Program-made: the position numbers and the translations under genes
DNA from: an uncultured archaeon
Lineage (GTDB): Archaea; Iainarchaeota; Iainarchaeia; Iainarchaeales; VGJJ01
Reading direction: 5' to 3'
NCBI GenBank assembly: GCA_964427715.1
Contig: CAYRUV010000001.1
Span: 124,125 to 188,124, forward strand
DNA: 64,000 nt
In this document: piece after piece, positions 1 through 64,000 of the stretch
Numbering within the stretch: position 1 is the first letter of the stretch
How the letters are laid out: every line of letters begins with the position of its first letter
The notes under the pieces: model-generated
Database searches by the model: none
The model's input: the letters and a program-made list of their open reading frames with translations, nothing else
What the model was told of the DNA's origin: nothing

Positions 1-20
1 ATTTCCTATCCGGCCGGAAC

Positions 21-230
21 TCAGCGCTTCTTGACTTCGGGAAGTATGTCCACGTCGGATCCCGTGTCTTCTTTAATCCAGTATCGCGAGGATCCCACCA
101 ACTGCCCCACTGGGACGGGTTCCATGAAGGCGACGTGTGGGGTCAATACGACCTTCCAGTCGTCCGTGTGTACGAAGAATGATGCCTGGGTCTGGTCGAA
201 CTCCTAAGGCTCGATTTCTCTTTCCGGCAT
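21..230 (-). pseudogene. 70-codon ORF interrupted by an in-frame TAG at codon 9 (MPEREIEP*EFDQTQASFFVHTDDWKVVLTP...EVKKR)
   Basis: Manual translation. ATG at 230 is preceded by an SD-like CAGGAG and a TATTTAA box at about 247-253. TAG at 206-204, then 60 open codons to TGA at 23-21. Confidence 0.4.
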
Positions 231-285
231 TCTCCTGAGAGTGGCGTTAAATACTATTGAATCCTACTCCCTTTGGGATGGGAAA

Positions 286-867
286 ATGAGGCTCGAGAAG
301 GGATTGGTTCACGTCTACACGGGTGATGGGAAAGGCAAGACGACTGCTTCCTTAGGATTAGCTCTACGGGCCATGGGCCACGGCCTAAGCGTGTATATGG
401 TCCAATTCATGAAAATAGGATACACAGGGGAAGCTCTTGCGCTGCGTAAGTTTGGTTTGCCGATGAAGTTTGAAAGCTACAACGTAATCTGCAAGAACCA
501 GGCGCAGCATGATGAGGAAATTGAGAAGGGCACGTTTGCTGGATATTGTCGGGATTGTTTTGTCCCCAATCAGTATGATTCAGTAATGGCCGATAAAGCG
601 TTTGAGGATGGAAAGAATGCCGTCCTTTCTGGGATGTATGATTTGGTGGTGTTTGACGAGTTGAATGTGGCGATGAACATGAAGTTGCTCTCCGTGGAGC
701 GAGTCCTTTCCATGCTGGAGCAGAAACCCTCCCACACGGAAGTGGTGTTGACGGGACGCAATGCTCCGGCGGAAATTCTCAAGGTGGCCGACTATGTCAC
801 CGAGATGGGACTCAAGAGGCATCCCTACATGAAGCAGATTTTCGCGCGAAAAGGAATTGAGTTCTAG
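286..867 (+). CDS. cobO: cob(I)alamin adenosyltransferase, CobA/CobO/BtuR family
   Basis: VHVYTGDGKGKTTASLG P-loop, VQFMK, LVVFDE, VLTGR, C-terminal RKGIEF. Start reassigned to ATG 286. Confidence 0.9.
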   Translation: MRLEKGLVHVYTGDGKGKTTASLGLALRAMGHGLSVYMVQFMKIGYTGEALALRKFGLPMKFESYNVICKNQAQHDEEIEKGTFAGYCRDCFVPNQYDSVMADKAFEDGKNAVLSGMYDLVVFDELNVAMNMKLLSVERVLSMLEQKPSHTEVVLTGRNAPAEILKVADYVTEMGLKRHPYMKQIFARKGIEF

Positions 868-876
868 GTCCTCCCC

Positions 877-1260
877 ATGTCGACATTCATCCCTTCCAAT
901 CCCTACGTGCTGACCTCCATGCGTCGCGGGGGCCTCTCGGGAAAAGTATCGTACTTGACGATTCGCCGCGAGGGAAAGAAATATGCGGCGACGTTTGGGA
1001 ATTATTCCATGAACACTCCAATCGGGGTTTCAGAGAAAAATGCACGCCTCCTGGAGGACACTCTAAAAAAGATAGACTGGTCCTCTCTCCCGAATGAGGA
1101 TGGTTCTTCCGGGTATGATTTGTCCATTTGGTCCGTGGTCGTCATTCAGGATTCCCACGAGTGGCGTTTCAGTGTGCGGAGTGAACAGGCAGCCTCCTTC
1201 CATCTGGAAGCCCTTCAGTTCGTGCTGGATGGGATTGTGGCGGGCACGAATACCCTCTGA
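877..1260 (+). CDS. hypothetical protein
   Basis: 127-aa ORF 9 nt downstream of cobO on the same strand; no firm family motif. Confidence 0.6.
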   Translation: MSTFIPSNPYVLTSMRRGGLSGKVSYLTIRREGKKYAATFGNYSMNTPIGVSEKNARLLEDTLKKIDWSSLPNEDGSSGYDLSIWSVVVIQDSHEWRFSVRSEQAASFHLEALQFVLDGIVAGTNTL

Positions 1261-1352
1261 GGGGGGCTAATCGGCTATTTTCCCTTACCCCCTTGCCTGG
1301 CAGGGGGGGTGGCCTTTTGGTTAAAAACCCTTTGAGGGGAACCGTTCCTAGA

Positions 1353-1994
1353 ATGACCATTTTTGTGGATACGGCGAACATCCTCGAGGCCGAGCGTTGG
1401 CTCAAGCAGCCTTTTTTGAAGGGCGTGACGACCAATCCCTTGCTCTTGGCCCAATTGAAGGTCAAGGATCGCTTTGAGCATTTGCAGAAAATCAATCACT
1501 TGCTGAACAAGGAGCAAATCCTCATGGCGCAGGCCGTGGGGGAGACGCCCGATGAGTTGCTGGAGGATGCTCGGACCATCCATGAAGTTCTTCCAAATGC
1601 CATCGTGAAGATTCCTGCGGACACGAATGGGTTTTCAATTGCTCCCACTCTGAATCACGATAAGATTGAACTCTGCTTTACGGCCGTCTTTTCGGCCGCA
1701 CAGGGAATCCTCGCCGCGTTTGCCGGGGGACACTACATTGCCCCCTATGTTGGGCGTATGCAAGAGGCCAAGTTGGATCCCTGGGGGGAAATCGAAGAGA
1801 TGATGTCCGCATTTGAGGCTCATGAGTTGGATGCGCATGTTCTCGCCGCTTCGTTGCGTACGCCGCAGGATGTTTCGAAGGCATTCGCGTTGGGCTGTCA
1901 CATTACTGCTAAGCCATCCGTGTTGGATCAAAGTTTGACCCCCCCTCACACGGAGAAGATGGTCAAAGAGTTCAACAAGGCGCGTATCTTGTAA
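1353..1994 (+). CDS. fsa: transaldolase-family class I aldolase with fructose-6-phosphate aldolase (FSA)-type residues
   Basis: FVDTA, GVTTNP, Schiff-base VKIP, AQA (Gln), APYVGR (Tyr), VLAASLR. Start at ATG 1353. Confidence 0.8.
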   Translation: MTIFVDTANILEAERWLKQPFLKGVTTNPLLLAQLKVKDRFEHLQKINHLLNKEQILMAQAVGETPDELLEDARTIHEVLPNAIVKIPADTNGFSIAPTLNHDKIELCFTAVFSAAQGILAAFAGGHYIAPYVGRMQEAKLDPWGEIEEMMSAFEAHELDAHVLAASLRTPQDVSKAFALGCHITAKPSVLDQSLTPPHTEKMVKEFNKARIL

Positions 1995-2014
1995 AGGAAA
2001 AGGATTGGAATCGC

Positions 2015-3208
2015 ATGCTCATCGGAATCGTCGGAAAACCCTCGGCGGGAAAATCAACCTTTTTTGCGGCCGCCACGTTGATTGATGTGGCGCGTGCCCC
2101 GTATCCGTTCACCACCATCGAGCCCAACAAGGGGGTTGGGTTTGTTAGAGTTGAGTGTGCGGATAAGGATTTCAGCGTGCAGTGCAATCCCCGCTCTGGA
2201 TATTGTATCAATCACACGCGCTTCGTCCCCGTGGAACTATTAGACGTTGCAGGGCTTGTTCCGGGGGCGCATGAGGGAAAAGGATTGGGGAACAAATTCC
2301 TGGACGATTTACGCCAAGCGGATGTGTTGATTCACGTGGTGGACGCCTCCGGAAGTACAAATGAAAAGGGAGAGGCCGTTGAGAGTGGCTCCCACGACCC
2401 CTGCAAGGATGTTCGTTTCTTAGAGGAGGAGTTAGAATTATGGATGTTGGGCATTTTGGAGAATAACTGGGGAAAGTTTGCCCGCCAGCCTCTCCAGACG
2501 AAGCAGCAAATCATTGATGCGGTGTCCAAGGGTCTCTCCGGGCTCGGAATCAACGATGCGCAAGTGGATCAAGGACTGAACAAATCCAAGCTGATGGAGA
2601 AACGATTGAATGATTGGTCTCCGGAGGATAAGCGATCGTTCGTGCATCATTTGCGATTAATCTCAAAACCCATCGTGATTGCCGCTAACAAGTGCGACCT
2701 TCCGCACGCGCAACAAAACGTGGAGAAGATGAAGAAGGAATTCCCCCACTTGATGATTATCCCCTGCTCCGCCGAGGCGGAGTTGACGCTGAAGAAAGCC
2801 GCCAAGAATAACATCCTTGATTACACCCCCGGCGCGGAGAAATTTGAAATGAAAACCCAATTGAATGAGGCGCAGCAGAATGCCTTGAAGTACATTCAGG
2901 AAAAAGTCCTGACTCCCTTGCATGGTTCGGGTGTCCAAAAGGTGTTGGATGAAACCGTATTCTCCTCCCTCGGGTACATGGCGATTTTCCCGGGCGGAAC
3001 GAAGGGATTAACAGATTCGCAAGGGCGGGTCATGCCGGATTGTTTCTTGATGCCGCGTAACTCGACGACGTTGGATTTTGCATTCCGCTTGCATACGGAC
3101 TTCGGAAAACACTTCATCAAGGCCATTGATGTGAAAACGCGTATGTTGTTGGGAAAGGACCACGTCCTCAAGAATCGCGACGTGATTGAGATTGTGGCGA
3201 ACAAATAG
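2015..3208 (+). CDS. ychF: YchF/OBG-family ATPase/GTPase with TGS domain
   Basis: [45 protein letters not shown]-terminal TGS. Confidence 0.9.
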
Positions 3209-3244
3209 GGATAGGTTTTTCTTCCGCCTCTGTACATTCGTCTA

Positions 3245-3721
3245 ATGAATCGTTCAATTCTCGCATTGCTTATTTTTTCTATACTCTTTCTCGTGGGTTG
3301 CGCCTCTCCTCCGGCTGAATCGTCTCCGGTGGCGCCGGAGGGAATTGCCCTTCCTTCGGTGTGCGTGGATAACTCCTGCGTGGTGGTGGAAGTAGCTGAC
3401 ACTCCGGCAGAGCGTCAATGGGGATTAATGAATCGTTCCAAACTAGCCGAGGATGCAGGAATGATTTTCGTGTTTGAGGAGATGGGGATTCATTCCTTCT
3501 GGATGAAAAACACCCTTATTCCATTGGATGTGATTTGGATTGGGGATAATTTGCACGTGATGGAGGTTCAGTCCATGTCCCCTTGCGCGCAGGACCCGTG
3601 TCCCTTGTACACGCCCGCGTGGCCCGCAAAGTATGTGTTAGAGGTGAATGCGGGTTGGGCCGAGAAGAAAGGGATTGGTCCCGGGGAATTGGTCACGATG
3701 TATGGGATTCTTACCGAGTGA
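3245..3721 (+). CDS. DUF192 family exported protein (possible lipoprotein)
   Basis: Signal peptide with LVGC; VEVADTPAERQWGLM, FWMKNTLIPLDVIWI, YVLEVNAG. Confidence 0.8.
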   Translation: MNRSILALLIFSILFLVGCASPPAESSPVAPEGIALPSVCVDNSCVVVEVADTPAERQWGLMNRSKLAEDAGMIFVFEEMGIHSFWMKNTLIPLDVIWIGDNLHVMEVQSMSPCAQDPCPLYTPAWPAKYVLEVNAGWAEKKGIGPGELVTMYGILTE

Positions 3722-3722
3722 T

Positions 3723-4310
3723 TTACATCTCTGGGTTGGGTGCAGGTTCGGGGGATAATTCGAGGGTGAGTTCCACAAAGTTGTCCACGGCCTGATCCAA
3801 GAAGCTCTGTTTGAAGTTAACCAATAGGTGTTTGGCGGATTCCGGATTCACGAGCGTGAAGAATGTCTTTCTCCCTTCACGAGAACGCTGCAATACCCCT
3901 GCCTCCACCAGTTTGTCCAAGTGCCACGAGGTAGTGGAGGGGGACAGGTTGATTTCCTCGGCGATGCGCTCATTATTGGCTCTCTTCTCAGTGAGGAGAA
4001 ATAGGATAATTTTTCTCGTGGAGGCGTGGCGAAGGAACGCCATGGTTTGTTGCCCAATTTGAGTTTGAGGATGGGTCTCCACGGATTGCCCGCGCACGGA
4101 ATAATATCGAACGAACTTTCCTTCGGTCTGCGTGCGGAGAATGTGGTGTTTTTGCAAATAGTCTAAATGATACTGCAAACTCCCCACGGCCAAACCGGTG
4201 CGTCGCTGGATTTCTCGAAAGTGAAGACCGGGGGAAGCCTCAATCGTGTCGTAGATGCGCTTCCGCACGTCCAATTGGAGGGCCTTGGCGAACCCTTCAT
4301 CATCCGCCAT
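3723..4310 (-). CDS. tandem winged helix-turn-helix transcriptional regulator
   Basis: Two wHTH units (PGLHFREIQRRTGLAVGSLQYHL; NERIAEEINLSPSTTSWHLDKL). Confidence 0.8.
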   Translation of the reverse strand: MADDEGFAKALQLDVRKRIYDTIEASPGLHFREIQRRTGLAVGSLQYHLDYLQKHHILRTQTEGKFVRYYSVRGQSVETHPQTQIGQQTMAFLRHASTRKIILFLLTEKRANNERIAEEINLSPSTTSWHLDKLVEAGVLQRSREGRKTFFTLVNPESAKHLLVNFKQSFLDQAVDNFVELTLELSPEPAPNPEM

Positions 4311-4316
4311 ACGTGT

Positions 4317-4700
4317 TTACCCCTTTCTCGGCGCGAATATCGCGTAGGCAATCAGGGCAAGTGATGCAAGTTCGATGACGTTCTCGGCGTGATCCGGGAA
4401 AAATTGTCCGGAGCTCACGAATAGGTCCATGACTTTCAGCAGCCACTTGAATGCTAACAGTCCGAATGCGAGGGCAATCCATTTAATCTTCGGGTTCGGA
4501 TTGCGTCTCCAGGCGACAATTCCAATGAGGGCCACCGCGAGGGAGAATAGGAACACAATCACGCGCGTGATGAAATCAAACTGGGCGGCTTCGTTGGTGA
4601 GTACGCGCAGGGGATTGGTAATCACCTCAACCCACCCCATGGCGTGAACCGATGGAATGAGGGCCATCAACAGGATGAGGAATACAATGGGTTTGCGCAT
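4317..4700 (-). CDS. small membrane protein (signal peptide plus about 3 TM), co-oriented with the wHTH gene
   Basis: Start MRKPIVFLILL at 4700; hydrophobic segments; 6-nt gap to the wHTH gene. Confidence 0.65.
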   Translation of the reverse strand: MRKPIVFLILLMALIPSVHAMGWVEVITNPLRVLTNEAAQFDFITRVIVFLFSLAVALIGIVAWRRNPNPKIKWIALAFGLLAFKWLLKVMDLFVSSGQFFPDHAENVIELASLALIAYAIFAPRKG

Positions 4701-4972
4701 AGGGGAATCGTCTCCGCTCGTGATAACGTCCAGATGCCGTTCGTTCCTTTTAAGGGCGTGGGAAAAAATGAATGAGGGGGATCCAAATAGAATCCCCCTG
4801 CGTGAGGAGAGCGGTAAAGGCGAAAAAAGGCCCAACCTACACTCCCTTGTTCACGGGTTTTAATACCATTTTTGGTGCGACGCTCAACAAGTAAAACAAC
4901 CCTCGAATGGAGGGGCGACCCAGATTTATAAAGAGGGAACGATTGCCTTCCTCCATGAGAGGAGTGATTGGA

Positions 4973-6886
4973 ATGAATGCTAAGCCGATTCGTGGACAGG
5001 GAGCACTAGAATATTTACTATTGATTGGAGGGGCCGTCCTGGTAGGGACGGTTGTCCTGCTGATTGCGATAGGCTCCACGTCTTCCACGACGGGCATCAT
5101 CAATGATAACATTGACAATTTCACGGGTGAAATTTCACTCAATACAGCGTTTGGCGGGGGCGGCGGTCCTCCTGCTTCGGGTTGTTCCGGTGGCGCTCCG
5201 AATGGCACGTGTGATTCGGGAGAAGATAGTTCTAGTTGTCCTGCTGATTGTACTTCAGGGGCAGACAACAATCCTCCTTCAATTTCACTCTCTGCTGTTG
5301 ACACGACTGCTGGGGGACAGATTCAAGTGACTTACTCCGCAGTAGACTCAGTGTCTCCACCTACTTTGTCAGGTTTGGTCTATGATTCTTCCTTTTCGAC
5401 GATTAATGGGTTGACCTTGGCTACCTTCAATACGCATCCTAGCTATCAATTGCTTTCAACCAGTCCACTTATGGTGGGCGGGTTGACGGATGGCACGGGG
5501 TATTATTTCCGAGTCGCCTCATGTGATAGCCACTCTCCATTGAATTGTGCGTTATCCTCTACCTTTGGTCCGGTCGTTCCGACCACGGCGGGTCCGGGTC
5601 CAGCGTATTTGAGTGGTTTCACTGTTACTCCACAAGCCAACACGGCGGGTTTCGCCAATTATAATTATTCATGGACAGTCACTGATTCCCTTCCTGCAGC
5701 ATTCAAAAATCCGATTGCAGGAATTGTCCCATTAACATCTGCAGCGCCTGCCGGGTTGACCTTTGACGACGGTCCTGCCGTCACGAACAATTTCTATGCG
5801 GCACGAAACCCGGTTGCAGGGACAGCGGACGCGTTGACAGTATCGAGCGGTAATGGCACGGGAAAGATTTCCAATACGGCCATCAAGACCTTGTTAGAGT
5901 TATTTGGTGGAACGGGTGCATTTTTTGGTATTGCCTTTGAGCAGGTAGCTTTGCCTGGGAAGATGGAATTGTTTCTCCCTACTACTGCCAGTTCGTTCCC
6001 GCCTGACACGGAAGCTCCTTCCTTGGTGACATTGACGTCTGGAACTGGGGCGGGTAATGGGGGGCAGATTAGTCTGAGTTTTACCAACCCCAGCGATCAA
6101 TATCTTGGAACGACCTACACCACACCAGGTGGACTCTTGTCGAACCCCAAACAGCATGAGGTAGCGTGGTCTAATACGGCTTCGGACTTCACGGATTTCA
6201 CTACATTCAATGCGATTCCAGCCTCCCAGAAGAAGGTGAGTGTCAATGGTAATACGGCGGGCGCTCCTTGGTCTGATATCTTGAATTACAATAATGGATT
6301 GGTTCCTAGCTCTGCGGGCAACTTTGTCGGAGTCAAGGTCTGCGATCAGGCCGACACGATCACGGCGTCCATCTCTAATTGTTACGTCGTGAGTGGTGGG
6401 CCCTATACGGCCAGCAAAGAGTCAGTTAACAAGCAGTCCGAGGATCCTGCGGCTACTGTGACGTCGCTCATCTCGGACACAACCACCTACCCGGGTTTTA
6501 ATCTCTTGAAGTATTCGGGTTCTGGTTGTGGAGTTGCTGGGAGTAGTTACTCGATTCCAGTAACCTTCTTGCAACCGGCCAGCTCGGCTCCCACCTATCG
6601 TGTGTTCTTCCGTTATGGAAACCTCAATGGTGTTGGGGGTCAACGTGTCACGGCGCAGTTGGGCACAAGCAAAGCGTTTACATCACTGTCGACAACTTCA
6701 GGAACGAACCTCGTTTGGTCGAGTGCTATTTCACTTCCATCCGTTCCTGCTTCGACGAATTTGATGCTGTGGCACGGTACGTCGACTACTCCAACCTGTA
6801 CTTCAAATGTGTACATCGACCGTGTGATTGCTACCACTAGCCCGACGTGTGTTCCCACCCTGCCTGATGGGTCAGATTGTGCATAG
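4973..6886 (+). CDS. large surface protein with class III (archaeal type IV pilin-like) signal peptide
   Basis: MNAKPIRG/QGALEYLLLIGGAVLVG after SD GAGGAGTG; Cys-rich CDSGEDSSSCPADC motif; S/T/G-rich beta-strand repeats. Confidence 0.8.
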   Translation: MNAKPIRGQGALEYLLLIGGAVLVGTVVLLIAIGSTSSTTGIINDNIDNFTGEISLNTAFGGGGGPPASGCSGGAPNGTCDSGEDSSSCPADCTSGADNNPPSISLSAVDTTAGGQIQVTYSAVDSVSPPTLSGLVYDSSFSTINGLTLATFNTHPSYQLLSTSPLMVGGLTDGTGYYFRVASCDSHSPLNCALSSTFGPVVPTTAGPGPAYLSGFTVTPQANTAGFANYNYSWTVTDSLPAAFKNPIAGIVPLTSAAPAGLTFDDGPAVTNNFYAARNPVAGTADALTVSSGNGTGKISNTAIKTLLELFGGTGAFFGIAFEQVALPGKMELFLPTTASSFPPDTEAPSLVTLTSGTGAGNGGQISLSFTNPSDQYLGTTYTTPGGLLSNPKQHEVAWSNTASDFTDFTTFNAIPASQKKVSVNGNTAGAPWSDILNYNNGLVPSSAGNFVGVKVCDQADTITASISNCYVVSGGPYTASKESVNKQSEDPAATVTSLISDTTTYPGFNLLKYSGSGCGVAGSSYSIPVTFLQPASSAPTYRVFFRYGNLNGVGGQRVTAQLGTSKAFTSLSTTSGTNLVWSSAISLPSVPASTNLMLWHGTSTTPTCTSNVYIDRVIATTSPTCVPTLPDGSDCA

Positions 6887-6915
6887 TCCAGTTTGGGAAC
6901 AGAATACGATATTTT

Positions 6916-6960
6916 GAGGGGGGAATTTTCCCCCCTCCTATTTCATTTCTTTTTTTTCCC
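6916..6960. terminator. hairpin plus T-tract between convergent genes
   Basis: GAGGGGGG-AATTTT-CCCCCCTC perfect 8-bp stem (6916-6937) followed by a T-rich run. Confidence 0.5.
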
Positions 6961-6967
6961 GTTTCCT

Positions 6968-8263
6968 TTACGGAACGATCCTATTCATGGTTCGTGGGAA
7001 CCCGACGGCGTCGCGGATGTGGTCCATCTTGAATAACCACATGGTGAGGCGAGACAATCCTAACCCTCCACCCGTGTGGGGAACGCTCCCGTACTTTCGC
7101 AGGTCCACGTACCACTGGTAGTCTTTCTCTTTGAGCTTGGCCTCTTTCATTCTCGTTGAGAGTTCTTCATATGTCCAGCATCGTTCTCCGCTTCCGATAA
7201 TCTCTCCATATCCCTCTGGGGCGAGCATGTCGGCGCACAATACGGTTTCCGGTCGCTTAGGGTCGGGTCGGTGGTAAAACGGCTTGAGGACGGTGGGGTA
7301 GTGATGCACGATGATGGGTACATCAAAATCCTTCGTGATTTCCCTTTCATGCATCTCCTGCAGGTCGTCTCCCCATTTCAATTCGGGGAACTTCTTCTGG
7401 GCCACTTTGAACGCTTCATCGTACGTGAATCGTTGGAATTTGCTCTTGACGATCTTCTCCAATGTCTTCGGGTCGCGTCCGAAGTAGGCGAGTTGTTCCT
7501 TTCCGTGGTCCAATACATACTGGGCGATGAACTTGATCATCCCTTCTTCCCACTCTAATAGATCATCCAAGTGGGTGAAGGCCGTTTCCCATTCCGCGTG
7601 CCAGAACTCCGTCAAGTGTCTGCGTGTACGGGAGGGTTCGGCTCGGAAAGAGGGGGCGAGCGTGTAGACCTTTTCTAGTGCGTGCGCGTACACTTCCAGA
7701 TAGAACTGCGATGATTGCGTGAGGAATGCTTTTTTGCCGAAATAGTCTACCTCGAACAACTCGCTTCCTCCTTCTACTGCTCCAGAAACAAACATGGGGC
7801 ATTGGACTTCTAAGTAACCGGTCTTTTTGCAATATTCATGGAACGCCTCAAACACCAATGAGGAGGCCTTCATTCCTTGCTGCATTTTAGTTGAGCGCAG
7901 CCAGAGGTGTCGTACGTCGAGTAGGAATTCTTCCGAGAGATCCTTTCCGATGGGGAATTCTTCCCCTGCGTGCAAGACTTCGACTTTTTCCACCTGCATT
8001 TCTTTTCCGCCGGGTGCCCTTTCGTCGCTCTTGATGGTTCCCCATACCTTGATAGAGCTTTCCATCAACGCTTTGCGCGCACTCTCGTAGGCTTTCTTGT
8101 CCGTAATCGCTTCGCTCGAGAGGACGGCCTGAATTTCTCCGCTTCCGTCTCGTAGGAGCCAGATGAGGGTTCCCTTGAAATCCCTTTTTCGTTTGATCCA
8201 GCCCCATACCTCGGCTGTTTTGACTTCTTTCTTGAGTATGTCTCCAATCATGCTCCGTGTCAT
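6968..8263 (-). CDS. asnS: asparagine--tRNA ligase
   Basis: OB-fold GWIKRKR/LRDGSG; VEGGSELF; LTQSSQFYLE; FRAEPSRTRRHLTEFW; YGSVPHTGGGLGLSR. Confidence 0.85.
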   Translation of the reverse strand: MTRSMIGDILKKEVKTAEVWGWIKRKRDFKGTLIWLLRDGSGEIQAVLSSEAITDKKAYESARKALMESSIKVWGTIKSDERAPGGKEMQVEKVEVLHAGEEFPIGKDLSEEFLLDVRHLWLRSTKMQQGMKASSLVFEAFHEYCKKTGYLEVQCPMFVSGAVEGGSELFEVDYFGKKAFLTQSSQFYLEVYAHALEKVYTLAPSFRAEPSRTRRHLTEFWHAEWETAFTHLDDLLEWEEGMIKFIAQYVLDHGKEQLAYFGRDPKTLEKIVKSKFQRFTYDEAFKVAQKKFPELKWGDDLQEMHEREITKDFDVPIIVHHYPTVLKPFYHRPDPKRPETVLCADMLAPEGYGEIIGSGERCWTYEELSTRMKEAKLKEKDYQWYVDLRKYGSVPHTGGGLGLSRLTMWLFKMDHIRDAVGFPRTMNRIVP

Positions 8264-8517
8264 AGTGTATATCGCTCCCTGGGTTTGTTTATCGATGAAA
8301 AATCAGGCCTTTCGCGTCCAAACCTGCCAGGGCTTGGGAAAGGGGGCTATTGGGGGCGATTGGAGTTGATGCGTACAAGTAAAGCAGAGGGTGAAGCACC
8401 GGCTGTTTGAGTGAGTAAGGTACGCATCTAACCAAACTAGGCCCTTTAGGGTTTAAAATAGGGAATTGCAACCCGTTCAGAAGCCGGTATTAAATGGGAT
8501 AAAACCTCCCTGCTTGA

Positions 8518-8634
8518 ATGAAGAAGCCGGTTTCTAAGAAGAATGGAAAGAAGGATGAAGAGCCCAACCCCACCTTGCAAGGGAGAATCTTTCACATCTC
8601 GGGAAAGAAGCACCTGCCCAAGCGGAAGAAGTAG
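8518..8634 (+). CDS. 38-aa Lys-rich small protein below the ORF-track cutoff (MKKPVSKKNGKKDEEPNPTLQGRIFHISGKKHLPKRKK)
   Basis: Manual translation. TATTAAAT at 8488-8495 gives leaderless-type spacing; it fills the gap before the convergent aspS stop. Confidence 0.45.
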   Translation: MKKPVSKKNGKKDEEPNPTLQGRIFHISGKKHLPKRKK

Positions 8635-8643
8635 TGAATCCTT

Positions 8644-9960
8644 TCACGGAGTCAATCGTTCCGGGTCTCTCGGAAGCAAAATGGCTTCTTTGACGTTTTC
8701 CAGGTTGAGCATCTGCTTCACGATGCGGTCCATTCCTAACCCCACTCCTCCGTGGGGAGGGGCGCCGTAGCGGAAGATGTCTTGGTAGAAGGGCATTTGC
8801 GCTAAGTCGATTCCTTTCTCCTTGGCCTGGGCAATGAGGATGGGTAATCGGTGTTCGCGCTGGGCGCCGGTGCCGATTTCGAGTCCTTTGTAAATGAGGT
8901 CGAAGGATTTGGTGATGGTCTTGTCTGCGTCGGGTCGCATGTGGTAGAATGCGCGCTTCTCCACGGGGTAGTCGAGGATGAACACGAAGTCGGAGTTGTA
9001 TTTCTCCTTCACATACTGCCCAATCATCCGCTCGGCTTCGGGGTCCGGGTCTTCTTTAGGAGGGAGGACTTTTCCTTTCTGCTCAAGCATCTTTCTCAAT
9101 TCTTTCCAGGACAATCGGGGAATTTGCGTGGGGACGTGAATTTCAATTCCCAATCGTTGCAAGGATTCTTTGGCTTCGGCGTCCACGGCGCTCAATAGGT
9201 ATTGGATGTATTTTTCGACCACATCCATCACGTCATGTTCGTTCTCAATGAATCCCATCTCAAAGTCGATTCCCGTGAATTCGGTCAAGTGTCTCGTGGT
9301 GTGGGAGTTTTCCGCGCGGAAGATAGGTTCCACGGCGTAGACTTTTTCCATTCCTGAAACCACAAACATCTGCTTGTAGATTTGAGGACTTTGCGCCAAT
9401 GCGGCGGTCTTTCCAAAATACGGGAGTTTGAATTCTTCGGCCCCGCTTTCCACCCCTGACGCGGTGAGTTTGGGTGTTTGGATGTTGATGAATCCATTTT
9501 TCTCAAAGAATTCAATTGTTTTCGTGAAAACCTTACTTCGCACGAGGAATTGGTCCTTGATTTTCTCACGTCGAACATCCAGGAAGCGGTAGTCCAATCG
9601 TTTATCGAGCGAAGTGGTGGTTTCCGGCATTAAGTCCACGGGGATGGGTTGCTCGGATTCGTTCAGAACCTCAATTTTTGTCGCCTCGAGCTCGATTTCC
9701 CCTGTTTTCATTTCTCTTTTGATTTGGTTGGGGGGTCGCGCGTTGACTTTTCCATACACACGTACCACGGACTCAGGCTTGAGGGTGTGGGCGGCAGTAA
9801 GGTCCTTGTTGACGAAGACTTGGGTAATCCCGGTGCGGTCTCTCAGGAGGAGAAAGGATATCTTTCCCGTGAGTCGGTGGGCGTCGACCCATCCTTCTAG
9901 GACGACCTGCTTTCCGGCATCCGTGGCGCGTAGTTCTCCGCAGGTATGCGTACGTATCAT
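8644..9960 (-). CDS. aspS: aspartate--tRNA ligase, archaeal/eukaryal-type catalytic domain
   Basis: LAQSPQIYKQ, FRAENSHTTRHLTEF, GAQREHR, YGAPPHGGVGLGMDR, PRDPERLTP. Confidence 0.9.
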   Translation of the reverse strand: MIRTHTCGELRATDAGKQVVLEGWVDAHRLTGKISFLLLRDRTGITQVFVNKDLTAAHTLKPESVVRVYGKVNARPPNQIKREMKTGEIELEATKIEVLNESEQPIPVDLMPETTTSLDKRLDYRFLDVRREKIKDQFLVRSKVFTKTIEFFEKNGFINIQTPKLTASGVESGAEEFKLPYFGKTAALAQSPQIYKQMFVVSGMEKVYAVEPIFRAENSHTTRHLTEFTGIDFEMGFIENEHDVMDVVEKYIQYLLSAVDAEAKESLQRLGIEIHVPTQIPRLSWKELRKMLEQKGKVLPPKEDPDPEAERMIGQYVKEKYNSDFVFILDYPVEKRAFYHMRPDADKTITKSFDLIYKGLEIGTGAQREHRLPILIAQAKEKGIDLAQMPFYQDIFRYGAPPHGGVGLGMDRIVKQMLNLENVKEAILLPRDPERLTP

Positions 9961-10018
9961 GGAGAAAGGAATACCCTTGAGGTGTTTTAAATGGTACTTG
10001 GCAACCCCTTTGTTTTCC

Positions 10019-12037
10019 TCACGGCTTCGGGAGGAACGTAATCGGATATCTCGCCAATTGATGGGTTACGATGCCTGGGGTTCCCATTGAAACATAGAGG
10101 AATGCCGTCTGGTCCACCGTGTTAAAGTTAGGATCCGTGGAGTCGTGGTCGATGATGGAGGGGTAGGCCACGCTGGAGGGGGATAATACCTCCACCCCGG
10201 GAGCGGTGGTTTCCGTCCAGGGCATTTTGGCAAAGGCAATGAGGGTGGATTCGTCCCAGTTAATGAGGTCCGTTGAGAGGGAGTAGTAGATTCCCGTCAT
10301 GAGTTGGGGTCCTCCAGGATTTCCCATATCCACCCATTCTCCATGCGTGCCCACGAGCATGTATTTGTTGAAGAATGTGTTAAAGGTTAGGGATGTGTGC
10401 ATCGTGGCAATATTTGGATTATTGATGGGAGTGCAGGAGTCTGGTCCGCGCAGGTCGGCGTTGAATTGTCCGCCTCCGCTATATCCTTTCCACACGGAAT
10501 CCGGAACTAATGGGGCGGGTGTACGGATGAGGCACAGCATTTGTTTTCCTGCTACATATGGATCGTCGATGACGTGGACCATGGAATAATAGTATCCGTC
10601 TTTCTCAATGAGATTCGAGTGTCCTCCATACCCAATGGCCTCAGTTGTGGGATTGAATACGAATGAATCGGGCAACGTGGCCACGCGGTATCCGGGGGAG
10701 GATGGGTTTTGGGTGTAGGTTTTTCCTCCATCCTTGGAATACGCGCTTGTGACCGTGGTGTAGGGTTGGCATACATAGGTGTTGATACACCCTGGATAGA
10801 GTGTGGGTGTCGAGTGGGCTTCGGGGTGGAATTCGTTGTGCGTGAGCATGTACACGTGTTCTTCGCTTCCGACTTTTCCTAAATAGTAGGGGGTGGATAG
10901 CCATTCTTCATCGTTGAATTTGGTGTAATCGGAGTCCCATCCCGTGGCATGGATGACTCCGTCCATGTCGAACCCTGGCAGAGTGGGGGTTGGAAATCCA
11001 TCCGGTGTGCAGTCTCTGGTGAGGGAGTCGAAATCATTCCCTGTCATGCGTCGGGAGTTATAGAACACGGAATACAAGTGTATTTTTCCATCAGCGTCCT
11101 TGAACGCGTCCGCGGCCGTGTCGGGTACATCTAGTGTTCCGCATCCGTTAGGGGCATTAAAGGGAGGGGATCCGGCATCATACACCATTTGCATGGGCCC
11201 TAACACCACGGCAGAGGGTTTGGTTTGGAGAGTGGAGGGGCTTCCTTCATTTCCGGAATTGTCGATGGCCGTGATGGCGTATGCATACGACACCCCATTT
11301 TGGAGGAGAGTGTCAACGTGAGTGGTTGTGCTGAGGGGAATGCTCAGCACGTATTCCAATGGTTTGGGTATTCCATTCTCCACGATTGCACGGTACAATC
11401 GGTACCCTTGCAAGTCGGTTTCCGTGTTAGGGTTCCAGGCTAAGGATACTTGTCCGTGTTGGGGAGTGGCTTGGAACATCGCTGGAGGAGTAGGTGGAGT
11501 GGGGTCGCTTGGATTTCCTCCATACGTGGCGGATACAATTCCGCTCACGCTGCAATTGGCGGGGGTTGCGTGGTCGCAGGCGAGGAGCTTGTAGTAATAG
11601 GTCTTTCCTGTAAGTAGGTAATAGTTGTCTGTGAATCCCGTGCTATCGTCAGGCGGCGGAGCATAATCCACTCCATTTCCCGTGTAGAGAAAAAAGGTGT
11701 TAACTCCTTTCATTTGGACCAATTTACCACTTTCATTTTCTTGCCGGGCCAAATAATAGTGGATGGGATTTTGTCCATCGATAGCTGTCCAGGAGAGCTG
11801 AATTCCTCCTGGGATTGGAACGGCGGAGAATGAGGTGATGTTCGGTCCATACGTGTCGCCGAATGCCGCTTGGTTGAGGGCGACGGTGTGGTCGTCGAGG
11901 GCTTGATTTACGAGCCCGGATTCGGTGGACGTGGAGTTTAAGAGCATGGCGACCACAATGAAAGCAATCAGTACCGCTCCCCCCATGAGGAGAGTGAGTT
12001 CGAGCGATCCTTGCCCGCGAGAAAGAGGCTTCTCCAT
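10019..12037 (-). CDS. large surface protein with class III signal peptide, Fn3-like domains and a C-terminal beta-rich (propeller-like) domain
   Basis: MEKPLSRG/QGSLELTLLMGGAVLI; Fn3 signatures (VSLAWNPNTETDLQGYRLYR; YAYAITAIDNSGNEG). Confidence 0.8.
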   Translation of the reverse strand: MEKPLSRGQGSLELTLLMGGAVLIAFIVVAMLLNSTSTESGLVNQALDDHTVALNQAAFGDTYGPNITSFSAVPIPGGIQLSWTAIDGQNPIHYYLARQENESGKLVQMKGVNTFFLYTGNGVDYAPPPDDSTGFTDNYYLLTGKTYYYKLLACDHATPANCSVSGIVSATYGGNPSDPTPPTPPAMFQATPQHGQVSLAWNPNTETDLQGYRLYRAIVENGIPKPLEYVLSIPLSTTTHVDTLLQNGVSYAYAITAIDNSGNEGSPSTLQTKPSAVVLGPMQMVYDAGSPPFNAPNGCGTLDVPDTAADAFKDADGKIHLYSVFYNSRRMTGNDFDSLTRDCTPDGFPTPTLPGFDMDGVIHATGWDSDYTKFNDEEWLSTPYYLGKVGSEEHVYMLTHNEFHPEAHSTPTLYPGCINTYVCQPYTTVTSAYSKDGGKTYTQNPSSPGYRVATLPDSFVFNPTTEAIGYGGHSNLIEKDGYYYSMVHVIDDPYVAGKQMLCLIRTPAPLVPDSVWKGYSGGGQFNADLRGPDSCTPINNPNIATMHTSLTFNTFFNKYMLVGTHGEWVDMGNPGGPQLMTGIYYSLSTDLINWDESTLIAFAKMPWTETTAPGVEVLSPSSVAYPSIIDHDSTDPNFNTVDQTAFLYVSMGTPGIVTHQLARYPITFLPKP

Positions 12038-12184
12038 GGGAAACGGATGTTGGGCCCCTTTTTATCCATTCGTGTGGGTGGGGAAAATGGAGATAGACGG
12101 AGAGGTTGGCGAAAGGATCGAGGGAAGGTGCTTCCCAATTCAATGGGAAACCGCGATCCCTCGACCCTCCTCGCAAGTGTGAAA

Positions 12185-12202
12185 GCCACGCGTGAGCGTG
12201 GC
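12185..12202 (-). terminator. 7-bp GC hairpin just downstream of the nrdJ stop
   Basis: GCCACGC-N4-GCGTGGC followed by TTT on the minus strand, 14 nt after the stop codon. Confidence 0.45.
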
Positions 12203-12216
12203 GGTGATTCATCGGT

Positions 12217-14463
12217 TCATACGGAGCAGTAGGAGTACCCGCAATCCATGCACGTGGCGCATCCCTCTTGCATGTGGAGCTTGTTGCCGTTGCATTTCGT
12301 GCAGGTCTTCATTTCTCCCTTGCTCACGTCATGGGTCTTGGCTGCGAGGACTTTCTGCTTGTATTGGTCCTCGACTTCCTTGTTACTTTTTCCCTTGACG
12401 TTGAGATTCAACACTTGGTTCTCGAATCCCTTGCTTCCGTCGCGGTAAATCGTAACGCCTTTGCATCCCTGCTTGTACGCAAGGGTGTAGACTTCCTTCA
12501 CGTCTTCCACTTGGGCGTCGTGCGAGAAGTTCACGGTCTTCGAGATGGCGTTGTCCGTGTACTTTTGCCAAGCCGCCTGCATGCGGACGTGCCAATACGG
12601 GGTAATGTCGTGGGCGCACACAAATGTCTTGCGCACATCCTCCGGGATTTCGTCGCAGTGTTGTAAGGTTCCTTCTGCGGCGATCTTCTCCATCAATTCT
12701 TCGGAATAGAATCCTCGCTTGATGGCGACTTCCTTGAAGATATCATTCACGTACAATAATTCCTGTCCATCCATCACACGCTTAACGAAGGAAATCGCAA
12801 ACAAGGGCTCGACTCCACTGGAACAGTCGGCAATCATGGAGATGGTTCCCGTGGGGGCGATGGTGATGCGGGCGCAATTCCGGAACGTGGGTCCATTCGG
12901 AACATCGTAGATGCTTCCCTTGATGTGGGGGAAGGGTCCTTTTTCTTTCCCTAATTCTTGAGACATTGCGTCGGCTTCTTCTCGGATGAATTTGACCATT
13001 TTCTCCGCGTACTGGCATCCTTCTTCCGAGTTGTAGGGGATGTTGAGCTTGAATAGCATGTCCGACCATCCCATAACACCTAATCCAATTCGTCGGTTTC
13101 CCTTGTTCATCTTTTCAATCTGGGGAATGACATACCGGTTCATGTCGATGGTGTTGTCCAGGAATCGCACGCTGGTGCGAATCGTTTCTCTCAACTCGTT
13201 CCACATGACCTCTCCCTGAGGAGTAACATACTTGGCGAGGTTGATGCTTCCCAAGTTACACGAATCATAGGGTCCTAGCGGCTGCTCTCCACAAGGGTTG
13301 GTGGCCTCAATCGTGTAGATGTGAGGGATGGGATTGTCTCGGTTGATTCGATCAATAAAGATAATTCCAGGATCGCCGGACTTCCATGCACTTGTAACTA
13401 ACTCCTCAAACAATGCTGCTGCGTTTTCTCTTCGCACCACTTGTTTGGTGTGGGGGTCGATCAAATCAAAGTCTTCTCCCTTCTCCACCGCCTCCATGAA
13501 TTTTTCCGTTAATGCAACCGAGATGTTGAAGTTGTTGATTTTAGTAATATCGTCCTTACAGTGAATAAACTCTCGAATGTCCGGGTGATCCACGCGTAGA
13601 ATTCCCATGTTGGCTCCGCGTCGTTTTCCTCCTTGTTTGATGATTTCCGTGGAGGCGTTGTAGACGCTCATGAAACCCACAGGACCGGTGGCCACTCCCT
13701 TCGTGGACTTGACCATGCTTCCTTTAGGTCGCAGGCGTGAAAAGTCAAACCCCGTTCCTCCACCGGATTGGTGAATCATGGCCTGGTGCTTCATGGTTTC
13801 GTAAATACCCTCAATGTTGTCCTCAATGGGTAAAACAAAGCACGCCGATAATTGTTGGATGGGCGTTCCCGCGTTCATTAAGGTGGGAGTGTTGGGCATG
13901 AATTCCATATTTTCCATGAGGGTGACAAACTTGTCCGACCACACTTGGACGGTTTCCTCATTTCCCCCATGTAATAATTCGGCCTTGGCGATGTTATCGG
14001 CTACGCGTCGCCATAATTGCTCAGGTGTCTCCTTCACTTTTCCTGTTTCGTCGCGCAACAAATAGCGTTCCTTCAATACGCGCAATTGGTTGATTCCAAC
14101 TTTCGTGTCAACCGGCATTCCAAGCATGGTTCGCTTGAGTTCTCTCTCTTCCGTTCTCTTCTGTCGGTATAGGATGTAGGATTTGGCGACCTTGGTTTCC
14201 CCTGCTTTCATCAATTCTTCTTCCACAATATCCTGGATGTGCTCCACCGTGGGAATGCTATCTTCCGGGTGGGCTTCCCTTTCTTGGATGAGTCGTTCGA
14301 TGACCTTATCGGAAATCTTCAAGGCCAGGCTCATGTTCTCCTTTCCCGTGGCGAAAAAGGCTTTGGATATCGCGCTCGTAATCTTATCCTGGTTCAGCGG
14401 GGCAATCGCGCCGCTTCTTTTTTTGATATTCGGGATGAGGGTTTGGATTTGGCTTGGATTCAT
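12217..14463 (-). CDS. nrdJ: class II (AdoCbl-dependent) ribonucleotide reductase with N-terminal ATP cone and C-terminal Zn ribbon
   Basis: ATP cone (IKKRSG...VEHIQDIVEEEL), PNTPTLMNAG, LSACFV, NPCGEQPL, TIAPTGTIS, GVTIYRDGS, CTKC...CMDCGYSYC. Confidence 0.92.
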   Translation of the reverse strand: MNPSQIQTLIPNIKKRSGAIAPLNQDKITSAISKAFFATGKENMSLALKISDKVIERLIQEREAHPEDSIPTVEHIQDIVEEELMKAGETKVAKSYILYRQKRTEERELKRTMLGMPVDTKVGINQLRVLKERYLLRDETGKVKETPEQLWRRVADNIAKAELLHGGNEETVQVWSDKFVTLMENMEFMPNTPTLMNAGTPIQQLSACFVLPIEDNIEGIYETMKHQAMIHQSGGGTGFDFSRLRPKGSMVKSTKGVATGPVGFMSVYNASTEIIKQGGKRRGANMGILRVDHPDIREFIHCKDDITKINNFNISVALTEKFMEAVEKGEDFDLIDPHTKQVVRRENAAALFEELVTSAWKSGDPGIIFIDRINRDNPIPHIYTIEATNPCGEQPLGPYDSCNLGSINLAKYVTPQGEVMWNELRETIRTSVRFLDNTIDMNRYVIPQIEKMNKGNRRIGLGVMGWSDMLFKLNIPYNSEEGCQYAEKMVKFIREEADAMSQELGKEKGPFPHIKGSIYDVPNGPTFRNCARITIAPTGTISMIADCSSGVEPLFAISFVKRVMDGQELLYVNDIFKEVAIKRGFYSEELMEKIAAEGTLQHCDEIPEDVRKTFVCAHDITPYWHVRMQAAWQKYTDNAISKTVNFSHDAQVEDVKEVYTLAYKQGCKGVTIYRDGSKGFENQVLNLNVKGKSNKEVEDQYKQKVLAAKTHDVSKGEMKTCTKCNGNKLHMQEGCATCMDCGYSYCSV

Positions 14464-14497
14464 GCGGGGACCACCTTTTTGTTATTCGCGCCTGACG

Positions 14498-14513
14498 GCT
14501 CTACATGTTGCGT
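14498..14513 (-). promoter_or_regulatory. possible NrdR-box-like site upstream of nrdJ
   Basis: ACGCAACATGTAGAG matches 11/15 positions of the bacterial NrdR consensus acaCwAtATaTwGtg. Single copy only; no nrdR in the window. Confidence 0.25.
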
Positions 14514-14722
14514 TTTGGGATGCGCCTGGAGTATTTTTTTCCAGGGGAGTATTGGGGTTCCTCTTGTAAGTTTACCCGACTATTAAAACGTATTTCATCC
14601 CCCCAAATTTCCGAAGCATTGGGCCAATGGAGGGATTCTAGTTTTTTTAGAAAAATTTCTTCAAAGGAAAATTTTTCCTCCCCGGCGACGTGATTATAAG
14701 GGGGCGGGAGAATTTTTTTCAT

Positions 14723-15661
14723 ATGACGAAATTCTCGCCGCGTTTAGTGGAGCGGTACAAGGAATTGATCTCCCAAGAAGAAGACCTCGAGGCCTTCTTA
14801 CAAGTCTCCAAGACCCGCTGGCCTAAAACGATTCACGTGAATCCGTTGAAAGCCGATTCCAAGTGGGTGGAGTCTCGTCTTCATTCAAGGGGGGTTTCTT
14901 TTTCCCAGCCCGAGCATTTCCCTCACACGTATTTTTTGGAAAACTTGTCTTCGTTAATTGGAGGATGGTGGGAGATCCAGAATGGGTTTTTTCATCCGCA
15001 GGAGTTAGCCTCTCAACTTCCCGCCCAGGTTTTACATCCACTCCCAGGAGAAACGGTCCTCGACATGGCCGCAGCTCCAGGGAATAAGACCATTCAGTTG
15101 GCCGGGCTGATGAAAAACGAAGGAAGCTTGTTGGCGTGCGAGCCCAACAAAGAAAGAGCCAAAGCCTTGAGGTACATGTTAGGTCGGGCCGGCGTAATGA
15201 ACGCCGGGATTGCCTTGCAGGATGCCTTAACCCTTCCCAATTCATTCGTGTTTGATAAGATTCTATTGGATGCTCCGTGTTCAGGAGAAGGATTGTTGAG
15301 AAAAAAGCCTCAAACCCTGAAGAGTTGGTCCGAGAAATATGTGGTGCATAAGGCCCAACTCCAAACAAAGCTCATCCTCAAGGCCGCCGACCTATTGAAA
15401 GAAGGGGGGACCCTAGTCTATAGTGTGTGTACCCTCTCCCCCGAAGAGTGTGAGGGGGTCCTCACGACGTTATTGCATGAACGAAAAGACATGCGCCTGG
15501 TTCCTTTCACCCTTCCCGGATTGAAGACTCGCCCCGGCTTATCGTCGTTTAGGAACCGGACCTTTTCTCATGGGATGGACCATGTTAAACGTCTATATCC
15601 CCAGGATACGAACACGCAGTCTTTCTTCGTGGCTAAGTTGGTCAAGGGGGGTTCCCGATGA
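14723..15661 (+). CDS. RsmB/NOP2-family RNA m5C methyltransferase
   Basis: QELASQ, DMAAAPGNKT, DAPCSGEG, YSVCT, PEECE. Confidence 0.9.
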   Translation: MTKFSPRLVERYKELISQEEDLEAFLQVSKTRWPKTIHVNPLKADSKWVESRLHSRGVSFSQPEHFPHTYFLENLSSLIGGWWEIQNGFFHPQELASQLPAQVLHPLPGETVLDMAAAPGNKTIQLAGLMKNEGSLLACEPNKERAKALRYMLGRAGVMNAGIALQDALTLPNSFVFDKILLDAPCSGEGLLRKKPQTLKSWSEKYVVHKAQLQTKLILKAADLLKEGGTLVYSVCTLSPEECEGVLTTLLHERKDMRLVPFTLPGLKTRPGLSSFRNRTFSHGMDHVKRLYPQDTNTQSFFVAKLVKGGSR

Positions 15662-16128
15662 AAATCCCCTTCTGTTCCCCCGGACATGCCAAGCGGTATA
15701 TTTCCTACCTGGTCTCACGGTATGGGATTCCTCTTTCTATTCTCAAACCATACCGTTGGATTCAACATAAGGAAAGTGTGTTTGCGGTCCACATGAACGC
15801 GCAAATTCTTGCAGACTCTAACGCGAACATTTTCGCCCTAGGATTATTGGCCTTCTCGGAAGGAACCCAATTCGAGCCCACCTCTAACTTCATCACCCTC
15901 CTGGGGGGTCACATTTCCCAGAATGTGGTTCCCATCAACGCGCACCAGATGGAGTCCTTTTTCCAGCGGAAGAAAATAGGGCGAGAATACTTGGATGTTT
16001 CAAAAGTCCTCTCGGACGGATGGGTGGCCGTATCATGCGAGGGAAAAGTCATCGGTTCCGCATCCCTGACCCGTAACCATTTAATTCCCAACCTTCCCCC
16101 CACGATGCATGCCGAGGAAAACGACTAA
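15658..16128 (+). CDS. PUA-like partner of the RsmB/RsmF methyltransferase (resembles the C-terminal domain as a separate protein)
   Basis: ATGA overlap with the upstream MTase; GWVAVSCEGKVIG...LIPNLP resembles RsmF/NIP7 C-terminal domains. Confidence 0.55.
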   Translation: MKIPFCSPGHAKRYISYLVSRYGIPLSILKPYRWIQHKESVFAVHMNAQILADSNANIFALGLLAFSEGTQFEPTSNFITLLGGHISQNVVPINAHQMESFFQRKKIGREYLDVSKVLSDGWVAVSCEGKVIGSASLTRNHLIPNLPPTMHAEEND

Positions 16129-16741
16129 GTCAGCGTCCCGCTCAACGAGTCCATACTGGTTGGTACTCGATGTTCACGGCGTTCTCATCCCCAGTTCCGA
16201 GAAATGGATCCTGGGTCAAGCGGCCAAGGACACTCACTCCTCATTGCTTGGTATTTACTTCAACTGGTTTCGATATTTGCATCAAACCCAAGTAGGTAAG
16301 CTCCCGGCAAAGGCATTCTATGAGCGTGTGTTTGGGAGGAAGCTGTCTCAGAAAGAATTTTCTCGCCTCATCATGTCGCGCTACGCCCAACGCGGGGTGT
16401 TCGATCCCAAAGTGGTTTCCCAATTGGCTCGCCTGAAGAAGAAGGGGTGGAAGTTGGCGATTCTTTCAGACATGAACTCCGCTCAAGCGTCCTATCATCG
16501 CGAGAAGAAACACTTTGCATTGTTTGATGAGGTTTTCCTTTCGTGTGAAACGGGTTTGATGAAACCCTTCCCGAGTGCGTTTGATGCGTTGCAGAAACGA
16601 ATGAATGCGCGCTCGGATCACATTGTGTTTGCGGATGATTTGTGGTTCAACACGTGGTCGGCCTCCCTGCACGGATGGAAGGCCGTCACGGTGTCGCAGC
16701 GCCGCAACCAATTGTTGCATTTCCTGCAAGATTTAGAGTAG
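16109..16741 (+). CDS. HAD-superfamily hydrolase
   Basis: LDVHGVL (motif I variant), LAILSD, GLMKP, VFADD. Confidence 0.8.
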   Translation: MPRKTTKSASRSTSPYWLVLDVHGVLIPSSEKWILGQAAKDTHSSLLGIYFNWFRYLHQTQVGKLPAKAFYERVFGRKLSQKEFSRLIMSRYAQRGVFDPKVVSQLARLKKKGWKLAILSDMNSAQASYHREKKHFALFDEVFLSCETGLMKPFPSAFDALQKRMNARSDHIVFADDLWFNTWSASLHGWKAVTVSQRRNQLLHFLQDLE

Positions 16742-16750
16742 GGATTTTGT

Positions 16751-16978
16751 TTACCCCATTCGTTCGTTCAACCAGTTGTAGATGAGCGCAAATACTCCCA
16801 ATCCAATGGCCATGGCAATTCCCATTCCTACTCCTCCGGTGGTTTGGCCCATCATCCCATAGTATGCGCCCATCATTCCGTACGAGCCGCCCATGAAGAA
16901 TCCCATTACTAATCCAAGGATTCCCCCGGCGAGTGCGAAGGCCAAAGGATTGAGTCTCATTGTTTTTTCGTTCTTCAT
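16751..16978 (-). CDS. small Met/Gly-rich 2-TM membrane protein, last gene of the copper operon
   Basis: ATGA overlap with the copA stop; [19 protein letters not shown]...GMMG repeats. Confidence 0.6.
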
Positions 16979-19167
16979 TTTTTTTCCTCCATTTTTTTGA
17001 ATCGTATGCGTCGCAGCAGGAGGGCGTTGGTGACCACGGACACACTGCTCAGGGCCATGGCCCCTCCTGCGATGATGGGAGAGAGCAACCACCCCGTATA
17101 AGGGTAGAGGATTCCGGCGGCGATGGGAATGCCTAACACGTTATACACGAGGGCCCAGAACATCCCTTGCTTGATTTTTCCCATGGTGGCCTTTCCCAAG
17201 TGGAGGGCATTCACCACATCATAGGGGTTGCCTTTCATGAGCACCACGTCTCCGGCCTCGATGGCGATGTCGGTGCCGCTGCCCATGGCAATTCCTAATT
17301 CGGCCTGAGCCAGGGCGGGGGCGTCATTGATTCCATCTCCCACGAATGCGACCTTTTTTCCTTGCGCTTGAAGTTTTTTCACATATTCGGCTTTTTGCTC
17401 GGGCAGCACGTGAGCAAACACATTGGTTATTCCCGCGCGAGCGGCAATCGCTTTGGCGGTGCGCGCATTGTCTCCGGTAATCATCCACACGTCCTTGTGC
17501 AGGTCCTTAAGCTCCTTCACGGTAGCGGCGGAGGATTCCTTGAGTACGTCCGCAATGCCAATAATGGCAAGCACTTTTTTTCCACTGGATAGGACAACCA
17601 CCGTCTTTCCTTCATTTTCCCACTTTTCATTCATACCCTCATACTCATCGAGGGGAATTTGTTGTTCCTCCGTCCAGCGAATATTGCCTAATCGATACGC
17701 CTTTCGCTGGTGGGTTCCCTCCACTCCCTTCCCGAAGTGGGCCTTGAACCCGTCTATTTTAGAGGCGGGTATTTTCTTGGATTGTACATACTGCACGACG
17801 GCCTGCGCGAGGGGATGCTCCGATTTTTCTTCCAATCCTCGGAGGATTCCCAGAATGTCCTTTGTTTCTTTCTCATTCTTCACCCACACGTCCGTGACCT
17901 GAGGTTTTCCCTGCGTGATGGTTCCCGTCTTGTCGAACACAATCGTATCAATCGCGTGCATGGTTTCAAGGGCCTCGGCACCTTTGATGAGTATTCCATT
18001 CTCCGCCCCCACTCCCGTGCCCACCATAATCGCAGTGGGAGTAGCAAGTCCCAATGCGCAGGGGCATGCAATCACGAGGACGGAGACACTGGTAACTAAT
18101 GCAAATGCCAGGGTGGCCTGCCCGAATGTCATCCATCCAATGAAGGTCAAGAGTGCAATCCCAATCACAATAGGGACGAACACCGCGGATATTTGGTCCG
18201 CGAATCGCTGAATGTCTGCCTTGCTTCCTTGGGCATCCTCGACCAATTGAACAATTCGTGCCAAGACGGTATTTTTTCCCACTCCCGTGGCTTTGAATGT
18301 GATGCTCCCATTCAGGTTGATGGTTCCCCCGATGACCGTGTCTCCTTTTCTCTTTTCGGCTGGGATGCTTTCTCCCGTAATCATACTTTCATCAATGGCG
18401 GTCATTCCGTCCGCGATGATTCCATCCACCGGAATGCGTTCGCCGGGGCGCACGACAATCATGTCATTGAGTATGACTTCCGAAATGGGAATTTCCATTT
18501 CCTTTTTTCCCCGCATGACACGTGCCATCTTGGGAGACAAATCCATGAGTTTTCGAATGGCCTCGCTGGTTTTTCGCTTGGCTAAGGCTTCCAAGTATTT
18601 CCCTAGAATCACGAGCGTGATGAGCACGGCCCCCACCTCAAAGTATTGTTCGTCTCCAAACCCGAAGAGGGTGGCTACGCTGTAGAAGTACGCGGCGCTA
18701 GTTCCAAGTGCGATAAGCGTATCCATACTCGCGGTCCTATTTTGCAAGGCCGTCCACGCTCCTAAGTAGAAGTGTCGTCCGATGTAGAATTGGACGGGCG
18801 TGGCTAATGCGAACAATACCCACTCACGCTGGGGAAAGTCCATGAGGAACATCCCAATGATTAATGCCGGGAATGCAAGCACACTTCCAATGATGAGCTG
18901 GTTCTTCAACTCCGCGATTTCCTTCGCTCGTATTTCCTGTTCGCGCTGGGAGGAAATGTCCAGGCTCGCCGAGTACCCTCTTTTGTTCACGGCCTCCATG
19001 AGGTCTTTTTCTCCGGCCTGCTTCTCATCGTATTCCACGCGGGCCTTTTGCGTGCCGTAATTCACATTGGCCTCTTTCACGCCGGGCACTTTCTGCAATG
19101 ATTTGGTGATGAGCACGGCACAGCTCGCGCAGTGCATTCCATCAATGGCCATTTCTATTTTTTTCAT
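16975..19167 (-). CDS. copA: P1B-1 type Cu(I)-translocating P-type ATPase
   Basis: HMA GMHCASC, TGES, CPC, DKTGT, GDGIND, YN and MALSS transmembrane ligands. Confidence 0.93.
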
Positions 19168-20090
19168 GCGAATCCCCCCCACACGAATGCGGATTTAGGT
19201 CCCCACACGATGAGGGTGAGAATGAGGAGCATTGCCACGAGACAAAATCCCACGAAGGGGATGAATCGGATTGTTTTTTTCTCGGATTGAATGGGCCCCA
19301 CTTCCTGGAGCATGAAATAACTCATTCCCCCCAGGATGAGGAAGGAAACCCCAAACAGAATGTAGAGGAATTCGAGGAGGTGATCGGTAATCATCATCAC
19401 ACTCAACATGGCCCCCATGGTCCCCGACATGAGTCCGGCCATGAGTCCTTCGAGGATGCTCATGATTCCATTCTTGCGCATCGCATAGGCACTAATTCCC
19501 ATCCCAATGATCATTCCTCCCACGCTTCCAATGAACATTCCATTCGTGGCTCCCATGAGAGCGCCGCTCATGAATCCGGACATCATTCCGATGCCCATTC
19601 CAGCCATCATCCCGTGGGTGCAGTTGAAGTGCTCCCGTAAGGGGTGGATGTGCAGCAAGGATCCCCCCACGAGGGCGGTTCCAATTGGAAGGAGTGCGAG
19701 AATGGGCCATTGTCGCGCCACACTATCATTTCCTGCGGCCAGAAACTGAAAGGCACCATACATCGCCAGAGAGGCCAAAACGAGACACCCAATCGTGTAT
19801 TGGACGAGTTGATGCTCGGCCTCAAACCCTTTGGCATTCGAGAGAATGCGTGTGAGGGTGTGGGTGAGGTGGCTGCCTGTACTGTTTCCTTCATCCAGGT
19901 AATCGTATTCGCGAAGTCGATTCTTGATTAAGTGCACGTCCTCCTCTCGGCACGTGAGGGTGAGGGTCTTTCCATCCTGAGAGAGAGATTCGATTCGTGC
20001 CTGAGGAATTTTTTGCAGAATTCGTCCGATGACTTTTTCGCAGGCCTCGCAGGAGACATTTTGAATAGGAAGTGTGAGCGTGTGAGTCAT
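19164..20090 (-). CDS. HMA-domain plus Met-rich multi-pass membrane protein
   Basis: N-terminal NVSCEAC; [16 protein letters not shown] and [14 protein letters not shown] in TM segments; ATGA overlap with copA. Confidence 0.75.
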
Positions 20091-20100
20091 TTTTTTCTCC

Positions 20101-20301
20101 TCAGGCGACCTGGTATCCTTCCTTCTCAATGGCTTTCTTCACGTTTCCCATTTCTTTTTTTTCATCCTTGACGTCCACGACGATTTCTCCTTTTGCATGG
20201 TTAGCCGACACGACTTTAGTGCCGGTTTCCTCAATGGATTCCGTGAGCATGATTTCGCAGCTCCGGCAGTGCATTCCCTTGACTTGTATGGTTTTCTTCA
20301 T
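20101..20301 (-). CDS. copZ: CopZ-like heavy-metal chaperone
   Basis: 66 aa, VKGMHCRSC, ends AIEKEGYQVA. Confidence 0.8.
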   Translation of the reverse strand: MKKTIQVKGMHCRSCEIMLTESIEETGTKVVSANHAKGEIVVDVKDEKKEMGNVKKAIEKEGYQVA

Positions 20302-20714
20302 CCCATCACCTCGATAGTCCCGTTGAACATTTTCATGGAACAATGGAAAGGAAACGTTCCCTCCTTGGAGGGAGTGAATTCAATCGATGTTTCTCCTTGC
20401 GAGGGGGCAAGCTTTCGTATCTTGTATTCGGGAAAAATGACCTCTCGTCCGCACCCGGCGTATTCATCGGCGGAATAGTGGATTCTCACTGGGATTCCTT
20501 TCTTCACGTATAGGATGGAGGGTTCATAGGTCCCGTACTTAGTGGCCTTGAGAAACACCTCTTGTTTCCCATCTATAATTGGGGGAAACGTAATCGATCC
20601 TGGGTCGACAATTTCCTTGTCAATCTGGGTGGACGCGGCCCCGGCTGAAAAAAGGAGAAACACTCCTCCCAAGACTAGTGCGGCCATGATTCCAACAATA
20701 ATCGCGTGGTTCAT
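20298..20714 (-). CDS. membrane-anchored cupredoxin-domain protein (CupA-like)
   Basis: One N-terminal TM; YEPSILYVKKGIPV, GC, EFTPSKEGTFPFHCSMKMFNG. Confidence 0.8.
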   Translation of the reverse strand: MNHAIIVGIMAALVLGGVFLLFSAGAASTQIDKEIVDPGSITFPPIIDGKQEVFLKATKYGTYEPSILYVKKGIPVRIHYSADEYAGCGREVIFPEYKIRKLAPSQGETSIEFTPSKEGTFPFHCSMKMFNGTIEVMG

Positions 20715-20718
20715 GGAA

Positions 20719-20777
20719 GTTTCAGGTCGTGAAACGATATATAAGGACTGGTGAAACAATGTTTCATATCATGAAAC
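20719..20777. promoter_or_regulatory. divergent promoter with two GTTTCA-N5-TGAAAC palindromic operators flanking a shared TATA box
   Basis: 20719-20735 GTTTCAggtcgTGAAAC and 20761-20777 GTTTCAtatcaTGAAAC; ATATATAA at 20737-20744; extra half-site TGAAAC at 20752. Confidence 0.65.
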
Positions 20778-21280
20778 AATTGCACTTCTCCGGACTCTCC
20801 TTCCGTGCCAAGACGGGAATATGGATTGCCCTCGTATTAGTGTTTGTTTCGATTCTCACTCTCACCACGCTCTCCTACCTCTCGCCCACCTATGAAGGGG
20901 TAATCGGTTTCTTTGTTCATTTTCATTTTGAGGCCATGGTGCTGATCGGCTTGTTGGGGGTAGGAATTGGCGGAGTTAGCTTCTATTTGTTGGAGCGGGA
21001 GATTCAGGGGAAGGAAGGTACGATTCAAAATCAATCCCAATTGTTGTTGTCTTTCTTGACTCCCTTAGAAAAGGACTGCGTCTTATTTTTGGTCAAGAAT
21101 CACGGGGAATGTTTCCAGTCAGATCTCTCCCGTCTTCCGGGAATGACTCGCCTGAAGGCGCATCGGATGGTCCAACGACTGCATGAGCGAAAAATCATCC
21201 ACCCTTCCTCGTATGGGAAGGCGAACAAATTAGTGCTCGCCGATGAGTGGAAGACCGGCCTTTCTTCCCTGGAACACTAA
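20759..21280 (+). CDS. membrane-anchored (2 TM) winged-HTH protein
   Basis: Two hydrophobic helices, then FLTPLEKDCV...CFQSDLSRLPGMTRLKAHRMVQRLHERKII. Confidence 0.75.
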   Translation: MFHIMKQLHFSGLSFRAKTGIWIALVLVFVSILTLTTLSYLSPTYEGVIGFFVHFHFEAMVLIGLLGVGIGGVSFYLLEREIQGKEGTIQNQSQLLLSFLTPLEKDCVLFLVKNHGECFQSDLSRLPGMTRLKAHRMVQRLHERKIIHPSSYGKANKLVLADEWKTGLSSLEH

Positions 21281-21844
21281 TTACGCTTTTGCGTGCTTTT
21301 CCACGATGATATTCATTTCGGCCCTTTTGGCATCGCTGGGCTTCTCAATTTGCGTGTCCATTTTCCAATACTTGTTTTGGTGATACGCTAAGGGTTTTTC
21401 ACTCGTGGTGCGGGCATCCACCACGTCACCGATGAAGAGGGTGTGGCTTCCCTTCGGGATGATTTCAGTTACGTTCACTTCGGCCATGAGGGAGGATCCT
21501 TCCACTAATAGTTGGTCGAGCTTTTTTCCTTTTGTGAATTTAACACCCAATTCCTTGAGGGCGTCAATCTTGTTGATTTGGTGTCCGGAGCTTCCGCCGG
21601 CAATTGAAGAGACCCAGTTTTGTTTTTCAGAGGCGATGCTCACGCCGAACTTTTTGGTCGTGAGGATATTTTCTCCCGTGGCCTTGTGGGGTCCGATGGC
21701 AACCGCTATTCGAGCAGGCGTGTATGAAACTAGGTAGGTCCACTCCGCGGCCATGATGTTGGGTCCATTCGGCCCATCACTGGTGATTAATCCTACGTTC
21801 GTAATGAATTTTTGATGATAGTCGCTTCCCCAGGGGAAATCCAT
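21281..21844 (-). CDS. flavin reductase (DIM6/NTAB) family protein
   Basis: GPNIMAAEW, HTLFIGDVV. Confidence 0.85.
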   Translation of the reverse strand: MDFPWGSDYHQKFITNVGLITSDGPNGPNIMAAEWTYLVSYTPARIAVAIGPHKATGENILTTKKFGVSIASEKQNWVSSIAGGSSGHQINKIDALKELGVKFTKGKKLDQLLVEGSSLMAEVNVTEIIPKGSHTLFIGDVVDARTTSEKPLAYHQNKYWKMDTQIEKPSDAKRAEMNIIVEKHAKA

Positions 21845-21947
21845 GTTCTCAACTCCTAGAATTAGATGTTACAATAAATATATCGGACATACGATATTAA
21901 AAGTGGGTTGGAAAATCTCGAAAAATAACCCTAGAAAAATAGACGAG

Positions 21948-22021
21948 TGCACCGGAGAGGATTTGAACCTCTGACCTCCCGATTATCAGTCGGGTGCTCT
22001 ACCAGGCTAAGCTACCAGTGC
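21948..22021 (-). tRNA. tRNA-Ile(GAT)
   Basis: Cloverleaf GCACTGG/CCGGTGC-A, anticodon arm CCCGA-CT GAT AA-TCGGG, T loop TTCAAAT; no intron, no CCA. Confidence 0.95.
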
Positions 22022-22048
22022 AACCTTTTGCGAAAAGGTTGATCAAAA
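22021..22048. repeat. CTTTT-N3/4-AAAAG hairpin element, copy A (abuts the tRNA-Ile 5' end)
   Basis: CAACCTTTT-GCG-AAAAGGTTG perfect 9-bp stem followed by ATCAAAA. Confidence 0.65.
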
Positions 22049-22156
22049 GCGTTAGAATCCCCTACGGGAATTCAGACTCTCCTAATCCCTTTTTGCTTCC
22101 AAGAAAACGGCCTCCGAATCCTTTTAAAGGGCACCTTGCGGGGGCGGTCCTATAAT

Positions 22157-22173
22157 GGCTTTTGTCAAAAGGG
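22157..22173. repeat. hairpin element, copy B (between the TATA box and the dus start)
   Basis: CTTTTGTCAAAAG (22159-22171) is identical to 53429-53441. Confidence 0.55.
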
Positions 22174-22178
22174 ATGGT

Positions 22179-23120
22179 ATGAAGACCACTTACGCGGGAT
22201 TGAAACTCTCCTCCCCGGCCGTATTGGCCCCCATGTCAGGGGTTTCGACGCTCCCTTTTCGTCTCCTATGTAAAGAATTGGGGGCGGGGTTGACGTACAC
22301 GGAATTTGCCTCGGCAATTGCCATCGCGAGAAACCTGGAAGGGAGAGCCTCCAACAACAAGGTATTCAATCGCATCGAAACGGTAAAAGAAGAACACCCG
22401 GTGGGTGTGCAACTGTTTGCCCCGCAGGAAAAGGATTTGATTACCGCAATTGAATTTGTGGAGAAAAACTTTGATTTGGTGGACATTAATTTCGGATGTC
22501 CCTCTCCCAAAATCACCGGCGGGGGATGCGGCGCCTATTTGTTGAAGAATCCGGAGAAGATGATTTCATTAATTGAAGCCGCCGTGTCGGTGTCGAAGAA
22601 ACCAGTTACGTGTAAAGTGAGAATGGGGTGGGACAAGCCCGTATTGCATGAGTTTGTAAGGAAAATTGAGAATGCGGGAGTGAAGGGAATTGCCTTGCAT
22701 GCGCGCACCGCCCAACAAGGGTATTCGGGCAAAGCGGATTGGGAGTATATTCGTCAAATCAAGGAATTAATTTCCATTCCCCTGATTGGAAATGGGGACA
22801 TTGCCTCGGTGCAGGATGTGAAGGATAAGCTGGATCAAAAGTATTGTGATTTGGTCATGATTGGTCGTTCCGCGTGGAACAATCCTGGGATTTTCTCCGA
22901 GATTGCCGGGAAGGACGTTCCAACTAAGGTGGAGATTGTGGAGCGCTACTTCAAACTCTGCGCCAAGTACCCCATTACGGAGTTATTGGACGTAAAGGCC
23001 CAGATTTCGGGTATCTTCTCGGGTTTACCCAACGTGAAGAAGCTGAGAGTGGCCTTAAATCAGGCCAAAGATTTAAGTCAGGTGGAAGCGGTAGTGGTAG
23101 CAGGGTTGTCGGACCAATAA
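22179..23120 (+). CDS. dus: tRNA-dihydrouridine synthase
   Basis: LAPMSG, YTEF, VQLF, DINFGCP, CGAYLL, KVRMG, LHART, GNGDI, MIGR. Confidence 0.9.
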   Translation: MKTTYAGLKLSSPAVLAPMSGVSTLPFRLLCKELGAGLTYTEFASAIAIARNLEGRASNNKVFNRIETVKEEHPVGVQLFAPQEKDLITAIEFVEKNFDLVDINFGCPSPKITGGGCGAYLLKNPEKMISLIEAAVSVSKKPVTCKVRMGWDKPVLHEFVRKIENAGVKGIALHARTAQQGYSGKADWEYIRQIKELISIPLIGNGDIASVQDVKDKLDQKYCDLVMIGRSAWNNPGIFSEIAGKDVPTKVEIVERYFKLCAKYPITELLDVKAQISGIFSGLPNVKKLRVALNQAKDLSQVEAVVVAGLSDQ

Positions 23121-23135
23121 AAGGGGGAATTACCA

Positions 23136-23771
23136 GTGGAAGCCTACAAGAAGGAGACCATTTTCACGTACGACTCGAACGTCGCCGGGTTTGAAAAAAA
23201 GTTTCAAGATAATTTTGAGAAGTATGGTCGCGAGGACCTTGAACGGTTTATTTCCAATCTAAAGGGGGGAAAGGTCGTGGATATCGGATGCGGCCCGGGC
23301 GTGTATTTAGAAGCCATGCGCGAAGCGGGGCTGGATGCCATGGGCATCGATTTGTCCGAGTCTTTCATTGAGCGTTGCCACGAGAAAGGATTGAATGTTC
23401 GGAAGATGGATATGGAGAATCCCCTGTTGTATCCTCATTCGTTTGACGGGTTGTGGGCTCATGCCGTGTTGCCACATGTTCCACGTGAACGCGTTGCGGC
23501 TCTTCTTCAAACGTGGACGCGTCTCCTCAAGCGAGACGGATTGCTCTGGCTTTCTCTTCGCGAGGGAGAAGGGGAAGGATTTGACGCGGATGCGTCCAAC
23601 ACCGACCGCAAGCGCTGGTTGACTTTCTACACGGATGAGGAAGTGCGAAAATTAGTGGGAAAACGATTCGAAGTAATTCATTTTGAACAGACGGATCGAA
23701 GCGGGAAAAAATACTTGAAGTATTTGCTCCGTCTCAAGCCCGAAGCCCCTAAGGCGTTTCGTAATTTTTGA
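23136..23771 (+). CDS. class I SAM-dependent methyltransferase (paralog 1)
   Basis: VVDIGCGPG, GIDLS, FDGLWAHAVLPH. Confidence 0.85.
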   Translation: MEAYKKETIFTYDSNVAGFEKKFQDNFEKYGREDLERFISNLKGGKVVDIGCGPGVYLEAMREAGLDAMGIDLSESFIERCHEKGLNVRKMDMENPLLYPHSFDGLWAHAVLPHVPRERVAALLQTWTRLLKRDGLLWLSLREGEGEGFDADASNTDRKRWLTFYTDEEVRKLVGKRFEVIHFEQTDRSGKKYLKYLLRLKPEAPKAFRNF

Positions 23772-23781
23772 AGAGGGGGAA

Positions 23782-23979
23782 TTATTTCCCTCCTTCCTCT
23801 TTCTTGGCCGGAACCTCTCGAATAATCTCGCGAATAATTTCTCTCGGACGAGGGGCCGGACTATCTTCGGGCCAGGCCGATTCCAGAACAACGACGGAAA
23901 CCATGGGTACGTTACAGTGGGCTCCCGGAAACTTGGACAGGAATCCGCAGGCGTGGCACATGAACGCGTCTTTGTACAT
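23782..23979 (-). CDS. small protein with a putative Zn-binding motif
   Basis: CHAC...HCNVPM and a REII-REII-RE repeat. Confidence 0.5.
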   Translation of the reverse strand: MYKDAFMCHACGFLSKFPGAHCNVPMVSVVVLESAWPEDSPAPRPREIIREIIREVPAKKEEGGK

Positions 23980-24088
23980 GCGACTCTCCTGCTAGGATAG
24001 ATAGGTATGCGTCCTACCTTCCGTATAAGGATTCCCTCTGGTAACGAGTAAATGGAAGGGAACCGCCGAATAATGGTTCGTTTTTCTC

Positions 24089-24466
24089 TTAGAGGTCAAA
24101 TCCAATCAAGAGGGTGGCTTCGTCTCCCTCGACGCGTACTTTTTTGGCCAAATACGTGTGCACGGCCAATCCAGGAGAGGAGGACACCACATTCTTGGCC
24201 GGCACTTCGGGGAAAACCACTGGAGGAAAAACTATTTCCCCGTTTTCTTTTTTCACAATCGTTTGCGTGGGCTCTCTCCACGAGGAATCGTGGACTAAAC
24301 ACACGCAGTATTTTCGCTTCACCGCTTCGTGCACACCCAAGTTATTTTCGTCTTCTTCCCTTTTGACGAAGGAATGATCGTCGGGCGTGAGGACGTAGAG
24401 GCGGGTAATCCCCTGAAGCTTTCCCAGCTGGTGGAGGATGTGCTTGATGGGTTTCTCGTCCGACAT
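24089..24466 (-). CDS. hypothetical protein
   Basis: 125-aa ORF with protein-like composition filling the gap between the MTase paralogs. Confidence 0.65.
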   Translation of the reverse strand: MSDEKPIKHILHQLGKLQGITRLYVLTPDDHSFVKREEDENNLGVHEAVKRKYCVCLVHDSSWREPTQTIVKKENGEIVFPPVVFPEVPAKNVVSSSPGLAVHTYLAKKVRVEGDEATLLIGFDL

Positions 24467-24501
24467 ACGGGTATTTACGCTCCAGAATCCTAATATAGGG
24501 T

Positions 24502-25125
24502 ATGCCCCCCACCGGGAAAAAGAAGGGATACAAGGACACGAACAAGAAAGCGTATGATTCGAAGGCCGATGCGATTGAGCGATTGTATCAGAAGCACTTC
24601 TCGCACGTGAAGCCGTTCGCCCAGGATTTTCTTAGGCATCTTCCGGGGAAAACCGTGATTGATTTGGGAGCGGGTCCCGGGACGCATGCACACTATTTCT
24701 ATGAGCGGGGATTAGACGTCATGTGCGTGGATTATTCCAAGGAAATGCTCCGCCGCTGCGCCAACAAGGGAGTGAAAGCGCTGTTGATGGACATTGAGGA
24801 CTTTTGGATGCCCGATAAGACCGTGGATGGAATTTGGATGTATTCCTCGCTTTTACACATCAAGGATGAGAACATTCCGGCGGTGGTGCGCAACTTGGCC
24901 CGGATGCTCAAGCCGAATGGGGTGTTGGGATTAGCCGTGAGAGAGGGAGAGAAAGATGGATTTGATACTGACCCGCTCGGCGTGAAACGCTGGTTTAATT
25001 TTTTCACCGATGAGGAGATCCGCGGGCACTTTTCTCCCTATTTTGATGTGGTGGACTACACGCGCAGCGAATATGGAAAAGGGGATGTTTTCCTGAATTA
25101 TTTATTTCGCCGGAAATACCATTAG
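24502..25125 (+). CDS. class I SAM-dependent methyltransferase (paralog 2)
   Basis: VIDLGAGPG, CVDYS, VDGIWMYSSLLH; colinear with 23136..23771. Confidence 0.85.
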   Translation: MPPTGKKKGYKDTNKKAYDSKADAIERLYQKHFSHVKPFAQDFLRHLPGKTVIDLGAGPGTHAHYFYERGLDVMCVDYSKEMLRRCANKGVKALLMDIEDFWMPDKTVDGIWMYSSLLHIKDENIPAVVRNLARMLKPNGVLGLAVREGEKDGFDTDPLGVKRWFNFFTDEEIRGHFSPYFDVVDYTRSEYGKGDVFLNYLFRRKYH

Positions 25126-26876
25126 AGGGATTTTAGTTCCTTGAGCTGGTGCTCCAATAGTTTGAATCCGCTTTCCCAGCTTTTTTTCTTCGTGGGATCG
25201 AATCCCATTTCGTTGAGCATTTTTTCAGGATTCTTGCTCCCGCCGTATGCGAGGAATTTTTCATAGTCCTTCACGAAGTCCTTTCCCTCTTTCTGGTAGC
25301 GCGCGTAGAAATTCAACACGAGCAAATGACCAAATGCGTAGGCGTATGTGTAGAAGGGTGCTTGAAAAAAGTGAGAAATACCCAACCATTCGTATTGGAA
25401 TTCTTCTGGGATGTGCATCTTTTTTCCAAACTGTACGCGGAGGTTTTGCTGGTAGGCCTGGTTGATTTCAGGGATGGTTTTTCCTTCCTTGACCATTTCA
25501 AACGCTTCTTTTTCAAAGAGGGTGAAAAAGGATTGTCGCTGGATGCTGGCGAATGCCTCATCCATCTGCTTGGCGAGCATATGTTTTCGGAACGTGGGGG
25601 AGGAATCGTTTTCCAAGAGGTGCGCATCTAATAGTATCTCCCCAAACGTAGATGCGGTCTCGGCGAGAGGCAGCCCAGCATGTTGGGTGAAGATGGAGTG
25701 AGAGGATGAATAATGATTATGAATCGCGTGTCCTAATTCGTGGGCGATCGTAGAGACGCTCTTTAGGTCCCCGGTCCAGTTCAACAATACGTAGCTGGTA
25801 TCTTTGGGAGTCGTGATGGTGCAAAAAGCACCTCCTCGTTTTCCTTTTCGTAAGCGTGCGTCCATTCGTTTATCTTTCAAAACGCGATGAGCTTCCTCTT
25901 TCATGCGGGGGGAGAATGATTCATAGGCGTTCATCACATGCGCATACCCTTCCTTGAATTCCCATTTTTTCTTGGGCGGGTGGAGGGGGGCATAGATGTG
26001 ATAGCGTGAGTTAGGATTTCCCAACTCCTTGGCCTTCCACTCGAAGTAGGATTGAAATACGTTCGTGTTTTGCTCGCACACGCGCAGGAAAGTATCAACT
26101 GTCTCATCGGAAAGATCATTGGCAAGGTTTCGAATAGATAGAGGAGAATCGTATTTTCTCAAGTAAATGTCTTCGTTCCACCAGTCTTGGGCGATGTTTT
26201 TGTAGATTTCTCCCAATGCCCCTGAATCTTTTCCAAATCGCTCCCATAAGAGTGAATAGGCTTGTTTTCGCTCCTCCGGATGGGGACTTTGTACCTTGGC
26301 TCGGAGTTCTTCCTCGTTGAGCGTGCGGGTGGTCTTTCCTGCTTTCCATTCGAATGTGTAGTCGCCCGTGAGAATATCATAGAGTTTTGTGAGGGCCGAG
26401 TTTCCCGTGGAGGATTTGAGGTTGGAGAGTTGTTCTTCTTTCTCCGAGAGCATGTGCTTGGAATACTTTCTCGATTCCATTAACGCGTACGCGTGATCCT
26501 TGTTCCTGGGTAATAGTTTTCGGGCGGTCTTTTCATCGAGTCCCTTCCACCATAATCCGAAAAAGAGTCGCTGATTCCCTTCGCGTGTGAGGATATTCTC
26601 AAGGCGCGACTCTAATGCTTTGGCTTTTTCATCCTGCGTGTTTTGGGCGAACGCGAGCATGGCATAGGTTGAGAGGGTGTGTGTTTTCTCGGCGAACCAT
26701 TCATTTTCGCGCAGGATTTCCTCCACTAACTCTCGTGTAGGGTGTTCGAGTTTTTTTCGGTAGGAGAGATACTTCTTCGTTTGAGCCTGAATAGCATTTA
26801 CGTCCCTCTGGATGTCCTTCTCGGTGGAATAGATGGGTCTCAAATCCCACTCGGGGAGGTTTTGGGAGGTACTCAT
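25122..26876 (-). CDS. pepF: oligoendopeptidase F (M3B)
   Basis: WDLRPIY, GKRGGAFC, HELGH, LAETASTFGE, FYTYAYAFG. Confidence 0.9.
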   Translation of the reverse strand: MSTSQNLPEWDLRPIYSTEKDIQRDVNAIQAQTKKYLSYRKKLEHPTRELVEEILRENEWFAEKTHTLSTYAMLAFAQNTQDEKAKALESRLENILTREGNQRLFFGLWWKGLDEKTARKLLPRNKDHAYALMESRKYSKHMLSEKEEQLSNLKSSTGNSALTKLYDILTGDYTFEWKAGKTTRTLNEEELRAKVQSPHPEERKQAYSLLWERFGKDSGALGEIYKNIAQDWWNEDIYLRKYDSPLSIRNLANDLSDETVDTFLRVCEQNTNVFQSYFEWKAKELGNPNSRYHIYAPLHPPKKKWEFKEGYAHVMNAYESFSPRMKEEAHRVLKDKRMDARLRKGKRGGAFCTITTPKDTSYVLLNWTGDLKSVSTIAHELGHAIHNHYSSSHSIFTQHAGLPLAETASTFGEILLDAHLLENDSSPTFRKHMLAKQMDEAFASIQRQSFFTLFEKEAFEMVKEGKTIPEINQAYQQNLRVQFGKKMHIPEEFQYEWLGISHFFQAPFYTYAYAFGHLLVLNFYARYQKEGKDFVKDYEKFLAYGGSKNPEKMLNEMGFDPTKKKSWESGFKLLEHQLKELKSL

Positions 26877-26918
26877 ACGCTGGAGAGAATGAAAAACGGG
26901 TTATATAGGTGTGGGTGG

Positions 26919-28676
26919 CTAGTTGGGCGTCCCGTTGCCCTGCTGTTCTCTCCAGAAGGCATAATACAATCCTTTCTTCCGCACGAGTTGAGCGTGGGAT
27001 CCTTCCTCTACAATATGTCCCTTTTCCAGCACGTAGATGGTGTCCGCATGCGTTAAGGTGGAGAGGCGGTGGGCGATCAATACAAAGATGACCTCGGGTC
27101 GGCTCTTTTTCAATTCTTGAATGGTTTCTGTAATTGATTTTTCCGTTAAGGAATCTAACGCACTCGTGGCCTCATCGAAGATCAAAATATCCGGATTGCG
27201 TAAGAGCGCGCGGGCAATCGCTAAGCGTTGCTTTTCTCCCCCGGAGAGTTTGATTCCGCCTTCTCCAATCTTGTTGTCCAATCCTTTCTCTCCTCTCGTG
27301 ATGAGGTGGTCCGCTCGTGCGTGTTGCAAGGCTTCCTTCATCTCTTTCTCGGTGGCGCGGGGATTTACGAATAATAGGTTTTCACGAATGGTGCCTGCGA
27401 ACAATTGCGTCTCTTGGGCGACAATTCCAATGCGCTTACGCAGGGCTTCCGCGTCCACCTTTTTCACATCAATTCCATTCACTAAAATCTTTCCATTCGT
27501 GGGTTGATAGAGTCCCGTGAGGAGCTTGATGAGGGTGGACTTTCCGCTTCCGCTCGCACCCGCAAATGCCACGGTTTCCCCGGCCCCAATCTCAAGAGAT
27601 ATCTCTTTCACGGAGGGGATTTGGTTGGATGAATAATGGAATGACACGTTTTCGTATTGGATCGTCTTAATCTTCGACAAGGGAGTGGGGTTTTTTGGTT
27701 TTGTTTGAGGAGGGAGTGTGAGAATCTCATCTAAGGATTCCAATGAGGCCTTGGCTTCCTGGTAGCGCTGGGCCACCGTTCCCAATTCCGCGAGAGGTCC
27801 AAATATGAAGAAGGAGTAGAATAGCAGGGAGAATAGTGATCCTAAGGTCATCTCGGAGTTGAAAACTAACCAGAGCATCAATCCCAACAATCCGGTGCGG
27901 AGGGCATTGATTAATGTGCCCTGCACGAAAGCGAGTAATCGCACTAAGCGGACTTTTCGCAGTTCAAGTCCCAGGATTTTTTCATTCACTTGGTTGAGTC
28001 GTCCTATTTCTTGGGATTCCAATCCCATGCTTTTTACCAATTCCACGTTTCGAATGGTTTCCGTGGTGCTTCCCGCGAGCTCGGCGGACTCTGATACAAT
28101 GGCCTTTTGGGCGGCTTTGATTCGGGAGCTTAGCACGTAGGTGATGATTCCAATCATGGGCATCATGAGCAAGTACGCCAGAGCAACGGCCCAGTGGACC
28201 GTAAACGCGTAAATCAAAACGAAGACAATTCCCACAAGGGAGAAGAACATCGTCCCAATCATGATCTCAATGAATCCCTGCATGTCCGTGCGGGCCTTCT
28301 GCAACTTTTGGAGGATTTCACCGGAACGTCGGTCCTCGAACACTTCGTAAGGAAGCGAGAATGTGTGCTCCACACTTCGAGAGTACATTTCCGTTCCCAC
28401 ACGCTGCGTAATCACATTCACGAAGTATTCTTGGAACGTCTTCGCGGTGCGGGAAACAAACGCCACGGCCATGCTTCCGATGAGTAAGAGGGTAACTCCC
28501 TGCAAGAATTGGTCGGTGGTCAACTGTCCCACTTTCGTGGCGTAATCGTCGATGATGAACCGAAAAATGAGGGGGTCCATCAGGGAGAATATTTGGTTGA
28601 TTCCTGCGAGAAAGAGCGCTAACGCAATGGTCTTCTTGTGGTTGCGGAGGAACTTCCATCCCGGGATCATGTTCAT
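26919..28676 (-). CDS. ABC exporter, fused TMD-NBD (MsbA-like)
   Basis: Six TM; GASGSGKST, LSGGEKQR, LIFDEATSALD, IAHRLST. Confidence 0.92.
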   Translation of the reverse strand: MNMIPGWKFLRNHKKTIALALFLAGINQIFSLMDPLIFRFIIDDYATKVGQLTTDQFLQGVTLLLIGSMAVAFVSRTAKTFQEYFVNVITQRVGTEMYSRSVEHTFSLPYEVFEDRRSGEILQKLQKARTDMQGFIEIMIGTMFFSLVGIVFVLIYAFTVHWAVALAYLLMMPMIGIITYVLSSRIKAAQKAIVSESAELAGSTTETIRNVELVKSMGLESQEIGRLNQVNEKILGLELRKVRLVRLLAFVQGTLINALRTGLLGLMLWLVFNSEMTLGSLFSLLFYSFFIFGPLAELGTVAQRYQEAKASLESLDEILTLPPQTKPKNPTPLSKIKTIQYENVSFHYSSNQIPSVKEISLEIGAGETVAFAGASGSGKSTLIKLLTGLYQPTNGKILVNGIDVKKVDAEALRKRIGIVAQETQLFAGTIRENLLFVNPRATEKEMKEALQHARADHLITRGEKGLDNKIGEGGIKLSGGEKQRLAIARALLRNPDILIFDEATSALDSLTEKSITETIQELKKSRPEVIFVLIAHRLSTLTHADTIYVLEKGHIVEEGSHAQLVRKKGLYYAFWREQQGNGTPN

Positions 28677-28784
28677 GTATCTATCGGGTGTCCGATGGGT
28701 TTTTATGGGATAATGGGGGTCCCGCGAACTACGCCCCGTATTAAGTCCAACGTCCCTAATGCGTGCGTACGGGAGGAATGAAAT

Positions 28785-29159
28785 ATGGCCGGATACGCTG
28801 GAAACATCGAATCATTGACTCAACATAATACATTTTTTCGGAGGGTGCTTTTCACCGCCAAGCACATGCAATTAGTGGTCATGTCCCTCGCTCCAAACGA
28901 GGAAATTGGACTTGAAACCCACTCGGATACGGACCAATTCATCCGCGTGGAAGCGGGGGAAGGGAAATGCAAGATTGGGGACTCGGAACACGTGTTGAAA
29001 GATGGAGTTGCCGTGGTAATCCCGGCGGGGCATGCGCACAACGTGTGGAACACGTCCTCTACACACGCATTGAAACTCTACACCATCTACACGCCCCCCG
29101 AGCACAAGGATGGGACCATTCACAAAACCAAATTGGACGCCGAAAAAGACCATCATTGA
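28785..29159 (+). CDS. cupin-domain protein
   Basis: EIGLETH..TDQFIRVEAG, IPAGHAHNV, LKLYTIY.PPEH. Confidence 0.85.
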   Translation: MAGYAGNIESLTQHNTFFRRVLFTAKHMQLVVMSLAPNEEIGLETHSDTDQFIRVEAGEGKCKIGDSEHVLKDGVAVVIPAGHAHNVWNTSSTHALKLYTIYTPPEHKDGTIHKTKLDAEKDHH

Positions 29160-29200
29160 AGAATGAATACCGATAAAAGGGAGGAATTGTTTCCTTCCTC

Positions 29201-29449
29201 ATGTATTTTGTTTATCTATTAGAGTGTGCGGATCGCACGCTGTATTGCGGCTTTACCACGGATTTAGTCAAACGGGTCGCGTGGCACAATGCGGGGAAGG
29301 CGAGTAAGTATACGCGCGCTCGTTTGCCGGTGAAACTAGTCTATTCCGAATCCTACGCATTGCGCACGGACGCGTTGAAGCGCGAGTATGCGATCAAGCG
29401 GATGCCTAGAGAAGAGAAATGGGAACTCGTGAAGAGTTCCAAGAAATAA
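29201..29449 (+). CDS. GIY-YIG nuclease family protein (UPF0213-like)
   Basis: YFVYLLECAD.TLYCGFT.D...R...HN.G..SKYTR, ALKREYAIK. Confidence 0.88.
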   Translation: MYFVYLLECADRTLYCGFTTDLVKRVAWHNAGKASKYTRARLPVKLVYSESYALRTDALKREYAIKRMPREEKWELVKSSKK

Positions 29450-29468
29450 TTGGGTGATTTTTCAACCC

Positions 29469-31082
29469 TTAATCGTCTTTCGGCGCGTGCTTCAACCCAA
29501 AGTGTTTGGTCACTTTGATGTTTTCATCCTGAGGGTATCGCTTTCCCTTGTTGAAAGGCTTTTTTCCCTTCCAATTGGGATCCCGTGTAGGACGTTCATC
29601 GCGTGAACGGTTTCCACCTTGTGAGAAGGAAGTTCCGCCGCTTGCGGGGCGTGAACCAAAAGGCTTCGAGTCTCCAAATCGGCGATTCCCGTACGGCTTT
29701 CCTTCGATCTCACTCTTGCGGGGAAAGAATCGTCTTCCCCCTTGAGGAGCGTGTCCTTCTCCGCTTCGCGGTGCGTGATACGGTCGTCCACCCATGGGTC
29801 GCGCGTGTGTGTTTCCGTGTCCCTGGTTGGATGAGTACTCGGGCTTTCCTTTCTTGTTGGCGAACTCAATCGGTTCAAACGTCGGAAGGGGCGCCTCGGT
29901 AATGGTTAACGACTTGTCGCGCAAAATGGAGCGGAAATAATCGTAGTCCTGGGGTGCGAGCAAGGAAATAATCTTTCCTTCCTCTCCCGCTCTTGCGGTG
30001 CGTCCGGAGCGATGAATGTATTCCGAGGGCGTGCGGGGAATATCATAGTTGATGATGTGGGACACGTTCTTGATGTCCAATCCTCGCGCCGCCACGTCAC
30101 TCGCCACTAATACGTGGAAGTGTCCGCGGTGGAAGTCATCCAGCGTTCGTTTACGTTGATTCTGTGACAATCCTCCGTGGATGGATTGGGCGTGCACGTT
30201 GTGCTGGTTCAGGTTTCGTTCCACCTTATCCACCATGCGTCGCGTTCCCGCAAAAATAATCGCCAAGGGGGGCTTTTCTTCCTTGAGGATGTGCATCAAT
30301 AACCCAAACTTTTGGTCGCCGCGCTTGTCCAAATCGTAATAGATTTGTTCCAATTTTCCCTTGTCGACATAGGCTTCCGCCTTCACAACCTGCGGGTGTT
30401 TCATGAAATTTTGAGCAATCTGGTGAACTTCTCCCGAAAGAGTGGCCGAGAATAACAGGGTTTGTCTCTGCGTGGGAACTTGCTGCATGATTTTTTTCAT
30501 GTCGCGGATGAATCCCATGTCCAACATTCGGTCGGCTTCGTCCAATACCAAAATGTTAATCGTGGAGGCGTTGAATGTGCCTCTCGACATGTGATCGAGA
30601 ATTCGTCCCGGGGTTCCCACCACAATATCGGTGCGTCGCAGGTTGGCGATTTGTCCGCCCATTCCGACTCCACCATACACGGCAGTAATGCTAACTCGTT
30701 TGTGCTTGGAGAACTTTCTCATTTCCTGCATGACTTGTTCGCACAACTCACGTGTGGGTACGAGGATTAATGCTTGGGGTCGTCCGCTGGGTCGGATGTT
30801 TTCAATAATGGGCAATCCAAACGCGGCGGTCTTTCCACTACCCGTGTGGGATTGTCCGATGACATCCTTTCCCGCAAGTATGAGGGGAATACTCATGCGT
30901 TGAATGGGCGTCCATTCCGTGTAGCCTAATTCTTTGACCGCTTGTTGGATGGCGTTGGAGAATGCGAATGGAATTTCGTCTCCTTCTTTCGCAGGGGCTT
31001 CCTTCTTAGGGTGCTCCTCTTTGTGGGCGTGTTCTTTCTTTTCGTGCGACGCAGAATGCGCGGCATGGGTATGCGTGTTCAT
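29469..31082 (-). CDS. DEAD-box RNA helicase
   Basis: Q motif, HTGSGKT, PTREL, TPGR, DEAD, SAT, ARGLD, HRSGRTAR; His-rich N-terminus and R/G-rich tail. Confidence 0.93.
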   Translation of the reverse strand: MNTHTHAAHSASHEKKEHAHKEEHPKKEAPAKEGDEIPFAFSNAIQQAVKELGYTEWTPIQRMSIPLILAGKDVIGQSHTGSGKTAAFGLPIIENIRPSGRPQALILVPTRELCEQVMQEMRKFSKHKRVSITAVYGGVGMGGQIANLRRTDIVVGTPGRILDHMSRGTFNASTINILVLDEADRMLDMGFIRDMKKIMQQVPTQRQTLLFSATLSGEVHQIAQNFMKHPQVVKAEAYVDKGKLEQIYYDLDKRGDQKFGLLMHILKEEKPPLAIIFAGTRRMVDKVERNLNQHNVHAQSIHGGLSQNQRKRTLDDFHRGHFHVLVASDVAARGLDIKNVSHIINYDIPRTPSEYIHRSGRTARAGEEGKIISLLAPQDYDYFRSILRDKSLTITEAPLPTFEPIEFANKKGKPEYSSNQGHGNTHARPMGGRPYHAPRSGEGHAPQGGRRFFPRKSEIEGKPYGNRRFGDSKPFGSRPASGGTSFSQGGNRSRDERPTRDPNWKGKKPFNKGKRYPQDENIKVTKHFGLKHAPKDD

Positions 31083-31130
31083 AGGGTTCTGTTTTCCTTT
31101 TCCTTTGTTTTTTTCTTTGCTTTCGAATCA

Positions 31131-31203
31131 TAGCCCCGCGGCGATTCGAACGCCGGTCCTCGGATTCAAAGTCCGATATCCTTGACCACTAGACGACGGG
31201 GCT
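31131..31203 (-). tRNA. tRNA-Gln(TTG)
   Basis: AGCCCCG/CGGGGCT-A with the archaeal A1-U72 pair; TCGGA-CT TTG AA-TCCGA. Confidence 0.95.
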
Positions 31204-31402
31204 AGCCGTGATTCGTCCAGCGAAAACGGAGGAAAGGTGGGATTCTGCATCCCCTAGTAGACCCTCTACACATAGTGCCAAACGATTCTAGTGAATAGGT
31301 TCGGGTTGGGACAGTTTTTAAAGGCCTGTCGAACCCGACCGGCCAATTCATCGACGGAATCCTTCAAACTAGCATTTTAAGCCGAAAGGGCGTCTTCCCA
31401 CT

Positions 31403-31969
31403 ATGAAGCTCTCCACCCACATCCTGACGGGTCTCCTACTCATTGCATTTGGCGCAGGGGTCGGGGTCTCCCAATACTACCTGCCCTCCTTAGAAGCCAG
31501 TATCGCCCCTCCCTCTTCATTTTCCGGCATCCAATCCGCCTTCTGCCCCTCCCCTGCGTGTGAGGAGCTAGTCCTCCAGACGGTTGAAGGGTCTACCTCC
31601 CGAGTGTGGGTGGCCATGTACTCCTTCACCAACGCTGATTTGGCCCAGGGTTTGATTCAGGCTAAAAATAACGGAGTGGACGTGCGGGTGGTGGTAGAAA
31701 AGCAGCAAGCGGGGGGACAGTATTCTCAACACCAGGAACTCGCGGCCGCGGGGATTCCCGTGCGCATTGACACCAACCCCAATCTCATGCATCACAAGTT
31801 TGCGGTGATAGACAATTCAATGGTCATCACGGGCAGTATGAATTGGACTGGGAATGGAGTGGGGGAAAATAATGAGAATTTAGTCATCATCGCCTCGCCG
31901 GAACTCAACACGAAATTCGCCAGCGAGTTTGATGCGGTATGGAATGACAGCACGCCGTTCACGGAATGA
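31403..31969 (+). CDS. exported phospholipase D-like (single HKD) nuclease/phosphodiesterase
   Basis: N-terminal TM; MYSFT; MHHKFAVID...ITGSMNWT...NNEN. Confidence 0.85.
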   Translation: MKLSTHILTGLLLIAFGAGVGVSQYYLPSLEASIAPPSSFSGIQSAFCPSPACEELVLQTVEGSTSRVWVAMYSFTNADLAQGLIQAKNNGVDVRVVVEKQQAGGQYSQHQELAAAGIPVRIDTNPNLMHHKFAVIDNSMVITGSMNWTGNGVGENNENLVIIASPELNTKFASEFDAVWNDSTPFTE

Positions 31970-31978
31970 ATGGGTTAA

Positions 31979-33889
31979 TTATTTTCCCGTGCGCTTCTTC
32001 AGTTCTTTTTCCAATGCTTGGGCGATGAAGTATCCCTGGGCCTTTCCGCGTAGGGCTTGCATCGCTGTTCCCATGAGTGCGGATTGGGCGCCCATTCCTT
32101 TGGCCAATACCAAATGTTCGTTCTTGTCCACGATTTGCTTGATGATAATACTAATCTCATCCTCGTTCGCACTATTGGCTTGGTGTTTCTGCGTGATTTC
32201 AGAAAGGGGCTTGGTGGGGTGATCGGCCCACTCCTTGAGGATGTGGGGGAAGTTCTCGCGCAACACTTGTTTGCTTTTCTCCGCGGCCAATAATTCTTCG
32301 AGTTGAACATGGGTGAGTTTATCCACGGCAGGCTTTTCCCTGCGCACCGTGTTGAGGGTAGTAAGTAAGAGGGACGCGGAGGTCGTGGGATCGTATCCCT
32401 TCTCAAGCAAGGCTCCATAGAATCGCGCCTTGTTGTCAAGTTTCATTTCATCCGCGAGTTTTTCCGAGAGTCCTTTCTCCAAGTAGGATTTCTTTCTCTC
32501 TTCGGCCCAGCGGGGGAGATTCTTTTTCATGCGTTCAATCTTTTCTGGTATGATGGGAATAGCCTGCAGGTCGGTTTCTGGGTACATGCGTGCCGCTCCG
32601 GGAAGAGGACGAGAGTATTCAGAATTTCCTCCTTCCACTGCGTTGCGCGTCTCTTCGGGCACCCCTTCGAGCATGTACGCGAGTCGATCCTTGATGACGC
32701 GGATGGCGTGTTCGGCGCGGGAGTGTTCTCCCATTACCAATGCAAAGCTATCATTTGGTTGTGCGTGCAGGGCTTCTCGGAGCGTTTGGACTTCCACGCT
32801 GGAAAGGCCATACTTGTCCAATGGTTCGTCTCCATGCAACAACCCCATAAGTCCGGTCTTGGCTTTCACGTAGCCAGAGATTTCCGTTCCAATTCTACGT
32901 TGGGGTTGGACTTCCTTTCCCATGCGTCCGTGCATGTGGGGTAATCGTATCGCATGAAGGACGTGTCCCTTTTGCAGGGCTGTTTGGATCATCTTCGCCC
33001 CACTTTTAGTGAATAATCCTGTCACATCCATTCCGCTTTGGCTTTCGATGGTGTTTTTGTTCAATCCCACTGAAAGCAATTCTTGTTTGAGTGCGAGGAG
33101 GGCGTTTTGTCGCTGCATTTCCCTGCGCACGTATTCGTCAATGAGTTCCAGCTCTTGGATTCCCTTCAATTCTACGCGGGCGCCTCCGGGGACGGAAATA
33201 TTGATGTCTTGTCGGATAGTTCCGAGTCCTCGTTTCACGTGTCCGGTGATGCGCATTAATTCTCCCATTTTCAGCGCGGTCATCTTAGCGTGCTCCGGTG
33301 TATGAATGTCGGGCATCGTAGCGAGTTCGATGAGTGGAAATCCCAATCGGTCGAGTCGATAGACGACTTCTTTCTCGCTTCGTTGGATAGGTCGCGCGGA
33401 GTCTTCTTCTACGGCGAGTCCTTGCATGCGGATGGGAGTCCCATCCTCGAGGGTGATGCTTCCCCCAAATGATACTTGCGTGGTGCGTTGAAATCCGGAC
33501 GTGTTGCTTCCGTCCACCACATTCTTTCGCATCACCACCGCTTCATCCACGATGGCAGCCCCAATCTTTAATGAAACCTCGAGGGCGATGTCCAATGCAT
33601 GCGTGTCCAGCGTGGCCGGGGGTTCTTCGTCCGTCTCGATGAGTGAAACATTTTCGTGGTGTCCTTGGTAGATGAACACTTGTTTCTTGTGCGCGGCCTC
33701 TAATGCCGCCGCATCCACTTTACCGAGTTCGCTGGCCACGGCATGAAGTTTGCGTGTGAAGGTAAATTCCGGCGCATCCTCTCGCAAAGTAGTGGGCATG
33801 CGGGAGAATAGTTTTCCCGTATCCAATTGCTGGTGCACCTCCAGTCCGCACGTGACTGGATGCGGATGCGTGGGCTGGTTGATAGTCAT
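31979..33889 (-). CDS. gatE: Glu-tRNA(Gln) amidotransferase subunit E
   Basis: CGLEVHQQL, DGSNTSGFQRT, LDRLGFPLIE, GLGTIRQDINIS, PGAARMYPETD. Confidence 0.95.
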   Translation of the reverse strand: MTINQPTHPHPVTCGLEVHQQLDTGKLFSRMPTTLREDAPEFTFTRKLHAVASELGKVDAAALEAAHKKQVFIYQGHHENVSLIETDEEPPATLDTHALDIALEVSLKIGAAIVDEAVVMRKNVVDGSNTSGFQRTTQVSFGGSITLEDGTPIRMQGLAVEEDSARPIQRSEKEVVYRLDRLGFPLIELATMPDIHTPEHAKMTALKMGELMRITGHVKRGLGTIRQDINISVPGGARVELKGIQELELIDEYVRREMQRQNALLALKQELLSVGLNKNTIESQSGMDVTGLFTKSGAKMIQTALQKGHVLHAIRLPHMHGRMGKEVQPQRRIGTEISGYVKAKTGLMGLLHGDEPLDKYGLSSVEVQTLREALHAQPNDSFALVMGEHSRAEHAIRVIKDRLAYMLEGVPEETRNAVEGGNSEYSRPLPGAARMYPETDLQAIPIIPEKIERMKKNLPRWAEERKKSYLEKGLSEKLADEMKLDNKARFYGALLEKGYDPTTSASLLLTTLNTVRREKPAVDKLTHVQLEELLAAEKSKQVLRENFPHILKEWADHPTKPLSEITQKHQANSANEDEISIIIKQIVDKNEHLVLAKGMGAQSALMGTAMQALRGKAQGYFIAQALEKELKKRTGK

Positions 33890-33935
33890 AGGAGAGACAA
33901 GGATTGCGGGTCTTTAAATCCTTATTTGGCCGTCC

Positions 33936-35153
33936 CTAACGGTGGTGGAAGAGGAGCTGGGTTAATTCCCTCGGTTTGGGTGCGGGGAACGTCTTGAGTC
34001 CCATCATTTCTTCGGCCACAATCACGCCTAATAGGAGGAGGGTTCCGGACAACGCGAACAAGAGTCGCATGCCCGAGGCCTCCACAATGATTCCGGCCAC
34101 CAAGAATGCGACGAGGGCGCCTATTTTGGAGATGGAGACGTGGGTTCCTAACACCGCTCCTTCTTTCTTTTGTTTCTCGGCATACCCGGAGAGCATGGCA
34201 ATGCTTCCAATTCCCAGCATCGCGGTTCCCACTCCATACACGAAGACGGAGAGAAGAATGGTTTCAAATGTCGTGGAGAATCCCAGTCCAATCATGGATA
34301 TACCTGCCAGGGATGTTCCAAGGATGCTGACCTTCTTGCTACCCCATTCGTCCGTCATTCTCCCTGCGATATGTTGGAGGAGCTGGGGGATTTCCCTCAC
34401 GAAGAGGATGATTCCCACTAACTCAATGGGGAAGTTGAGCCGTTGCACTAAATACAAGGGTAAGAAGGCGAACATCACGGCGACGCTGAACTGATGGGAC
34501 ATGACCAGTGCGGTTAATCCTCGGAAGGGTTTGGACTGGAGATAGTCCTTCCACAGGGGGATAGGGTTCCACACCAGCTTCTGTAAGGGTGGAAGGGGGT
34601 GCACGTTGTGTCGCTGGAAATAATACCACAACGCAAGAGAGCCCATGGCGAGCACGGCAACCAAGAACGGAGAATAAAATCCCATCTGGGCCGCAATCAC
34701 TGCACCGATGAGGGGTCCAAATACGTGTCCTAATTTTCCAATCGATAGGCTCGTTCCAATGCGGGTGTGTGTTTTAGTCCCGAATGGATTCTTGGTGGCC
34801 AAGTCTTCGAGTTTGGCGACGCAGACGAGGACAACCGCATTGTATCCTATTCCTTCGAGTATCCGCGCAAGAAAAATAAGCAAGGCACTATCGAACCAAA
34901 AATACATGGTGTAGGCCATCATCGTGAATAGGATTCCCCCCAGGATGACGGGTCGTCGTCCCCAATTATCCGATATTCCTCCGATGAGGGGCGCGGTAAC
35001 AAGACTGGCGAGGGAGAAGGCGGAGAATAGGAATGATAGAGTGGCCGGGTCGTATCCCTTCCCGCTCAAGTAGAGGGAGAAGATCGGATCCACCAACACC
35101 ACGGCGAACGCGAACATCGCGTGCACGAGCGTGATGCGCTTAAAGGGCTCCAT
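33936..35153 (-). CDS. MFS transporter (12 TM)
   Basis: Motif A GGISDNWGRR and second-half GRMTDEWGSK. Confidence 0.88.
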   Translation of the reverse strand: MEPFKRITLVHAMFAFAVVLVDPIFSLYLSGKGYDPATLSFLFSAFSLASLVTAPLIGGISDNWGRRPVILGGILFTMMAYTMYFWFDSALLIFLARILEGIGYNAVVLVCVAKLEDLATKNPFGTKTHTRIGTSLSIGKLGHVFGPLIGAVIAAQMGFYSPFLVAVLAMGSLALWYYFQRHNVHPLPPLQKLVWNPIPLWKDYLQSKPFRGLTALVMSHQFSVAVMFAFLPLYLVQRLNFPIELVGIILFVREIPQLLQHIAGRMTDEWGSKKVSILGTSLAGISMIGLGFSTTFETILLSVFVYGVGTAMLGIGSIAMLSGYAEKQKKEGAVLGTHVSISKIGALVAFLVAGIIVEASGMRLLFALSGTLLLLGVIVAEEMMGLKTFPAPKPRELTQLLFHHR

Positions 35154-35213
35154 TTCTTTTGAGAAGAAGGGCCGGTTTAAAAGCCATACGAGGGCGTCTT
35201 TTCTGTACCGGTT

Positions 35214-35286
35214 GGGGGGGTCGTCTAGCCTGGTAGGATTGCACCTTCGGGAGGTGCAGGCGAGAGTTCAAATCTCTCCTCCCCCG
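35214..35286 (+). tRNA. tRNA-Pro(CGG)
   Basis: GGGGGGG/CTCCCCC-G; GCACC-TT CGG GA-GGTGC; GAGAG-TTCAAAT-CTCTC. Confidence 0.93.
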
Positions 35287-35290
35287 CTTT

Positions 35291-35884
35291 CTATTTTTCG
35301 ATCATTCCATACTTTTTGTTCTTCTCAGTCATCTTGATGAAGTAACGCAAGCGTTGCTCCTTGACCTCTTGTCGGCCCGTGCTGGTGAGGGAAATCCAAT
35401 CAATGCGGATTTTCTTGTATGCCGCGGGGAACTTTTGAAAGTTCTTCCACACGACTGGGTTTTCCTTCAAGCGTTTTTCAATCCACGCGGGAATGACTAG
35501 TTTTCCATGGGCCTTCAAGGCCTTGTTGGCATGCTTCCTGGAAAGGTGCGCATTCCCTCCCACATGTGCCAGTCCTTCGGGTTTCATTTTTCCTTCTTTC
35601 ATTAATCGACGAATGTGTTCCATGTTCAATGCAGAAATAGGGCTTCCCTTCCTGCGCGGAGAAAAGCGTTGGGCATATTTCTCCTCATCGATTCCTTTCG
35701 CGGTGGAGTCAATCCACCCAAAACAAAGGGCTTCTTTCACCGCGTCCACGTAAGGAATTCGAGGCTTGCCCGAATTTTTCTTGTAGTAGATGAGCCAAAT
35801 CTCTTTCTTCTTCTCGTGATTCTTCTCTAACCACTTTCTCCACGCGGGAGCGTCGGTAACGTAGAGTGTTTCGCCGATGTTCAT
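35291..35884 (-). CDS. YdeI/OmpD-associated family protein
   Basis: WRKWLEKNH, EIWLIYYKK, EALCFGWIDS, RFSPRR; ATGA overlap with the OTC gene. Confidence 0.85.
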   Translation of the reverse strand: MNIGETLYVTDAPAWRKWLEKNHEKKKEIWLIYYKKNSGKPRIPYVDAVKEALCFGWIDSTAKGIDEEKYAQRFSPRRKGSPISALNMEHIRRLMKEGKMKPEGLAHVGGNAHLSRKHANKALKAHGKLVIPAWIEKRLKENPVVWKNFQKFPAAYKKIRIDWISLTSTGRQEVKEQRLRYFIKMTEKNKKYGMIEK

Positions 35885-36879
35885 TGGAGGATCGCACTCA
35901 ACAGGGCCATCTGCACGTACATCCTGTTCTTGGCTTGCGGCCAGACGAGGGATCGCTTGCTGTACATGACCTTGTCGGTAATTTCTTCTCCCTTGATGGC
36001 CGGGAGGCAGTGCATGGCTCGCACATTCTTGGCGCACTTGTCCAATAGCTTGTCATTCAATTGGAAGGGGAGGAACATTGGGCGAATCTTTTCCTTGTCC
36101 AAATGCATATGCATGCTCTCCCATTCGTCGGTGTACACCACATTCACGTGCTTCAATTCTTCCTTGGAAGGAATTTCGTGGAAGACCTTGATCTCTGCGC
36201 CTGTTTTCTTGGCGAGCTTGTGTGCGGTCGCGAGGAAGTGCTTGGATACGGGGAATTGTTTGGGAGTGGCCACCCACACATTCACGCCTAACATGGCTCC
36301 TCCCACAAGGAGAGAATCCGTGATGTTGTCGGCGTTCCCCACGTACAATAACGTAAGACCGGTGAGCTTTCCAAAATGCTCACGGATGGTGAAATAATCA
36401 GAAAGGATTTGACACGGGTGATCTTCATCGGTTAATCCATTGATGATGGGAATGTTTACGTACTTGGCAAACGCATCCACTTCCGCGTGGGGAAATACGC
36501 GGGCCATGATGGCATCGCAGTATCCTGCAAGAGTGCTGGCCGTGTCGCGCCAGTCCTCTCCTCGTCCCATTTGGGTGTTGGCCTTGTCGATAAAAGTAGA
36601 GTGTCCCCCCAAGAGTGCGATTCCATTATCGAATGAAACGCGTGTGCGCGTGGAGGGCTTTTCGAAGAGAAGCGCGACGTTCTTTTGGTGGAGAAGTTTG
36701 GGCATCTCCATACCTTGAGCGTGCATGAGTTTGAGTCGCTCGGCGAGGTGGTAGAGCATGTAGGCTTGGTGCAGGTGCGTGTCTTCGATGTTCAGGAAAT
36801 CCTTCCCCCTGAGGGATCTCAATTCCTTCGTGGCGAGTATTCGCTTGATCTCATTTCGTAATGCGGGTTCCGTTTTCAT
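35881..36879 (-). CDS. arcB: ornithine carbamoyltransferase (probably catabolic)
   Basis: FEKPSTRT, HPCQ, YTDEWESM, HCLP; overlaps the carbamate kinase gene. Confidence 0.9.
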   Translation of the reverse strand: MKTEPALRNEIKRILATKELRSLRGKDFLNIEDTHLHQAYMLYHLAERLKLMHAQGMEMPKLLHQKNVALLFEKPSTRTRVSFDNGIALLGGHSTFIDKANTQMGRGEDWRDTASTLAGYCDAIMARVFPHAEVDAFAKYVNIPIINGLTDEDHPCQILSDYFTIREHFGKLTGLTLLYVGNADNITDSLLVGGAMLGVNVWVATPKQFPVSKHFLATAHKLAKKTGAEIKVFHEIPSKEELKHVNVVYTDEWESMHMHLDKEKIRPMFLPFQLNDKLLDKCAKNVRAMHCLPAIKGEEITDKVMYSKRSLVWPQAKNRMYVQMALLSAILQ

Positions 36880-37768
36880 GGTCTAACACTCCTTGCAGTT
36901 TTCCCATTTTTCCAATGTACGAGGTCTTTCCTCCCTTTTGGACAAATCGGATGCTGGCCTCGACTTTAGGGGCCATGCTTCCCTGTCCAAATTCTCCCTT
37001 CTTCCAATAGGATTGGGCGGTCTTCAGGTTCATATGTTTGAGAGGAATGGGTTTTTTCGAGTAATAGTCCTTGTACGCGTGCTCCTCATTCGTGAGGATA
37101 GCCAACGTGTCACTCTTGAGAGAGTTGCCTAACACCTGCGCGGCGCGATCCTTATCGATGACCGCTTCAATGCCCTGGTATCCGTACGTGGTTTTGAATA
37201 CAGGGATTCCTCCTCCCCCGCATGCAATGACCACCTCATGGGCCTCTAATAATTTTTCAATCGTTTCAAGCTCAATGATTTTTTTGGGTGTGGGGGATGC
37301 AACCAGTTTGCGGTATCCTTTCTTGGGGTCGTGCATGAAGGATACGCCTTGTTTGTTCCACTCCTTGACCTGAGAAAGTCCTCCCCACGGTCCAATGGGT
37401 TTGGAGGGTTTCTTGAATTTAGGATCGTTCTTGTCCACTTCCACATGCGTAAGGATCGCGGCGGTTTCAATGGTGGGTTTCCAGTGTTTTAGTCCCATGG
37501 TGAGAAAGTGTCCAATCTGCCCCTGCGTCATTCCCACTTCCACATCTAATGGCATCGGGGGTATTTTCTTGGCGGCGTGCATTTGGATTTCTAAGTTCCC
37601 CACTTGGGGTCCGTTTCCGTGAACGATGACGATGGGAATTCCCTTGCGTACGAGGGGGATGATATCCTTCACGGCCTGTCGGACGTTTTTCATCTGCTGG
37701 GAGTAGTTCCCGATTTCATGTTCTCGTATGAGGGCATTCCCGCCAAACGCCACAATGAGGGGTTTCAT
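36851..37768 (-). CDS. arcC: carbamate kinase
   Basis: VAFGGNAL, VHGNGPQVG, KPIGP, CGGGGIPV, AVIDKD, GSMAPK. Start reassigned to 37768. Confidence 0.93.
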   Translation of the reverse strand: MKPLIVAFGGNALIREHEIGNYSQQMKNVRQAVKDIIPLVRKGIPIVIVHGNGPQVGNLEIQMHAAKKIPPMPLDVEVGMTQGQIGHFLTMGLKHWKPTIETAAILTHVEVDKNDPKFKKPSKPIGPWGGLSQVKEWNKQGVSFMHDPKKGYRKLVASPTPKKIIELETIEKLLEAHEVVIACGGGGIPVFKTTYGYQGIEAVIDKDRAAQVLGNSLKSDTLAILTNEEHAYKDYYSKKPIPLKHMNLKTAQSYWKKGEFGQGSMAPKVEASIRFVQKGGKTSYIGKMGKLQGVLDHENGTRITK

Positions 37769-37819
37769 TCCCCTGTTGAGCGTTTGGAATTTATATAGGG
37801 GGACGCCTCCCTCTTTTTC

Positions 37820-38692
37820 ATGGCCCGAAACGCTGCCCGTCGTGTCCGGATGACAATTCCCTCTACTGGAAAAGTGGTCCACGCTTCTATTATTCGCCCC
37901 TTGCCAAAGAGGGGTCGCACCTACATGACGACGCGGAACATTTCTGTCATGACTTCCGCTCAGGTCAAGTCAGTTGAGGGATTTTTGCGCCAGTTGAAAC
38001 GATTGGAGATGCAATATCGAAATCGGAGAATTTCAACCGTTGACTATGAGGTGTATCGCCATGCTCTCGAAAAAAAGTTCGTGGCCCTTACTCGAATGAG
38101 AATGGCTCAAGTGAAGCGGGTGTCAGAGCGCCACCACAAATCCGGGATGCTCTTCAATGATCGCTCATTCAAGGAGCGCGGCCGTGCATTGATGGCCCAG
38201 TCGAAGGATTTCACAGTGGCCATTTTGGATATTGACTTCTTCAAGTCCGTGAATGACACCATCGGCCACGATGCGGGGGATGCCGCTCTGGCTTTTTTTG
38301 GAAATCAAATCAATCGGGTCTCACGAGGTATGCGGGGATTCGCGGGGCGAATAGGGGATGGGGAGGAGTTTGCCGTGGCTATTCCGGGTGGAGCTATCCA
38401 CATGATTGGGTTTATTCGCACTCTGAGCAAACGCATGCAGACCCAGTTCGCGCGCGAGGAAACCACGCGGACTATGCTGCAAGGTAAGCTTCCAACCTTC
38501 AGTGCGGGGGTCGCCTTCGGCACGGAAGGGAAAAAGTTTGAGGATGTAATGAAGATTGCCGATGCGCGGGAGATTCTATCCAAAAAAGGGAGAAACCGTG
38601 TGACAATACCGCTAGGAAAAGACAACATGCCTCGAACGGTTCGTATCAGTTCCGATGAGAGCTGGTTGAAGGGCAAAGTCTCCCGTCACTAG
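37820..38692 (+). CDS. GGDEF-domain (diguanylate-cyclase-like) protein with variant RIGDGEEF loop
   Basis: AILDIDFFKSVNDTIGHDAGD, RIGDGEEFAVAIP, FSAGVA, KIAD...KKGRNRV; Arg-rich N-terminal region. Confidence 0.85.
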   Translation: MARNAARRVRMTIPSTGKVVHASIIRPLPKRGRTYMTTRNISVMTSAQVKSVEGFLRQLKRLEMQYRNRRISTVDYEVYRHALEKKFVALTRMRMAQVKRVSERHHKSGMLFNDRSFKERGRALMAQSKDFTVAILDIDFFKSVNDTIGHDAGDAALAFFGNQINRVSRGMRGFAGRIGDGEEFAVAIPGGAIHMIGFIRTLSKRMQTQFAREETTRTMLQGKLPTFSAGVAFGTEGKKFEDVMKIADAREILSKKGRNRVTIPLGKDNMPRTVRISSDESWLKGKVSRH

Positions 38693-38727
38693 ATACATTA
38701 TTATTCCGTCGGAAGTTGATTGCATCC

Positions 38728-39429
38728 ATGCGTCTCGTCTCCTTGTTTTCAGGTGGAAAGGACTCCACGTATGCCACACACTTGGCGAAATGGTCCGGCC
38801 ACGAGATTGTGTGTTTGCTATCCATGAAACCCGTGGATGCCGACTCCTACATGTTCCACACGCCCAACATTGATGCGACTGCATTGCAGGCCGAGGCGAT
38901 GGGCATTCCACTCGTGAGGGTGTACACGAAGGGAGAAAAAGAGAAAGAATTAGTGGAGCTCAAGGATGCCCTGCGTGAATTGAAAAAATCTGCGAAGATT
39001 GAAGGGGTTATCACGGGGGCGGTTTCCTCCGTGTATCAAGCCTCTCGGATTGAGCGCATCTGTCACGAGCTAGATTTGTACTGTTTCAACCCTCTCTGGC
39101 TATCCAAGCCCGAGGCGCATTGGCATGAGTTGCTATTGAATGGTATGGAGATCGTTTTAGTGCGGGTCGCCGCGCAGGGACTCGACAAGAAGTGGTTGGG
39201 CCGAACAATGGACATTCCTTCCATTCTTGCATTGCAAAATATGCACCATCATGGAGTGAGTTCGATTGGGGAAGGGGGAGAATTCGAATCCTTCGTCTGC
39301 GATGCTCCTCTGTTCAAGAAAAAAATAGTTATCGAGAAATACAAGGATGAATGGAAAGGAATGCAGGGTACGAGGCACATCCTGAAAGCCAAGCTGGTCG
39401 ATAAATCAGCGGGGAAGGGATTGAAATGA
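38728..39429 (+). CDS. dph6: diphthine--ammonia ligase (Dph6/DUF71 PP-loop ATPase)
   Basis: LFSGGKDS, SYMFH, GAVSSVYQ, PLW, GEGGEFESFV. Confidence 0.9.
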   Translation: MRLVSLFSGGKDSTYATHLAKWSGHEIVCLLSMKPVDADSYMFHTPNIDATALQAEAMGIPLVRVYTKGEKEKELVELKDALRELKKSAKIEGVITGAVSSVYQASRIERICHELDLYCFNPLWLSKPEAHWHELLLNGMEIVLVRVAAQGLDKKWLGRTMDIPSILALQNMHHHGVSSIGEGGEFESFVCDAPLFKKKIVIEKYKDEWKGMQGTRHILKAKLVDKSAGKGLK

Positions 39430-40013
39430 ACCTCCATTCCCATGTGTTAGTGGTGGATTGCTCGGATCGTGATGATTTATTGACGCGTCGCCAGTTTGTG
39501 TGGCCGATTCAGCGAAACATTCATGGATTGTCCTCCTCGATTCATCTCTCCAAATTCTCCAAGTCTTCCTTGAAGGGATTCGACGCAGTGATTTTCTCCG
39601 GCTGCACCCTCAAGGATAATGCCTTTGTTTCGCATGCGAAAAATCTCGGGTGGTTAAAGGAAGCTGGAATTCCCCTGCTGGGTATTTGTGCAGGTCATGA
39701 GTTGCTGGGGATTGTTTTTGGTGGAAAACTGGAACGATTGAAGGTCCCCGTGATTGGGATGGAAACCGTGAAGGTGGATGGGAGGAAAGCCCATGGGTTG
39801 CATTTGGAGGAAGGAGTGTTCTCCGCGTATCACTTGAATGGAAATGCCGTGTCTCTCCCGAAGGGATTCATGGGGGTGGGTCAATCCACGCGGGTGAAGA
39901 ATGAGATAATGATTCATCCCGAGTTGAAAGTGGTGGGGTTCCAATTCCATCCCGAATACATCCACGGAAAGTTCATTCAATCATTCATTTACTGGGCCGA
40001 GAAAAAGAACTAG
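39426..40013 (+). CDS. class I glutamine amidotransferase domain protein
   Basis: IFSG, LGICAGHE (nucleophile Cys), FQFHPE (His-Glu); ATGA overlap with dph6. Confidence 0.85.
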   Translation: MNLHSHVLVVDCSDRDDLLTRRQFVWPIQRNIHGLSSSIHLSKFSKSSLKGFDAVIFSGCTLKDNAFVSHAKNLGWLKEAGIPLLGICAGHELLGIVFGGKLERLKVPVIGMETVKVDGRKAHGLHLEEGVFSAYHLNGNAVSLPKGFMGVGQSTRVKNEIMIHPELKVVGFQFHPEYIHGKFIQSFIYWAEKKN

Positions 40014-40987
40014 CACGTTCCGCTAGAGGGCCAGACTTGGTAGGCGAATTGAGGAGTTCCACTCTCAGGGTCATAATATCCGCCGCCCGTAAGAGGGGAT
40101 TCTTTCTCCCATATTTCTCGGCAGTTGAATGCAAATCCACACCCTGTGCAGAATGACTTTTTCCGGCACACTTTATCGATGCCATCGAATTGGGCGCTTT
40201 CTTTCGTGATTAAATCTCTCTGGCAGAGCTGGGCGTTGATTCCTGTGAGGACCAATTCGTGTGTCTCCTCATCAAACCCTCCTCCTTCAGAGTGGGCCTT
40301 CAGGATGAGCTGGAATGTTCCAATGGTGGTGAGGGAAAGAGACACGTTCACGTTCTGGGAATCTCCCGATTCGAGGGAAGGGATGGTGGTTTCTATTTTT
40401 TGGATCTCAATGGGTTTATTCTTCCCCGCGACGATTTGGTTTTGTAGGAGTGTTGCGGTGAAGATAACATTCTCCGCCTCCACTCCTCCGATGTTGTGGA
40501 TGGTGGTCTGGATGGGGTATTCGGTGGTTCCTTGCAGGGCGAATGGACTCGTTGCGAGGGTGTTTTCCATTTCCAATTGCGCGGGTTCTTTTCCGATGTA
40601 AAGTATACACGCGTGCAGCTCGTTGAGCGTCTCGCACCTTGCGGAGAGGGTGGTTTTGATTCCCTGGTTAATTCGGATGCGATCCCCTGTGACGGAGAGG
40701 GAATAGGGGCATGATTCAAGAGAGGGGCAGCAGTTCTCTCCTGAGCAGGCGAAGGATACGTTGCGCGTGGTCGCATCGAGGTTACGAGCGTAAATCGTGT
40801 CGCCTTCTTTCAAAGTAAGAGTGACCGACGAGGTTTTTCCTAGGGATGCTTGGGCCTCCAACAATAATGCGGGGGCGTGCTTCGCAAGGGCCGTTTGGGG
40901 GGTGAAAAATGAGGCGAAGTTAAAGAAAAAAACCCCTATCAGGGCGATGGCCACAATGGCCACGAGGAGAAGATTGAACACGTTCAT
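40010..40987 (-). CDS. membrane-anchored CARDB/Ig-like Cys-rich surface protein
   Basis: N-terminal TM; TTIHNIGGVEAENV, IPSLESGDSQNV; several Cys pairs; ATGA start at 40987. Confidence 0.7.
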   Translation of the reverse strand: MNVFNLLLVAIVAIALIGVFFFNFASFFTPQTALAKHAPALLLEAQASLGKTSSVTLTLKEGDTIYARNLDATTRNVSFACSGENCCPSLESCPYSLSVTGDRIRINQGIKTTLSARCETLNELHACILYIGKEPAQLEMENTLATSPFALQGTTEYPIQTTIHNIGGVEAENVIFTATLLQNQIVAGKNKPIEIQKIETTIPSLESGDSQNVNVSLSLTTIGTFQLILKAHSEGGGFDEETHELVLTGINAQLCQRDLITKESAQFDGIDKVCRKKSFCTGCGFAFNCREIWEKESPLTGGGYYDPESGTPQFAYQVWPSSGTC

Positions 40988-41226
40988 CGTTTGAATCCCC
41001 ATTTGTATTGGAGCATGAGAAGTTTCTTGAGTACGAAGGCAATAATGAGGCCGAACGCCGTGACCACGATCAAGTCTTCCCAATCTCCCGTGCGCAGGAA
41101 GTAGAGTCGTTGCTTGATGACAAACTCATCGATGGCCAAAAGAAAAATGACCACCAGTCCAAACGCCAGGATGAATAATCCGATGCGCATGAATTGGCTC
41201 AGTATGCGGATGAGGGTATTCTTCAT
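40984..41226 (-). CDS. small 2-TM membrane protein
   Basis: Two hydrophobic helices; overlaps the lig stop and the next start. Confidence 0.6.
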   Translation of the reverse strand: MKNTLIRILSQFMRIGLFILAFGLVVIFLLAIDEFVIKQRLYFLRTGDWEDLIVVTAFGLIIAFVLKKLLMLQYKWGFKR

Positions 41227-43061
41227 TCCCTTCCCTCCACCTTGACGCGCTTCTGCTCGTTGTACATGTCCAATATCTCTTTCACACTCGTGGCCTGCTC
41301 CGGAGTCTTATCGTTGCGCAATTTAAGGATACGGGGGAAGCGTAAGGCGTATCCCGTGCCCGTTTCCCTTCCGGCGGTGTGCATGGGTGATTGGGTGATT
41401 TCATCGGCACGAACTTCGACCACAAACTTTGGGGTGACCCACTCATGGGGGGTTACTTCGCTGTCCACCCGTGCGGGCTTGTGGGAGACGCGGTGTTTCA
41501 TGAGTAAATCATATAGTTCCTGGAGCATTTGCTCCGAGAATCCTGTTCCAATCCGGGTGATGGATTTGAACTCATCTCGTTCTTCATCATATACTCCAGC
41601 CAGTAATCCTCCCAATCCGAATTCGGTTCGTTTTCCTTTTCCTTTGTAGAATCCTAATATGACCAAATCTACGGAGTCTTGCAGCTCTCCCTTGTACGAG
41701 CGCTTGAGCTTAATCCACGCGAATTTTCTCGCCCCGGCAATGTAGGGGGCGTTCAAGTCCTTGCACACAATTCCTTCCAATCCTGCGGATACGTTTTCGT
41801 TGAAGAATCGGTCAATATCCTTGGGTTGATCCGTGATGATGCTCTTAGTCGACTCGATGAGTCCCTTTCCTTGGACCAAGGAGGAGAGTATTTTCCTTCG
41901 TTCGTGGAAGGGTTTTCCCATGACGTTTTTTCCGTCCATGTACATGACGTCAAACAGGAATAGTTTGAGGGGCAATTCTTTTGCTTTCTCCTCGATGTCA
42001 TATTTTCGTTTTCGCTGGATGGTGATTTGGAAGGGGAAGAATTCGTTGGTTTCTTCATTGACAGCCAGGGCTTCTCCCTCCACAATGCATTCCTTGGATT
42101 TGAGTTCCTTCCTCGCGGCCTCTACAATTTCGGGGAACATATCGGTCATGCTTTCGAGGTTCCGGGAGAATATCGTGATGGTGTTTCCTTTCTTGTGGAC
42201 TTGGACGCGGAACCCATCATATTTGGCTTCCACCATACACTTTCCCAGCTTTTCGATGATGTCTTTGGAGAACGGAAGCCTTTCCGCTAATGTTGGGCGT
42301 ATGGGCACACCCGGTTCGAGGTCGATTTTATCCAATCCTTTGAGTCCATGTTCCGTTAGGAGGGTAGCCACGTATCCCAGGTCGGAATGGATATTGTATT
42401 TGGCTTCGATTTGTTCGCGGAGTTTGGTTCGAAGTTTTCTTTCCTTCTCTTCGTCGCTCTTCTTAGTGATTTTATCTTCAATCTCCTGGATAAGTTTGGG
42501 GTTTTGTTTGGTGAATTCTTTTAGGTGAACTTGGGCCAGAGCATCCATGAGGGTCGGGTCTCCCACCCCCAATCGCAATGCACCGAGTGCGAATCGCGTG
42601 ACGAATTTTCCCTCATTAGGTGTAGATGCGTTGAGGAGCTCGGCGAGAAGGCGGATTTTGGTTTCCTGGGTTCCTTCTCCTGTTTGCGTGGCGAGCTTCA
42701 TGAAGTTTTCATGCACTTTCTTCACCGAGAGGGTTTGCTTCACGAGTGCTTGTTGGGTTTTTTTCTCCAGGAATTCAGCGGCCGTTTGTCCGAGGTCTCC
42801 GGTCTTCTTGAATTTTTTCTCCACATCTTCTTTGGAATATCCGGTGGCTTTTCCGATGGCTTGAATAACAAACTTTTCTCCGAGTCCCGTTTCTAAATTC
42901 TCATACGCGGGGGCGAGTCGTCCTTGTAATAAGTAAATAACATTCCGCATGTCCTCGGCTGGAGTCTTATCAAAGAGTGCGGCGAGCTGAATAGTCATGT
43001 CCAGTCGCTTGGTTGTTTTCTCGATTTGATCGAAGGCCTCGGCCACGGGTTCGAATCGCAT
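41223..43061 (-). CDS. lig: ATP-dependent DNA ligase (archaeal)
   Basis: DNA-binding domain, EAKYDGFRVQ, EGEA, LFDVM, EGIVCK, WIKLK, ALRFPR. Confidence 0.96.
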   Translation of the reverse strand: MRFEPVAEAFDQIEKTTKRLDMTIQLAALFDKTPAEDMRNVIYLLQGRLAPAYENLETGLGEKFVIQAIGKATGYSKEDVEKKFKKTGDLGQTAAEFLEKKTQQALVKQTLSVKKVHENFMKLATQTGEGTQETKIRLLAELLNASTPNEGKFVTRFALGALRLGVGDPTLMDALAQVHLKEFTKQNPKLIQEIEDKITKKSDEEKERKLRTKLREQIEAKYNIHSDLGYVATLLTEHGLKGLDKIDLEPGVPIRPTLAERLPFSKDIIEKLGKCMVEAKYDGFRVQVHKKGNTITIFSRNLESMTDMFPEIVEAARKELKSKECIVEGEALAVNEETNEFFPFQITIQRKRKYDIEEKAKELPLKLFLFDVMYMDGKNVMGKPFHERRKILSSLVQGKGLIESTKSIITDQPKDIDRFFNENVSAGLEGIVCKDLNAPYIAGARKFAWIKLKRSYKGELQDSVDLVILGFYKGKGKRTEFGLGGLLAGVYDEERDEFKSITRIGTGFSEQMLQELYDLLMKHRVSHKPARVDSEVTPHEWVTPKFVVEVRADEITQSPMHTAGRETGTGYALRFPRILKLRNDKTPEQATSVKEILDMYNEQKRVKVEGRE

Positions 43062-43106
43062 AGGCTAAGGGACGCGAAACGGGCTTTTAATGGTTGATTG
43101 GGGGAA

Positions 43107-43568
43107 CTAGCCGAACATTCGTTCGAGTGCCGAGCGGAAGGGGTGTTTTCTCTCTCGAATCACGAGTCCGTGTTTGGAGGCAAAGTGTCGGGCGTGCCAG
43201 GACACAGGGGCGTCTAATTCCACTTCTCTCAGCATGTGGGGTTTGGCCGTTCGGGCGCTGGTCGGGCGTATTTCGATTCCTTTGCTTTTCAATTCTCCTA
43301 ATGCTTCCCAGTGTTCAATCAAGGCCTGTTCCGGGACCTCTTGCAACAATTTTTCAGGGATGTGGGCGGAGTGCGTGTGGATGACGGCTTTGGGGATCAA
43401 CACCGCATGCTTGAGTGCGCGTAATGCTCGCTTGGCGCGGTAGAATCGTTCCCTATGTTCAGGGTGGTGGAGCGTGTGGGCTTTTGGTTGGGTGTGGGTT
43501 CGAGTCTTGGCTCGGGCTCCTCGTTTGGCGGCTCTTTTCTTGGTTTTGGATTCACGTTTGGAACTCAT
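43107..43568 (-). CDS. basic His/Arg-rich hypothetical protein
   Basis: Start MSSKRESK at 43568 (a longer start would overlap tRNA-Pro); TTTAAA about 22 nt upstream. Confidence 0.6.
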   Translation of the reverse strand: MSSKRESKTKKRAAKRGARAKTRTHTQPKAHTLHHPEHRERFYRAKRALRALKHAVLIPKAVIHTHSAHIPEKLLQEVPEQALIEHWEALGELKSKGIEIRPTSARTAKPHMLREVELDAPVSWHARHFASKHGLVIRERKHPFRSALERMFG

Positions 43569-43648
43569 ATTGGTTGCAAAATTTTGGGGTTTAAAAACAC
43601 ATTCCCTGGTTTTTCCTATATCTTCGGACACATGTTCGGGGTATTTTT

Positions 43649-43721
43649 GGGGGAGTAGTATAGCCTGGTAGTATACCACCTTGGGGTGGTGGCGACCCCG
43701 GTTCAAATCCGGGCTCTCCCG
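43649..43721 (+). tRNA. tRNA-Pro(GGG)
   Basis: GGGGGAG/CTCTCCC-G; CCACC-TT GGG GT-GGTGG; CCCGG-TTCAAAT-CCGGG. Confidence 0.93.
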
Positions 43722-43807
43722 TTTCTTTTTTTTCTATTCCGCGGACCATTTTTTTGGGGGGTCGCAAGGCCTGATATTTAAGGTAAACGTGGGACTATTT
43801 GCCTGGT

Positions 43808-45253
43808 ATGGCTGCTGAAAAGGTTCCCAAGCTGGTGGGGATTACTGTCAAGAAGTCCGAGGACTTGTCGGAGTGGTACACGCAGGTTGTGCAGAAGGCC
43901 GAGCTGGCCGATTATGCACCTGTGCACGGATTCATGATTATCCGCCCACACGGCATGATGATGTGGGAAGGGATTCAACATTTTTTGGACACCAATGTCA
44001 AGAAGCGCGGCGTGCAGAATGCGTATTTTCCCTTGTTGATTCCGGAGTCTTTCTTCCGTAAAGAAGCCGAACACGCCGAAGGATTCGCTCCCGAAGTGGC
44101 GTGGATTGAGCAGGAAGAAGGGAATGAAGAGCGCCTCGCGATTCGCCCCACCAGTGAAACCATGATTTGTGATTCCTTTTCCAAGTGGGTCCGCTCGCAC
44201 CGCGACCTTCCGTTGAAAGTGAACCAGTGGTGTAACGTTGTGCGGTGGGAAATCAAGATGACGAAACCCTTCTTGCGTACACGTGAGTTTTTGTGGCAAG
44301 AAGGACACTGCCTGTATGCGTCCCACCAAGAGGAGTGGCAGGACACCCTGTACTTCTTGGAAGAATACCAAAAGGTCATGCAGGATTTGCTCGCGATTCC
44401 GGTGATTCCAGGAAAAAAAACTGAAGCCGAGAAGTTCGCCGGGGCTAACACGACTCTTACCGTAGAAGCGTGGATGCCGGATGGAAAAGCCCTACAGAGT
44501 GCCACCTCCCATGACTTAGGACAGAATTTCGCCAAGGCATTCAATATTTCTTTTTCAGGAGAAGATGAGAAGCCTCACTTTCCGTATCAGAATTCGTGGG
44601 GAATGTCCACGCGCACGATTGGGGCGATCATCATGGTCCACGGAGACGACAAGGGATTGGTCTTGCCTCCGCGCTTGGCACGAAACAAAGTGGTTATCGT
44701 GCCAATTCTTTTCGAGCAGACCAAACAGGTTGTGCTGGATGGTTCGCGCAAGCTCGCCAAGGAGTTAGAGAAGTTTGGCGTGGTGGTGGATGAACGTGAG
44801 CAATACTCGGCCGGGTGGAAGTTTAACGAGTGGGAATTGAAGGGAATTCCTCTGCGTATCGAAATCGGCCCGCGCGACTTGGGACAGAACCAATGCGTTC
44901 TGGTTCGACGCGACACGGGGGAGAAGAAGATTCTCCCGTTGCACGGGATTGAGAAAGCCATCGAGCATGAACTAGAGGCCATGCATCATGCCATGTTCAA
45001 TAAAGCAAAGGCGTGGTTGGACTCCAACATCGTCGATGTGAAGACCATGCGGGAATTTGACCACGCGTTGGAGCAGCGCAAGATCATCCGGATGTTGTTT
45101 TGCGGCACGAAAGAATGTGAAAAGGAAATCAAGGATAAGACCACAGCTGGAACCCGTTGTATTCCCTTGAGTGAGAAACCCGTGAAGGGCGGTCTGTGCG
45201 TGCAGTGCGGGAAGCACGCGGAATGGCATACGTTGTTCTCGAAGTCCTACTAG
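43808..45253 (+). CDS. proS: proline--tRNA ligase, archaeal/eukaryal type
   Basis: SEWYTQVV, RPTSET, NQWCNVVRWE, FLWQEGH, QNSWGMSTR, GIPLRIEIGPRD, C-terminal Cys motif. Confidence 0.96.
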   Translation: MAAEKVPKLVGITVKKSEDLSEWYTQVVQKAELADYAPVHGFMIIRPHGMMMWEGIQHFLDTNVKKRGVQNAYFPLLIPESFFRKEAEHAEGFAPEVAWIEQEEGNEERLAIRPTSETMICDSFSKWVRSHRDLPLKVNQWCNVVRWEIKMTKPFLRTREFLWQEGHCLYASHQEEWQDTLYFLEEYQKVMQDLLAIPVIPGKKTEAEKFAGANTTLTVEAWMPDGKALQSATSHDLGQNFAKAFNISFSGEDEKPHFPYQNSWGMSTRTIGAIIMVHGDDKGLVLPPRLARNKVVIVPILFEQTKQVVLDGSRKLAKELEKFGVVVDEREQYSAGWKFNEWELKGIPLRIEIGPRDLGQNQCVLVRRDTGEKKILPLHGIEKAIEHELEAMHHAMFNKAKAWLDSNIVDVKTMREFDHALEQRKIIRMLFCGTKECEKEIKDKTTAGTRCIPLSEKPVKGGLCVQCGKHAEWHTLFSKSY

Positions 45254-45693
45254 TCGAGGACTTTCTCCCACATTTCGGCTTTCTTCCCATCGACTCTTCG
45301 GGGGTGGATCTTCTTGAATGTGAATCCATCTTCGGCGTACACCCTCTTGGCACGGGTGTTAGTTGCTTGTACGAGTAGGAAGATGGTTTTCATCTTCTTC
45401 TGGCGCGCCCATTTCTCTCCTTCCTTCATGAGGGCTTGGGCGGTTCCTTTTCCTCGATGGGAGGGCTTCACCACAATTCCATTTAATCGTACGGCTTTCT
45501 TTTTGGGGTCCGCGATTTGGTATTCGGCGAACCCGGTAAATACGCCCCGATCTTCACTCTTCAAGAAATAGAAGTCCTTCCGCTTGATGCGCTGTTCGAT
45601 TCGGTCGAATTGCATTTGGGTATACGGAAAATATTCCAGGATGAGCGGGAGGATGTCCGGGATATCGTATTCGCTCGCGCGGAGAATAGGCAT
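45250..45693 (-). CDS. GNAT-family acetyltransferase
   Basis: VVKPSHRGKGTAQALM, N..A...Y...GF. Confidence 0.85.
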   Translation of the reverse strand: MPILRASEYDIPDILPLILEYFPYTQMQFDRIEQRIKRKDFYFLKSEDRGVFTGFAEYQIADPKKKAVRLNGIVVKPSHRGKGTAQALMKEGEKWARQKKMKTIFLLVQATNTRAKRVYAEDGFTFKKIHPRRVDGKKAEMWEKVLD

Positions 45694-45733
45694 GGAGAAA
45701 TGGATTCGGTTGTAGAATAAAATGAAGTAAGAG

Positions 45734-45806
45734 TGGGGTCACAGGGATTTGAACCCTGATCTAAAGCTCTGGAGGCTTTTGTGTTACCAGGTTGCACCAT
45801 GACCCC
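45734..45806 (-). tRNA. tRNA-Trp(CCA), intron-less
   Basis: GGGGTCA/TGACCCC-A; AAAGC-CT CCA GA-GCTTT. Confidence 0.94.
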
Positions 45807-45871
45807 AACCCAGGACGTACTAAAACGTACATCGGAGGGATTATAACCTATAATGGGTTTTTTCGGCTCAT

Positions 45872-47155
45872 ATGCGATACGTATGGGTGGTTTTGGCCCT
45901 CGTCCTGCTGTTGATTCCCGCGTGGGGTCTCCAGGCGTTTGATGCGGAAAGCACGCTTGTGCAGGGGAACTATTTGGAGCCCAATGAGAAGGCCGCCGTG
46001 TTCAAATCCCTCCCACAAAAGAGCGGCACATCCACATATTGGTCCGTTTCGATTCTCCAGAACGACTCCCTCAAGACCATCATTCCTATTTCAGATAAGG
46101 ATGGAAAATTGATAGAGAAGGGTTCCCTGCGCACGAACCTTATTTCGGCCAACCTCTTGGTGCAGCGATTATCCTTGCTGAAGACCCAAACAAACTGGCT
46201 CGTGTCTCTTCCCACCGTCAACAAACTCGAGGAGTTGGCCAATGCGGTGGAGAATGAAAAGTTTGACGTGGACATCGTCTCGCAGACGGTTACCAAAACT
46301 TCCTTGAAGGGAGACGTGGGCGTGTTGAAGGGAAAATTGGAGACGATGGCGAACGACTTACGAGGGATTGCCGAGGACATCAAGACGTTGAGTGAACAAG
46401 AAACCGCCTTCCTGAATGTTTCCATTGACACGAGTGTGGTGAATGGGATTGGCTCCTCCTACGCTGACATATTCGATGCGATTGACGCCCAAAAGGATGA
46501 AGCGGCAGAGTATGATCAGCAAATCTCAAAAGTGAAGAATCAGATTGCCTCGGACACCTCGCTGGATACCCAGACCAAGTCGCAGTTGTTGGGATTGTTA
46601 TCCCCTTTGGGTCCGAATCAAACCCTTACGAGCGCCCTTTCCCCGTATGCGGATTCCGCCGCGGAGAATGAGCAGCGCGTATCCGTGGAGATTGCGGGGA
46701 TTCCTACGAAAGTAAGTGCGTTGGAAGCCGAAGCCGATGCGCGGGTGTTACGTTCGGCGGCCTATGCGGGATTGTATGGTTTGGATGTTTCTTTTCAGAA
46801 ATCCACGGGATTTGATTCTCTCTCCCAAGGAGCATTAACTTTGCTGGCGGAAGAAAACATCTACCGCTGGAACGACCAAGTAAATATTCAGAATTTGAGT
46901 GGTGCGTGGGAGAATGCAGAGAATGCGTATGCGAAGAAGCAGTATGCTGCAGCGCTGGAATTATCCTCGAAAGGGAAAGGATTAGTGAAGACCATCAAGG
47001 GCGCGGGTATCGAAGAGAGTGTGGATCCCAACGCGCAGGCCACCGATACGCTCATCACCGGACTCGCGTATGTTCTGGTGGGAGTCGCCATCATTGTGGG
47101 GGGACGTAAATTAATGGAGATGACGAAAGTAAAGCAGACGGATGAGAACGAGTAA
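45872..47155 (+). CDS. exported coiled-coil protein with C-terminal membrane anchor
   Basis: Sec-type signal peptide, long helical heptad region, TM near the C-terminus. Confidence 0.75.
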   Translation: MRYVWVVLALVLLLIPAWGLQAFDAESTLVQGNYLEPNEKAAVFKSLPQKSGTSTYWSVSILQNDSLKTIIPISDKDGKLIEKGSLRTNLISANLLVQRLSLLKTQTNWLVSLPTVNKLEELANAVENEKFDVDIVSQTVTKTSLKGDVGVLKGKLETMANDLRGIAEDIKTLSEQETAFLNVSIDTSVVNGIGSSYADIFDAIDAQKDEAAEYDQQISKVKNQIASDTSLDTQTKSQLLGLLSPLGPNQTLTSALSPYADSAAENEQRVSVEIAGIPTKVSALEAEADARVLRSAAYAGLYGLDVSFQKSTGFDSLSQGALTLLAEENIYRWNDQVNIQNLSGAWENAENAYAKKQYAAALELSSKGKGLVKTIKGAGIEESVDPNAQATDTLITGLAYVLVGVAIIVGGRKLMEMTKVKQTDENE

Positions 47156-47180
47156 ATAGATCTATTTTCGCTTTTTTTTT

Positions 47181-48314
47181 TCACCAATTGAACTCGATGA
47201 TATCCCCGTCTTGGACGAGGTAGTCCTTGGCGACGCGTTGCCCATCGAACTTGGCACTGCCCCATATTTTGGCGTATTTGAAATTCTGCACGATGTCCTT
47301 GTGGACGAGTGCGGCCACATCTAACACATTGGATCCCTTATTCACAATCAATGGGATCGTTGCGGCTTCTTGTCCGGGCTTCTTGGTGTACACGTACACT
47401 TTGTCCAATACTTCAAACAGCAAGTCCAGCGCGACCTTCTTCTGCTCGGGGGTATTCTCCCACGTGTACATGACCATTCCCTTTTCTCGCTTCACTTCCG
47501 CGTGCTTGGTGCTTTTCATCAGTACAATCATGCAGCGCTTATACTCGAGGGTTTCGTCCATGACTTCTTCGATGGTTTCGAGGGTCGTGGGTTCGCGCAG
47601 GATGACTTGGACGTTGTGCATCCCCTTGGCTTTTAGGTGCTCGACCAGCTGCTCTTGAGGAATCTTCAAAAATTCTTTTCCCGTGAGAGAGAACCCCGGG
47701 AATGAGGAGGGGGTGACGCTGATGTTGGGCTTTTTTCGATTGAGAAGTATCCCGGAGAGTTCGAGTTCGTTCTTGAGGAGCAAATATTCGTTCGCCGCGT
47801 TCTGTGCACTCACCACGAAGACAATGGCATCGGCGTTGCGCACCACGGCGAGTATTTCTCGTCCGTTCATTTTCCCTTCGGCGCTTCCTTCGGTAATGGG
47901 GGGCAAATCCACGAGTTGGATCTTCGCACCCTTGAAATCGATCATACCCACATCTGGAAGAGTAGTGGTGAATTCGTAATCCCCTACCAATCCATTCAAT
48001 CCGGTCATGGCGTTGAAGAAGGTGGTCTTTCCCGAGTTGGGCACTCCCACCAATACGATTTGTCCGGCGCCATCCTTCTTGACGGCAATGGAGGGTCCTC
48101 CTCCTTTTTTGGAAGCTTGAGTCTTTTCCTTTTCGATTTCGAGTTTGATCCGAACGATCTTTTTCGTGATCTCATTCTTCATGTTCTCGGCGCCCTTGTG
48201 GGTGGGGCACTGGGATTTCATCTCTTCGAGTGCGGCCAGCTTCTCTGCGTTTGTCTTGGCCTGCTCGTACTTGGCCAGGGCATTGGCGTATTCGATCGAG
48301 ACGTTGGTGGTCAT
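47181..48314 (-). CDS. DRG/OBG-family GTP-binding protein with TGS domain
   Basis: GVPNSGKT, YEFTT, DLPP (G3 variant), VYTKKPG, YAKIWGS..FDGQRV, LVQDGDIIEF. Confidence 0.88.
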   Translation of the reverse strand: MTTNVSIEYANALAKYEQAKTNAEKLAALEEMKSQCPTHKGAENMKNEITKKIVRIKLEIEKEKTQASKKGGGPSIAVKKDGAGQIVLVGVPNSGKTTFFNAMTGLNGLVGDYEFTTTLPDVGMIDFKGAKIQLVDLPPITEGSAEGKMNGREILAVVRNADAIVFVVSAQNAANEYLLLKNELELSGILLNRKKPNISVTPSSFPGFSLTGKEFLKIPQEQLVEHLKAKGMHNVQVILREPTTLETIEEVMDETLEYKRCMIVLMKSTKHAEVKREKGMVMYTWENTPEQKKVALDLLFEVLDKVYVYTKKPGQEAATIPLIVNKGSNVLDVAALVHKDIVQNFKYAKIWGSAKFDGQRVAKDYLVQDGDIIEFNW

Positions 48315-48354
48315 GCGGAATGATTACTCCTTGGGGGGATTATTTAATGCCTCT

Positions 48355-49599
48355 CTAGATGAGCGCATTCGAGTCCGCGTTCGCGTCCCCCACCACGAGG
48401 GAGAAGTCCCCGGGGGTCGTGTTGGTGTCGTTGGCATTACTATCAACCGGCACTTCGACGATGGGCGGGTTGAGCGTGCTCTCAATGAGGGCCTCGCATC
48501 CCTTGAGTTCAGGGTGCGCCGCGCAGAGGTAGAGGGGGATGCTCTTCTGTCCGACGAATGCATACGTGCAGTCGATGATGAAGGAGGGCGTATACTTGAG
48601 GGGGTTCCATGCCAATCCCTCTTTGGTATTCTGGATTAGGATTTGGTCGGCCCCTGAGTTTTCATCCTGAACGCACGTGACGAATTCTTCTTGGGTGGCC
48701 TTGCTGTTGGCTCCGGCCTCCTTGATGCAGGCCTTCATGTAATTAATGTCAATGTTTCCGTGGAACTGCGCGCTGAAGTAGTTGCACTCCGTGTAGGCAT
48801 TGAGGAATCCGAGCTTGTCGGCGCACACCGCTCCCTTGTTGGTGGTGAAGGCCTCTTGGATATCCTTGAGGGTGAGTCGGTTATACATGATGGGCCGATA
48901 CTCGATGGACAATTCGGAGTATTGCTGCGTGAGTCCGTTGATGATTTTTTGGGCCTCAATGCAGGGCTTGCAGTCTCCATAGTCGAGCTGGGCCGTGAGG
49001 AGAATCTTTCCTTCGGGCACTTCGCACGTGCTGGGCTTCTGGACGTAGGTCAATAGTTTGGGTTGTTTGTCTAGGAATTTCTCCGGGATGATGACCCATC
49101 CCTTCTTGGTGGTCAAGGGCTCATTGATGAATTGTCCTTGGAGTGCCCCCTGAATCGTGGAGTTTTGGTCCAATCCAGCCACGCTCACTAGGGCGGTGGG
49201 AACGTAGACTAGGTTGAATTCCTTCACTAGGGCTTGCCCCTCTTCCGAGTGGAGGTCAATCGTGTTCAGGTCATACACGACGTTGCTCTCATCGAGTTTG
49301 GCGAGAATCGTATTGGTCTTCGGGCAGAAGATACAGGATTGATCCACGATGAGTTTGATCTGGACCGGTTGAACGATGGGGGTGGGCTGGTCTACGTGGG
49401 TGAGCTTGGTGAAGACTAGTATGCCCACAATCAATACAACGGCTACAAGGATGAGTCCGATGGCCAGGGCCTTTCGGTTGGACGCCGGGGGGGTTTGAGG
49501 ATGAGTGTGAGGGGTCGGGTGGTTCGCGTGGGCTTCTGGGGCGTGGTCGGGGTGCGCGTTTGCGTGTGTGTGTCCGTCGGCGTGAGTGTGGGTTTCCAT
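48355..49599 (-). CDS. membrane-anchored tandem thioredoxin-fold (DsbA-like) protein
   Basis: His-rich N-tail, one TM, CIFC and CKPC motifs, cis-Pro-like YVPT and YTPS. Confidence 0.72.
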   Translation of the reverse strand: METHTHADGHTHANAHPDHAPEAHANHPTPHTHPQTPPASNRKALAIGLILVAVVLIVGILVFTKLTHVDQPTPIVQPVQIKLIVDQSCIFCPKTNTILAKLDESNVVYDLNTIDLHSEEGQALVKEFNLVYVPTALVSVAGLDQNSTIQGALQGQFINEPLTTKKGWVIIPEKFLDKQPKLLTYVQKPSTCEVPEGKILLTAQLDYGDCKPCIEAQKIINGLTQQYSELSIEYRPIMYNRLTLKDIQEAFTTNKGAVCADKLGFLNAYTECNYFSAQFHGNIDINYMKACIKEAGANSKATQEEFVTCVQDENSGADQILIQNTKEGLAWNPLKYTPSFIIDCTYAFVGQKSIPLYLCAAHPELKGCEALIESTLNPPIVEVPVDSNANDTNTTPGDFSLVVGDANADSNALI

Positions 49600-49661
49600 A
49601 GCGTTTTAGGGCATCGAATGGCTTTAAAATGGGCATTACGGCAGTAGCCTATCGGCTTCCT

Positions 49662-50441
49662 ATGGCCTACTGGGTGGATTTTCACACGCACATCCTGGAT
49701 TCCCCAGACCTCTCCTCGATTGAGCGGGATAGCAAGGCCCAAAACGTCAATGCGTGGCTAGTGAACAGCGTGGATTTGGAGAACCACGCCCTCCTTTCTA
49801 AAAACCCCCCCTCTTTCCCCTCGGCCATCGTGGGGGTGGGGTGGCACCCGGAGCAGGTGATTGAGGTCGTTGAGAGTCGCATTCCTTCCATCCTGAAAAA
49901 GTTTGAACCGCTCGTGAAGAAGGCCCCTTACTTGGGAGAAACCGGGTTGGATTTTTTGTATGGGAAGACACCTGAACATCAAACCGCCCAAAAGAAAGTA
50001 TTTGCTCAATTCGTGGATTGGGCGAGTGAGTACGAGAAACTCATTGAGGTTCACACGCGCCATGCCAAGCAAGAATCGTTGGATTTGCTCGCGGACAAGA
50101 ATGCGGAGCGCGTAATCCTTCACTGGTTCTCAGGCAATCAAAAGCAACAGAAGCTGATTATTTCACGCAAGTGGGTGGTGACGGTGGGCCCCACCATCTT
50201 AAATTCTCCCCACATGAATCACTTTATCGAGCGGCAGCCCTTGGAGTTGTTAGGACTTGAAACGGACTCTCCCATTCCCTTCGATGGAACCCCTTCATCC
50301 CCTGCGTGGATTCCAAAAGTTGCGCGTCGGGTGGCGGAAATCAAAGGGGTTTCCCTGCGTGAGGTCAACGAGGCCCAATCCTCTATCTTTTCCCGCTTCT
50401 TTCCCGGTTTTCCTATAAACCCTTTTGGGGGAAAAGAATAG
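49662..50441 (+). CDS. tatD: TatD-family metal-dependent nuclease
   Basis: DFHTH, GWHPE, LGETGLDF, VHTR, ILHWFSG, ETDSP. Confidence 0.88.
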   Translation: MAYWVDFHTHILDSPDLSSIERDSKAQNVNAWLVNSVDLENHALLSKNPPSFPSAIVGVGWHPEQVIEVVESRIPSILKKFEPLVKKAPYLGETGLDFLYGKTPEHQTAQKKVFAQFVDWASEYEKLIEVHTRHAKQESLDLLADKNAERVILHWFSGNQKQQKLIISRKWVVTVGPTILNSPHMNHFIERQPLELLGLETDSPIPFDGTPSSPAWIPKVARRVAEIKGVSLREVNEAQSSIFSRFFPGFPINPFGGKE

Positions 50442-50442
50442 T

Positions 50443-50745
50443 ATGTCGACCCTCACCATCATTCTCACGGTTGGAGTTGTCCTCCTCGTGGGGTTAAACC
50501 TCTTGGCGTCGATTCTTCCTCGGAAGCAAAAAGTCCAGGTGACCTTTATTCCTCCCTCCGCGGTCCCCGTGAATAGTCCCGAGATGCCTGCGCGGAACGA
50601 GGGGGCATTGGCCGCCATCAACACGAAGATTGCCCAATTATTCTCCCGCGTGGAGGAGTTGGAACTCCGCATGCAGAGCATGGAGTCTCCCTCCATGAAC
50701 GAGTCCGAGTGGATTGAGACCGTTCCCGTGCGGAAGAGAAAGTAA
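50443..50745 (+). CDS. small single-TM coiled-coil protein
   Basis: N-terminal TM, then a heptad INTKIAQLFSRVEELE. Confidence 0.6.
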   Translation: MSTLTIILTVGVVLLVGLNLLASILPRKQKVQVTFIPPSAVPVNSPEMPARNEGALAAINTKIAQLFSRVEELELRMQSMESPSMNESEWIETVPVRKRK

Positions 50746-50762
50746 ACCCGGTTGTGTCACGT

Positions 50763-51356
50763 ATGGCTGAGAATAATCCCCCCATGATGGATGAAGAGAA
50801 TCCGTATTCCATTTCTCCCATGCAGTGTCACCAGTGCCACAAGCAGGCGTCCCTGGTTCAGGTCACGGAAACCATTCCCTTGTTTGGAAAACTGTTGATG
50901 CAAACCCTCTCGTGCTCTCACTGCGGATTCAAGTGGTCCGATGCGATGAGTTTAGAGTTCCGTGAACCCTGTGCGTATGAGGCTCACATTCGAAGTGAGA
51001 AGGACATGCACATCAAGATTGTAAGGAACTCCTCGGGGACGATTGAGATTCCAGAATTGGGGGTGTTGTTGGAACCCGGTCCCTTTGCGGAGGGATTCTT
51101 CACCAACATTGAGGGTTTTTTGGAACGTGTAGAGGGTGTGCTGCGCGTCTTCGTGAATGGGGGGACTCCTGAACAAAAAAAGGCCGCCCAGTCTCGTATT
51201 GAAGAGTTGGAAAAGTGTCGCTCGGGAAAGATGCCCTTTACCATTATCGTGAAGGATCCCTTCGGTGGAAGCGCGCTGATTGGCCATGGTGTGACGCGTC
51301 AATCCTTGAAGGACGAAGAGGCAAAGAGCTTGAAGAAAGGAGTTAGTCTGGGCTAG
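50763..51356 (+). CDS. ZPR1-type zinc finger protein
   Basis: CHQC...IPLFG...CSHCGF, IPELG..LEPG, TNIEGFLER, DPFGGS. Confidence 0.9.
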   Translation: MAENNPPMMDEENPYSISPMQCHQCHKQASLVQVTETIPLFGKLLMQTLSCSHCGFKWSDAMSLEFREPCAYEAHIRSEKDMHIKIVRNSSGTIEIPELGVLLEPGPFAEGFFTNIEGFLERVEGVLRVFVNGGTPEQKKAAQSRIEELEKCRSGKMPFTIIVKDPFGGSALIGHGVTRQSLKDEEAKSLKKGVSLG

Positions 51357-51366
51357 TATTTCTATC

Positions 51367-51930
51367 TCACTTCTTTTTTTTCCGGGATACATTAATCATG
51401 GAGCGGGTCCTTTCTTCCAATTCTTTCGGATCGTTGAGTACGCGAATCATCTCCTCTTCGACCTGTTTGTAGCTTCGGATGACCCTTTCTAGAGGGGTGA
51501 TTCTCTTCCGTTCTTCAGCGACCGTCAGGGGCGTCTTCTCCACACTCATGTGGTGGCGGAGCATGCTCTTGTACATCTCCATCCGGTGTAGTTTGAGTTC
51601 CATCTGGAATATTTCTTTGGCGACAGGAATCATGTGGCGCACCATCGCGTCATCGACGAACTTGCTTTCTCTGGCTTGCCGAGAGAATAACATCTGTCGT
51701 GTGTCTTGTTCGTTGGCTATATTTTCCAATGCATGTTCGTACTCCATGGTGCGCTTGGCATACCATGCGAGCTTGTGCGCTCGAGTCATTATCACAGGGG
51801 GGGATATTCGCATGAAGCGAAATAATGGCATGGCTCGTGCGTCCACTTTCTCGGGCGCCTTGGCTGCCAGCCTTAATTTGATTTGATTGGCCGGCCTAAT
51901 CATTCTTTGATTTCCACGTCTTTCGCTCAT
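51367..51930 (-). CDS. basic Arg/Met-rich hypothetical protein
   Basis: Long helical ORF with no recognisable family motif; start uncertain (51948/51930/51903). Confidence 0.6.
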   Translation of the reverse strand: MSERRGNQRMIRPANQIKLRLAAKAPEKVDARAMPLFRFMRISPPVIMTRAHKLAWYAKRTMEYEHALENIANEQDTRQMLFSRQARESKFVDDAMVRHMIPVAKEIFQMELKLHRMEMYKSMLRHHMSVEKTPLTVAEERKRITPLERVIRSYKQVEEEMIRVLNDPKELEERTRSMINVSRKKKK

Positions 51931-52594
51931 TCGTGTCTCCACTCTCATTTCGCGTGTGTTTGGCGATGATGCTGGCCGCGCTCACGCTGGGCTCGATATC
52001 GTCGGCTTTTTCTTGGAATACAATTCCCTTCATTCCTTTTCTCAATGGTTTTCCGTCCATCAATGTCATGCTTTCGGGTGAGAGTTTTTCTTTGAGTGAG
52101 TGGAAAGCCAGTGCGATTTCCGCTTGGATGTCATTCATCGTGAGTCCTTTTTTTCGCAGCTCATCTATCATGCGTGCGCTCACGGATACGCGCATATCAA
52201 TCAGTGCATGTTGCGTGGCTTCTTGGTAGTGCTTGGCAATGTTGCTCGTTTTTTTTGAGTCGCGTAGTCCGCGCAACGCGTTTCGCGGTCCTAACACTCC
52301 TCCCACCACTAAGGGTCCTGTCTTCTCTCCGCGTCCCACTTCATCAATCCCAAACACCCGTTCGTCGTTTTCTTTTTCCATCCAGGAGAGGAGTTTTTCC
52401 TTGACGGCTTTCTCCACTTCCGCGTGTTTGGCGGCAATGACGATTTTTCCGGAGGTGTACACCGTCACCACGCTATCCCCCACTTTGTGTCGGGCTTTTT
52501 CGTACTGTGAGGGGGTTGGTAGGGAGGGATATTTGTCCAGCTCCTTGAGTACGGTCTTGGTTTCTTGGGGGGTGAAGGATAGGGTCACGACCAT
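51896..52594 (-). CDS. rnhB: type 2 ribonuclease H with HIII-like (TBP-like) N-terminal domain and short C-terminus
   Basis: YEKARHKVGDSVVTVYTSGKIVI; GIDEVGRGE, DSKK, MDG, KADD..PSVSAASIIAK. Confidence 0.8.
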   Translation of the reverse strand: MVVTLSFTPQETKTVLKELDKYPSLPTPSQYEKARHKVGDSVVTVYTSGKIVIAAKHAEVEKAVKEKLLSWMEKENDERVFGIDEVGRGEKTGPLVVGGVLGPRNALRGLRDSKKTSNIAKHYQEATQHALIDMRVSVSARMIDELRKKGLTMNDIQAEIALAFHSLKEKLSPESMTLMDGKPLRKGMKGIVFQEKADDIEPSVSAASIIAKHTRNESGDTNERKTWKSKND

Positions 52595-52652
52595 GGGAGG
52601 GACGACCCCTCCTGAGTATTTAATGGTCTTCCGTTGCGAGAAGAAAAAGTTC

Positions 52653-52712
52653 GGGTCAGACGTGAGTTAATTCATCATCCTTGCGTCAGTCGGGGTTTAC
52701 GTCATCATTCCC
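52653..52712 (-). ncRNA. box C/D guide sRNA
   Basis: GGGA-ATGATGA(C)-CGTAAACCCCGA-CTGA(D')-CGCAAGG-ATGATGA(C')-ATTAACTCACGT-CTGA(D)-CCC: four perfect boxes, two 12-nt guides, terminal stem. Confidence 0.9.
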
Positions 52713-52742
52713 ACCTAGTAGGGGGAGGGAGACTTCTAAAAG

Positions 52743-53039
52743 CTAATCAAATGGGCGCGTGACCGAAACATAGGATAGGATGGCGGCCAGGGAGAGGTTC
52801 ACAATCAATGCGGCGGCGAGGATGGGTTTGAACTCGCTGAAGGCTTGAGCGTTGTATTGGAGCGTCTCGAGCATGGTGGATAGGCAGTATGCGAAGGCCT
52901 GGAGCATTCCAAACGAGAGGATAATCCAATAGGCACGGCTCTCTCCCGCGTGGGGAATCGATTTCCATGCGAATCGGAACGCGAAGAGGAATGCCACGGC
53001 TCCAATGGCATCCATGATAGGGATGAGGTCATACATCAT
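52743..53039 (-). CDS. small 3-TM membrane protein
   Basis: Three hydrophobic helices; 1-nt overlap with the upstream 3-TM gene. Confidence 0.6.
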   Translation of the reverse strand: MMYDLIPIMDAIGAVAFLFAFRFAWKSIPHAGESRAYWIILSFGMLQAFAYCLSTMLETLQYNAQAFSEFKPILAAALIVNLSLAAILSYVSVTRPFD

Positions 53040-53344
53040 TATTTCTCCCTCGATAATCGTTCCATTTTCTTGCGCATGAACTGTTGTCCTTCATAGTTGC
53101 GCTGGGTCCAATACAGGAAGAGGACTCCTCCTCCTAGAATTCCGACGAGGTGATAGAGAATGTGAAAGGACTCGTTCCAGGTCATCAGCCAGATGTTTTG
53201 GGAAATGATTCCTATCACAATGGCGGTGAATCCGAAAAAGAATATTTTGGATGAGCGGGAGGCTCGATAATCCAGGATAGCCGGGATATACCCTAGCACC
53301 GCGAAGAGCAATACCAATAATTCCGCGAAGGGAAGGGGGTTCAT
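53039..53344 (-). CDS. small 3-TM membrane protein
   Basis: Three hydrophobic helices, basic tail; TTTTTTATA promoter upstream. Confidence 0.6.
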   Translation of the reverse strand: MNPLPFAELLVLLFAVLGYIPAILDYRASRSSKIFFFGFTAIVIGIISQNIWLMTWNESFHILYHLVGILGGGVLFLYWTQRNYEGQQFMRKKMERLSREK

Positions 53345-53402
53345 CTTTTCATCCAGCGAATCGACCTATAAAAAAGTGTTCCATTCCAATTCAAAAAAAT
53401 GA

Positions 53403-53455
53403 ATGCGCGGGGCAGGATAGGTACCGGCCTTTTGTCAAAAGCCCCTGGAAAAGGA
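53403..53455 (-). repeat. duplicated tRNA-Leu(CAG) 3' end plus hairpin element copy C
   Basis: 53403-53418 matches 53461-53476 at 15/16 nt; the spacer holds CCTTTT-GTC-AAAAG. Confidence 0.7.
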
Positions 53456-53461
53456 ATTCCA

Positions 53462-53545
53462 TGCACGGGGCAGGATTTGAACCTACGAAGGCACTAAGCC
53501 ACCAGGACCTGAACCTGGCCCCTTAGACCGCTTGGGTACCCGTGC
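53462..53545 (-). tRNA. tRNA-Leu(CAG)
   Basis: GCACGGG/CCCGTGC-A; CCAGG-TT CAG GT-CCTGG; long variable arm. Confidence 0.95.
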
Positions 53546-53584
53546 GTGAAGGGATTAGTGGGAAACAAGTCATATAAAGGGTGT

Positions 53585-54166
53585 TCAGGCCCACTCGATT
53601 TTGATCACATGGAGTGCTTCAAAGGATAGTTTGAGGTAAGAAACCACCTTCGTTTTGAAGTGTCGTTTGTGGAGGGCCGTTTGGATATTCTCAATTCCAT
53701 TCAGGGAAGACACGAGCAAGAGACACATGCCCTTCTCCCCCAAGTGTTTGGGGAATTGCGACATGAATCGGTTGATGACTTCCCTGCCTTCCTCTCCTCC
53801 ATCCACCTCCATCCATTTGAGTTCATCGGAAGGAACGTAGGGGGGGTTGAACACCATCACGTCAAATTTTCCCTTGATTCCCTCGAATAAGTTTCCAAGG
53901 GTGCATTGCGTGTGGGCATGAGCAAAATAGGTCTCAATCATTTTTTGGGTAGTGCGTATCGCCGCGGGGTTAAGATCGATGGCATGCACGCTCTCGGCGC
54001 CGCCCAACAATAATGCAGCGGTCTGGATGCCGCTTCCGCATCCCATGTCTAGGCATTTCTTCCCGCGCACGTTTTCGTTTTCGATGGCATGGGCCAATAG
54101 CCAGGAGTCATCACTCGGCGCATACCCTTCGTCGGGCTTCTTGAATCGGATTGTTTCCAACTTCAT
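53585..54166 (-). CDS. HemK2/PrmC-type protein-glutamine N5-methyltransferase
   Basis: YAPSDDSWLL, LDMGCGSG, IDLNP, FNPPY, DGGEEGREVI. Confidence 0.88.
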   Translation of the reverse strand: MKLETIRFKKPDEGYAPSDDSWLLAHAIENENVRGKKCLDMGCGSGIQTAALLLGGAESVHAIDLNPAAIRTTQKMIETYFAHAHTQCTLGNLFEGIKGKFDVMVFNPPYVPSDELKWMEVDGGEEGREVINRFMSQFPKHLGEKGMCLLLVSSLNGIENIQTALHKRHFKTKVVSYLKLSFEALHVIKIEWA

Positions 54167-54276
54167 TATGTTATAGTGGCGTAAATCAACGCATTTAAAT
54201 GAATTCATTTTCACTCAGGGTGCGTTCCAGAAAATGAAAATAATCGACGCAAAAACCTCCCAATAGGTGTACCTCG

Positions 54277-54588
54277 ATGAATGTTAGTGCCTTATTTCAC
54301 ACAGCCTCCGCTCGGATTGAAGAGAAGATATACGGAATCCAAGTGGGATTATCCGTGTATGTTGGACTCGTGAGAGCCTCCATCCAAGAAAAGATTCCCC
54401 TGCTCCAAAATCACGTTTGGGCCGCAGTGGGGATTTCATTTTTCGTCGTCTTGGCGATTCAATCCATTATTTTGATCTTGTCGTTGTTCACATTCCTTGT
54501 GAATGGGACCATGGGTCTTTCTCGATTGGTGGTGAAGTTCACAAAAGATACCATCCGTGTGGTTCAACCCCTGCGTGCGGTTCGTTGA
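54277..54588 (+). CDS. hypothetical membrane protein
   Basis: One long hydrophobic segment; fills an intergenic gap. Confidence 0.45.
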   Translation: MNVSALFHTASARIEEKIYGIQVGLSVYVGLVRASIQEKIPLLQNHVWAAVGISFFVVLAIQSIILILSLFTFLVNGTMGLSRLVVKFTKDTIRVVQPLRAVR

Positions 54589-54629
54589 TTAAGAATATCT
54601 TAAAATAGTCAAAATGGCGCTATGCGTGA

Positions 54630-54977
54630 ATGCCCTCTCCCATACGCAAAACTACTCCTGCAGTAGCCCGCCAGTATCTTGAGATGCTTTCCCGCGATCC
54701 TCCTAAAGTCACGAGTAGTATGAGGGTCGTGATTCAAATCGTGCGTGGTATTCGCGATGGGACGATTCTTCCGGCAGATATGCGTGGTCGTGTAGACTCA
54801 TATCGGGAGGTGCTGCAGGATCCCGTTTTGAGGGCAGCGGTATATCGCGTCCTCGACAAGCGTGCACAGAGGGGGGCGATGCAGGTGGATAAGTGGAGGG
54901 TTGGTTTCAGGATAAATGGATCGAGGGCGCCCAACGGGGGTCGCCGTCGACCTCCTTCGAAGTTTCGTTCTCGATAA
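54630..54977 (+). CDS. basic Arg-rich hypothetical protein
   Basis: 115 aa; TTAAAA about 25 nt upstream of the ATG. Confidence 0.55.
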   Translation: MPSPIRKTTPAVARQYLEMLSRDPPKVTSSMRVVIQIVRGIRDGTILPADMRGRVDSYREVLQDPVLRAAVYRVLDKRAQRGAMQVDKWRVGFRINGSRAPNGGRRRPPSKFRSR

Positions 54978-54988
54978 TAGTAATATTA

Positions 54989-55062
54989 CGCCGGTGCGGG
55001 GATTTGAACCCCGGTCGAGAGCTTCGGAAGCTCTAATGCTATCCAGGCTACACCACACCGGC
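54989..55062 (-). tRNA. tRNA-Arg(CCG)
   Basis: GCCGGTG/CACCGGC-G; AGAGC-TT CCG AA-GCTCT. Confidence 0.95.
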
Positions 55063-55079
55063 TGACTTTTTTTTAGAAA

Positions 55080-55163
55080 TGCAGGAAGGAGGATTCGAAC
55101 CTCCGAAGGCACTAAGCCAATAGGGCCTAAACCTATCCCCTTAGACCGCTTGGGTATTCCTGC
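55080..55163 (-). tRNA. tRNA-Leu(TAG)
   Basis: GCAGGAA/TTCCTGC-A; ATAGG-TT TAG GC-CCTAT; long variable arm; tandem with tRNA-Arg. Confidence 0.95.
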
Positions 55164-55217
55164 GTGCTAGTATGCGTGCGCGGATGCCCATAAAAACCCG
55201 GCTTTTCTTTTCCATGG

Positions 55218-55847
55218 GTGAATCGCACCATCAAGCTATTGCTTATCGCCGACGTCTTCACCACTACGGGTTTTGGTCTCATCGAGCCCATTCTCGCTAT
55301 CTACATCAATGGTACTCTTACCGGTGGATCATTGGTGGCGGCGGGACTGGCGAGTACGTTATTCCTCATCACCAAGTCGGCCGTCCAGTTGCCCTTTTCT
55401 CGCTACGTGGATGCGCATGATCACAAAATTAAGTGGTTGTTAGTCGGGACATTCATCATTTCATTAGTCCCATTCCTCTACATCTACGCCACGGATGTGA
55501 TGCATTGGTTCTTGGCGCAAATCCTATATGGAATCGGTGCCGGACTCGCGTATCCCACGTGGTTATCCTTATGGTCCACGCACCTGGACAAAAAACATGA
55601 AGGGTATGAGTGGAGTCTCTATTCAACGTCCGTGGGAATCATGATGGCCATCACCGCAACGCTAGGGGCGGTTCTCGCGGAAAGCGTGGGGTATCAATGG
55701 ACCTTCATCAGTGTAGGTTTCCTTTCCCTGGTTGGATGTGGTATTTTATTATTCCTTGAAGAAAAGGCGGAAAAGAAATCCCGACCGGTTCCGTGGGCAC
55801 ATTATCATTCTCACAAAAAAGCCAATCCGGGGGATCGACACGGGTAG
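55218..55847 (+). CDS. half-size (6 TM) MFS-like membrane protein
   Basis: Motif-A-like SRYVDAHDHK, about 6 TM, stop after the sixth helix; His-rich tail. Confidence 0.75.
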   Translation: MNRTIKLLLIADVFTTTGFGLIEPILAIYINGTLTGGSLVAAGLASTLFLITKSAVQLPFSRYVDAHDHKIKWLLVGTFIISLVPFLYIYATDVMHWFLAQILYGIGAGLAYPTWLSLWSTHLDKKHEGYEWSLYSTSVGIMMAITATLGAVLAESVGYQWTFISVGFLSLVGCGILLFLEEKAEKKSRPVPWAHYHSHKKANPGDRHG

Positions 55848-55866
55848 TTATCAGAATTGAAAACTA

Positions 55867-56844
55867 CTAGTCTCGTTCTTGCTTGATTAGGTCGCCGAAG
55901 TTAATGCGTTCGGGTGGATTTTCTTCAATGTCTTCCCGCAATCCCTTTTCTCCGTCGCTGTCTGCTGACCACTTTCTGGGTTGGGGTTCCGGCCGCCCGG
56001 ATAATTTGGAGTTGGACGGAACACCCTTGAAGAGTGAATCCAGTGTTCCCTCAAAAAAGGGCGTGCTGTTTCCGGGAGAAGAACCGAAAGAGGAATTGGA
56101 TTGTCCGCGGAAGAAAAAGAAAAGCAACCCCACTACGATCAATGCGCCCACTCCTAACAAGGGAAGATTTCCCCCGCTAACGAGACCAGTCCCATTCAGG
56201 AAGGGGATGTTGAATCCCTGTTGGTCGGTTTGCGTTAACATCGAGGGTTCGGGCTTCTCAATAATATCCAAGCGATTGGTCACGTCATTCAGTGCCGTTT
56301 GTGTGGTTTCTTTTACGGAGGATAACTCGGATTGGGTCTCGTAGACTTTTTGCTCGGTGGTGGTAGTAAATGTCTCCAACTCCTCCACGCGCGTCGAGAG
56401 GGTGGTCATGCTCGCGTCGAGGGATTCCTTCTCACTCGCGTCTAATGCATCCATCACGTTGAGGGTGACGGTTTGTTTTTCCGACTTGGGTCCTTGCGTC
56501 TGCACTTCAATGAGGTGGGGTCCCTTGGCGAACCCTGTATGTGTGACAATGGCGGTTAATCCCTCATTCGTTTTGGGATCCGCATCCCATGTGGCGCAGT
56601 GGATGATGAAGGGAATCCACTCGGGTTGTACTGCGCATGTCCCCGTAGGGTATACGGTGGCCACGAGGATGTTATCGAAGTGAATCGTCGCGGTGTTGAA
56701 CGCATCCGTCGCAGGAAGGGTGGCGCGGAATGTGAAGGGGGCGAATGTTTGCATCTTCTCCGGAGACTGTATCTCGAGCGCGAATGCGTGCGTGGAAAAT
56801 AATGCCAATGTGATGAGAATGAGGAGTTTGTTGAGGGTCTTCAT
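55867..56844 (-). CDS. exported Ig-like plus coiled-coil protein with TM anchor and cytoplasmic tail
   Basis: Signal peptide MKTLNKLLILITLALFSTHAFA, Cys pair, heptad region, TM LLGVGALIVVGLLFFFF. Confidence 0.7.
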   Translation of the reverse strand: MKTLNKLLILITLALFSTHAFALEIQSPEKMQTFAPFTFRATLPATDAFNTATIHFDNILVATVYPTGTCAVQPEWIPFIIHCATWDADPKTNEGLTAIVTHTGFAKGPHLIEVQTQGPKSEKQTVTLNVMDALDASEKESLDASMTTLSTRVEELETFTTTTEQKVYETQSELSSVKETTQTALNDVTNRLDIIEKPEPSMLTQTDQQGFNIPFLNGTGLVSGGNLPLLGVGALIVVGLLFFFFRGQSNSSFGSSPGNSTPFFEGTLDSLFKGVPSNSKLSGRPEPQPRKWSADSDGEKGLREDIEENPPERINFGDLIKQERD

Positions 56845-56964
56845 GGTCGTCATTATTCCTTTTTGCATATTTAAGGAAGGGCGGTTCGTGCGCTACATAA
56901 GAAGCAGAGCGGAGTTCATAATGCCCGTTTTTAAGGCTATTTTGGTGGTTTTTGAGTAATAGCC

Positions 56965-57036
56965 AGGCCCGTAGTGTAACGGCTATCACGGGGCATTCAC
57001 ACTGCCCAGACGGCAGTTCAACTCTGCCCGGGCCTA
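56965..57036 (+). tRNA. tRNA-Val(CAC)
   Basis: AGGCCCG/CGGGCCT-A; GGGCA-TT CAC AC-TGCCC; GGCAG-TTCAACT-CTGCC. Confidence 0.92.
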
Positions 57037-57060
57037 TTGTGGAATGAGCAAATCCATTTA

Positions 57061-57122
57061 GCTTTTTTTTCGGTCGAGCCTTTTCTCTAAAAGGGTCGGT
57101 TCCGATTCTGCCCGGGCCTATT
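57061..57122 (+). repeat. hairpin element copy D plus duplicated tRNA-Val 3' end
   Basis: TCTGCCCGGGCCTATT at 57023-57038 repeated exactly at 57107-57122; CCTTTT-CTCT-AAAAGG at 57079-57094. Confidence 0.75.
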
Positions 57123-57173
57123 TTTGATTTTGCGATTTCTGGCCTGCTTTTAATAGTCTTTTTTCCTTCCTGC

Positions 57174-57506
57174 GTGATGGTCTTTCGCAAGCTCCTGGAG
57201 AGAAAACTCCGTTCCCTTAAGTTGAAGCGGGAACGCGTAGTCCGTTTGTATGATCGGCGACTCAAGCATATTGCGGAGGAGTTGGCGCGCTTGAACAAGG
57301 AATATGCTTCCGCCCCTAGTGGGCGTGCGGCCGAGATCCGTGAGCGGTTGGGTCGTTTGCACGTGCAAGAGGTTTTCACGCGCAGCTATCGGGTTTCTGA
57401 GCCCCGAGAGATGGATGTGAGTATTCGGAAAATTGAGGCACGTTTATCTCGCCCCTCCTTGGGTGAGCGATTCAGGGGTTGGCTTAAGAATCGAAGGAGG
57501 AAATAA
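57174..57506 (+). CDS. basic Arg-rich helical hypothetical protein
   Basis: 110 aa; TTTTAATA about 25 nt upstream; stop abuts the convergent gene. Confidence 0.55.
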   Translation: MMVFRKLLERKLRSLKLKRERVVRLYDRRLKHIAEELARLNKEYASAPSGRAAEIRERLGRLHVQEVFTRSYRVSEPREMDVSIRKIEARLSRPSLGERFRGWLKNRRRK

Positions 57507-58154
57507 TCAGCAGGCCAGCAATTGATTGAGGGTGCTCTTGCTCTGCACGCCCTCGTAGACCTTTTCCCCAATCACTAGCGAGGGGGTTTTCTCAATGGAG
57601 TAATCCTTCACCAACAAGTCCACCGGCTCAATGCCCCCTTCCACGGGGAATGCGAATATTTGGATTTGTTGATGGCACGAGTCGCGTATCTCATTGAGTA
57701 TTTGCGCCTGAATCAAACACTCGTTGCAGTTCGCCCCGTCCGGGAAGAAATACAAAATAGGCTGCTTGAGGGCATTGGATTCCGGACACTTGTATTCGAA
57801 TTTTTTCAAAGAGAAATACAACTTTGCATTGGCAGCTTGGAATCGCTGGCGCACGGTGGAGTAATCGTTCTGCAGTCCATTCTGTCTCGCCTGGTCCAGT
57901 AAACTCAATAGGGGAAATAGTCGTTCATTCTGCTTCTGGATGTGCTCCGTGAGCACTTCACAATACCGCTGCGTGTCGCCGGTGGACTCGATGTATTCTA
58001 AGTAGGCATCCACGGCCCCCTCTTCCGCAATCACGGTATCAATTTTCCCCAAGAGGGTGTTGTTGCGCTCCCCTTCCAATGCGGTAGATAGAAGGAACCA
58101 CGCCGTGAGGATGAGGAGGGTGAGAATCCCTGCACGTACAAATAGGTTTACCAT
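57507..58154 (-). CDS. membrane-anchored thioredoxin-fold protein
   Basis: N-terminal TM; ILYFF...CNEC..QAQIL; YSIEKTPSLVI; 7-nt overlap with the GT2 gene. Confidence 0.72.
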   Translation of the reverse strand: MVNLFVRAGILTLLILTAWFLLSTALEGERNNTLLGKIDTVIAEEGAVDAYLEYIESTGDTQRYCEVLTEHIQKQNERLFPLLSLLDQARQNGLQNDYSTVRQRFQAANAKLYFSLKKFEYKCPESNALKQPILYFFPDGANCNECLIQAQILNEIRDSCHQQIQIFAFPVEGGIEPVDLLVKDYSIEKTPSLVIGEKVYEGVQSKSTLNQLLAC

Positions 58155-59458
58155 TTTTGCACCCCTCCTCGAATGGCATTCACTAAACTATACACTTGGA
58201 TGAATACGATAAAGGCCCAATACACGCTGAGGAAGAGCAATACCCCTGCGAGGGAAATGTTCTGGACCTTTGCCCCCGCGGCGCGGGTGCCCATGTAGGC
58301 TAACAAGAGCGTAATTCCCACAATCATCAAGTAAAGGAAAAGGTGACTGTTCAGGTAGAGCGTGGGCACTACCAGGGTTTCGAATGCGATGGTGGAATAC
58401 GAGGATACCGTTCCCCACGCTGTGTGCCAGTATTCCAATCCCATTCTCACGGCGAGCATGAGGAAGAGAATCGCAGACAAGTCTAGCACCACGCGCAGGG
58501 GGAAGAAGAATCGGAAGAATAGTTTTTTCGTGGAGAACATCTCGCTGCGGTACTTGTAGATCGTCTGCCACCCCCCATAGGCCCATCGCTTGCGCTGGCG
58601 GAATAATTTGTTGATCGTGTCCGGGACTTCCGTGAATACTTGGGCGTGTGGCTCCAGTACGACACGATATCCTAGTTTGTGTAAGTGGAAGGTGATTTCC
58701 ATATCCTCCGTGATGTTGTGCTCGTCATACCCTCCCATTCTCACTAATGCCTCTTTCGTGTAGGCGGATAGGGGTCCCGGCGTCACGTATAATGAATCCA
58801 TCGTGTTGAGGGCGGAATTCTTCAGTCCAAATTCGAGGAAGTATTCCACTTCCTGTATTTTTTGAAGCAACCCATGGTTGTTCTTCACGCGTACAATCGT
58901 GGTGACCGCACCCACATTTTCAAATGCATAGAAGTTGGGGATAAGTTTCATGATGGCATCCGGGGACGGATACGAGTCTCCGTCCATCGCCACGACGATT
59001 TCCCCCTTGGCTTTCTGGAGGGCGGTATTAATCGCGCGGGCTTTTCCTTGGTTCTTTTCAAACCGAATGAAATCGATTCCTTTTCCCTTGAAGTCTTTTA
59101 CAATCTCGGGGGTTTGGTCGGTACTGGCATCATCTACAACCATGATTTGCATTTTTTTGGGATACTCCAATTTGGTCACGCACTCCAAGCAGCGGCGCAA
59201 ACTCTCTCCTCGGTTGAAGGCTGGAATGATGATGGAGACGGTGGGCCACTCCTTGATTGTGGGAATCGCTTTCTTGTCTCGCTCCATATATGCGAGGAAG
59301 AAGAAGCATCCCATGTAGAGGAACAATACGGAGAACGTAATCATGATGGGAAACAAGGGGAGGGTAAACACAACCCATGTTACCACGAGGGCGAAAGCAA
59401 AGTATAGGGTGAGTGCGGCGGCCTGCCATTTGGAGAATTCGGTCTTGAATTCCTTCAT
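58148..59458 (-). CDS. processive family-2 glycosyltransferase (PgaC/HasA/CesA-like)
   Basis: IIIPAFN, VVDDASTD, GKA.AIN, MDGD, TPGP, ITED, QRKRW; TM helices at both ends. Confidence 0.88.
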   Translation of the reverse strand: MKEFKTEFSKWQAAALTLYFAFALVVTWVVFTLPLFPIMITFSVLFLYMGCFFFLAYMERDKKAIPTIKEWPTVSIIIPAFNRGESLRRCLECVTKLEYPKKMQIMVVDDASTDQTPEIVKDFKGKGIDFIRFEKNQGKARAINTALQKAKGEIVVAMDGDSYPSPDAIMKLIPNFYAFENVGAVTTIVRVKNNHGLLQKIQEVEYFLEFGLKNSALNTMDSLYVTPGPLSAYTKEALVRMGGYDEHNITEDMEITFHLHKLGYRVVLEPHAQVFTEVPDTINKLFRQRKRWAYGGWQTIYKYRSEMFSTKKLFFRFFFPLRVVLDLSAILFLMLAVRMGLEYWHTAWGTVSSYSTIAFETLVVPTLYLNSHLFLYLMIVGITLLLAYMGTRAAGAKVQNISLAGVLLFLSVYWAFIVFIQVYSLVNAIRGGVQKW

Positions 59459-59532
59459 ACCAAGACCTGCGAAGGGGTGTTTTAATGGGTTTTGGGTTGA
59501 GCGTCGAAAAATGGGCCTATTTGCGAGTCTAT

Positions 59533-60864
59533 TCACTTCGTGAATGCGCTGGCTGTAACCCCGCCATCCCACGTCGTACGGGGTCTCATTTTGATGGTGT
59601 AGATGGATTCAGCGTTATCATCCAGTAGGAGGGCGTATCCTTTCCCCCTGGGCATTTCAGCATACAGCTTGTCGAAGTCCCCGTGCATGTAGGAGGGTCT
59701 CAATTGTGACACGGCCATGATGTCATCCTGCGCGGTCATGCGGTGGGAGATGAACAAATCACACTGGGAAATGGCATCCGGGTGAAGCTTGTTGGGTCGT
59801 TGCGTCGCTAACACCAGACTTAATCCAGGCTGTCTTCCGACACGGACCCACTCTAACAAAATGTTCAATGCGATGTTGGGTTCGTCTTTGGGCATGAACA
59901 TGTGGGCTTCATCAATCATCAACCAGACAATAGGCATCGAAGATTCTCGTCCTAGACCCTTCATCAATCGAATTTCTTCCTCTTTGCGGTAGAGCATTCG
60001 TTCTTCGAACAATTTCTTTCCCAATAATCCCACAATAATGTCCTTCGTCCCTTCCATCCCAATTGCTTGGCGATACGCCGATACATCGATGACGGTGATG
60101 GTGCCGGCTTGGGCGATGTCCATCATTTTCGTTCCTTCTTTCTCTAGCAAACCCCACCCCTTGGCCATTTCGATTCGATTCTTGAGCGCCTGTTGCGTGA
60201 GCTTGTCCGATTCCGGGTCGCGGGTAATCGCTTGGATGATATCGTCCATTCCGAATCGAGTTCCCAATTGTTCCTTCAACTGCTCCAACACCCTTCCTAG
60301 CAGAATGGCCTCGGGGTCGTGCCACGTGTACCTAAACAGGGCCATCCATTCCGTGATGTCCAACTCACTACAACGAAGCGTGAGGGGTGCGTCTACGGGG
60401 ATTTGCTTCTCGGTGTAGAAGTCCATCTTACCTTTGGGAACCAGGATGCGCACCGGCGTGGCTTCGGGGGTTAATCCCCATTCCGCGAGTTCCTTTTCAT
60501 TTCCCCGCGTGGGCACCTTTAACGTCCAAAATATCCCCACCATGTCAATCACAATCACGGAGATTCGTCGTTTCATCTCGGGCTTTAACTTGGCGAATTC
60601 TTCAATCATGACTCCCATGGAGTAGGATTTTCCCCCGCCGCGCTTTCCGCAAATCAACACCACGTGGGGTTTGGCTGCGTCCATCAATACTTTTCGTCCC
60701 AGCACTGGGTTTTCCCCCGAGGACATGACGACTTTCCCAATGTAGGCGGTTCCTTCCTCTCCATATTTCTGGATGTCCCCCTGCGTACGCCCAACGATGG
60801 TATTCTTGGCCGCGAAGTCCACGTTCACGGAGTTATCGGTCATGCTCTCGAGGAAAGACCCCAT
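59533..60864 (-). CDS. HerA/FtsK/VirB4-superfamily (DUF87-like) ATPase
   Basis: Walker A GKRGGGKS, VIDMVG, Walker B LMIDEAH, RVGRQPGLSLVLATQRP. Confidence 0.85.
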   Translation of the reverse strand: MGSFLESMTDNSVNVDFAAKNTIVGRTQGDIQKYGEEGTAYIGKVVMSSGENPVLGRKVLMDAAKPHVVLICGKRGGGKSYSMGVMIEEFAKLKPEMKRRISVIVIDMVGIFWTLKVPTRGNEKELAEWGLTPEATPVRILVPKGKMDFYTEKQIPVDAPLTLRCSELDITEWMALFRYTWHDPEAILLGRVLEQLKEQLGTRFGMDDIIQAITRDPESDKLTQQALKNRIEMAKGWGLLEKEGTKMMDIAQAGTITVIDVSAYRQAIGMEGTKDIIVGLLGKKLFEERMLYRKEEEIRLMKGLGRESSMPIVWLMIDEAHMFMPKDEPNIALNILLEWVRVGRQPGLSLVLATQRPNKLHPDAISQCDLFISHRMTAQDDIMAVSQLRPSYMHGDFDKLYAEMPRGKGYALLLDDNAESIYTIKMRPRTTWDGGVTASAFTK

Positions 60865-60894
60865 CTATTTAAACCCGAGTAAAGTTATTCCGAA

Positions 60895-61365
60895 ATGCCC
60901 GGCCGAGAGTTGAAAGAGCGAGAAGAGGTCCTTCAAACCTTACTCAAAAAGATTGACGCGGACATCGACCTCTTCACACGGCGCATGGAAAAACTACAAA
61001 AGAAACACGACGATTTGTCGGATGTAGTGGATGATTCGGGGTTGGAACCCGTGCCTATTTCGTTCATCCCTGCTCAGGGAAAAATGGACGTGCTGAATGA
61101 GTTGGAAGTACATATCCTCGAGCTCAACAAGCTCAAGAATTTGGTGGGGATGAAACTCAAACGATTGTTGCAGGAAGAAGAGCTCTTGGATCACCTGCAG
61201 AGCGAGTATGGGAAGAATGTCCAATTCAAGCGCAGCACCAAGGGCGGAATCGAATTGCAAGTGTTGGATAAGGACGCCGATTCCGCGTATGGGGAATTGT
61301 TGGAAAGCAAGAAGCGACTAGAATCCCTTCGCGGACAAATCCATGAGATTGGGGATGAGGACTAG
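60895..61365 (+). CDS. coiled-coil hypothetical protein
   Basis: Heptad-rich; divergent from the ATPase across a 30-nt gap containing TATTTAAA. Confidence 0.65.
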   Translation: MPGRELKEREEVLQTLLKKIDADIDLFTRRMEKLQKKHDDLSDVVDDSGLEPVPISFIPAQGKMDVLNELEVHILELNKLKNLVGMKLKRLLQEEELLDHLQSEYGKNVQFKRSTKGGIELQVLDKDADSAYGELLESKKRLESLRGQIHEIGDED

Positions 61366-61421
61366 GGTTTTTCCTACGCATTCCCGTTCAATTATAAACA
61401 CCCTCGGCGCGAAAAGAGTAT

Positions 61422-62030
61422 ATGGCTGGAGATATCACGTTAGACAAGGAAGTATTCAAAGCGCTCGCCGGAGAAACCCGTGTGAGCGTGCTGAAGGCAT
61501 TAATGGAGCGTCGAAAGACGCAGAGTGAATTGGCCAAGGAAATGAGCCTGGCGGCCCCCACCATCAAGGACCATGTGGACATCCTCGCACACGCAGGGTT
61601 GGTTCGTGAAGTGGACGATGGACACAAGTGGAAGTATATCGAACTCACGGTGAAAGGCAAAGCATTATTGCAGCCGCAGGATAGTCGTATTTTGGTGTTG
61701 CTGGGAACCAGCTTGTTAGGTGTAGCGGCCACGGGATACTTGGCCTACTCACGATATTTTTCTCAACTGCCTGCCCACCCCCCCGGTCCATTTATGGCGG
61801 CGGAGTCCACGATGATGGCCGCGGTCGATTCGGCTCCCACCCTTGCCATGGGAGTATCGGATGCCGCTGCGAAGACGATGAGTGCGTCCGCCCCGGCGGC
61901 CATGGATACGTCTGCACAAGTGGTGATGCAGGTTGCCCCAGTCCTTCCCTCTGCGGAGCTAGCCGTGTTAGTGATTTGTTTAGTGGTCTTTGGTATTAGC
62001 GTGGGAATGTGGATCAAGAAGACGTACTAG
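61422..62030 (+). CDS. ArsR-like wHTH protein with C-terminal membrane segments
   Basis: FKALAGETRVSVLKAL...TQSELAKEMSLAAPTIKDHVDIL..AGLV, followed by two TM. Confidence 0.8.
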   Translation: MAGDITLDKEVFKALAGETRVSVLKALMERRKTQSELAKEMSLAAPTIKDHVDILAHAGLVREVDDGHKWKYIELTVKGKALLQPQDSRILVLLGTSLLGVAATGYLAYSRYFSQLPAHPPGPFMAAESTMMAAVDSAPTLAMGVSDAAAKTMSASAPAAMDTSAQVVMQVAPVLPSAELAVLVICLVVFGISVGMWIKKTY

Positions 62031-62049
62031 GGGGATTCTTCGAATCCCC
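62031..62049. terminator. perfect 8-bp hairpin right after a stop codon
   Basis: GGGGATTC-TTC-GAATCCCC. Confidence 0.45.
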
Positions 62050-62256
62050 GTTTATCGTTTCCGCCGGGAGAAAACGGCGAGAGAAAAAGAGTGATGGGGG
62101 AGTTGGGCTCCCCCACCGGGTTGGGTTGGTATGTTATTTCTTGGGTAGGCAAATTGGGTTGGTTAGTGCTCAAATCGTCCGCGGGGCCCTTACTTGGTTG
62201 GGTTGGGAGTTAAGGAGGGGTCCCGCGTCCGAGTTGAACAGTATTGTTGGGAAGTA

Positions 62257-62739
62257 TCATGCGTTCGCTTGAACGAACACCACCTTTTTTCCGGATTGGA
62301 TTTTTCCTAAGTGTCCGGCTTTCACCAGCATATTCAATCGTTGCGAGGCCGCGTTGGGATTCTTGTATCCCAATTTGGATTGAACGAGCATCGCATCGAC
62401 TTTCTGGTGACTCTCAACTAGTTTCATGATCTTTTGATCCTGCTCAGGGAGAAGAGAAATGGAATGAGCCCCTTGGGTTGGGTTGGGAGTTAGGGTGGGA
62501 CCCACTCCATTCGTCTTCAATTGGAAGGATAATTCGTCGTACTTGCTCTCCATCTTCGCCAGCAACTCATTGGTTTGCTGTCGCTCTTGGGCGAGCTTAT
62601 ACAACAATGCCGCGACCAACATGGGATTGTCGGCGTGGGACATAACGTCGTTCAGGTCGGCGGTCAACTGGGTGAATTCGGGCGAGACCTGGCTCAATAA
62701 GGCCTGAATCTTCCGTTGAGAATCCTCATGATGCGTCAT
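62257..62739 (-). CDS. coiled-coil plus C-terminal wHTH protein
   Basis: Heptads, P/T linker, then LPEQDQKIM...LGYKNPNAASQRLNMLVKAGHL. Confidence 0.72.
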   Translation of the reverse strand: MTHHEDSQRKIQALLSQVSPEFTQLTADLNDVMSHADNPMLVAALLYKLAQERQQTNELLAKMESKYDELSFQLKTNGVGPTLTPNPTQGAHSISLLPEQDQKIMKLVESHQKVDAMLVQSKLGYKNPNAASQRLNMLVKAGHLGKIQSGKKVVFVQANA

Positions 62740-62744
62740 GCATC

Positions 62745-62763
62745 GTCATGATATCATCATGAC
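62745..62763. promoter_or_regulatory. palindromic operator between the TATA box and the start of the wHTH gene
   Basis: GTCATGAT-ATC-ATCATGAC directly adjoining TATATATAC (62764-62772). Confidence 0.55.
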
Positions 62764-62851
62764 TATATATACTTTTCGGGTTCGTTGGGTTTCACTACCC
62801 TATTTCCTTTCTCCTATAAAATGACCTTTGGTAGGCCTCTGGAGGGTAGGA

Positions 62852-63538
62852 TTATGGTTTTGGTGGGTGAGACAATTCTTTCCGGTATGCCTTGGCGATG
62901 GCCAGGGCGGTCTTGTTGATGAGTAATCGCCTGCATTCGAAGAATAACCAATGGGGGTCCACTTGGCCGTATTTTTTCTTCACGGCTGTTTCGAGTGTGA
63001 GTAATTCCTTCTTGGTCAGGCGAACCACGGCGGTAATGTCGGTGGGTGGGATGCGGCGATGAGTGTCCTTCCTGAAGAGGGGCAGGTCCGGTGCGTCTCC
63101 TTCTCCGAAGAGGCGTCTCCGATAGTCGGTCGTGCCAATCACATAGGCGCCTTCGCGGTATCTGTTTTTTCCTGGCTTCCATTTATTTTTCAAGACCATA
63201 ATGGCTGGATAGTCGGCGGGCGTCTTCCATTTTCTCCAATGGGTGAGGGTGCGATTCTGAAAAGCGTGGTTGATGGTTGCGGCGATGGATCCGTGCAGCT
63301 CAGTGAGAGTTGTTCTGTTGCTTTCGGGAGTGATGGATGGCTGATAAACATAGATGTGTCCATCCGTTGAGGATTTGCTTGATGAAAGTCCCCGTCGGTG
63401 GTTGCGCGCTTCTTCCAAGGATGTACCGCGCAGGGCTAATCCAAGATTAGGATTATTCAAAGCGGTTCCCAATCGTCGGAGCGAGGCAGTGTAGATTTGT
63501 TTTCGTGGAGAGCGGCTGCGACTTGAGTGCGCGGGCAT
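62852..63538 (-). CDS. basic hypothetical protein
   Basis: 228 aa with an Arg/Ser-rich N-terminus; TTTTTTAT about 25 nt upstream. Confidence 0.65.
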   Translation of the reverse strand: MPAHSSRSRSPRKQIYTASLRRLGTALNNPNLGLALRGTSLEEARNHRRGLSSSKSSTDGHIYVYQPSITPESNRTTLTELHGSIAATINHAFQNRTLTHWRKWKTPADYPAIMVLKNKWKPGKNRYREGAYVIGTTDYRRRLFGEGDAPDLPLFRKDTHRRIPPTDITAVVRLTKKELLTLETAVKKKYGQVDPHWLFFECRRLLINKTALAIAKAYRKELSHPPKP

Positions 63539-63590
63539 GGTGTGAGTAATGTTTCGGGCGATAAAAAAGGTTTTGGGAAAAAAGAGAGAA

Positions 63591-63611
63591 GGGCCGGCTT
63601 TTCGCCGGTCC
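63591..63611 (-). terminator. GC hairpin followed by a pyrimidine/T tract
   Basis: GGACCGGC-GAAAA-GCCGGCCC then TTCTCTCTTTTTT, 10 nt after a stop codon. Confidence 0.5.
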
Positions 63612-63621
63612 CGAATAATTT

Positions 63622-64000
63622 TTACTTCAAGTATTTGATGGTATTTTCCATGATTCCCGCGGTGATGCCCGGGTTATAGTTGAAGTAGATGACTTTTCCA
63701 CCACCCAACTGGGCCTGTTCCACGATGGCCGGGAAGTTCTTTCCCGTTCGTGCGTCTTCGATGTAGGCGATCTCGTTGCCGGTGACTCCGACATCAAATA
63801 CCGTTAATCCCAAGTATCCGACTTCGGCCTGCGCAGGAACGCGTTCGATTCCCTGCATAATGGGGTGTTTGTAGTCTTGCTGCCAAATCACTCCCAACAC
63901 GACAATGGGTCGCTTGCACGTGGGCTGTCCGTCGAGGATAATATCACAATTCACGGGGACAATGGATCCGAAGTTAGCCTTCCATCCCAATACATCCAAT
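63622..64000 (-). CDS. C-terminal part of a hypothetical (probably surface) protein, truncated by the window edge
   Basis: Open frame to the window end; GGGKVIYFNYNPG near the C-terminus. Confidence 0.6.
   Translation of the reverse strand, partial: LDVLGWKANFGSIVPVNCDIILDGQPTCKRPIVVLGVIWQQDYKHPIMQGIERVPAQAEVGYLGLTVFDVGVTGNEIAYIEDARTGKNFPAIVEQAQLGGGKVIYFNYNPGITAGIMENTIKYLK

Follow-up and report, generated by a model that had tools for sequence, protein, structure and literature searches.

The question raised by this locus is which protein controls its copper operon, and how a copper signal could reach the promoter. The window is the whole stretch of 64,000 nucleotides that was analysed, and the locus occupies positions 16751-21280 of it. 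The operon lies on the minus strand in the order CupA-like cupredoxin, copZ, HMA/Met-rich membrane protein, copA and Met/Gly peptide. The first gene encodes a membrane-anchored cupredoxin-like protein of 138 amino acid residues (20298-20714; PF13473, E 2.5e-11), followed by a CopZ-type HMA metallochaperone of 66 residues with the sequence MHCRSC (20101-20301; PF00403, E 1.5e-8), which the NCBIfam CopZ models match below their cut-off. The third protein has 308 residues (19164-20090) and consists of an N-terminal HMA domain (CEAC; weak Pfam HMA match) and a Met-rich polytopic membrane domain; the latter has no match in Pfam and was not assigned to a family by search, and the protein is kept in the operon across both phyla, Iainarchaeota and Micrarchaeota. 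The fourth is CopA, a Cu(I)-exporting P1B-type ATPase of 730 residues (16975-19167; TIGR01511, 644 bits against a cut-off of 397), with E1-E2_ATPase, Hydrolase and HMA domains in Pfam. The P1B-1 signatures ACPCALG (CPC, TM4), VYNVLG (YN, TM5) and MALSSV (MxxSS, TM6) are all found in its translation. The last open reading frame encodes a small membrane peptide of 75 residues rich in Met and Gly (16751-16978), with homologues directly after copA in the loci L027, L029, L030 and L052. By their coordinates, the junctions cupredoxin/copZ, HMA-membrane protein/copA and copA/peptide are ATGA overlaps, and the only non-overlapping junction of the four is a 10-nt gap between copZ and the HMA-membrane gene. 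An earlier sequence-only reading had proposed both this gene order and the three overlaps, and the gene coordinates and domain matches agree with it.

The CupA pattern of copper ligands is Cys...Cys-x-Met-x-Met. The cupredoxin-like protein carries a GCG...C-x-M-x-M motif, and 40 of 41 homologous HSPs have CxMxM; by its fold, hydrophobic N-terminus and Cys...CxMxM ligands it would qualify as a CupA-like Cu(I) chaperone. The N-terminal transmembrane anchor, the Cupredoxin_1 fold, the ligand pattern and the encoding together with copA are all features of the CupA-CopA pair of S. pneumoniae. However, the operon of that bacterium is under a soluble CopY repressor. The same reading had noted no CopR/TRASH or CsoR regulator, and genome-wide profile searches bear this out: neither TRASH (PF08394), which control genomes do match, nor CsoR (PF02583) has any match in the whole genome, although the assembly (898 kb) is 85.6% complete and another regulator could therefore be missed.

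The gene divergent from the operon, here called REG, encodes a protein of 169 amino acid residues with two transmembrane (TM) helices and a C-terminal wHTH (20771-21280, plus strand). Its start is most likely ATG 20771 (MKQ...), because this is the only start retained in orthologues; the alternatives GTG 20729 and ATG 20759 are unlikely. Two hydrophobic 19-mers with KD values above 1.6 are found at about 16-37 and 55-75. The AF2 model of the monomer, which is of medium confidence (pLDDT 77, pTM 0.44), has helices at 11-37 and 52-94 and a wHTH at 98-164. The predicted layout is thus TM1 at about 16-37, a short outer loop, a TM2 helix at 52-94 that continues into the cytoplasm, and then the wHTH; the charge distribution fits a topology with both termini inside. 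Hydropathy, model and Foldseek matches agree with the claim that the divergent gene combines two TM helices with a wHTH. A VHFH motif in the membrane region had also been pointed out. Its second His, H52, is conserved and its first is not, so the conserved candidate ligands, all at the outer TM2 end, would be H52, E54 and M56 in place of the His pair. The sequence H52-F-E-A-M56 at the start of this helix is invariant, as is the recognition helix MTRLKAHR.

The best Foldseek matches of REG are wHTH proteins of the MarR/ArsR type, with E about 1e-3 and an identity of 14-23%. The best Pfam match is DUF7343 (PF24034; E 2e-4, 21.6 bits against a cut-off of 27.6), followed by MarR_2 (E 2e-3, 18.6 bits against 27), both below threshold; the NCBIfam search gave no match, and among solved structures none was found with a related sequence. 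DUF7343 is above threshold, in precomputed PF24034 matches, in the relatives P0024-26, P0058, P0068, P0082 and P0098. Since these were found with a REG profile, REG is probably a divergent member of DUF7343, a family with no assigned function and no mention in the literature searched. Assignment to MarR was rejected on the sub-threshold MarR_2 score and on the N-terminal part, which consists of two TM helices; to ArsR/SmtB, on the absence of any HTH_5 or HTH_20 match, the likeness being one of fold (E about 3e-3 to 2e-2). PF02583 (Trns_repr_metal) does not match REG, which speaks against CsoR/RcnR, and there is no TRASH match in REG, against CopR/CopT. For CopY/BlaI there is no Penicillinase_R-type match in Pfam or NCBIfam at E <= 0.01, and the C-terminus has no Cys cluster. 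REG shares the C-terminal fold and the pseudo-palindromic, promoter-overlapping operators of MarR and ArsR-SmtB sensors such as AdcR, ZitR, CadC pI258 and AntR. However, the helices at both termini through which MarR proteins dimerise are missing from REG, as are the alpha3 and alpha5 metal sites of ArsR, and its sensor part would be in the membrane. The claim that the protein matches no characterised system therefore holds for the Pfam, NCBIfam and structure searches, in which no characterised homologue was found.

The intergenic region contains five TGAAAC/GTTTCA half-sites around one TATA box. Palindrome 1 (GTTTCAGGTCGTGAAAC, 20719-20735; sites A and B) and palindrome 2 (GTTTCATATCATGAAAC, 20761-20777; sites D and E) are both perfect copies of GTTTCA-N5-TGAAAC, 42 bp apart, and between them is the TATA box ATATATAA (20737-20744), common to both divergent promoters, as the earlier reading had proposed. 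The fifth half-site, C (20752-20757), is a lone TGAAAC on the REG side of the TATA box, ahead of the REG start; it follows site B at a distance of 22 bp, or two turns of the helix. All-A/T 8-mers in this genome peak at -30/-29 from start codons, a sign that the mRNAs are mostly leaderless; relative to the TATA box of this locus, the cupredoxin ATG (20714) has a spacing of -30 and the REG ATG (20771) one of -34. Each palindrome had been thought to cover one predicted transcription start. This is correct for palindrome 2, which overlaps the start codon and predicted transcription start of REG, but not for palindrome 1, which falls short of the cupredoxin start: it covers -5 to -21 of the predicted leaderless promoter, on the start side of the TATA box. 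Its site B directly adjoins the TATA box and takes up the BRE position of the REG promoter. The genome-wide search that the earlier reading had called for found the two palindromes to be the only such sites in the 898 kb; by chance, the window would be expected to contain about 0.32 sites when one mismatch is allowed. The spaced pair TGAAAC-N16-TGAAAC occurs in this genome at the REG/cop locus only.

The arrangement is conserved well beyond this genome. REG is divergent from cupredoxin/copZ/copA genes in all 39 loci collected from Iainarchaeota and Micrarchaeota genomes. The HFEAM and MTRLKAHR motifs served as seeds for this set, which therefore samples one subfamily; in 38 of the loci the divergent genes begin with cupredoxin. 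The exact TGAAAC-N16-TGAAAC pair surrounds the TATA box in 32 of the 39, so that the motif is present upstream of orthologous operons, the place on which the sequence-only reading had staked its proposal. Outside those promoters one further pair was found in 518 kb, and it adjoins a REG paralogue. In 11 orthologous promoters the ATAT core of the TATA box and the TGTTTCA and TGAAAC of palindrome 2 are invariant, whereas the N5/N6 spacer is variable; site B is invariant in the 11 close orthologues and site A is kept in seven. The motif is the best-conserved non-coding sequence at orthologous loci. Palindrome 2 is kept in the remote loci L086, L097 and L099, and a full palindrome 1 is also present in L083, where it adjoins a multicopper oxidase. 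In distant loci the half-sites are mostly direct TGAAAC repeats at a spacing of 22 bp and not palindromes, an unusual arrangement for a symmetric dimer. Of 61 relatives, 43 have REG in their genome, and 25 of these carry TATA-type pairs; none of the 18 genomes that lack REG has one (Fisher p = 8e-6). In one genome (G032) REG is unlinked and the motif pair is located 112 bp upstream of a distant cupredoxin-copZ-HMAmem-copZ-copA cluster. The sites are unique to the locus, deeply conserved and linked exclusively to REG.

The TGAAAC boxes might instead be promoter elements, or sites of another factor, with a different role for the REG wHTH. GAAA resembles BRE sequences of other archaea, and site B overlaps the BRE position. 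We regard this as very improbable. GAAAC[AC]ATATA does not occur in the genome, and the spaced pair is confined to the locus. The motif follows REG whichever gene adjoins it and is absent from genomes without REG; in addition, recognition helix and half-site are conserved together, also in the members not associated with copper.

The reading that we prefer is that REG is a membrane-tethered, one-component copper-sensing regulator of the cop operon and of itself, which probably represses both leaderless promoters. We put its probability at roughly 0.6, and every part of the earlier interpretation that sequences could address (the architecture, the conservation of the motif and its tracking of REG) was upheld. 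The binding of REG to these sites, copper as its ligand and the sign of regulation are what we infer from these features. In the proposed mechanism, REG would form a dimer through the Gly-rich TM2 and the linker helix, and would occupy the half-sites that bracket the TATA box common to its own promoter and that of the cupredoxin-copZ-HMA-copA genes. With sites A and B occupied, REG would cover the stretch from the TATA box towards the cupredoxin start as well as the BRE position of its own promoter; with sites C, D and E occupied, it would cover the stretch from the TATA box to the REG start, and that start itself. Such occupancy would block TFB and RNA polymerase at both promoters, resulting in repression and autorepression. 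Copper arriving at the outer face of the membrane would bind the His/Glu/Met site and move the TM2-linker helices; the altered geometry or affinity of the wHTH would then derepress the export operon. There is one conserved His per chain, and a metal site would therefore need the dimer or the Glu and Met ligands.

REG probably acts as a repressor. In characterised archaeal regulators, an operator overlapping the core promoter usually means repression. Here, towards either gene, sites coincide in part with core promoter elements and with the predicted start, which leaves little room for a pre-initiation complex. Against this, copper-loaded REG could stand beside the BRE and TATA box, recruit TBP and TFB and switch the operon on, as an activator or dual regulator. 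Each palindrome is upstream of one promoter and downstream of the other, and site B reaches the BRE position. In P. furiosus, CopR binds similarly placed sites between copR and copA and is an activator of transcription in vitro (PMC7830388), so the position of the sites leaves the sign unfixed. On balance activation appears rather unlikely.

Copper as the signal is suggested by the remote relatives. Those carrying H-x-x-x-M at the outer TM2 end have copper genes as partners and the same operator layout: P0062, P0073 and P0053 are paired with multicopper oxidases and P0064 with copA. Two members without H-x-x-x-M, P0068 and P0098, have no copper genes among their neighbours. By gene neighbourhood, the H...M-type REG proteins are linked to copper genes. 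In a sister subfamily a C-x5-C-x-H-E loop replaces HFEAM, and the neighbours and regulon include DsbA-like, AhpC/TSA-like and DsbD-type genes together with copper genes. This loop and these gene neighbours are among the points that would fit a REG that regulates the operon but binds no copper itself, and senses a secondary signal: thiol or redox damage in the envelope, a perturbed membrane, or the metal loading of a partner protein (membrane cupredoxin, HMA-membrane protein or CopA). The single conserved His per chain, and the fact that REG is always co-encoded with membrane copper proteins, point the same way. His, Met and Glu, however, are typical copper ligands, and H-x-x-x-M tracks copper genes despite differing partners, for example a lone multicopper oxidase, which disfavours dependence on any one partner. 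We consider such indirect sensing unlikely.

Direct signalling from the membrane also has to be compared with release by proteolysis, in which REG would be an inactive precursor and a signal-triggered protease would free a soluble wHTH for the operator. Regulated proteolysis is known for other membrane-tethered regulators, and the linker (residues 74-97), predicted to be long and exposed, has the lowest confidence in the AF2 model (about 59-71). No protease gene is conserved across the 39 loci, however, and the cells are very small, so that the DNA is always near the membrane. ToxR, CadC and ArnR can work while tethered (PMC10269533, PMC6396743), and we judge a proteolytic route for REG to be improbable.

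The copper-sensing repressor proposed here resembles two groups of known systems. The archaeal CopR/CopT proteins, with an Lrp-type HTH and TRASH, are divergent from copA in Saccharolobus, Thermococcus and Pyrococcus (PMC7830388). REG would share with them the one-component design, the divergence from a copA/copZ cluster, the common intergenic region and the presumed copper response; it is divergent from copA-bearing genes with a conserved intergenic motif, a likeness of layout by analogy and not by homology. CopR, however, is soluble and cytoplasmic, with an N-terminal HTH, a C-terminal Cys-rich TRASH sensor and Lrp-like octamers, whereas the non-homologous REG has no TRASH, two TM helices, a C-terminal wHTH and candidate ligands that face outward. 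The second group is that of the transmembrane transcription regulators (TTRs), which include ToxR, CadC, BcrR and the archaeal ArnR/ArnR1 (PMC10269533, PMC6396743). With at least one predicted TM region and a DNA-binding domain in one protein, REG falls under their definition (Demey et al. 2023). In these proteins, as proposed for REG, the signal is read at the membrane by the polypeptide that carries the DNA-binding domain. In ArnR/ArnR1, ToxR and CadC the DNA-binding domain precedes the TM segments; REG has the opposite order, starting with its two TM helices, and is in none of the TTR families. No characterised TTR is known to sense copper or another metal, and neither appears in the text of the 2023 TTR census.

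To our knowledge, the well-studied copper regulators are all soluble cytoplasmic proteins (CueR, CsoR, CopY, archaeal CopR/TRASH) or two-component systems. REG may be the first transcription factor of any domain to sense copper while bound to the membrane, and would represent a third design, in which a single polypeptide reads copper at the outer face and contacts the promoter directly. With its operator it would also form the first such regulatory pair to be defined in the Iainarchaeota and Micrarchaeota, which are uncultured and whose gene regulation is almost entirely uncharted, and it would be an example of transcription control from the membrane in minimal-genome cells. The system is compact, with a protein of 169 residues, a 60-bp operator and three candidate ligand residues, and the deep conservation of protein helix and DNA half-site offers a natural series for the study of membrane-tethered wHTH proteins.

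The REG family has 951 representatives at 50% clustering, and its nameable members are DPANN archaea. It looks modular: outer loop and regulon vary, while the DNA-binding part and half-site are constant. This could make it a source of new extracytoplasmic sensors. A wider proposal, which we hold tentatively and at somewhat less than even odds, is that REG is the founder of a large family of membrane-integral one-component sensors of metal and envelope stress. Its His/Glu/Met site at the outer end of TM2 would read extracytoplasmic copper directly, the C-x5-C-x-H-E loop would do so in the sister clade, and the signal would pass along a continuous helix to a wHTH on a TATA-bracketing operator. 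The host of the protein described here is a tiny DPANN archaeon, Candidatus Iainarchaeum, and REG and its putative DNA target are conserved across two archaeal phyla.

The gene that diverges from the copper operon, REG (window 20771-21280, plus strand), codes for a protein of two transmembrane helices and a C-terminal winged helix-turn-helix (wHTH) domain. The best-supported reading is that REG is a membrane-tethered one-component regulator of its own gene and of the copper operon. Hydropathy places the transmembrane segments TM1 and TM2 at about residues 16-37 and 55-75. Lys and Arg residues occur three times before TM1, are absent from the loop and appear again after TM2, a distribution pointing to an N-in/C-in topology in which the loop is outside the cell. 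The AlphaFold2 model (20 homologues, pLDDT 77) consists of TM1 (11-37), a short helix (44-50), one unbroken helix spanning residues 52-94, which serves first as TM2 and further on as a cytoplasmic linker, and the wHTH domain (98-164). In Pfam, REG has sub-threshold wHTH matches only (DUF7343, 21.6 vs 27.6 bits; MarR_2, 18.6 vs 27 bits), and it has no match in NCBIfam. Foldseek returned generic MarR/ArsR wHTH folds only (E about 1e-3, 14-23% identity), and the profile search against the PDB gave no true relative, only chance matches to RuvA (E >= 2e-3).

In an alignment of 20 REG sequences, with identity down to 36%, the invariant residues include H52-F-E-A-M56 at the outer end of TM2, the recognition helix M-T-R-L-K-A-H-R, and G63 and G67 within the Gly-rich TM2. 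The sequence-only reading had pointed to the two histidines of a VHFH segment; the second of these, H52, is invariant, while the first varies between His, Gln and Arg.

The copper operon consists of five genes on the minus strand. They code for a membrane-anchored cupredoxin-like protein (20298-20714; PF13473, E 2.5e-11), a CopZ-type HMA chaperone (20101-20301), an HMA domain (CEAC) fused to a Met-rich polytopic membrane domain (19164-20090), CopA (16975-19167) and a two-helix Met/Gly-rich peptide of 75 residues (16751-16978). CopA scores 644 bits against TIGR01511 (cut-off 397), and its sequence shows the CPC, YN and MxxSS motifs. The gene order first read from the DNA is borne out by coordinates and domain matches, and by start and stop positions three of the four junctions overlap by ATGA, as claimed; between copZ and the HMA-membrane gene there is a gap of 10 nt. 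The membrane domain of the fusion belongs to no Pfam or NCBIfam family. More than 30 Iainarchaeota and Micrarchaeota loci keep this fusion, with copZ on one side and copA on the other, and it may be a new copper-handling membrane protein. The Met/Gly-rich peptide is translationally coupled to copA by its ATGA overlap; homologues lie 3' of copA in several relatives (L027, L029, L030, L052), and none was detected by tblastn in most loci. On the other side of REG, a flavin-reductase gene is convergent with it, and just past that gene lies a tRNA-Ile(GAU) (21947-22021, minus strand).

The intergenic region contains two perfect GTTTCA-N5-TGAAAC palindromes, palindrome 1 at 20719-20735 (half-sites A and B) and palindrome 2 at 20761-20777 (half-sites D and E). 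Their centres are 42 bp apart, as had been proposed, which corresponds to four helical turns. The shared TATA box ATATATAA (20737-20744) lies between them, and a fifth half-site TGAAAC, site C (20752-20757), is found exactly 22 bp past the TGAAAC of palindrome 1. A genome-wide motif scan found no other copies of GTTTCA-N5-TGAAAC in the whole 898-kb genome, which is 85.6% complete. A TGAAAC next to a TATA box might be a BRE/TATA consensus of the lineage. This was rejected, as GAAAC[AC]ATATA is absent genome-wide and the TGAAAC-N16-TGAAAC pair occurs only at this locus.

Promoter positions were calibrated on the upstream regions of 568 long ORFs of the same genome. All-A/T 8-mers cluster with their start at -30/-29 from the ATG, and the A/T content is maximal at -29 to -24; therefore most mRNAs are leaderless, and their TATA box has its centre near -26. 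The Shine-Dalgarno-like peak (GGTGA/GGAGG) at -14 to -10 is only minor genome-wide. In sister species the cupredoxin gene has a short GGTGAT leader that is lost from the copy in the window. Measured from the cupredoxin ATG (20714, minus strand), the shared TATA box begins at -30, which is the genomic mode; measured from the ATG at 20771 on the plus strand it begins at -34, and from the ATG at 20759 at -22, which is too close. Two other REG starts, GTG 20729 and ATG 20759, were dropped as lying inside or too near the TATA box; orthologues have CTG at the latter position and keep only the ATGAAAC start. Because of this TATA spacing and start conservation, REG most likely begins at 20771 (MKQ..., 169 residues), and its start codon sits within palindrome 2.

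It had been suggested that each palindrome covers one predicted transcription start. This stands for palindrome 2, in the REG start region (predicted start about 20767); palindrome 1 is located at -5 to -21, in the cupredoxin promoter. The right half of palindrome 1 directly borders the TATA box and takes up the BRE position of the REG promoter, and site C together with palindrome 2 spans about -15 to +10 of that predicted promoter. By occupying the half-sites that bracket the shared TATA box, REG would control both divergent promoters. The sites reach over BRE, proximal promoter and start positions at both leaderless promoters, which makes repression relieved by copper the most likely sign of regulation. 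An activating or dual role has a precedent in the activator CopR of P. furiosus (PMC7830388); by this analogy it is conceivable for REG, though less likely. The candidate sensor is the invariant His/Glu/Met residues at the outer end of TM2. In a dimer kept together by the Gly-rich TM2, they could make up one joint site, and the signal would be transmitted through the uninterrupted TM2-linker helix. Three points are predictions made here from sequence: that REG binds the DNA, that it binds copper, and which way it regulates.

Conservation of the locus is consistent with this arrangement. REG homologues are present in 43 of 61 related genomes. The nine loci from the same genus have a REG of 62-67% identity, which diverges from the same cupredoxin-copZ-HMA-membrane-copA operon. 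In 11 aligned promoters, the TGAAAC of site B, the ATAT core, G.AACA of site C, TGTTTCA of site D and TGAAAC of site E are invariant; the N5/N6 spacers and the flanks drift, and site A is retained in seven. The alignment is a textbook example of a predicted footprint.

A scan of 185,579 species genomes with REG protein motifs yielded 39 loci, a set biased to the HFEAM/MTRLKAHR subfamily by seed motifs from a narrower alignment; they bear the names Iainarchaeum, Micrarchaeota/Micrarchaeia and Norongarragalinales. All 39 have a copper gene divergent from REG within 1.5 kb, a cupredoxin in 38 cases. This association was not built into the search, because the seeds were motifs of REG and not of its neighbours. 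The operator motif recurs at the orthologous loci: the exact TGAAAC-N16-TGAAAC pair is upstream of REG in 32 of the 39, and the one further copy in their 518 kb precedes a second REG paralogue. The 61 relatives together have about 54 such pairs, compared with nine for a reversed-pattern control. Pairs with a TATA-like core are found in 25 of the 43 genomes with REG and in none of the 18 without it (Fisher p = 8e-6). One pair, within a ribosomal-protein operon (L092), lacks a TATA-like core and was set aside as a chance match. Beside REG, copA is reduced to a C-terminal fragment at L038 (7338-7748, genome G040) and L081 (7833-8030), which points to operon decay in some lineages; at L081 REG is likewise a fragment, and at L038 the operator pair is still whole.

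A pair of this type is also found where REG is unlinked. In genome G032, REG is on a separate contig amid non-copper genes, and a TATA-type pair (L088:12686; G032:C1:460685) lies 112 bp upstream of cupredoxin-(158 aa)-copZ-HMA-membrane-copZ-copA, oriented as in the window. A second operator-type pair (L088:6369) precedes a gene for a Cys/His-rich AhpC/TSA-like membrane protein and, after it, one for a DsbD_TM protein. The two pairs suggest one putative regulon joining copper export with envelope thiol-redox genes. Further pairs in other relatives adjoin copper-associated genes: in G052, copA and the gene for a small Met/His-rich protein; in G045, an HMA-fusion gene near copA.

It is useful to compare REG with known systems. 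The archaeal copR-copA module likewise has a divergent regulator and intergenic sites; however, the TRASH domain that defines CopR is absent from REG, and the two are not homologous. The claim that no known type of copper regulator is present stands for TRASH and CsoR proteins, with none of either genome-wide. In REG the transmembrane helices come first and the wHTH domain last. No transmembrane transcription regulator is known to sense a metal. By architecture REG fits the broad class of transmembrane transcription regulators, the census of which contains neither 'copper' nor 'metal' in its text (PMC10269533); ArnR and ArnR1 are characterized archaeal examples (PMC6396743). The cultured micrarchaeon Mia14 has instead a laterally acquired island of CopR type (PMC5498576). 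The literature searched on copper regulators of DPANN and Micrarchaeota, and on archaeal TGAAAC/GTTTCA operators, gave no description of the REG system, and no mention of DUF7343 was found in it. Together with the NCBIfam and PDB profile results, this agrees with the initial failure to match the locus to a characterized system. As far as sequence analysis goes, the earlier reading of the locus is supported. Cop regulons and transmembrane one-component regulators are both known kinds; the carrier family is uncharacterized, and its operator is clearly defined and deeply conserved.

The wider REG family comprises 951 representatives at 50% clustering (E <= 1e-3), nearly all of 150-190 residues. 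Among 131 full-length top matches, 69 have H-x-x-x-M (25 of these H-x-E-x-M), 12 have Cys pairs in the loop and 50 have other, longer loops. Gene context follows the motif among the sampled members. Of those with H-x-x-x-M, P0062, P0073 and P0053 have multicopper oxidases as divergent neighbours, and P0064 has copA and an HMA-DsbD-cupredoxin fusion; no copper gene adjoins P0068 or P0098, which lack the motif, and P0082 adjoins a DsbA-like gene. The four copper-linked remote loci keep the layout of half-site, TATA, half-site and palindrome over the ATG. At the non-copper locus L094 (4340-4490; P0068, which scores above the DUF7343 threshold), two genes coding for an unknown 146-residue protein and the regulator form a unit; it is preceded by GGTTTCA/GGTTTCG repeats at intervals of roughly 20-23 bp and by a GTTTCG...CGAAAC palindrome. 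Across the family, the half-site seems to go with the conserved recognition helix, whereas outer loop and regulon differ from member to member.

In a sister clade (L033, L035, L036, L040, L041) a C-x5-C-x-H-E outer loop replaces HFEAM. Copper genes are nearby, with DsbA-like, AhpC/TSA-like and DsbD-type genes, and the divergent neighbours are small membrane proteins together with thioredoxin/DsbA-like and DsbD-like proteins; one case also has a cysteine desulfurase and a lipoyl synthase. We take these neighbourhoods to resemble the bacterial Scs/Dsb copper-tolerance loci. At L086 (523-1493), the multicopper oxidase beside REG-like P0073 is followed by DUF302 and SHOCT genes. Both families also flank the copper island of CopR type in Mia14 and Cuniculiplasma (PMC5498576).

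Follow-up and report, generated by a model that had tools for sequence, protein, structure and literature searches.

Recurrent hairpins at tRNA gene boundaries of an uncultured archaeon: apparently a small insertion-type DNA element

The 64,000-nt stretch of DNA analysed here (the window) comes from an uncultured archaeon of the order Iainarchaeales (genome G000) and contains genes for tRNA-Ile(GAU), tRNA-Leu(CAG) and tRNA-Val(CAC) as well as dus. The motif CTTTT-N3/4-AAAAG occurs four times in the window (22025-22037, 22159-22171, 53429-53441 and 57080-57093) versus 0.22 matches expected, and none of 100 shuffles reached this number, so the recurrence reported in the original prediction is real. 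The first copy overlaps G1 of tRNA-Ile(GAU) (minus strand, 21947-22021), the second lies in the dus leader, the third is found 21 nt past the 3' end of tRNA-Leu(CAG) and the fourth 44 nt past tRNA-Val(CAC), as had been described. The identity of two copies over CTTTTGTCAAAAG is exact as well, and the claimed layout (a T-run, 6-8 nt, then the hairpin, in tRNA sense) is right for three copies and extends genome-wide to a longer unit of T4-8, GRTCRAN and the hairpin. These three, at tRNA-Ile, tRNA-Leu(CAG) and tRNA-Val(CAC), belong to one family, from which the dus copy is excluded; the observation as a whole is partly confirmed. The lone hairpins are energetically unexceptional (z -0.7 to -2.0); support for the family comes from recurrence, covariation and comparative data.

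The core element adjoining tRNA-Ile(GAU) (22021-22048, minus strand) consists of TTTT (22048-22045), GAT (22044-22042) and the hairpin CAACCTTTT-CGC-AAAAGGTTG (22041-22021), which has a predicted 9-bp stem and whose final G is base G1 of the tRNA. It is conserved in G011, the nearest relative, and is present, variant or absent across 16 congeners. Judging from the fold and from pairing in relatives, the same insertion continues into the leader as a long form (22049-22105, minus strand; the far boundary is approximate), with TAACGC (22054-22049), a GC-rich hairpin 1, GAATTCCC-GTA-GGGGATTC (22073-22055), and an upstream arm, AAAAAGGGAUUAGGAG, able to pair with CUUUUGAUCAACCUUUU. The 87-nt leader has a folding energy of -29.5 kcal/mol (z -3.2), and hairpin 1 changes in sequence while keeping its pairing in G008, G003, G005, G012 and G009. 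The TATA box of tRNA-Ile (CCTTTTAAAGGG, 22120-22131, minus strand) is situated ~100 nt upstream of G1 in G000. It is conserved in 16 genomes, in ~10 of which the element lies between leader and G1; the box CTTTAAAAGCATTC is ~30 nt from G1 in the element-free congeners G002, G006 and G016 and ~80-110 nt from it in the element-bearing ones. On the 5' side of tRNA-Leu(GAG), the element is likewise placed between leader and G1 in congeners and is absent in G014.

The tRNA-Leu(CAG) gene is followed by a 58-nt insertion (53404-53461, minus strand) that reads, in tRNA sense, TGGAATTCC, TTTT, CCAGGGG, the hairpin CTTTTGACAAAAG (53441-53429), GCCGGTACCT and a 15-nt duplicate of the tRNA 3' end, ATCCTGCCCCGCGCA (53418-53404). 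The corresponding site of G011 is empty, the tRNA 3' end being directly followed by TTCATTTTTTTG, and G007 has a diverged long form there. The insertion after tRNA-Val(CAC) (57039-57122, plus strand) contains a 24-nt spacer, T8 (57063-57070), CGGTCGAG, the hairpin CCTTTTCTCTAAAAGG (57079-57094; a stem extension GGTC/GACC is predicted), GTCGGTTCCGAT and the duplicate TCTGCCCGGGCCTATT (57107-57122), an exact 16-nt copy of 57023-57038. After tRNA-Leu(GAG), the site is again empty in G011 and filled in G000, with a ~40-nt duplicate extending into the trailer. The duplicates at filled 3' sites comprise the final 15-40 nt of the target, beginning in the T-loop, and start directly after the element. 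The filled and empty pairs at tRNA-Leu(CAG) and tRNA-Leu(GAG) show that the T-run arrives with the insert; runs of T4-T8 are present after tRNAs at element copies. From the tRNA-Val 3' end to ~57520 the DNA is unrelated in G011, and the DNA past the duplicate is wholly different between the two genomes at tRNA-Arg(CCU) and tRNA-Ala(UGC), too, marking all three loci as hot spots. Close relatives thus differ at orthologous sites, where the element was gained or lost, which is the variation between strains that the original prediction had proposed to look for.

The palindrome in the dus promoter/leader (GGCTTTTGTCAAAAGGG, 22157-22173, plus strand) is flanked by the dus TATA box (CCTATAATGG, 22149-22158) on one side and by the true start codon (22180) on the other. 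We rejected it as a family member, as it possesses neither a T-run nor GRTCRAN, folds weakly (-2.9 kcal/mol, z -0.2) and is replaced by GGCTAAAAGGG in relatives. Since it is a look-alike, the exact 13-mer that it shares with the tRNA-Leu copy is probably a coincidence.

The layout of the family consists of a T-run, GRTCRAN and a hairpin on a CTTTT/AAAAG base whose stem covaries over five further pairs. The short form (~30 nt) has an unpaired T-run and GAT ahead of a 9-12-bp hairpin on an A/T base, and the long form (~65-90 nt) additionally carries a GC-rich hairpin and TAACGC upstream. Among 81 distinct copies, stem pairing amounts to 0.79-0.89 (versus 0.56-0.75 in shuffles), three positions covary (AT/CG 49/14, AT/GC 59/10, CG/GC 52/14), and TTTTGAT is a conserved flank that does not pair. 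The left end varies and the right end is precise (GTTYG, with the last G being tRNA base 1 at 5' sites); T-loop-like right ends are common to duplicates of different tRNAs. No flanking repeat accompanies the 5'-site copies, and copies away from tRNAs (C8 of G000, L001, L003, L007) also have flanking repeats of 19-32 nt, the right one 0-5 nt after the element. When Rfam covariance models were applied, only tRNA matches passed, none of them covering the element. The strict pattern has 10 sites in G000 (0 for the reversed control), and inclusion of diverged copies brings the family to 14 members. Eleven of these 14 are located within 45 nt of a tRNA, all 11 in the same orientation as the tRNA, an enrichment with P ~1e-13 even within non-coding DNA. 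The copies at tRNA-Leu(CAG) and tRNA-Leu(CAA) are paralogous, and insertion events are therefore fewer than copies.

Other genomes of the genus contain up to ~50 copies (pattern matches range from 0 to ~57 per genome), the majority of which are found at the 3' ends of protein genes and in tandem arrays. G003, a relative rich in copies, has just 3 of its 31 near a tRNA and most of them at 3' ends of protein genes. In G005, 7 of 22 sampled copies adjoin seven different tRNAs. At least 12 different tRNA species have an element junction within 3 nt of +1 (~1.7e-7 by chance). The proposed tie to tRNA loci therefore holds for G000 but not for G003. Similarly, the proposed REP/MITE-type nature is appropriate in kind (dispersed palindromes, unpaired 5' flank, covarying stem) but does not apply to the dus copy, so this first interpretation is partly supported.

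Within the order, different families share the conserved core. Furthermore, the exact 27-nt core is present in Micrarchaeota, Methanosarcinales, other archaea, Clostridia and Aminicenantes; its identity in isolates of both domains (Acutalibacter, Methanosarcina, Methanobrevibacter) suggests horizontal spread or a shared recognising enzyme. ARAGORN with introns allowed places the core inside a 43-nt intron at position 37 of tRNA-Ala(GGC) in a micrarchaeote (L164) and inside a 49-nt intron of tRNA-Lys(CUU) in a member of the Methanocellales (L161). Further candidate tRNA introns with the core were seen in other phyla, whereas the copies of G000 are in leaders and trailers. An archaeon of 26% GC has the same order of tRNA, T-run, hairpin and duplicate.

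Neither a TnpA(REP)/HUH nuclease (in G000 or G003) nor an extra integrase (in G000), the enzymes for which the original prediction had suggested a search, was detected. Indeed, Y1 HUH/RAYT genes (PF01797) gave no match in G000, G003, G012 and G006; the matches are confined to G001, G005 and G008, irrespective of copy number, and these genes bear different end hairpins. The Y1 genes of the core-carrying Aminicenantes and Methanosarcina genomes are not flanked by the core. A search for TnpB was negative, no reverse transcriptase (RVT_1) was found in the 17 genomes of the genus, and Cas1 (PF01867) is present only in G015 among these 17 and absent from G000. The only tyrosine recombinase of G000 is encoded at C2:102776-103264. 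As the assembly is 85.6% complete, a mobilising gene could be missing from it.

A covarying stem and a core conserved over families of the order and further would also be expected of a selected cis signal that is not mobile, such as a transcription terminator or insulator acting in both directions (a hairpin with T-runs on either strand) or a site for binding or processing that is maintained beside stable-RNA genes and gene ends, with copies arising by local duplication. Archaeal transcription termination uses oligo-T (five or more T directly after a gene), and copies after tRNAs have runs of T4-T8. In addition, none of the 31 copies in G003 lies between divergent genes, every intergenic copy there faces at least one gene 3' end, and the tandem arrays sit between convergent genes. 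However, orthologous tRNAs manage without the element (tRNA-Ile in G002, G006 and G016, tRNA-Leu(GAG) in G014), the empty 3' sites of G011 already have their own T-run, and a terminator at a 5' site would fall between promoter and tRNA. The orientation relative to flanking genes in G003 is random (10 sense, 10 antisense), and target duplications, together with cores that are identical between unrelated phyla, indicate copying rather than convergence. We regard a purely regulatory role as unlikely.

Direct repeats of tRNA 3' ends are also the hallmark of larger viruses or plasmids that integrate into tRNA genes with a tyrosine integrase (SSV integrates into the T-psi-C arm; PMC4090602), and the repeats could be attL/attR scars of such integrations, with the hairpin being an element end left after internal deletion. 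The different DNA past the duplicates at tRNA-Val, tRNA-Arg(CCU) and tRNA-Ala(UGC) in G000 and G011 and the extra integrases (430-480 aa) in several congeners would fit. Nevertheless, such an origin is quite improbable: the repeats are 43-60 nt apart in every case and range from 15 to 40 nt, sometimes reaching into the trailer, the variable DNA is not bounded by a third repeat, 5' copies have no repeat at all, and G000 has a single tyrosine recombinase. Moreover, a separate att copy would be required for every element, given that one unit occurs at a minimum of seven different tRNAs as well as at several protein-gene ends. Least credible of all, in our opinion, is that the element is the promoter of the adjoining tRNAs, with T-run and GATC serving as a TATA-like box ~26 nt before G1 of leaderless transcripts, as in Nanoarchaeum. 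The T-run does begin 26-36 nt before G1 at 5' sites, near the usual archaeal TATA-to-start spacing, but this spacing varies by 10 nt, TTTTGATC poorly matches the TATA boxes of G000 (CTTTTTAAA, CTTTATAA), RNase P RNA is present (115.5 bits), and the same unit also follows tRNAs and protein genes. In all 16 tRNA-Ile genomes, the normal TATA box and the first leader part stay upstream of the element, and only in element-free loci is this box at its usual ~30 nt. The element is thus located between a conserved promoter with a short leader and tRNA base 1, and therefore is not the promoter; an archaeal BRE/TATA tRNA promoter was rejected accordingly.

We consider it fairly likely that the three window copies represent a tRNA-boundary family of small non-coding insertion elements, a type that has apparently not been described so far. 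Its settings all correspond to RNA that is transcribed but discarded: the tRNA leader past the promoter, the trailer, protein-gene 3' ends and, in other phyla, introns. The element may spread as DNA through a hairpin-recognising enzyme encoded outside the assembly or through break repair that captures it. Its T-loop-like right end, GGTTCNNNATC, might pair with the tRNA T-loop and prime copying of the tRNA 3' end, which would explain both the 3' duplicate and the tRNA bias. Copies would persist because RNase P, 3' trimming and splicing remove the element, and termination downstream of tRNAs may benefit from the T-runs. Given that the more distantly related G007 carries the element, the empty tRNA-Leu(CAG) site of G011 probably reflects a secondary loss in which the two repeats recombined; the evidence for gains is consequently less direct than that for losses. 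Besides the negative searches for a mobilising enzyme, an insertion element is spoken against by the constancy of the core across the order and domains, which is odd for a selfish repeat and could reflect a selected function, and by the long target duplications of variable length, which match no known DNA transposase. A bolder and rather doubtful extension would be that the hairpin is mobile across domains and inserts where the RNA of stable-RNA genes is processed (at the RNase P site, the 3' end, the T-loop and the intron site of the anticodon loop), by homology of its T-loop-like end or with a novel structure-specific enzyme; it could also be among the raw materials of archaeal tRNA introns and structured leaders.

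One short sequence is thus found in four settings: tRNA leaders, trailers with duplications, introns (in other phyla) and protein-gene ends. With the core present in tRNA introns of distant archaea and in some bacteria, it bears on the spread of small mobile DNA and of tRNA introns, and the mechanism of archaeal tRNA intron gain or 'transposition' is stated as unknown in PMC4090602. With filled and empty sites in close relatives, this well-defined sequence provides tangible material for experiments on how small elements move in archaea. Annotation is affected as well, since the units give rise to false tRNA fragments and alter the distances at which promoters seem to lie.

The element resembles the REP/BIME/REPIN sequences of bacteria (moved by RAYT: TnpA-REP, HUH-Y1) in being a short palindrome outside genes, with a covarying stem and a conserved 5' flank that stays unpaired. 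It also reaches tens of copies per genome (14 in G000), occurs at gene 3' ends and in clusters, and varies widely in number between close relatives. It differs from them in its direct tandem arrays instead of inverted doublets, long target duplications, precise tRNA-boundary targeting, archaeal host and cross-domain core, as well as in the lack of RAYT/Y1 in G000 and G003; a RAYT-mobilised REPIN was rejected, the cognate PF01797 gene being absent from G000. Like Correia/NEMIS, ERIC and other bacterial repeats of MITE type, it is a small structured repeat co-transcribed with its neighbours and tolerated in untranslated regions. In contrast to those repeats, it shows no terminal inverted repeats, no duplications of a fixed short length (TA for Correia) and no known parent IS family. 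An IS-derived MITE does not fit an internal palindrome with a variable left end and duplications of 15-40 nt, or none at 5' sites. PATEs, found in genomes with TnpA or TnpB, insert on the 3' side of a constant 4-5-nt target and cause no duplication; here the conserved TTGAT preceding the hairpin is target-like, but the T-run comes with the insert, duplications are present and TnpA/TnpB were not found, so an IS200/IS605-derived PATE was discarded. So was a casposon, in view of the distribution of Cas1 and of duplications of 15-40 nt versus the 14-15 bp of casposons at a tRNA 3' end. With SSV-type and other tyrosine-integrase islands, the element shares a directly repeated tRNA 3' portion that begins in the T-psi-C arm, beside a variable hot spot, but the short distance between repeats of variable length, the missing third repeat, integrase and cargo, and the many tRNA and non-tRNA targets set it apart. 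LINE/SINE-type target-primed insertions similarly have a precise 3' end at the duplication, are variable or truncated on the 5' side and show duplications of variable length (15-40 nt here); with neither RVT_1 in the 17 genomes of the genus nor an A-tail, this resemblance is one of outcome only. Finally, the transposed tRNA introns of Thermoproteales (Fujishima et al. 2010, as summarised in PMC4090602) are, like the present family, one short sequence family in many tRNA genes. The same sequence in introns of different tRNAs is found here in Micrarchaeota and Methanocellales, whereas in G000 the element occupies leaders and trailers, and it extends to protein-gene ends and to bacteria.

The CTTTT-N3/4-AAAAG motif occurs four times in the window, compared with a mean of 0.22 in shuffled sequence, and none of 100 shuffles reached this count. 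All copies of the original prediction were recovered, and the contexts claimed for them hold: among the nine tRNAs found in the window by ARAGORN, tRNA-Ile(GAU) (21947-22021, minus strand) has a hairpin copy (22025-22037) running into its G1, two copies stand past tRNA 3' ends (53429-53441, 21 nt past tRNA-Leu(CAG); 57080-57093, 44 nt past tRNA-Val(CAC)), and the fourth (22159-22171) is located upstream of dus. The real unit is longer than the motif first noticed. Read in the tRNA sense, the copies have in common a T-run (T4-T8), a GGTCGAG, GGTCAAG or GATCAAC sequence (GRTCRAN) and a hairpin based on CTTTT/AAAAG.

The dus copy possesses neither the T-run nor the GRTCRAN part, its predicted fold is weak, and congener DNA reads GGCTAAAAGGG at this position; it is therefore treated as a look-alike, and its predicted membership in the family was given up. 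The dus TATA box stands on one side of it and the true start codon, at 22180, on the other (Dus proteins of congeners begin with MK(Y/T)TYAGLKL). Note that tRNA-Ile and dus are divergent, with a gap of ~130 nt; at window 22120-22180 there are a palindromic TATA box (CCTTTTAAAGGG) on the tRNA-Ile side and another TATA box (CCTATAATGG) on the dus side. As the latter is ~26 nt ahead of the dus ATG (22180), the dus mRNA may be leaderless; the start at 22155 in the automated ORF listing is probably wrong.

Among 81 distinct copies from the source assembly (G000) and related genomes, the stem reaches five pairs past the T4/A4 base, and three of its positions covary (A-T/C-G, 49/14; A-T/G-C, 59/10; C-G/G-C, 52/14). 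Stem pairing is 0.79-0.89 in the copies vs 0.56-0.75 in shuffles, and the flank TTTTGAT is unpaired and conserved. A long form has two additional upstream parts, a GC-rich hairpin whose sequence varies and, after it, T(A/C)ACGC. For the 87-nt tRNA-Ile leader, a fold of -29.5 kcal/mol (z -3.2) is predicted, in which the upstream arm is paired with the T-run and GAUC region. No Rfam family covers the element.

The window corresponds to G000:C1:124125-188124. In the G000 assembly (898 kb, 19 contigs, 43 tRNAs, 85.6% complete), the strict element pattern matches 10 sites (reversed control: 0), and the family has 14 members if diverged copies are included. The predicted genome-wide enrichment near tRNAs was confirmed: a tRNA is present within 45 nt of 11 of the 14 members (P ~1e-23 genome-wide, 3e-13 within non-coding DNA), and all 11 are co-oriented with it (5e-4 by itself), for copies that are not fully independent, as the tRNA-Leu(CAG) and tRNA-Leu(CAA) units are paralogous. 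Two contexts can be distinguished. At Ile-GAU, Ala-GGC, Leu-GAG and Ser-GGA the hairpin adjoins the tRNA 5' end (AAAAGGTT|G1); at Leu-CAG, Val-CAC, Leu-CAA, Lys-UUU, Leu-GAG and Ala-UGC the unit stands 10-45 nt past the 3' end and is directly followed by a copy of the last 15-20 nt of the tRNA. At Arg-CCU the unit is present and the tRNA copy absent. The RNase P RNA gene (G000:C5:15343-15597, 115.5 bits) is located 1.4 kb upstream of tRNA-Leu(GAG), which has elements on both sides. Furthermore, tRNA-Leu(UAG) and tRNA-Arg(CCG) (window 54989-55163) lie head to tail with a gap of 17 nt (TTTCTAAAAAAAAGTCA) and no hairpin element between them, and are probably co-transcribed. Outside the window, ARAGORN reports a tRNA-Ile with the anticodon TAT (G000:C1:194109-194183), which is uncommon in archaea.

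That the element is an insertion is seen from orthologous sites in G011, the closest relative at 88-97% identity. Past tRNA-Leu(CAG), G011 is empty (...CCCCGTGCA|TTCATTTTTTTG), and G000 has 58 additional bases, i.e. 43 of element and a 15-nt copy, ATCCTGCCCCGCGCA, after which the flank continues as in G011. At the 3' site of tRNA-Leu(GAG), G011 is empty and the G000 element is flanked by a ~40-nt duplication that extends from the T-loop into the trailer (19 nt). Variation in presence/absence, a check proposed for strains in the original prediction, is found between these relatives at both tRNA-Leu sites. G011 is also without the element at the 3' site of tRNA-Lys(UUU), with a less clean junction. 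As the more distant G007 carries a diverged long form past tRNA-Leu(CAG), the element was probably lost from this site in G011 through recombination between the two repeats.

Copies at the ends of protein genes are bounded by repeats (19-32 nt) as well (G000 C8:6441-6463; L001, L003 and L007), and in congener G003 a tRNA 5' end is duplicated on the opposite strand. The right repeat begins 0-5 nt past the element and the left one stops 3-53 nt before the T-run, which points to a precise right and a variable left end of the element. The stretch between hairpin and duplicate resembles a scrambled T-loop. It is part of the element and not of the tRNA, since it is common to duplicates of different tRNAs: GGTTCTGTATC is found at Ala-UGC in G000 and at Ser-UGA in G011, GGTTCCGA at Val in G000 and at Arg-CCU in G011. 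The tRNA-Val duplicate is separated from the next conserved gene by ~450 nt (window 57123-57522) that have no counterpart at this site in G011, where a different stretch of ~430 nt is present. These ~450 nt form a small variable island, located at a tRNA hot spot, and contain an ORF (57174-57506, + strand) for a basic, coiled-coil-looking protein of 110 aa. A second subfamily of trailer inserts is represented past tRNA-Pro(UGG) (G000:C3:23560-23640) by TTTTGACTGGGCG(T)CTAC, then TTTTCTTTTTCTC-AAAAAGAAAAGGAG. It is also present in G002, G014 and G007 (L124, L123, L011), and in relatives it, too, is followed by a copied tRNA 3' end; past tRNA-Arg(CCU) of G007 such an insert stands in tandem with an element of the first type.

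At the 5' sites, a promoter function of the element was rejected because a conserved TATA box lies upstream of it. Sixteen genomes of the genus share the tRNA-Ile box (CTTTAAAAGCATTC) and a conserved initial segment of the leader; the distance from box to G1 is ~30 nt in those lacking the element (G002, G006, G016), and at loci bearing it the element, in several sequence variants, is located between a short leader and G1. The same pattern applies to tRNA-Leu(GAG). In G005, seven of 22 sampled copies adjoin seven different tRNAs, the terminal G of GTTYG being G1. Across genomes, the junction is within 3 nt of +1 in at least 12 different tRNA species (probability by chance for a leader of 11 nt, ~1.7e-7). 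G000 has RNase P RNA and can therefore remove such leaders.

The element pattern was found in 15 of 16 congeners (0 to ~57 entries per genome) and in six other families of the order. The palindrome is fuller in congener units (TTTTGATCAAAC-TTTT-loop-AAAA-GTTTG(ATC)), which frequently form tandem arrays. In 400 kb of G003, only three of 31 copies are near tRNAs, none lies between divergent genes, and orientation is random relative to the genes, as given by our own crude ORF calls. The exact core (25 specified bases) occurs in at least 119 public stretches, 0.005 being expected by a uniform estimate. Among the matches listed are Archaea (Ca. Iainarchaeum, Micrarchaeota, Woesearchaeota, Altiarchaeota, Methanosarcina and Methanosarcinales, Methanocellales, Methanomicrobiales, Methanobrevibacter), Bacteria (Oscillospiraceae including the isolate Acutalibacter sp. 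1XD8-33, other Clostridia, Cloacimonadota, and one Aminicenantes MAG with more than 15 copies) and two virus contigs. GC-rich hairpins follow the bacterial copies listed, which lie away from tRNAs; several of the archaeal ones are inside tRNA introns, e.g., a 43-nt intron at position 37 of tRNA-Ala(GGC) in a Micrarchaeota MAG and a 49-nt intron of tRNA-Lys in a Methanocellales MAG. One archaeon of 26% GC has the layout of G000, with tRNA-Leu, T-run, hairpin and a 20/21 duplicate, and a Candidatus Iainarchaeum sequence is collinear with G000 at 67-77% identity. A literature search for the core returned only unrelated primer or barcode matches. The core also forms perfect tandem arrays with periods of 83, 64 and 42 nt in L200 (Methanosarcina sp. 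MSH10X1), L264 and L016 (G018:C3:66200-66800); their spacers are identical and the arrays thus not CRISPR-like, and they look like recent local amplification.

The original prediction had proposed to look for a TnpA(REP)/HUH nuclease or an integrase. The Y1 HUH family (PF01797) is absent from both G000 and the copy-rich G003; for the integrase, G000 encodes one tyrosine recombinase and no more. PF01797 genes are present in three congeners (G001, G005, G008), where their end hairpins differ from the element, and Y1 genes of two other core-bearing genomes have no flanking core. TnpB is absent, and Cas1 was found in G015 only (17 genomes). Y1 HUH, TnpB and Cas1 were thus rejected as partners, being absent or uncorrelated. 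Of the element-flanked genes in G003, inspected by eye for a RAYT-like arrangement, none looked like a transposase. The Y1 genes of G001, G005 and G008 belong to a separate IS200-type family with the ends GACTTCCTCC..GGCCTAAAGGCC..GGGTATCC (L018, G003:C3:181800-182300; L039, G008:C96; L040, G001:C4); G003 has gene-less, MITE-like copies of these ends and no matching transposase, and such copies often adjoin hairpin elements.

In the reading that we prefer, a break or nick at a tRNA boundary would capture the element, and pairing of its T-loop-like right end with the T-loop of an intact tRNA copy would prime synthesis across the tRNA 3' end. Such a mechanism would account for the duplicate, with its fixed left and variable right boundary, and for the tRNA bias; simple insertion at -1/+1 lies outside what it accounts for. 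The start of the duplicate just 3' of position 58 prompted us to consider tRNA-primed or other reverse transcription, which is unlikely, as RVT_1 is absent from all 17 genus genomes, and the opposite-strand 5'-end duplicate in G003 and the duplicated protein-gene ends speak against it as well.

Two further explanations fit in part. A putative terminator or binding site under selection would be expected at gene ends and widely conserved, as the element is, but not with empty orthologous sites and target duplications, or between a promoter and its tRNA. Integrase scars would explain the repeats and also the variable DNA found past them at tRNA-Val, tRNA-Arg(CCU) and tRNA-Ala(UGC); however, the content is only 43-60 nt, the targets are many and different, and a third repeat is missing. 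No islands bounded by a third repeat were found, and what looked like an orphan tRNA-Ala 3' end (C2:81418) is a chance match within a coding region.

Among known systems, an intrastrand triplex (Holder et al., PMC4666352) was given little weight because the arms are homopurine or homopyrimidine for 4-5 nt at most. The ends of the element (CAAAC...GTTTG) loosely resemble those of integron attC sites (RYYYAAC...GTTRRRY), but its hairpin is too short, is without the two-box layout and stands outside cassette arrays; on hairpin length, layout and context, we judged it to be distinct from attC.

Follow-up and report, generated by a model that had tools for sequence, protein, structure and literature searches.

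A GGDEF protein native to the DPANN archaeon Candidatus Iainarchaeum: a probable stand-alone nucleotide cyclase with an interrupted signature hairpin and alleles replaced between near-identical genomes

Regarding archaea, GGDEF proteins were described in September 2026 from isolates and mainly from DPANN metagenome-assembled genomes (MAGs), including short proteins made of the GGDEF domain only (PMC13725321). These short GGDEF-only proteins, from MAGs that were mainly DPANN, lowered a Vc2 riboswitch reporter in a manner that depended on the catalytic motif, with a weak signal (PMC13725321). The same work reported a GQGDEF motif, that is, the same one-residue insertion between two glycines as in the protein described here; in three in vivo assays, run in Salmonella or E. 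coli, neither the archaeal GQGDEF proteins nor one having RYGGDKGDEF showed any sign of acting as a cyclase (PMC13725321, sections 2.11 and 2.14), and these proteins had other signature residues altered as well (PMC13725321). With archaeal and DPANN GGDEF proteins published, the statement in the initial annotation of this DNA that c-di-GMP signalling is essentially bacterial is outdated. Archaeal GGDEF genes and an equivalent loop insertion are already in the 2026 literature; lineage-wide synteny, partner absence and allele replacement, which that paper does not report, are the new elements of the present locus.

The gene lies in the window, the whole stretch of 64,000 nucleotides that was analysed, in a genome of 898 kb with a completeness of 85.6%; the coordinates of the features are collected in Table 1.

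Table 1. Features of the GGDEF locus and of the rest of the window, with positions in the window and the basis of each reading
Feature	Position	Strand	Basis and remarks
Pilin-like genes with class-III signal (two)	4907-6886; 10019-12037		
OTCase gene, beyond carbamate kinase	35881-36879		Pfam OTCace
Carbamate kinase, divergent neighbour	36851-37768	-	Pfam AA_kinase
Promoter element TTTGGAATTTATATAGG	37783-37799	+	Read from sequence
TATA box TTTATATA	37790-37797	+	22 nt before the GGDEF ATG (37820), 21 nt from the carbamate kinase ATG (37768, minus strand)
Swapped cassette: spacer after TATA box, GGDEF ORF, 3' spacer	37800-38727	+	Nucleotide comparison with G011
GGDEF protein gene	37820-38692	+	290 aa, pI 11.2
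Basic, Arg-rich tail	37820-37945	+	Residues 1-42; predicted disordered
Helical hairpin (stalk)	37946-38125	+	Helices 43-67 and 73-102; AF2 pLDDT 76-98; presumed dimerisation device
GGDEF (palm) domain	38153-38611	+	Residues 112-264; Pfam and TIGRFAM matches; AF2 block-mean pLDDT 84-97
Signature hairpin RIGDGEEF	38348-38371	+	Residues 177-184; inserted Asp180 is codon GAT, 38357-38359
C-terminal tail	38612-38692	+	Residues 265-290, end ...SSDESWLKGKVSRH; AF2 gives an extra strand (271-275) and a helix (281-285)
Diphthamide-synthase-2-type PP-loop protein	38728-39429	+	Pfam; begins MRLVSLFSGGKDS...
Class-I glutamine amidotransferase	39426-40013	+	Pfam
GT2 gene	58148-59572		Pfam scan without PilZ domain

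As for the identity of the domain, the protein matched Pfam PF00990 with an E value of 4.4e-19 (69.3 bits against a cut-off of 23.8, residues 112-250) and TIGR00254 with 6.7e-20 (71.5 bits against a cut-off of 37.4); it also matched 46 solved GGDEF chains, the best being DgcB 6tts (E 1.8e-14). The AF2 model had a pLDDT of 83 and a pTM of 0.76, and its predicted palm fold matched more than 140 PDB chains at E <= 0.001 in Foldseek, with target-normalised TM-scores of 0.75-0.83 against isolated GGDEF domains. Pfam, TIGR00254 and the HMMER alignments thus agree with the initial annotation, which had read a GGDEF domain with a one-residue loop insertion and had named PF00990 as the profile to check; the conserved motifs that it listed are likewise in place, with DIDFFKSVNDTIGHDAGD at residues 137-154, SAG at 228-230 and GRN at 257-259. 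The start codon is backed by the TATA spacing, by the conservation of the leader and by an equivalent Met start in database proteins; at the opposite end, the C-terminal tail has a dN/dS of 0.026 and, in the alignment, is common only to the window protein, to its 78%-identical relative P0002 and to the G007 allele, P0003, which is canonical.

The surroundings of the gene are archaeal: its neighbours include GatE with a GAD insert, an ATP-dependent DNA ligase, a ProRS with a ProRS-C_1 domain and the diphthamide-synthase-2 protein, and the orthologues carry the NCBI names Candidatus Iainarchaeum or Diapherotrites. The GC content is even across the window, the gene sits in the middle of a 288-kb contig, a stretch of 31.6 kb is collinear with the sister genome G011, and an independent assembly is 98.7% identical across window positions 37701-39214. 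The contig, for which chimerism had been raised as a possible problem, is archaeal (Ca. Iainarchaeum, DPANN) and not chimeric, and the ORF at 37820-38692 encodes a genuine GGDEF domain in a genuine archaeal genome.

In about 15 of the 17 members of the genus, the promoter 17-mer keeps its spacing to the start codon, and its extended motif occurs a single time in the 898-kb genome; the P0002 contig matches the 50 nt upstream at 100% identity and the coding sequence at just 75.6%. Judging by its spacing, this strong, conserved BRE/TATA element would give a leaderless mRNA. Over the parts aligned by tblastn, the carbamate kinase shares 97% identity with G011 and the OTCase 95%, and both downstream genes are 94% identical to it; the GGDEF stop codon of G011 is followed after no more than 6 nt by the next gene's ATG, and the GGDEF gene is probably co-transcribed with the two genes downstream.

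Concerning possible functional ties within the window, the initial annotation had drawn attention to a GT2 and to pilin-like genes; both are present, but a link to the GGDEF gene was rejected, since they lie at least 20 kb away and the GT2 has no PilZ domain. A tie to the carbamate kinase and the OTCase was rejected too: in other families of the order the GGDEF gene adjoins GatE without arc genes, so that the conservation of the neighbourhood is positional.

The GGDEF gene is single-copy in 17 of 17 genomes of the genus, with one copy in the sister genus as well, and nearly all genomes of the genus keep the slot in which the divergent carbamate kinase is followed by the GGDEF gene, the diphthamide-synthase-2 gene and the amidotransferase gene. 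As for the phylogeny and the wider distribution, which had been proposed for checking, GGDEF genes occur in 69 of 215 Iainarchaeota genomes and in 31 of the 79 genera of the phylum, and in the GGDEF tree the Iainarchaeal family separates from 12 bacterial outgroups with support of 99/98. Among 1.84 billion representative proteins, the family forms about 12 full-length clusters at 50% identity; outside it, the best sequence matches are bacterial GGDEF proteins with 30-40% identity over the domain. Viral contigs contained no member of the family; their best match had 37% identity and covered the domain only, giving no sign of viral allele carriage. The gene is native to the archaeal lineage and vertical in its position.

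Its sequence, in turn, has been exchanged. The cassette listed in Table 1 is the sole stretch radically different from G011: nucleotide identity is 83-99% in the flanks (mostly above 90%) and 40-61% in the cassette, with sharp breakpoints, as identity stops just past ...TTTATATAGG, after the TATA box, and returns exactly at the ATG of the next gene. The dS against G011 is 1.43 in the GGDEF gene versus 0.31-0.46 in the flanks. Between G000 and G011 there are 601 syntenic ORF pairs with a median protein identity of 97.3%; the GGDEF pair, whose G011 member is a canonical allele of 269 aa, has 36%, and it is among just 17 of the 601 that fall below 40%. The GGDEF tree contains two deep allele classes, A (support 95/91) and B (99/99); the flank tree is incompatible with A-type carriers forming a clade (p-AU 4e-49), and the GGDEF tree rejects the flank clade (p 5e-54). 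The gene is therefore a cassette replaced between otherwise near-identical genomes, and its allele classes conflict with the phylogeny of the flanks. Differential loss of old tandem paralogues could mimic such a replacement, but no genome of the genus has two copies. Mechanistically, the whole gene, from just past the TATA box to the next start codon, has been replaced through homologous recombination between lineages, with the result that A, B and the deep sub-lineages of A are scattered across the genus regardless of genome relatedness.

At the N-terminus, the Arg-rich leader noted by the initial annotation is real: its AF2 pLDDT is 33-47 (below 50 for residues 1-38), it is predicted to be disordered, and every A- and B-type member has a basic leader, making it a feature of the family. 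The hairpin that follows carries a G-x-I-S-x-x-[DE]-Y motif, and the top Foldseek matches are structures that combine a coiled coil or stalk with a GGDEF domain (6ttr, 7e6g and 3i5c). On the basis of the model, the most fitting reading of the N-terminus is a disordered, basic tail followed by a stalk in the form of a helical hairpin, which would resemble the stalks of DgcB, SiaD and WspR. The SHOCT-like helix suggested earlier for this region finds weak support: three relatives have sub-threshold SHOCT (PF09851) or DUF1707 matches at the same G-x-I-[ST]-x-x-E-[YF] site (E 0.005-0.27, 11-17 bits against a cut-off of 27), but the window segment itself has no match and the stalk reading is preferred. 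No signal peptide was found in the window protein.

Basic leaders recur among swapped genes, as 4 of 7 replaced positional orthologues have one, compared with 17 of 552 conserved ORFs (Fisher p 5e-5, post hoc); this significance is limited to the post hoc subset of strict positional orthologues, and over the whole class below 56% identity the enrichment is not significant (Mann-Whitney p 0.06-0.12; Fisher p 0.08). In hhalign, the GGDEF N-terminus had no similarity to the swapped basic-leader protein C2:52255-52851.

Regarding the active site, the window protein retains D137, D139, N145, D154, R177, E182, E183, K255 and R258. The metal ligands and catalytic Glu (equivalent to D327, E370 and E371 of PleD) align with D137, E182 and E183, of which E182 is nearly invariant across the family alignment; the guanine-reading pair (N335 and D344 in PleD) is present as N145 and D154, and the phosphate-binding Lys and Arg (K442 and R446 in PleD) as K255 and R258. 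In an alignment of 16 sequences with 18-78% identity, the invariant columns are D137, D139, F141, N145, G153, R177, G179, G181, E183 and K255. The K-x-x-G-R-N spacing is one residue shorter (SKK-GRN), and most A-type relatives have a Lys-to-GRN spacing one residue longer than that of the window protein; the shortened spacing also occurs in G025a and G037, both with canonical GGEEF, hence it is not diagnostic of decay. The wide turn DxLT is absent and replaced by HHKSG, as noted at the outset, so that the window protein has lost its Asp, though the position is degenerate family-wide (DPxL, DSKF, HHQTP). The lack of an RxxD inhibitory site was also confirmed: five residues upstream of the signature, where the window protein has GMRG, this motif was found in no family member. 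The mark of the Hypr enzymes, Ser in place of the guanine-reading Asp, is missing as well, D154 being kept in the window protein and Ser occurring in no B-type relative. Position 154 changes from Asp to Asn in five B-type members (G001, G002, G003, G005 and G016), which suggests that the family explores its base-recognition pocket; in the B-type members, FK..ND switches jointly to FG..NK, with the lysine shifted by one helical turn.

As for the insertion, D180 appears as a one-residue gap in the HMMER alignments to DgcB and WspR ('GRIGDGEEF' against 'ARYG-GEEF'), and the GG[DE]EF hairpin is not contiguous in the window protein, reading G179-D180-G181-E-E-F. It is carried only by the window allele, by a 98.7%-identical strain and by P0002, which has the same GAT codon; more than 30 other family members have the canonical RxGG[DE]EF without it. 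Against P0002, which bears the insertion, the GGDEF domain has a dN/dS of 0.053 (dS ~0.9) and residues 1-110 have 0.26; inside other allele lineages dN/dS is 0.06-0.18. The loop insertion is a local quirk that does not define the protein, and these ratios point to strong purifying selection having kept it since its origin in this allele lineage. The catalytic core is frozen while the rest of the protein evolves fast, diverging to 25-40% identity, with catalytic residues invariant among members that are 18-40% identical, and this invariant catalytic set favours an enzyme.

In the search for signalling partners, EAL and PilZ were absent from all 41 genomes and MshEN from all 21 searched for it, and HD-GYP occurred in 2 of 41 genomes (G022 and G024), both from other families of the order; none of the four, which the initial annotation had listed as domains to look for, was found in this genome, which is 85.6% complete, or in its genus. 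A c-di-GMP-I riboswitch search of 21 genomes gave no match, and the control genomes gave none either; Rfam on the window returned tRNAs only. PADLOC, run on the window protein, two relatives and three neighbours, gave only a marginal Cas10-palm match (E 0.006, 13 bits). With no known phosphodiesterase or receptor, the signalling loop cannot be closed, and any protein that senses or removes the product must lie outside EAL, HD-GYP, PilZ and MshEN.

The preferred explanation, held with fair confidence, is that the window protein is a stalk-dimerised, stand-alone nucleotide cyclase, probably a diguanylate cyclase, native to Ca. Iainarchaeum. The chain would consist of the disordered basic tail, the two-helix stalk and the GGDEF palm domain; two chains would pair via their stalks, as the model suggests, and this pairing would set two GTP-loaded GGDEF domains face to face, such that each 3'-OH attacks the α-phosphate of the other GTP, with c-di-GMP as the presumed product. 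Feedback inhibition by the product is not expected, because there is no RxxD I-site. The enzyme would be maintained at the level of the family, where the metal, base and phosphate ligands are invariant, and the extra Asp would have arisen once, on a canonical A-type background. The activity of the insertion allele itself is uncertain; what may speak against it is the catalytic β-hairpin longer by one residue, the shorter Lys-to-GRN spacing and the lost Asp of the wide turn, and a protein that binds GTP or serves as a scaffold would be under purifying selection as well.

These last points lead to the view that this allele lineage holds a catalytically dead derivative, a GTP binder or scaffold whose longer hairpin cannot place two substrates and on which selection acts for binding and not for catalysis. 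This view, possible though unlikely, draws on the GDG insertion in the catalytic turn, the shortened K255-x-GRN, the missing wide-turn Asp, the failure to find a product-degrading enzyme or receptor, and the archaeal GQGDEF and RYGGDKGDEF proteins that had no catalysis-dependent phenotype in three in vivo assays (PMC13725321). Those haloarchaeal precedents, however, had further signature changes, and the short K-to-RN spacing is shared with the canonical GGEEF members G025a and G037. Degenerate GGDEF receptors usually lose ligand residues or retain the I-site, whereas the window protein keeps all metal, base and phosphate ligands and has no I-site; moreover, the dN/dS of 0.05 extends across the domain, active-site residues included. 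It is very unlikely that the extra acidic residue at the hairpin tip leaves the cyclase active but alters what it makes or how, for example towards linear pppGpG, mixed dinucleotides or another metal requirement: the inserted Asp is beside the metal-binding E182/E183 and is conserved in both diverged carriers, and five B-type relatives have Asn for the guanine-reading Asp 154, but the window protein keeps guanine-reading N145 and D154 and does not have the Ser that marks the cGAMP-making Hypr GGDEFs. Least credible of all, to the point of being refuted by synteny, promoter, archaeal flanks and tree, is the idea that the bin contains bacterial DNA at this point, through contig chimerism or recent horizontal transfer; the best matches outside the family are indeed bacterial, with 30-40% identity over the domain, but the gene is in the middle of a 288-kb contig of even GC, combines archaeal marker flanks with a TATA promoter of archaeal type at a spacing that fits leaderless transcription, is found in that slot in at least 17 genomes and in at least three independent assemblies, and belongs to a family apart from the bacterial outgroups.

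The allele swapping, for its part, lends some indirect support to a role in conflict or in dealings with a partner. The protein might belong to a conflict system, as antiviral signalling or as an effector on a host or partner cell, with old alleles kept by frequency-dependent selection, and this is decidedly doubtful. In its favour are the pair identity below 40%, a property of 17 of 601 syntenic pairs between 97%-identical genomes, the precise cassette replacement, the allele classes incongruent with the genome tree, the lack of an internal receptor of known type, and the strongly basic leaders in 4 of 7 replaced positional orthologues against 17 of 552 (post hoc). On the other hand, PADLOC gave only the marginal Cas10-palm match, the gene is surrounded by housekeeping genes with no effector gene next to it, the protein lacks a signal peptide, viral contigs yielded no family member, and the purifying selection within allele lineages gives no hint of an arms race; nothing in the data suggests a bacterial partner, an effector aimed at such a partner having been one of the options first put forward. 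In its broader form the proposal, speculative and rather improbable, is that the cyclase is one of a few cassette-swapped genes, several of them with basic leaders, whose many ancient alleles are kept by frequency-dependent selection and serve virus defence or dealings with the host cell instead of housekeeping; SAM-methyltransferase-like genes and a surface module's membrane partner belong to the swapped set as well.

The 2026 paper on archaeal GGDEF proteins left prevalence, co-occurrence with partners and mode of evolution open, and this locus provides answers for one phylum. As to prevalence, there is one copy per genome in the genus, and GGDEF genes are in a third of the Iainarchaeota genomes; as to evolution, the catalytic core is frozen, the rest has diverged, and whole alleles are exchanged between lineages. 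The locus is also a natural experiment, in that the insertion allele of the window, a 78%-identical insertion allele and canonical alleles are placed in identical genomic contexts; their relative activities would tell directly if cyclisation is still possible with a GxG hairpin. Should the swapping result from selection and not from chance, a dinucleotide cyclase would have a role in DPANN conflict or recognition, and, were the conflict reading true, this would be the first cyclic-dinucleotide cyclase known to act like a self/non-self or immunity locus in an archaeon.

Compared with known systems, PleD and WspR share with the window protein the alignable DxDxFK..ND..GH..GD, R-x-G..G-E-E-F and K..GRN; they differ in having receiver domains, the DxLT wide turn, an RxxD I-site and contiguous GG, and the window protein has none of these four. 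Among archaeal proteins, haloarchaeal GGDEF_KLK7 and GGDEF_E3 (GQGDEF; PMC13725321) are likewise short, with an extra residue at the place of D180; unlike the window protein, which keeps all other signature residues, they have an extra C-terminal domain, several signature residues changed and no catalytic phenotype. The canonical relatives found here make a shared origin of the two insertions unlikely. KHO53289.1, KHO53915.1 and others (PMC13725321) are GGDEF proteins without a sensor, encoded on contigs verified as archaeal; neither of these two accessions is among those found for the Iainarchaeal family.

SiaD of Pseudomonas aeruginosa, which is activated by SiaC (7E6G), is the third-ranked fold match; it is similar in size and likewise without a sensor domain, and its family model NCBIfam NF038266 aligns with residues 47-261, that is, with the stalk and the domain (E 1.1e-19), at a score of 70.8 bits that is far under the equivalog cut-off of 290. 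No SiaABC partner genes were found near the window gene; by analogy with SiaD, activation of the window protein by a partner protein is a possibility. The closest solved relative is DgcB of Caulobacter crescentus (6TTR/6TTS), best both in sequence (E 1.8e-14) and in fold (target-normalised TM 0.79). DgcB has the canonical RYGGEEF and one long helix and was crystallised with c-di-GMP bound, whereas the window protein reads G-D-G, is devoid of RxxD and carries a predicted two-helix hairpin together with a basic tail of 42 residues; in both, a helical stalk is directly followed by the GGDEF domain, with the same metal, base and phosphate ligands.

The frame under study (see the table) encodes a protein matched by the Pfam GGDEF profile over residues 112-250 (E 4.4e-19; 69 bits vs a cut-off of 23.8) and by TIGR00254 (E 6.7e-20); it also matches 46 solved GGDEF chains, with DgcB of Caulobacter at the top (1.8e-14), which bears out the domain proposed in the initial annotation. 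The motifs DIDFFKSVNDTIGHDAGD, SAG and GRN read as described there, HHKSG occupies the expected place of the missing DxLT turn, and the RxxD inhibitory site, sought five residues before the signature, is absent, again as claimed. The insertion reported in the signature loop is genuine, because DgcB and WspR align to this loop in HMMER only with a gap of one residue on their side ("GRIGDGEEF" vs "ARYG-GEEF"); the inserted residue is Asp180 (codon GAT, 38357-38359).

As for how local this insertion is, orthologues were extracted from 25 genomes, giving 26 aligned sequences, and nine more came from protein collections. G-D-G was read only in the window protein, in P0001 (from a 98.7%-identical strain) and in P0002 (a 78%-identical relative), and every other family member has RxGGEEF or RxGGDEF. 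The two diverged carriers differ at a dS of about 0.9-1.1; their dN/dS is lowest in the C-terminal tail (0.026), followed by the GGDEF domain (0.053) and the N-terminal third (0.26), so the insertion allele is being maintained rather than decaying.

Regarding its start, the GGDEF ATG (37820) has a TATA box 22 nt upstream, and the divergent gene for carbamate kinase has its ATG (37768) 21 nt from this box; the 17-mer containing the box occurs once in the 898-kb genome, and of 17 related genomes about 15 have it at an equal distance from the start codon. The spacing would fit a leaderless archaeal transcript, and the Arg-rich N-terminus is therefore translated; such an N-terminus is a feature shared by all relatives, and database proteins from relatives begin at the equivalent Met. 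The box, near-palindromic, is the only one between the two opposite-strand genes (37766-37820) and could serve both as leaderless genes; a purine-rich stretch, possibly a BRE, is confined to the GGDEF side.

Coordinates of the features discussed (window positions unless a genome, contig or extracted locus is named; G000 is the genome of the window)
Feature	Position	Strand	Remarks
GGDEF gene	37820-38692	+	open frame, 290 codons
TATA box TTTATATA	37790-37797		within 17-mer TTTGGAATTTATATAGG
Cys-rich protein, 357 aa	40010-41083	-	N-terminal hydrophobic segment; no Pfam match
HD-GYP (PF13487) genes	G022:C16:6153-6410, G024:C47:7972-8388 (loci L097, L098)		sole two in 41 genomes of the order
DAC-domain protein	locus L103, 7686-8480 (G001:C18, about 113.1 kb)
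DAC-domain protein	locus L107 (G004:C14:1985-2311)	-
DAC-domain protein	G009:C16:1525-1848
Replaced positional orthologue	G000, C1:102041-102742	-
Replaced positional orthologue	G000, C1:115175-115723	-
Replaced positional orthologue	G000, C1:271244-271834	-
Replaced positional orthologue	G000, C2:52255-52851	-
Replaced positional orthologue	G000, C7:22624-23487	-
Replaced positional orthologue	G000, C9:15651-16349	+

The window sits within a 288-kb contig of even GC content, in an assembly of 898 kb and 19 contigs (85.6% complete, 0.8% contaminated). The neighbours of the gene are GatE with a GAD insert, an MFS transporter, OTCase, carbamate kinase, a diphthamide-synthase-2 PP-loop protein, a class-I amidotransferase, an ATP-dependent DNA ligase and ProRS with a ProRS-C_1 C-terminal domain. 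Chimerism of the contig is excluded: a Hainich groundwater relative has the same gene order in three independent assemblies, and over 37701-39214 the window shares 98.7% identity with a separate ENA assembly. At NCBI, the orthologue QQR92438.1, from a closed 1.05-Mb genome of the same GTDB genus, is named [quoted passage not shown], and other same-genus orthologues carry "[Candidatus Diapherotrites archaeon]". Nearby, the sister genome G011 has about 1.8 kb between the MFS and OmdA-like genes (C3 8208-9999) that is absent from the window (35154-35290); this variable slot adjoins tRNA-Pro (35214-35287) and holds a PIN-domain gene and small ORFs in the relative G007. The Cys-rich protein keeps its position across the genus with a moderately variable sequence (91% identity to G011, 58% to G007, 34-42% to others).

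All 17 genomes of the genus contain exactly one GGDEF match, as do the single sister-genus genome and 6 of the 23 further families that were sampled in the order; phylum-wide, one or two matches are present in 69 of 215 genomes (31 of 79 genera). A family profile run against 1.84 billion representative proteins returned only about a dozen full-length family clusters, the remaining matches being ordinary bacterial GGDEF proteins. The phylogeny sets 24 Iainarchaeal sequences apart from 12 bacterial outgroups (99/98), with one exception, the protein of genome G024, which groups with bacterial sequences.

The gene has been swapped relative to G011. Its flanks (carbamate kinase, OTCase, PP-loop protein, amidotransferase) are 94-97% identical to G011 at the protein level and the GGDEF protein 36%; nucleotide identity falls from 83-99% in the flanks (mostly above 90%) to 40-61% within the gene. 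Both genomes share the same sequence up to ...TTTATATAGG and diverge from 37800; homology returns precisely at 38728, where the next gene has its ATG. Other ORFs across 31.6 kb collinear with G011 have 75-99% identity over aligned lengths; genome-wide (699 kb of G011), the 601 syntenic pairs have a median identity of 97.3%, with none between 40% and 50% and 17, including the GGDEF gene, below 40%. A like pattern occurs elsewhere in the genus, between G000 and G007 (flanks 84%, gene 43%) and between G013 and G005 (flanks 85%, gene 28%). Two allele classes, A (95/91) and B (99/99), are well supported in the GGDEF tree; the flanking-gene tree rejects a clade of A-carriers (p-AU 4e-49), and the GGDEF data reject the flank-defined clade (p 5e-54).

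Acceleration of the gene in place is ruled out by its dS against G011, 1.43 vs 0.31-0.46 in the flanks, and the segment therefore has a different history; within allele lineages, dN/dS is 0.06-0.18, ordinary purifying selection. The allele swapping itself is a firm observation, and its simplest account would be homologous replacement of the cassette (37800-38727) between lineages combined with the persistence of old alleles. Differential loss of ancient tandem GGDEF copies is the less parsimonious explanation, because no genome of the genus holds two. A conflict-related role behind the swapping would be the most interesting reading, and it is a rather improbable one. Six further positional orthologues of G000 are 27-40% identical to G011 with both flanks above 80%; two are SAM methyltransferase-like, one is the membrane "B" partner of a surface module, and several start with Arg-rich leaders (MPPRSLRSRLRSMRK..., MARSPLSQRKPPASIRR..., MVLNNRARRAIQKSKK...). 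In 4 of the 7 replaced genes (GGDEF included) the first 35 encoded residues have a net charge of at least +8, vs 17 of 552 conserved ORFs (Fisher p 5e-5, in a post hoc test on predicted start codons).

Regarding the active site, an alignment of 16 sequences, 18-78% identical to the window protein, has invariant columns that include D137, D139, F141, N145, G153, R177, G179, G181, E183 and K255, which are the metal, base and phosphate residues of PleD-type cyclases. Several B-type members (G001, G003, G004, G005, G006, G016, G022; P0249-P0251) have a paired change from DxDxFK..ND to DxDxFG..NK, which shifts the lysine by one helical turn and may be compensatory. At the family level, the invariant columns and this paired change speak for a functional active site rather than a pseudoenzyme. 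In five B-type members (G001, G002, G003, G005, G016) the guanine-reading Asp is Asn (GHxxGD to GxxxGN) with GGEEF kept, and their base preference may be altered. The enzyme is most likely a diguanylate cyclase without feedback inhibition. For the insertion allele itself, cyclase activity is somewhat favoured; a catalytically dead allele is unlikely, and one making an altered product very unlikely.

The AlphaFold2 model (mean pLDDT 83, pTM 0.76) has residues 1-42 disordered, a hairpin of helices 43-67 and 73-102, the GGDEF fold at 114-264, and a tail with an extra strand and a short helix. The N-terminal helices are best read as a putative dimerisation stalk, since DgcB (coiled coil plus GGDEF, 6ttr), WspR and SiaD are the solved structures that match best, and the NCBIfam SiaD alignment spans residues 47-261. 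As for the SHOCT-like helix of the initial annotation, sub-threshold SHOCT or DUF1707 matches occur in three relatives, at a G-x-I-[ST]-x-x-E-[YF] turn, but none for the window segment.

Among the partners sought in the order, EAL and PilZ were found in 0 of 41 genomes, MshEN in 0 of 21, and HD-GYP in two of 41, neither of the window's genus; both of these also hold a GGDEF gene, and G024, whose GGDEF protein groups with bacteria, may therefore have acquired an entire module of bacterial type. The GT2 and pilin-like genes pointed out in the window do exist, at distances of at least 20 kb, and the Pfam scan gave no PilZ domain for the GT2. Three genomes of the genus also encode, about 3 kb away from the GGDEF gene, a DAC-domain protein (c-di-AMP synthase type; roughly 230 aa, Pfam E 2e-14, hydrophobic C-terminus); in G001 its gene is located between those for OTCase and the MFS transporter, where the window has its OmdA-like ORF; no DAC match was found in the window genome.

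In conclusion, the gene is native to the Iainarchaeal genome and is predicted to encode a stalk-GGDEF cyclase. Its lineage-wide single-copy slot, orphan status and cassette replacement are, as far as found, apparently new to the literature. A recent study (PMC13725321; Mol Microbiol, Sept 2026) described GGDEF proteins in archaeal isolates and 20 MAG proteins, mainly DPANN, some of them short and GGDEF-only; riboswitch signals were weak and motif-dependent for two short MAG proteins, and phosphodiesterase co-occurrence, receptor identity and a possible faster evolution of archaeal GGDEF domains were left as questions. Three proteins had unconventional motifs or insertions near the signature, and the GQGDEF proteins and an RYGGDKGDEF protein were without catalytic phenotype. 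The presence of such an archaeal gene and the kind of insertion are thus already known: the GQGDEF motif of two haloarchaeal proteins has one residue inserted between the glycines, at the same place as in the G-D-G of the window protein.
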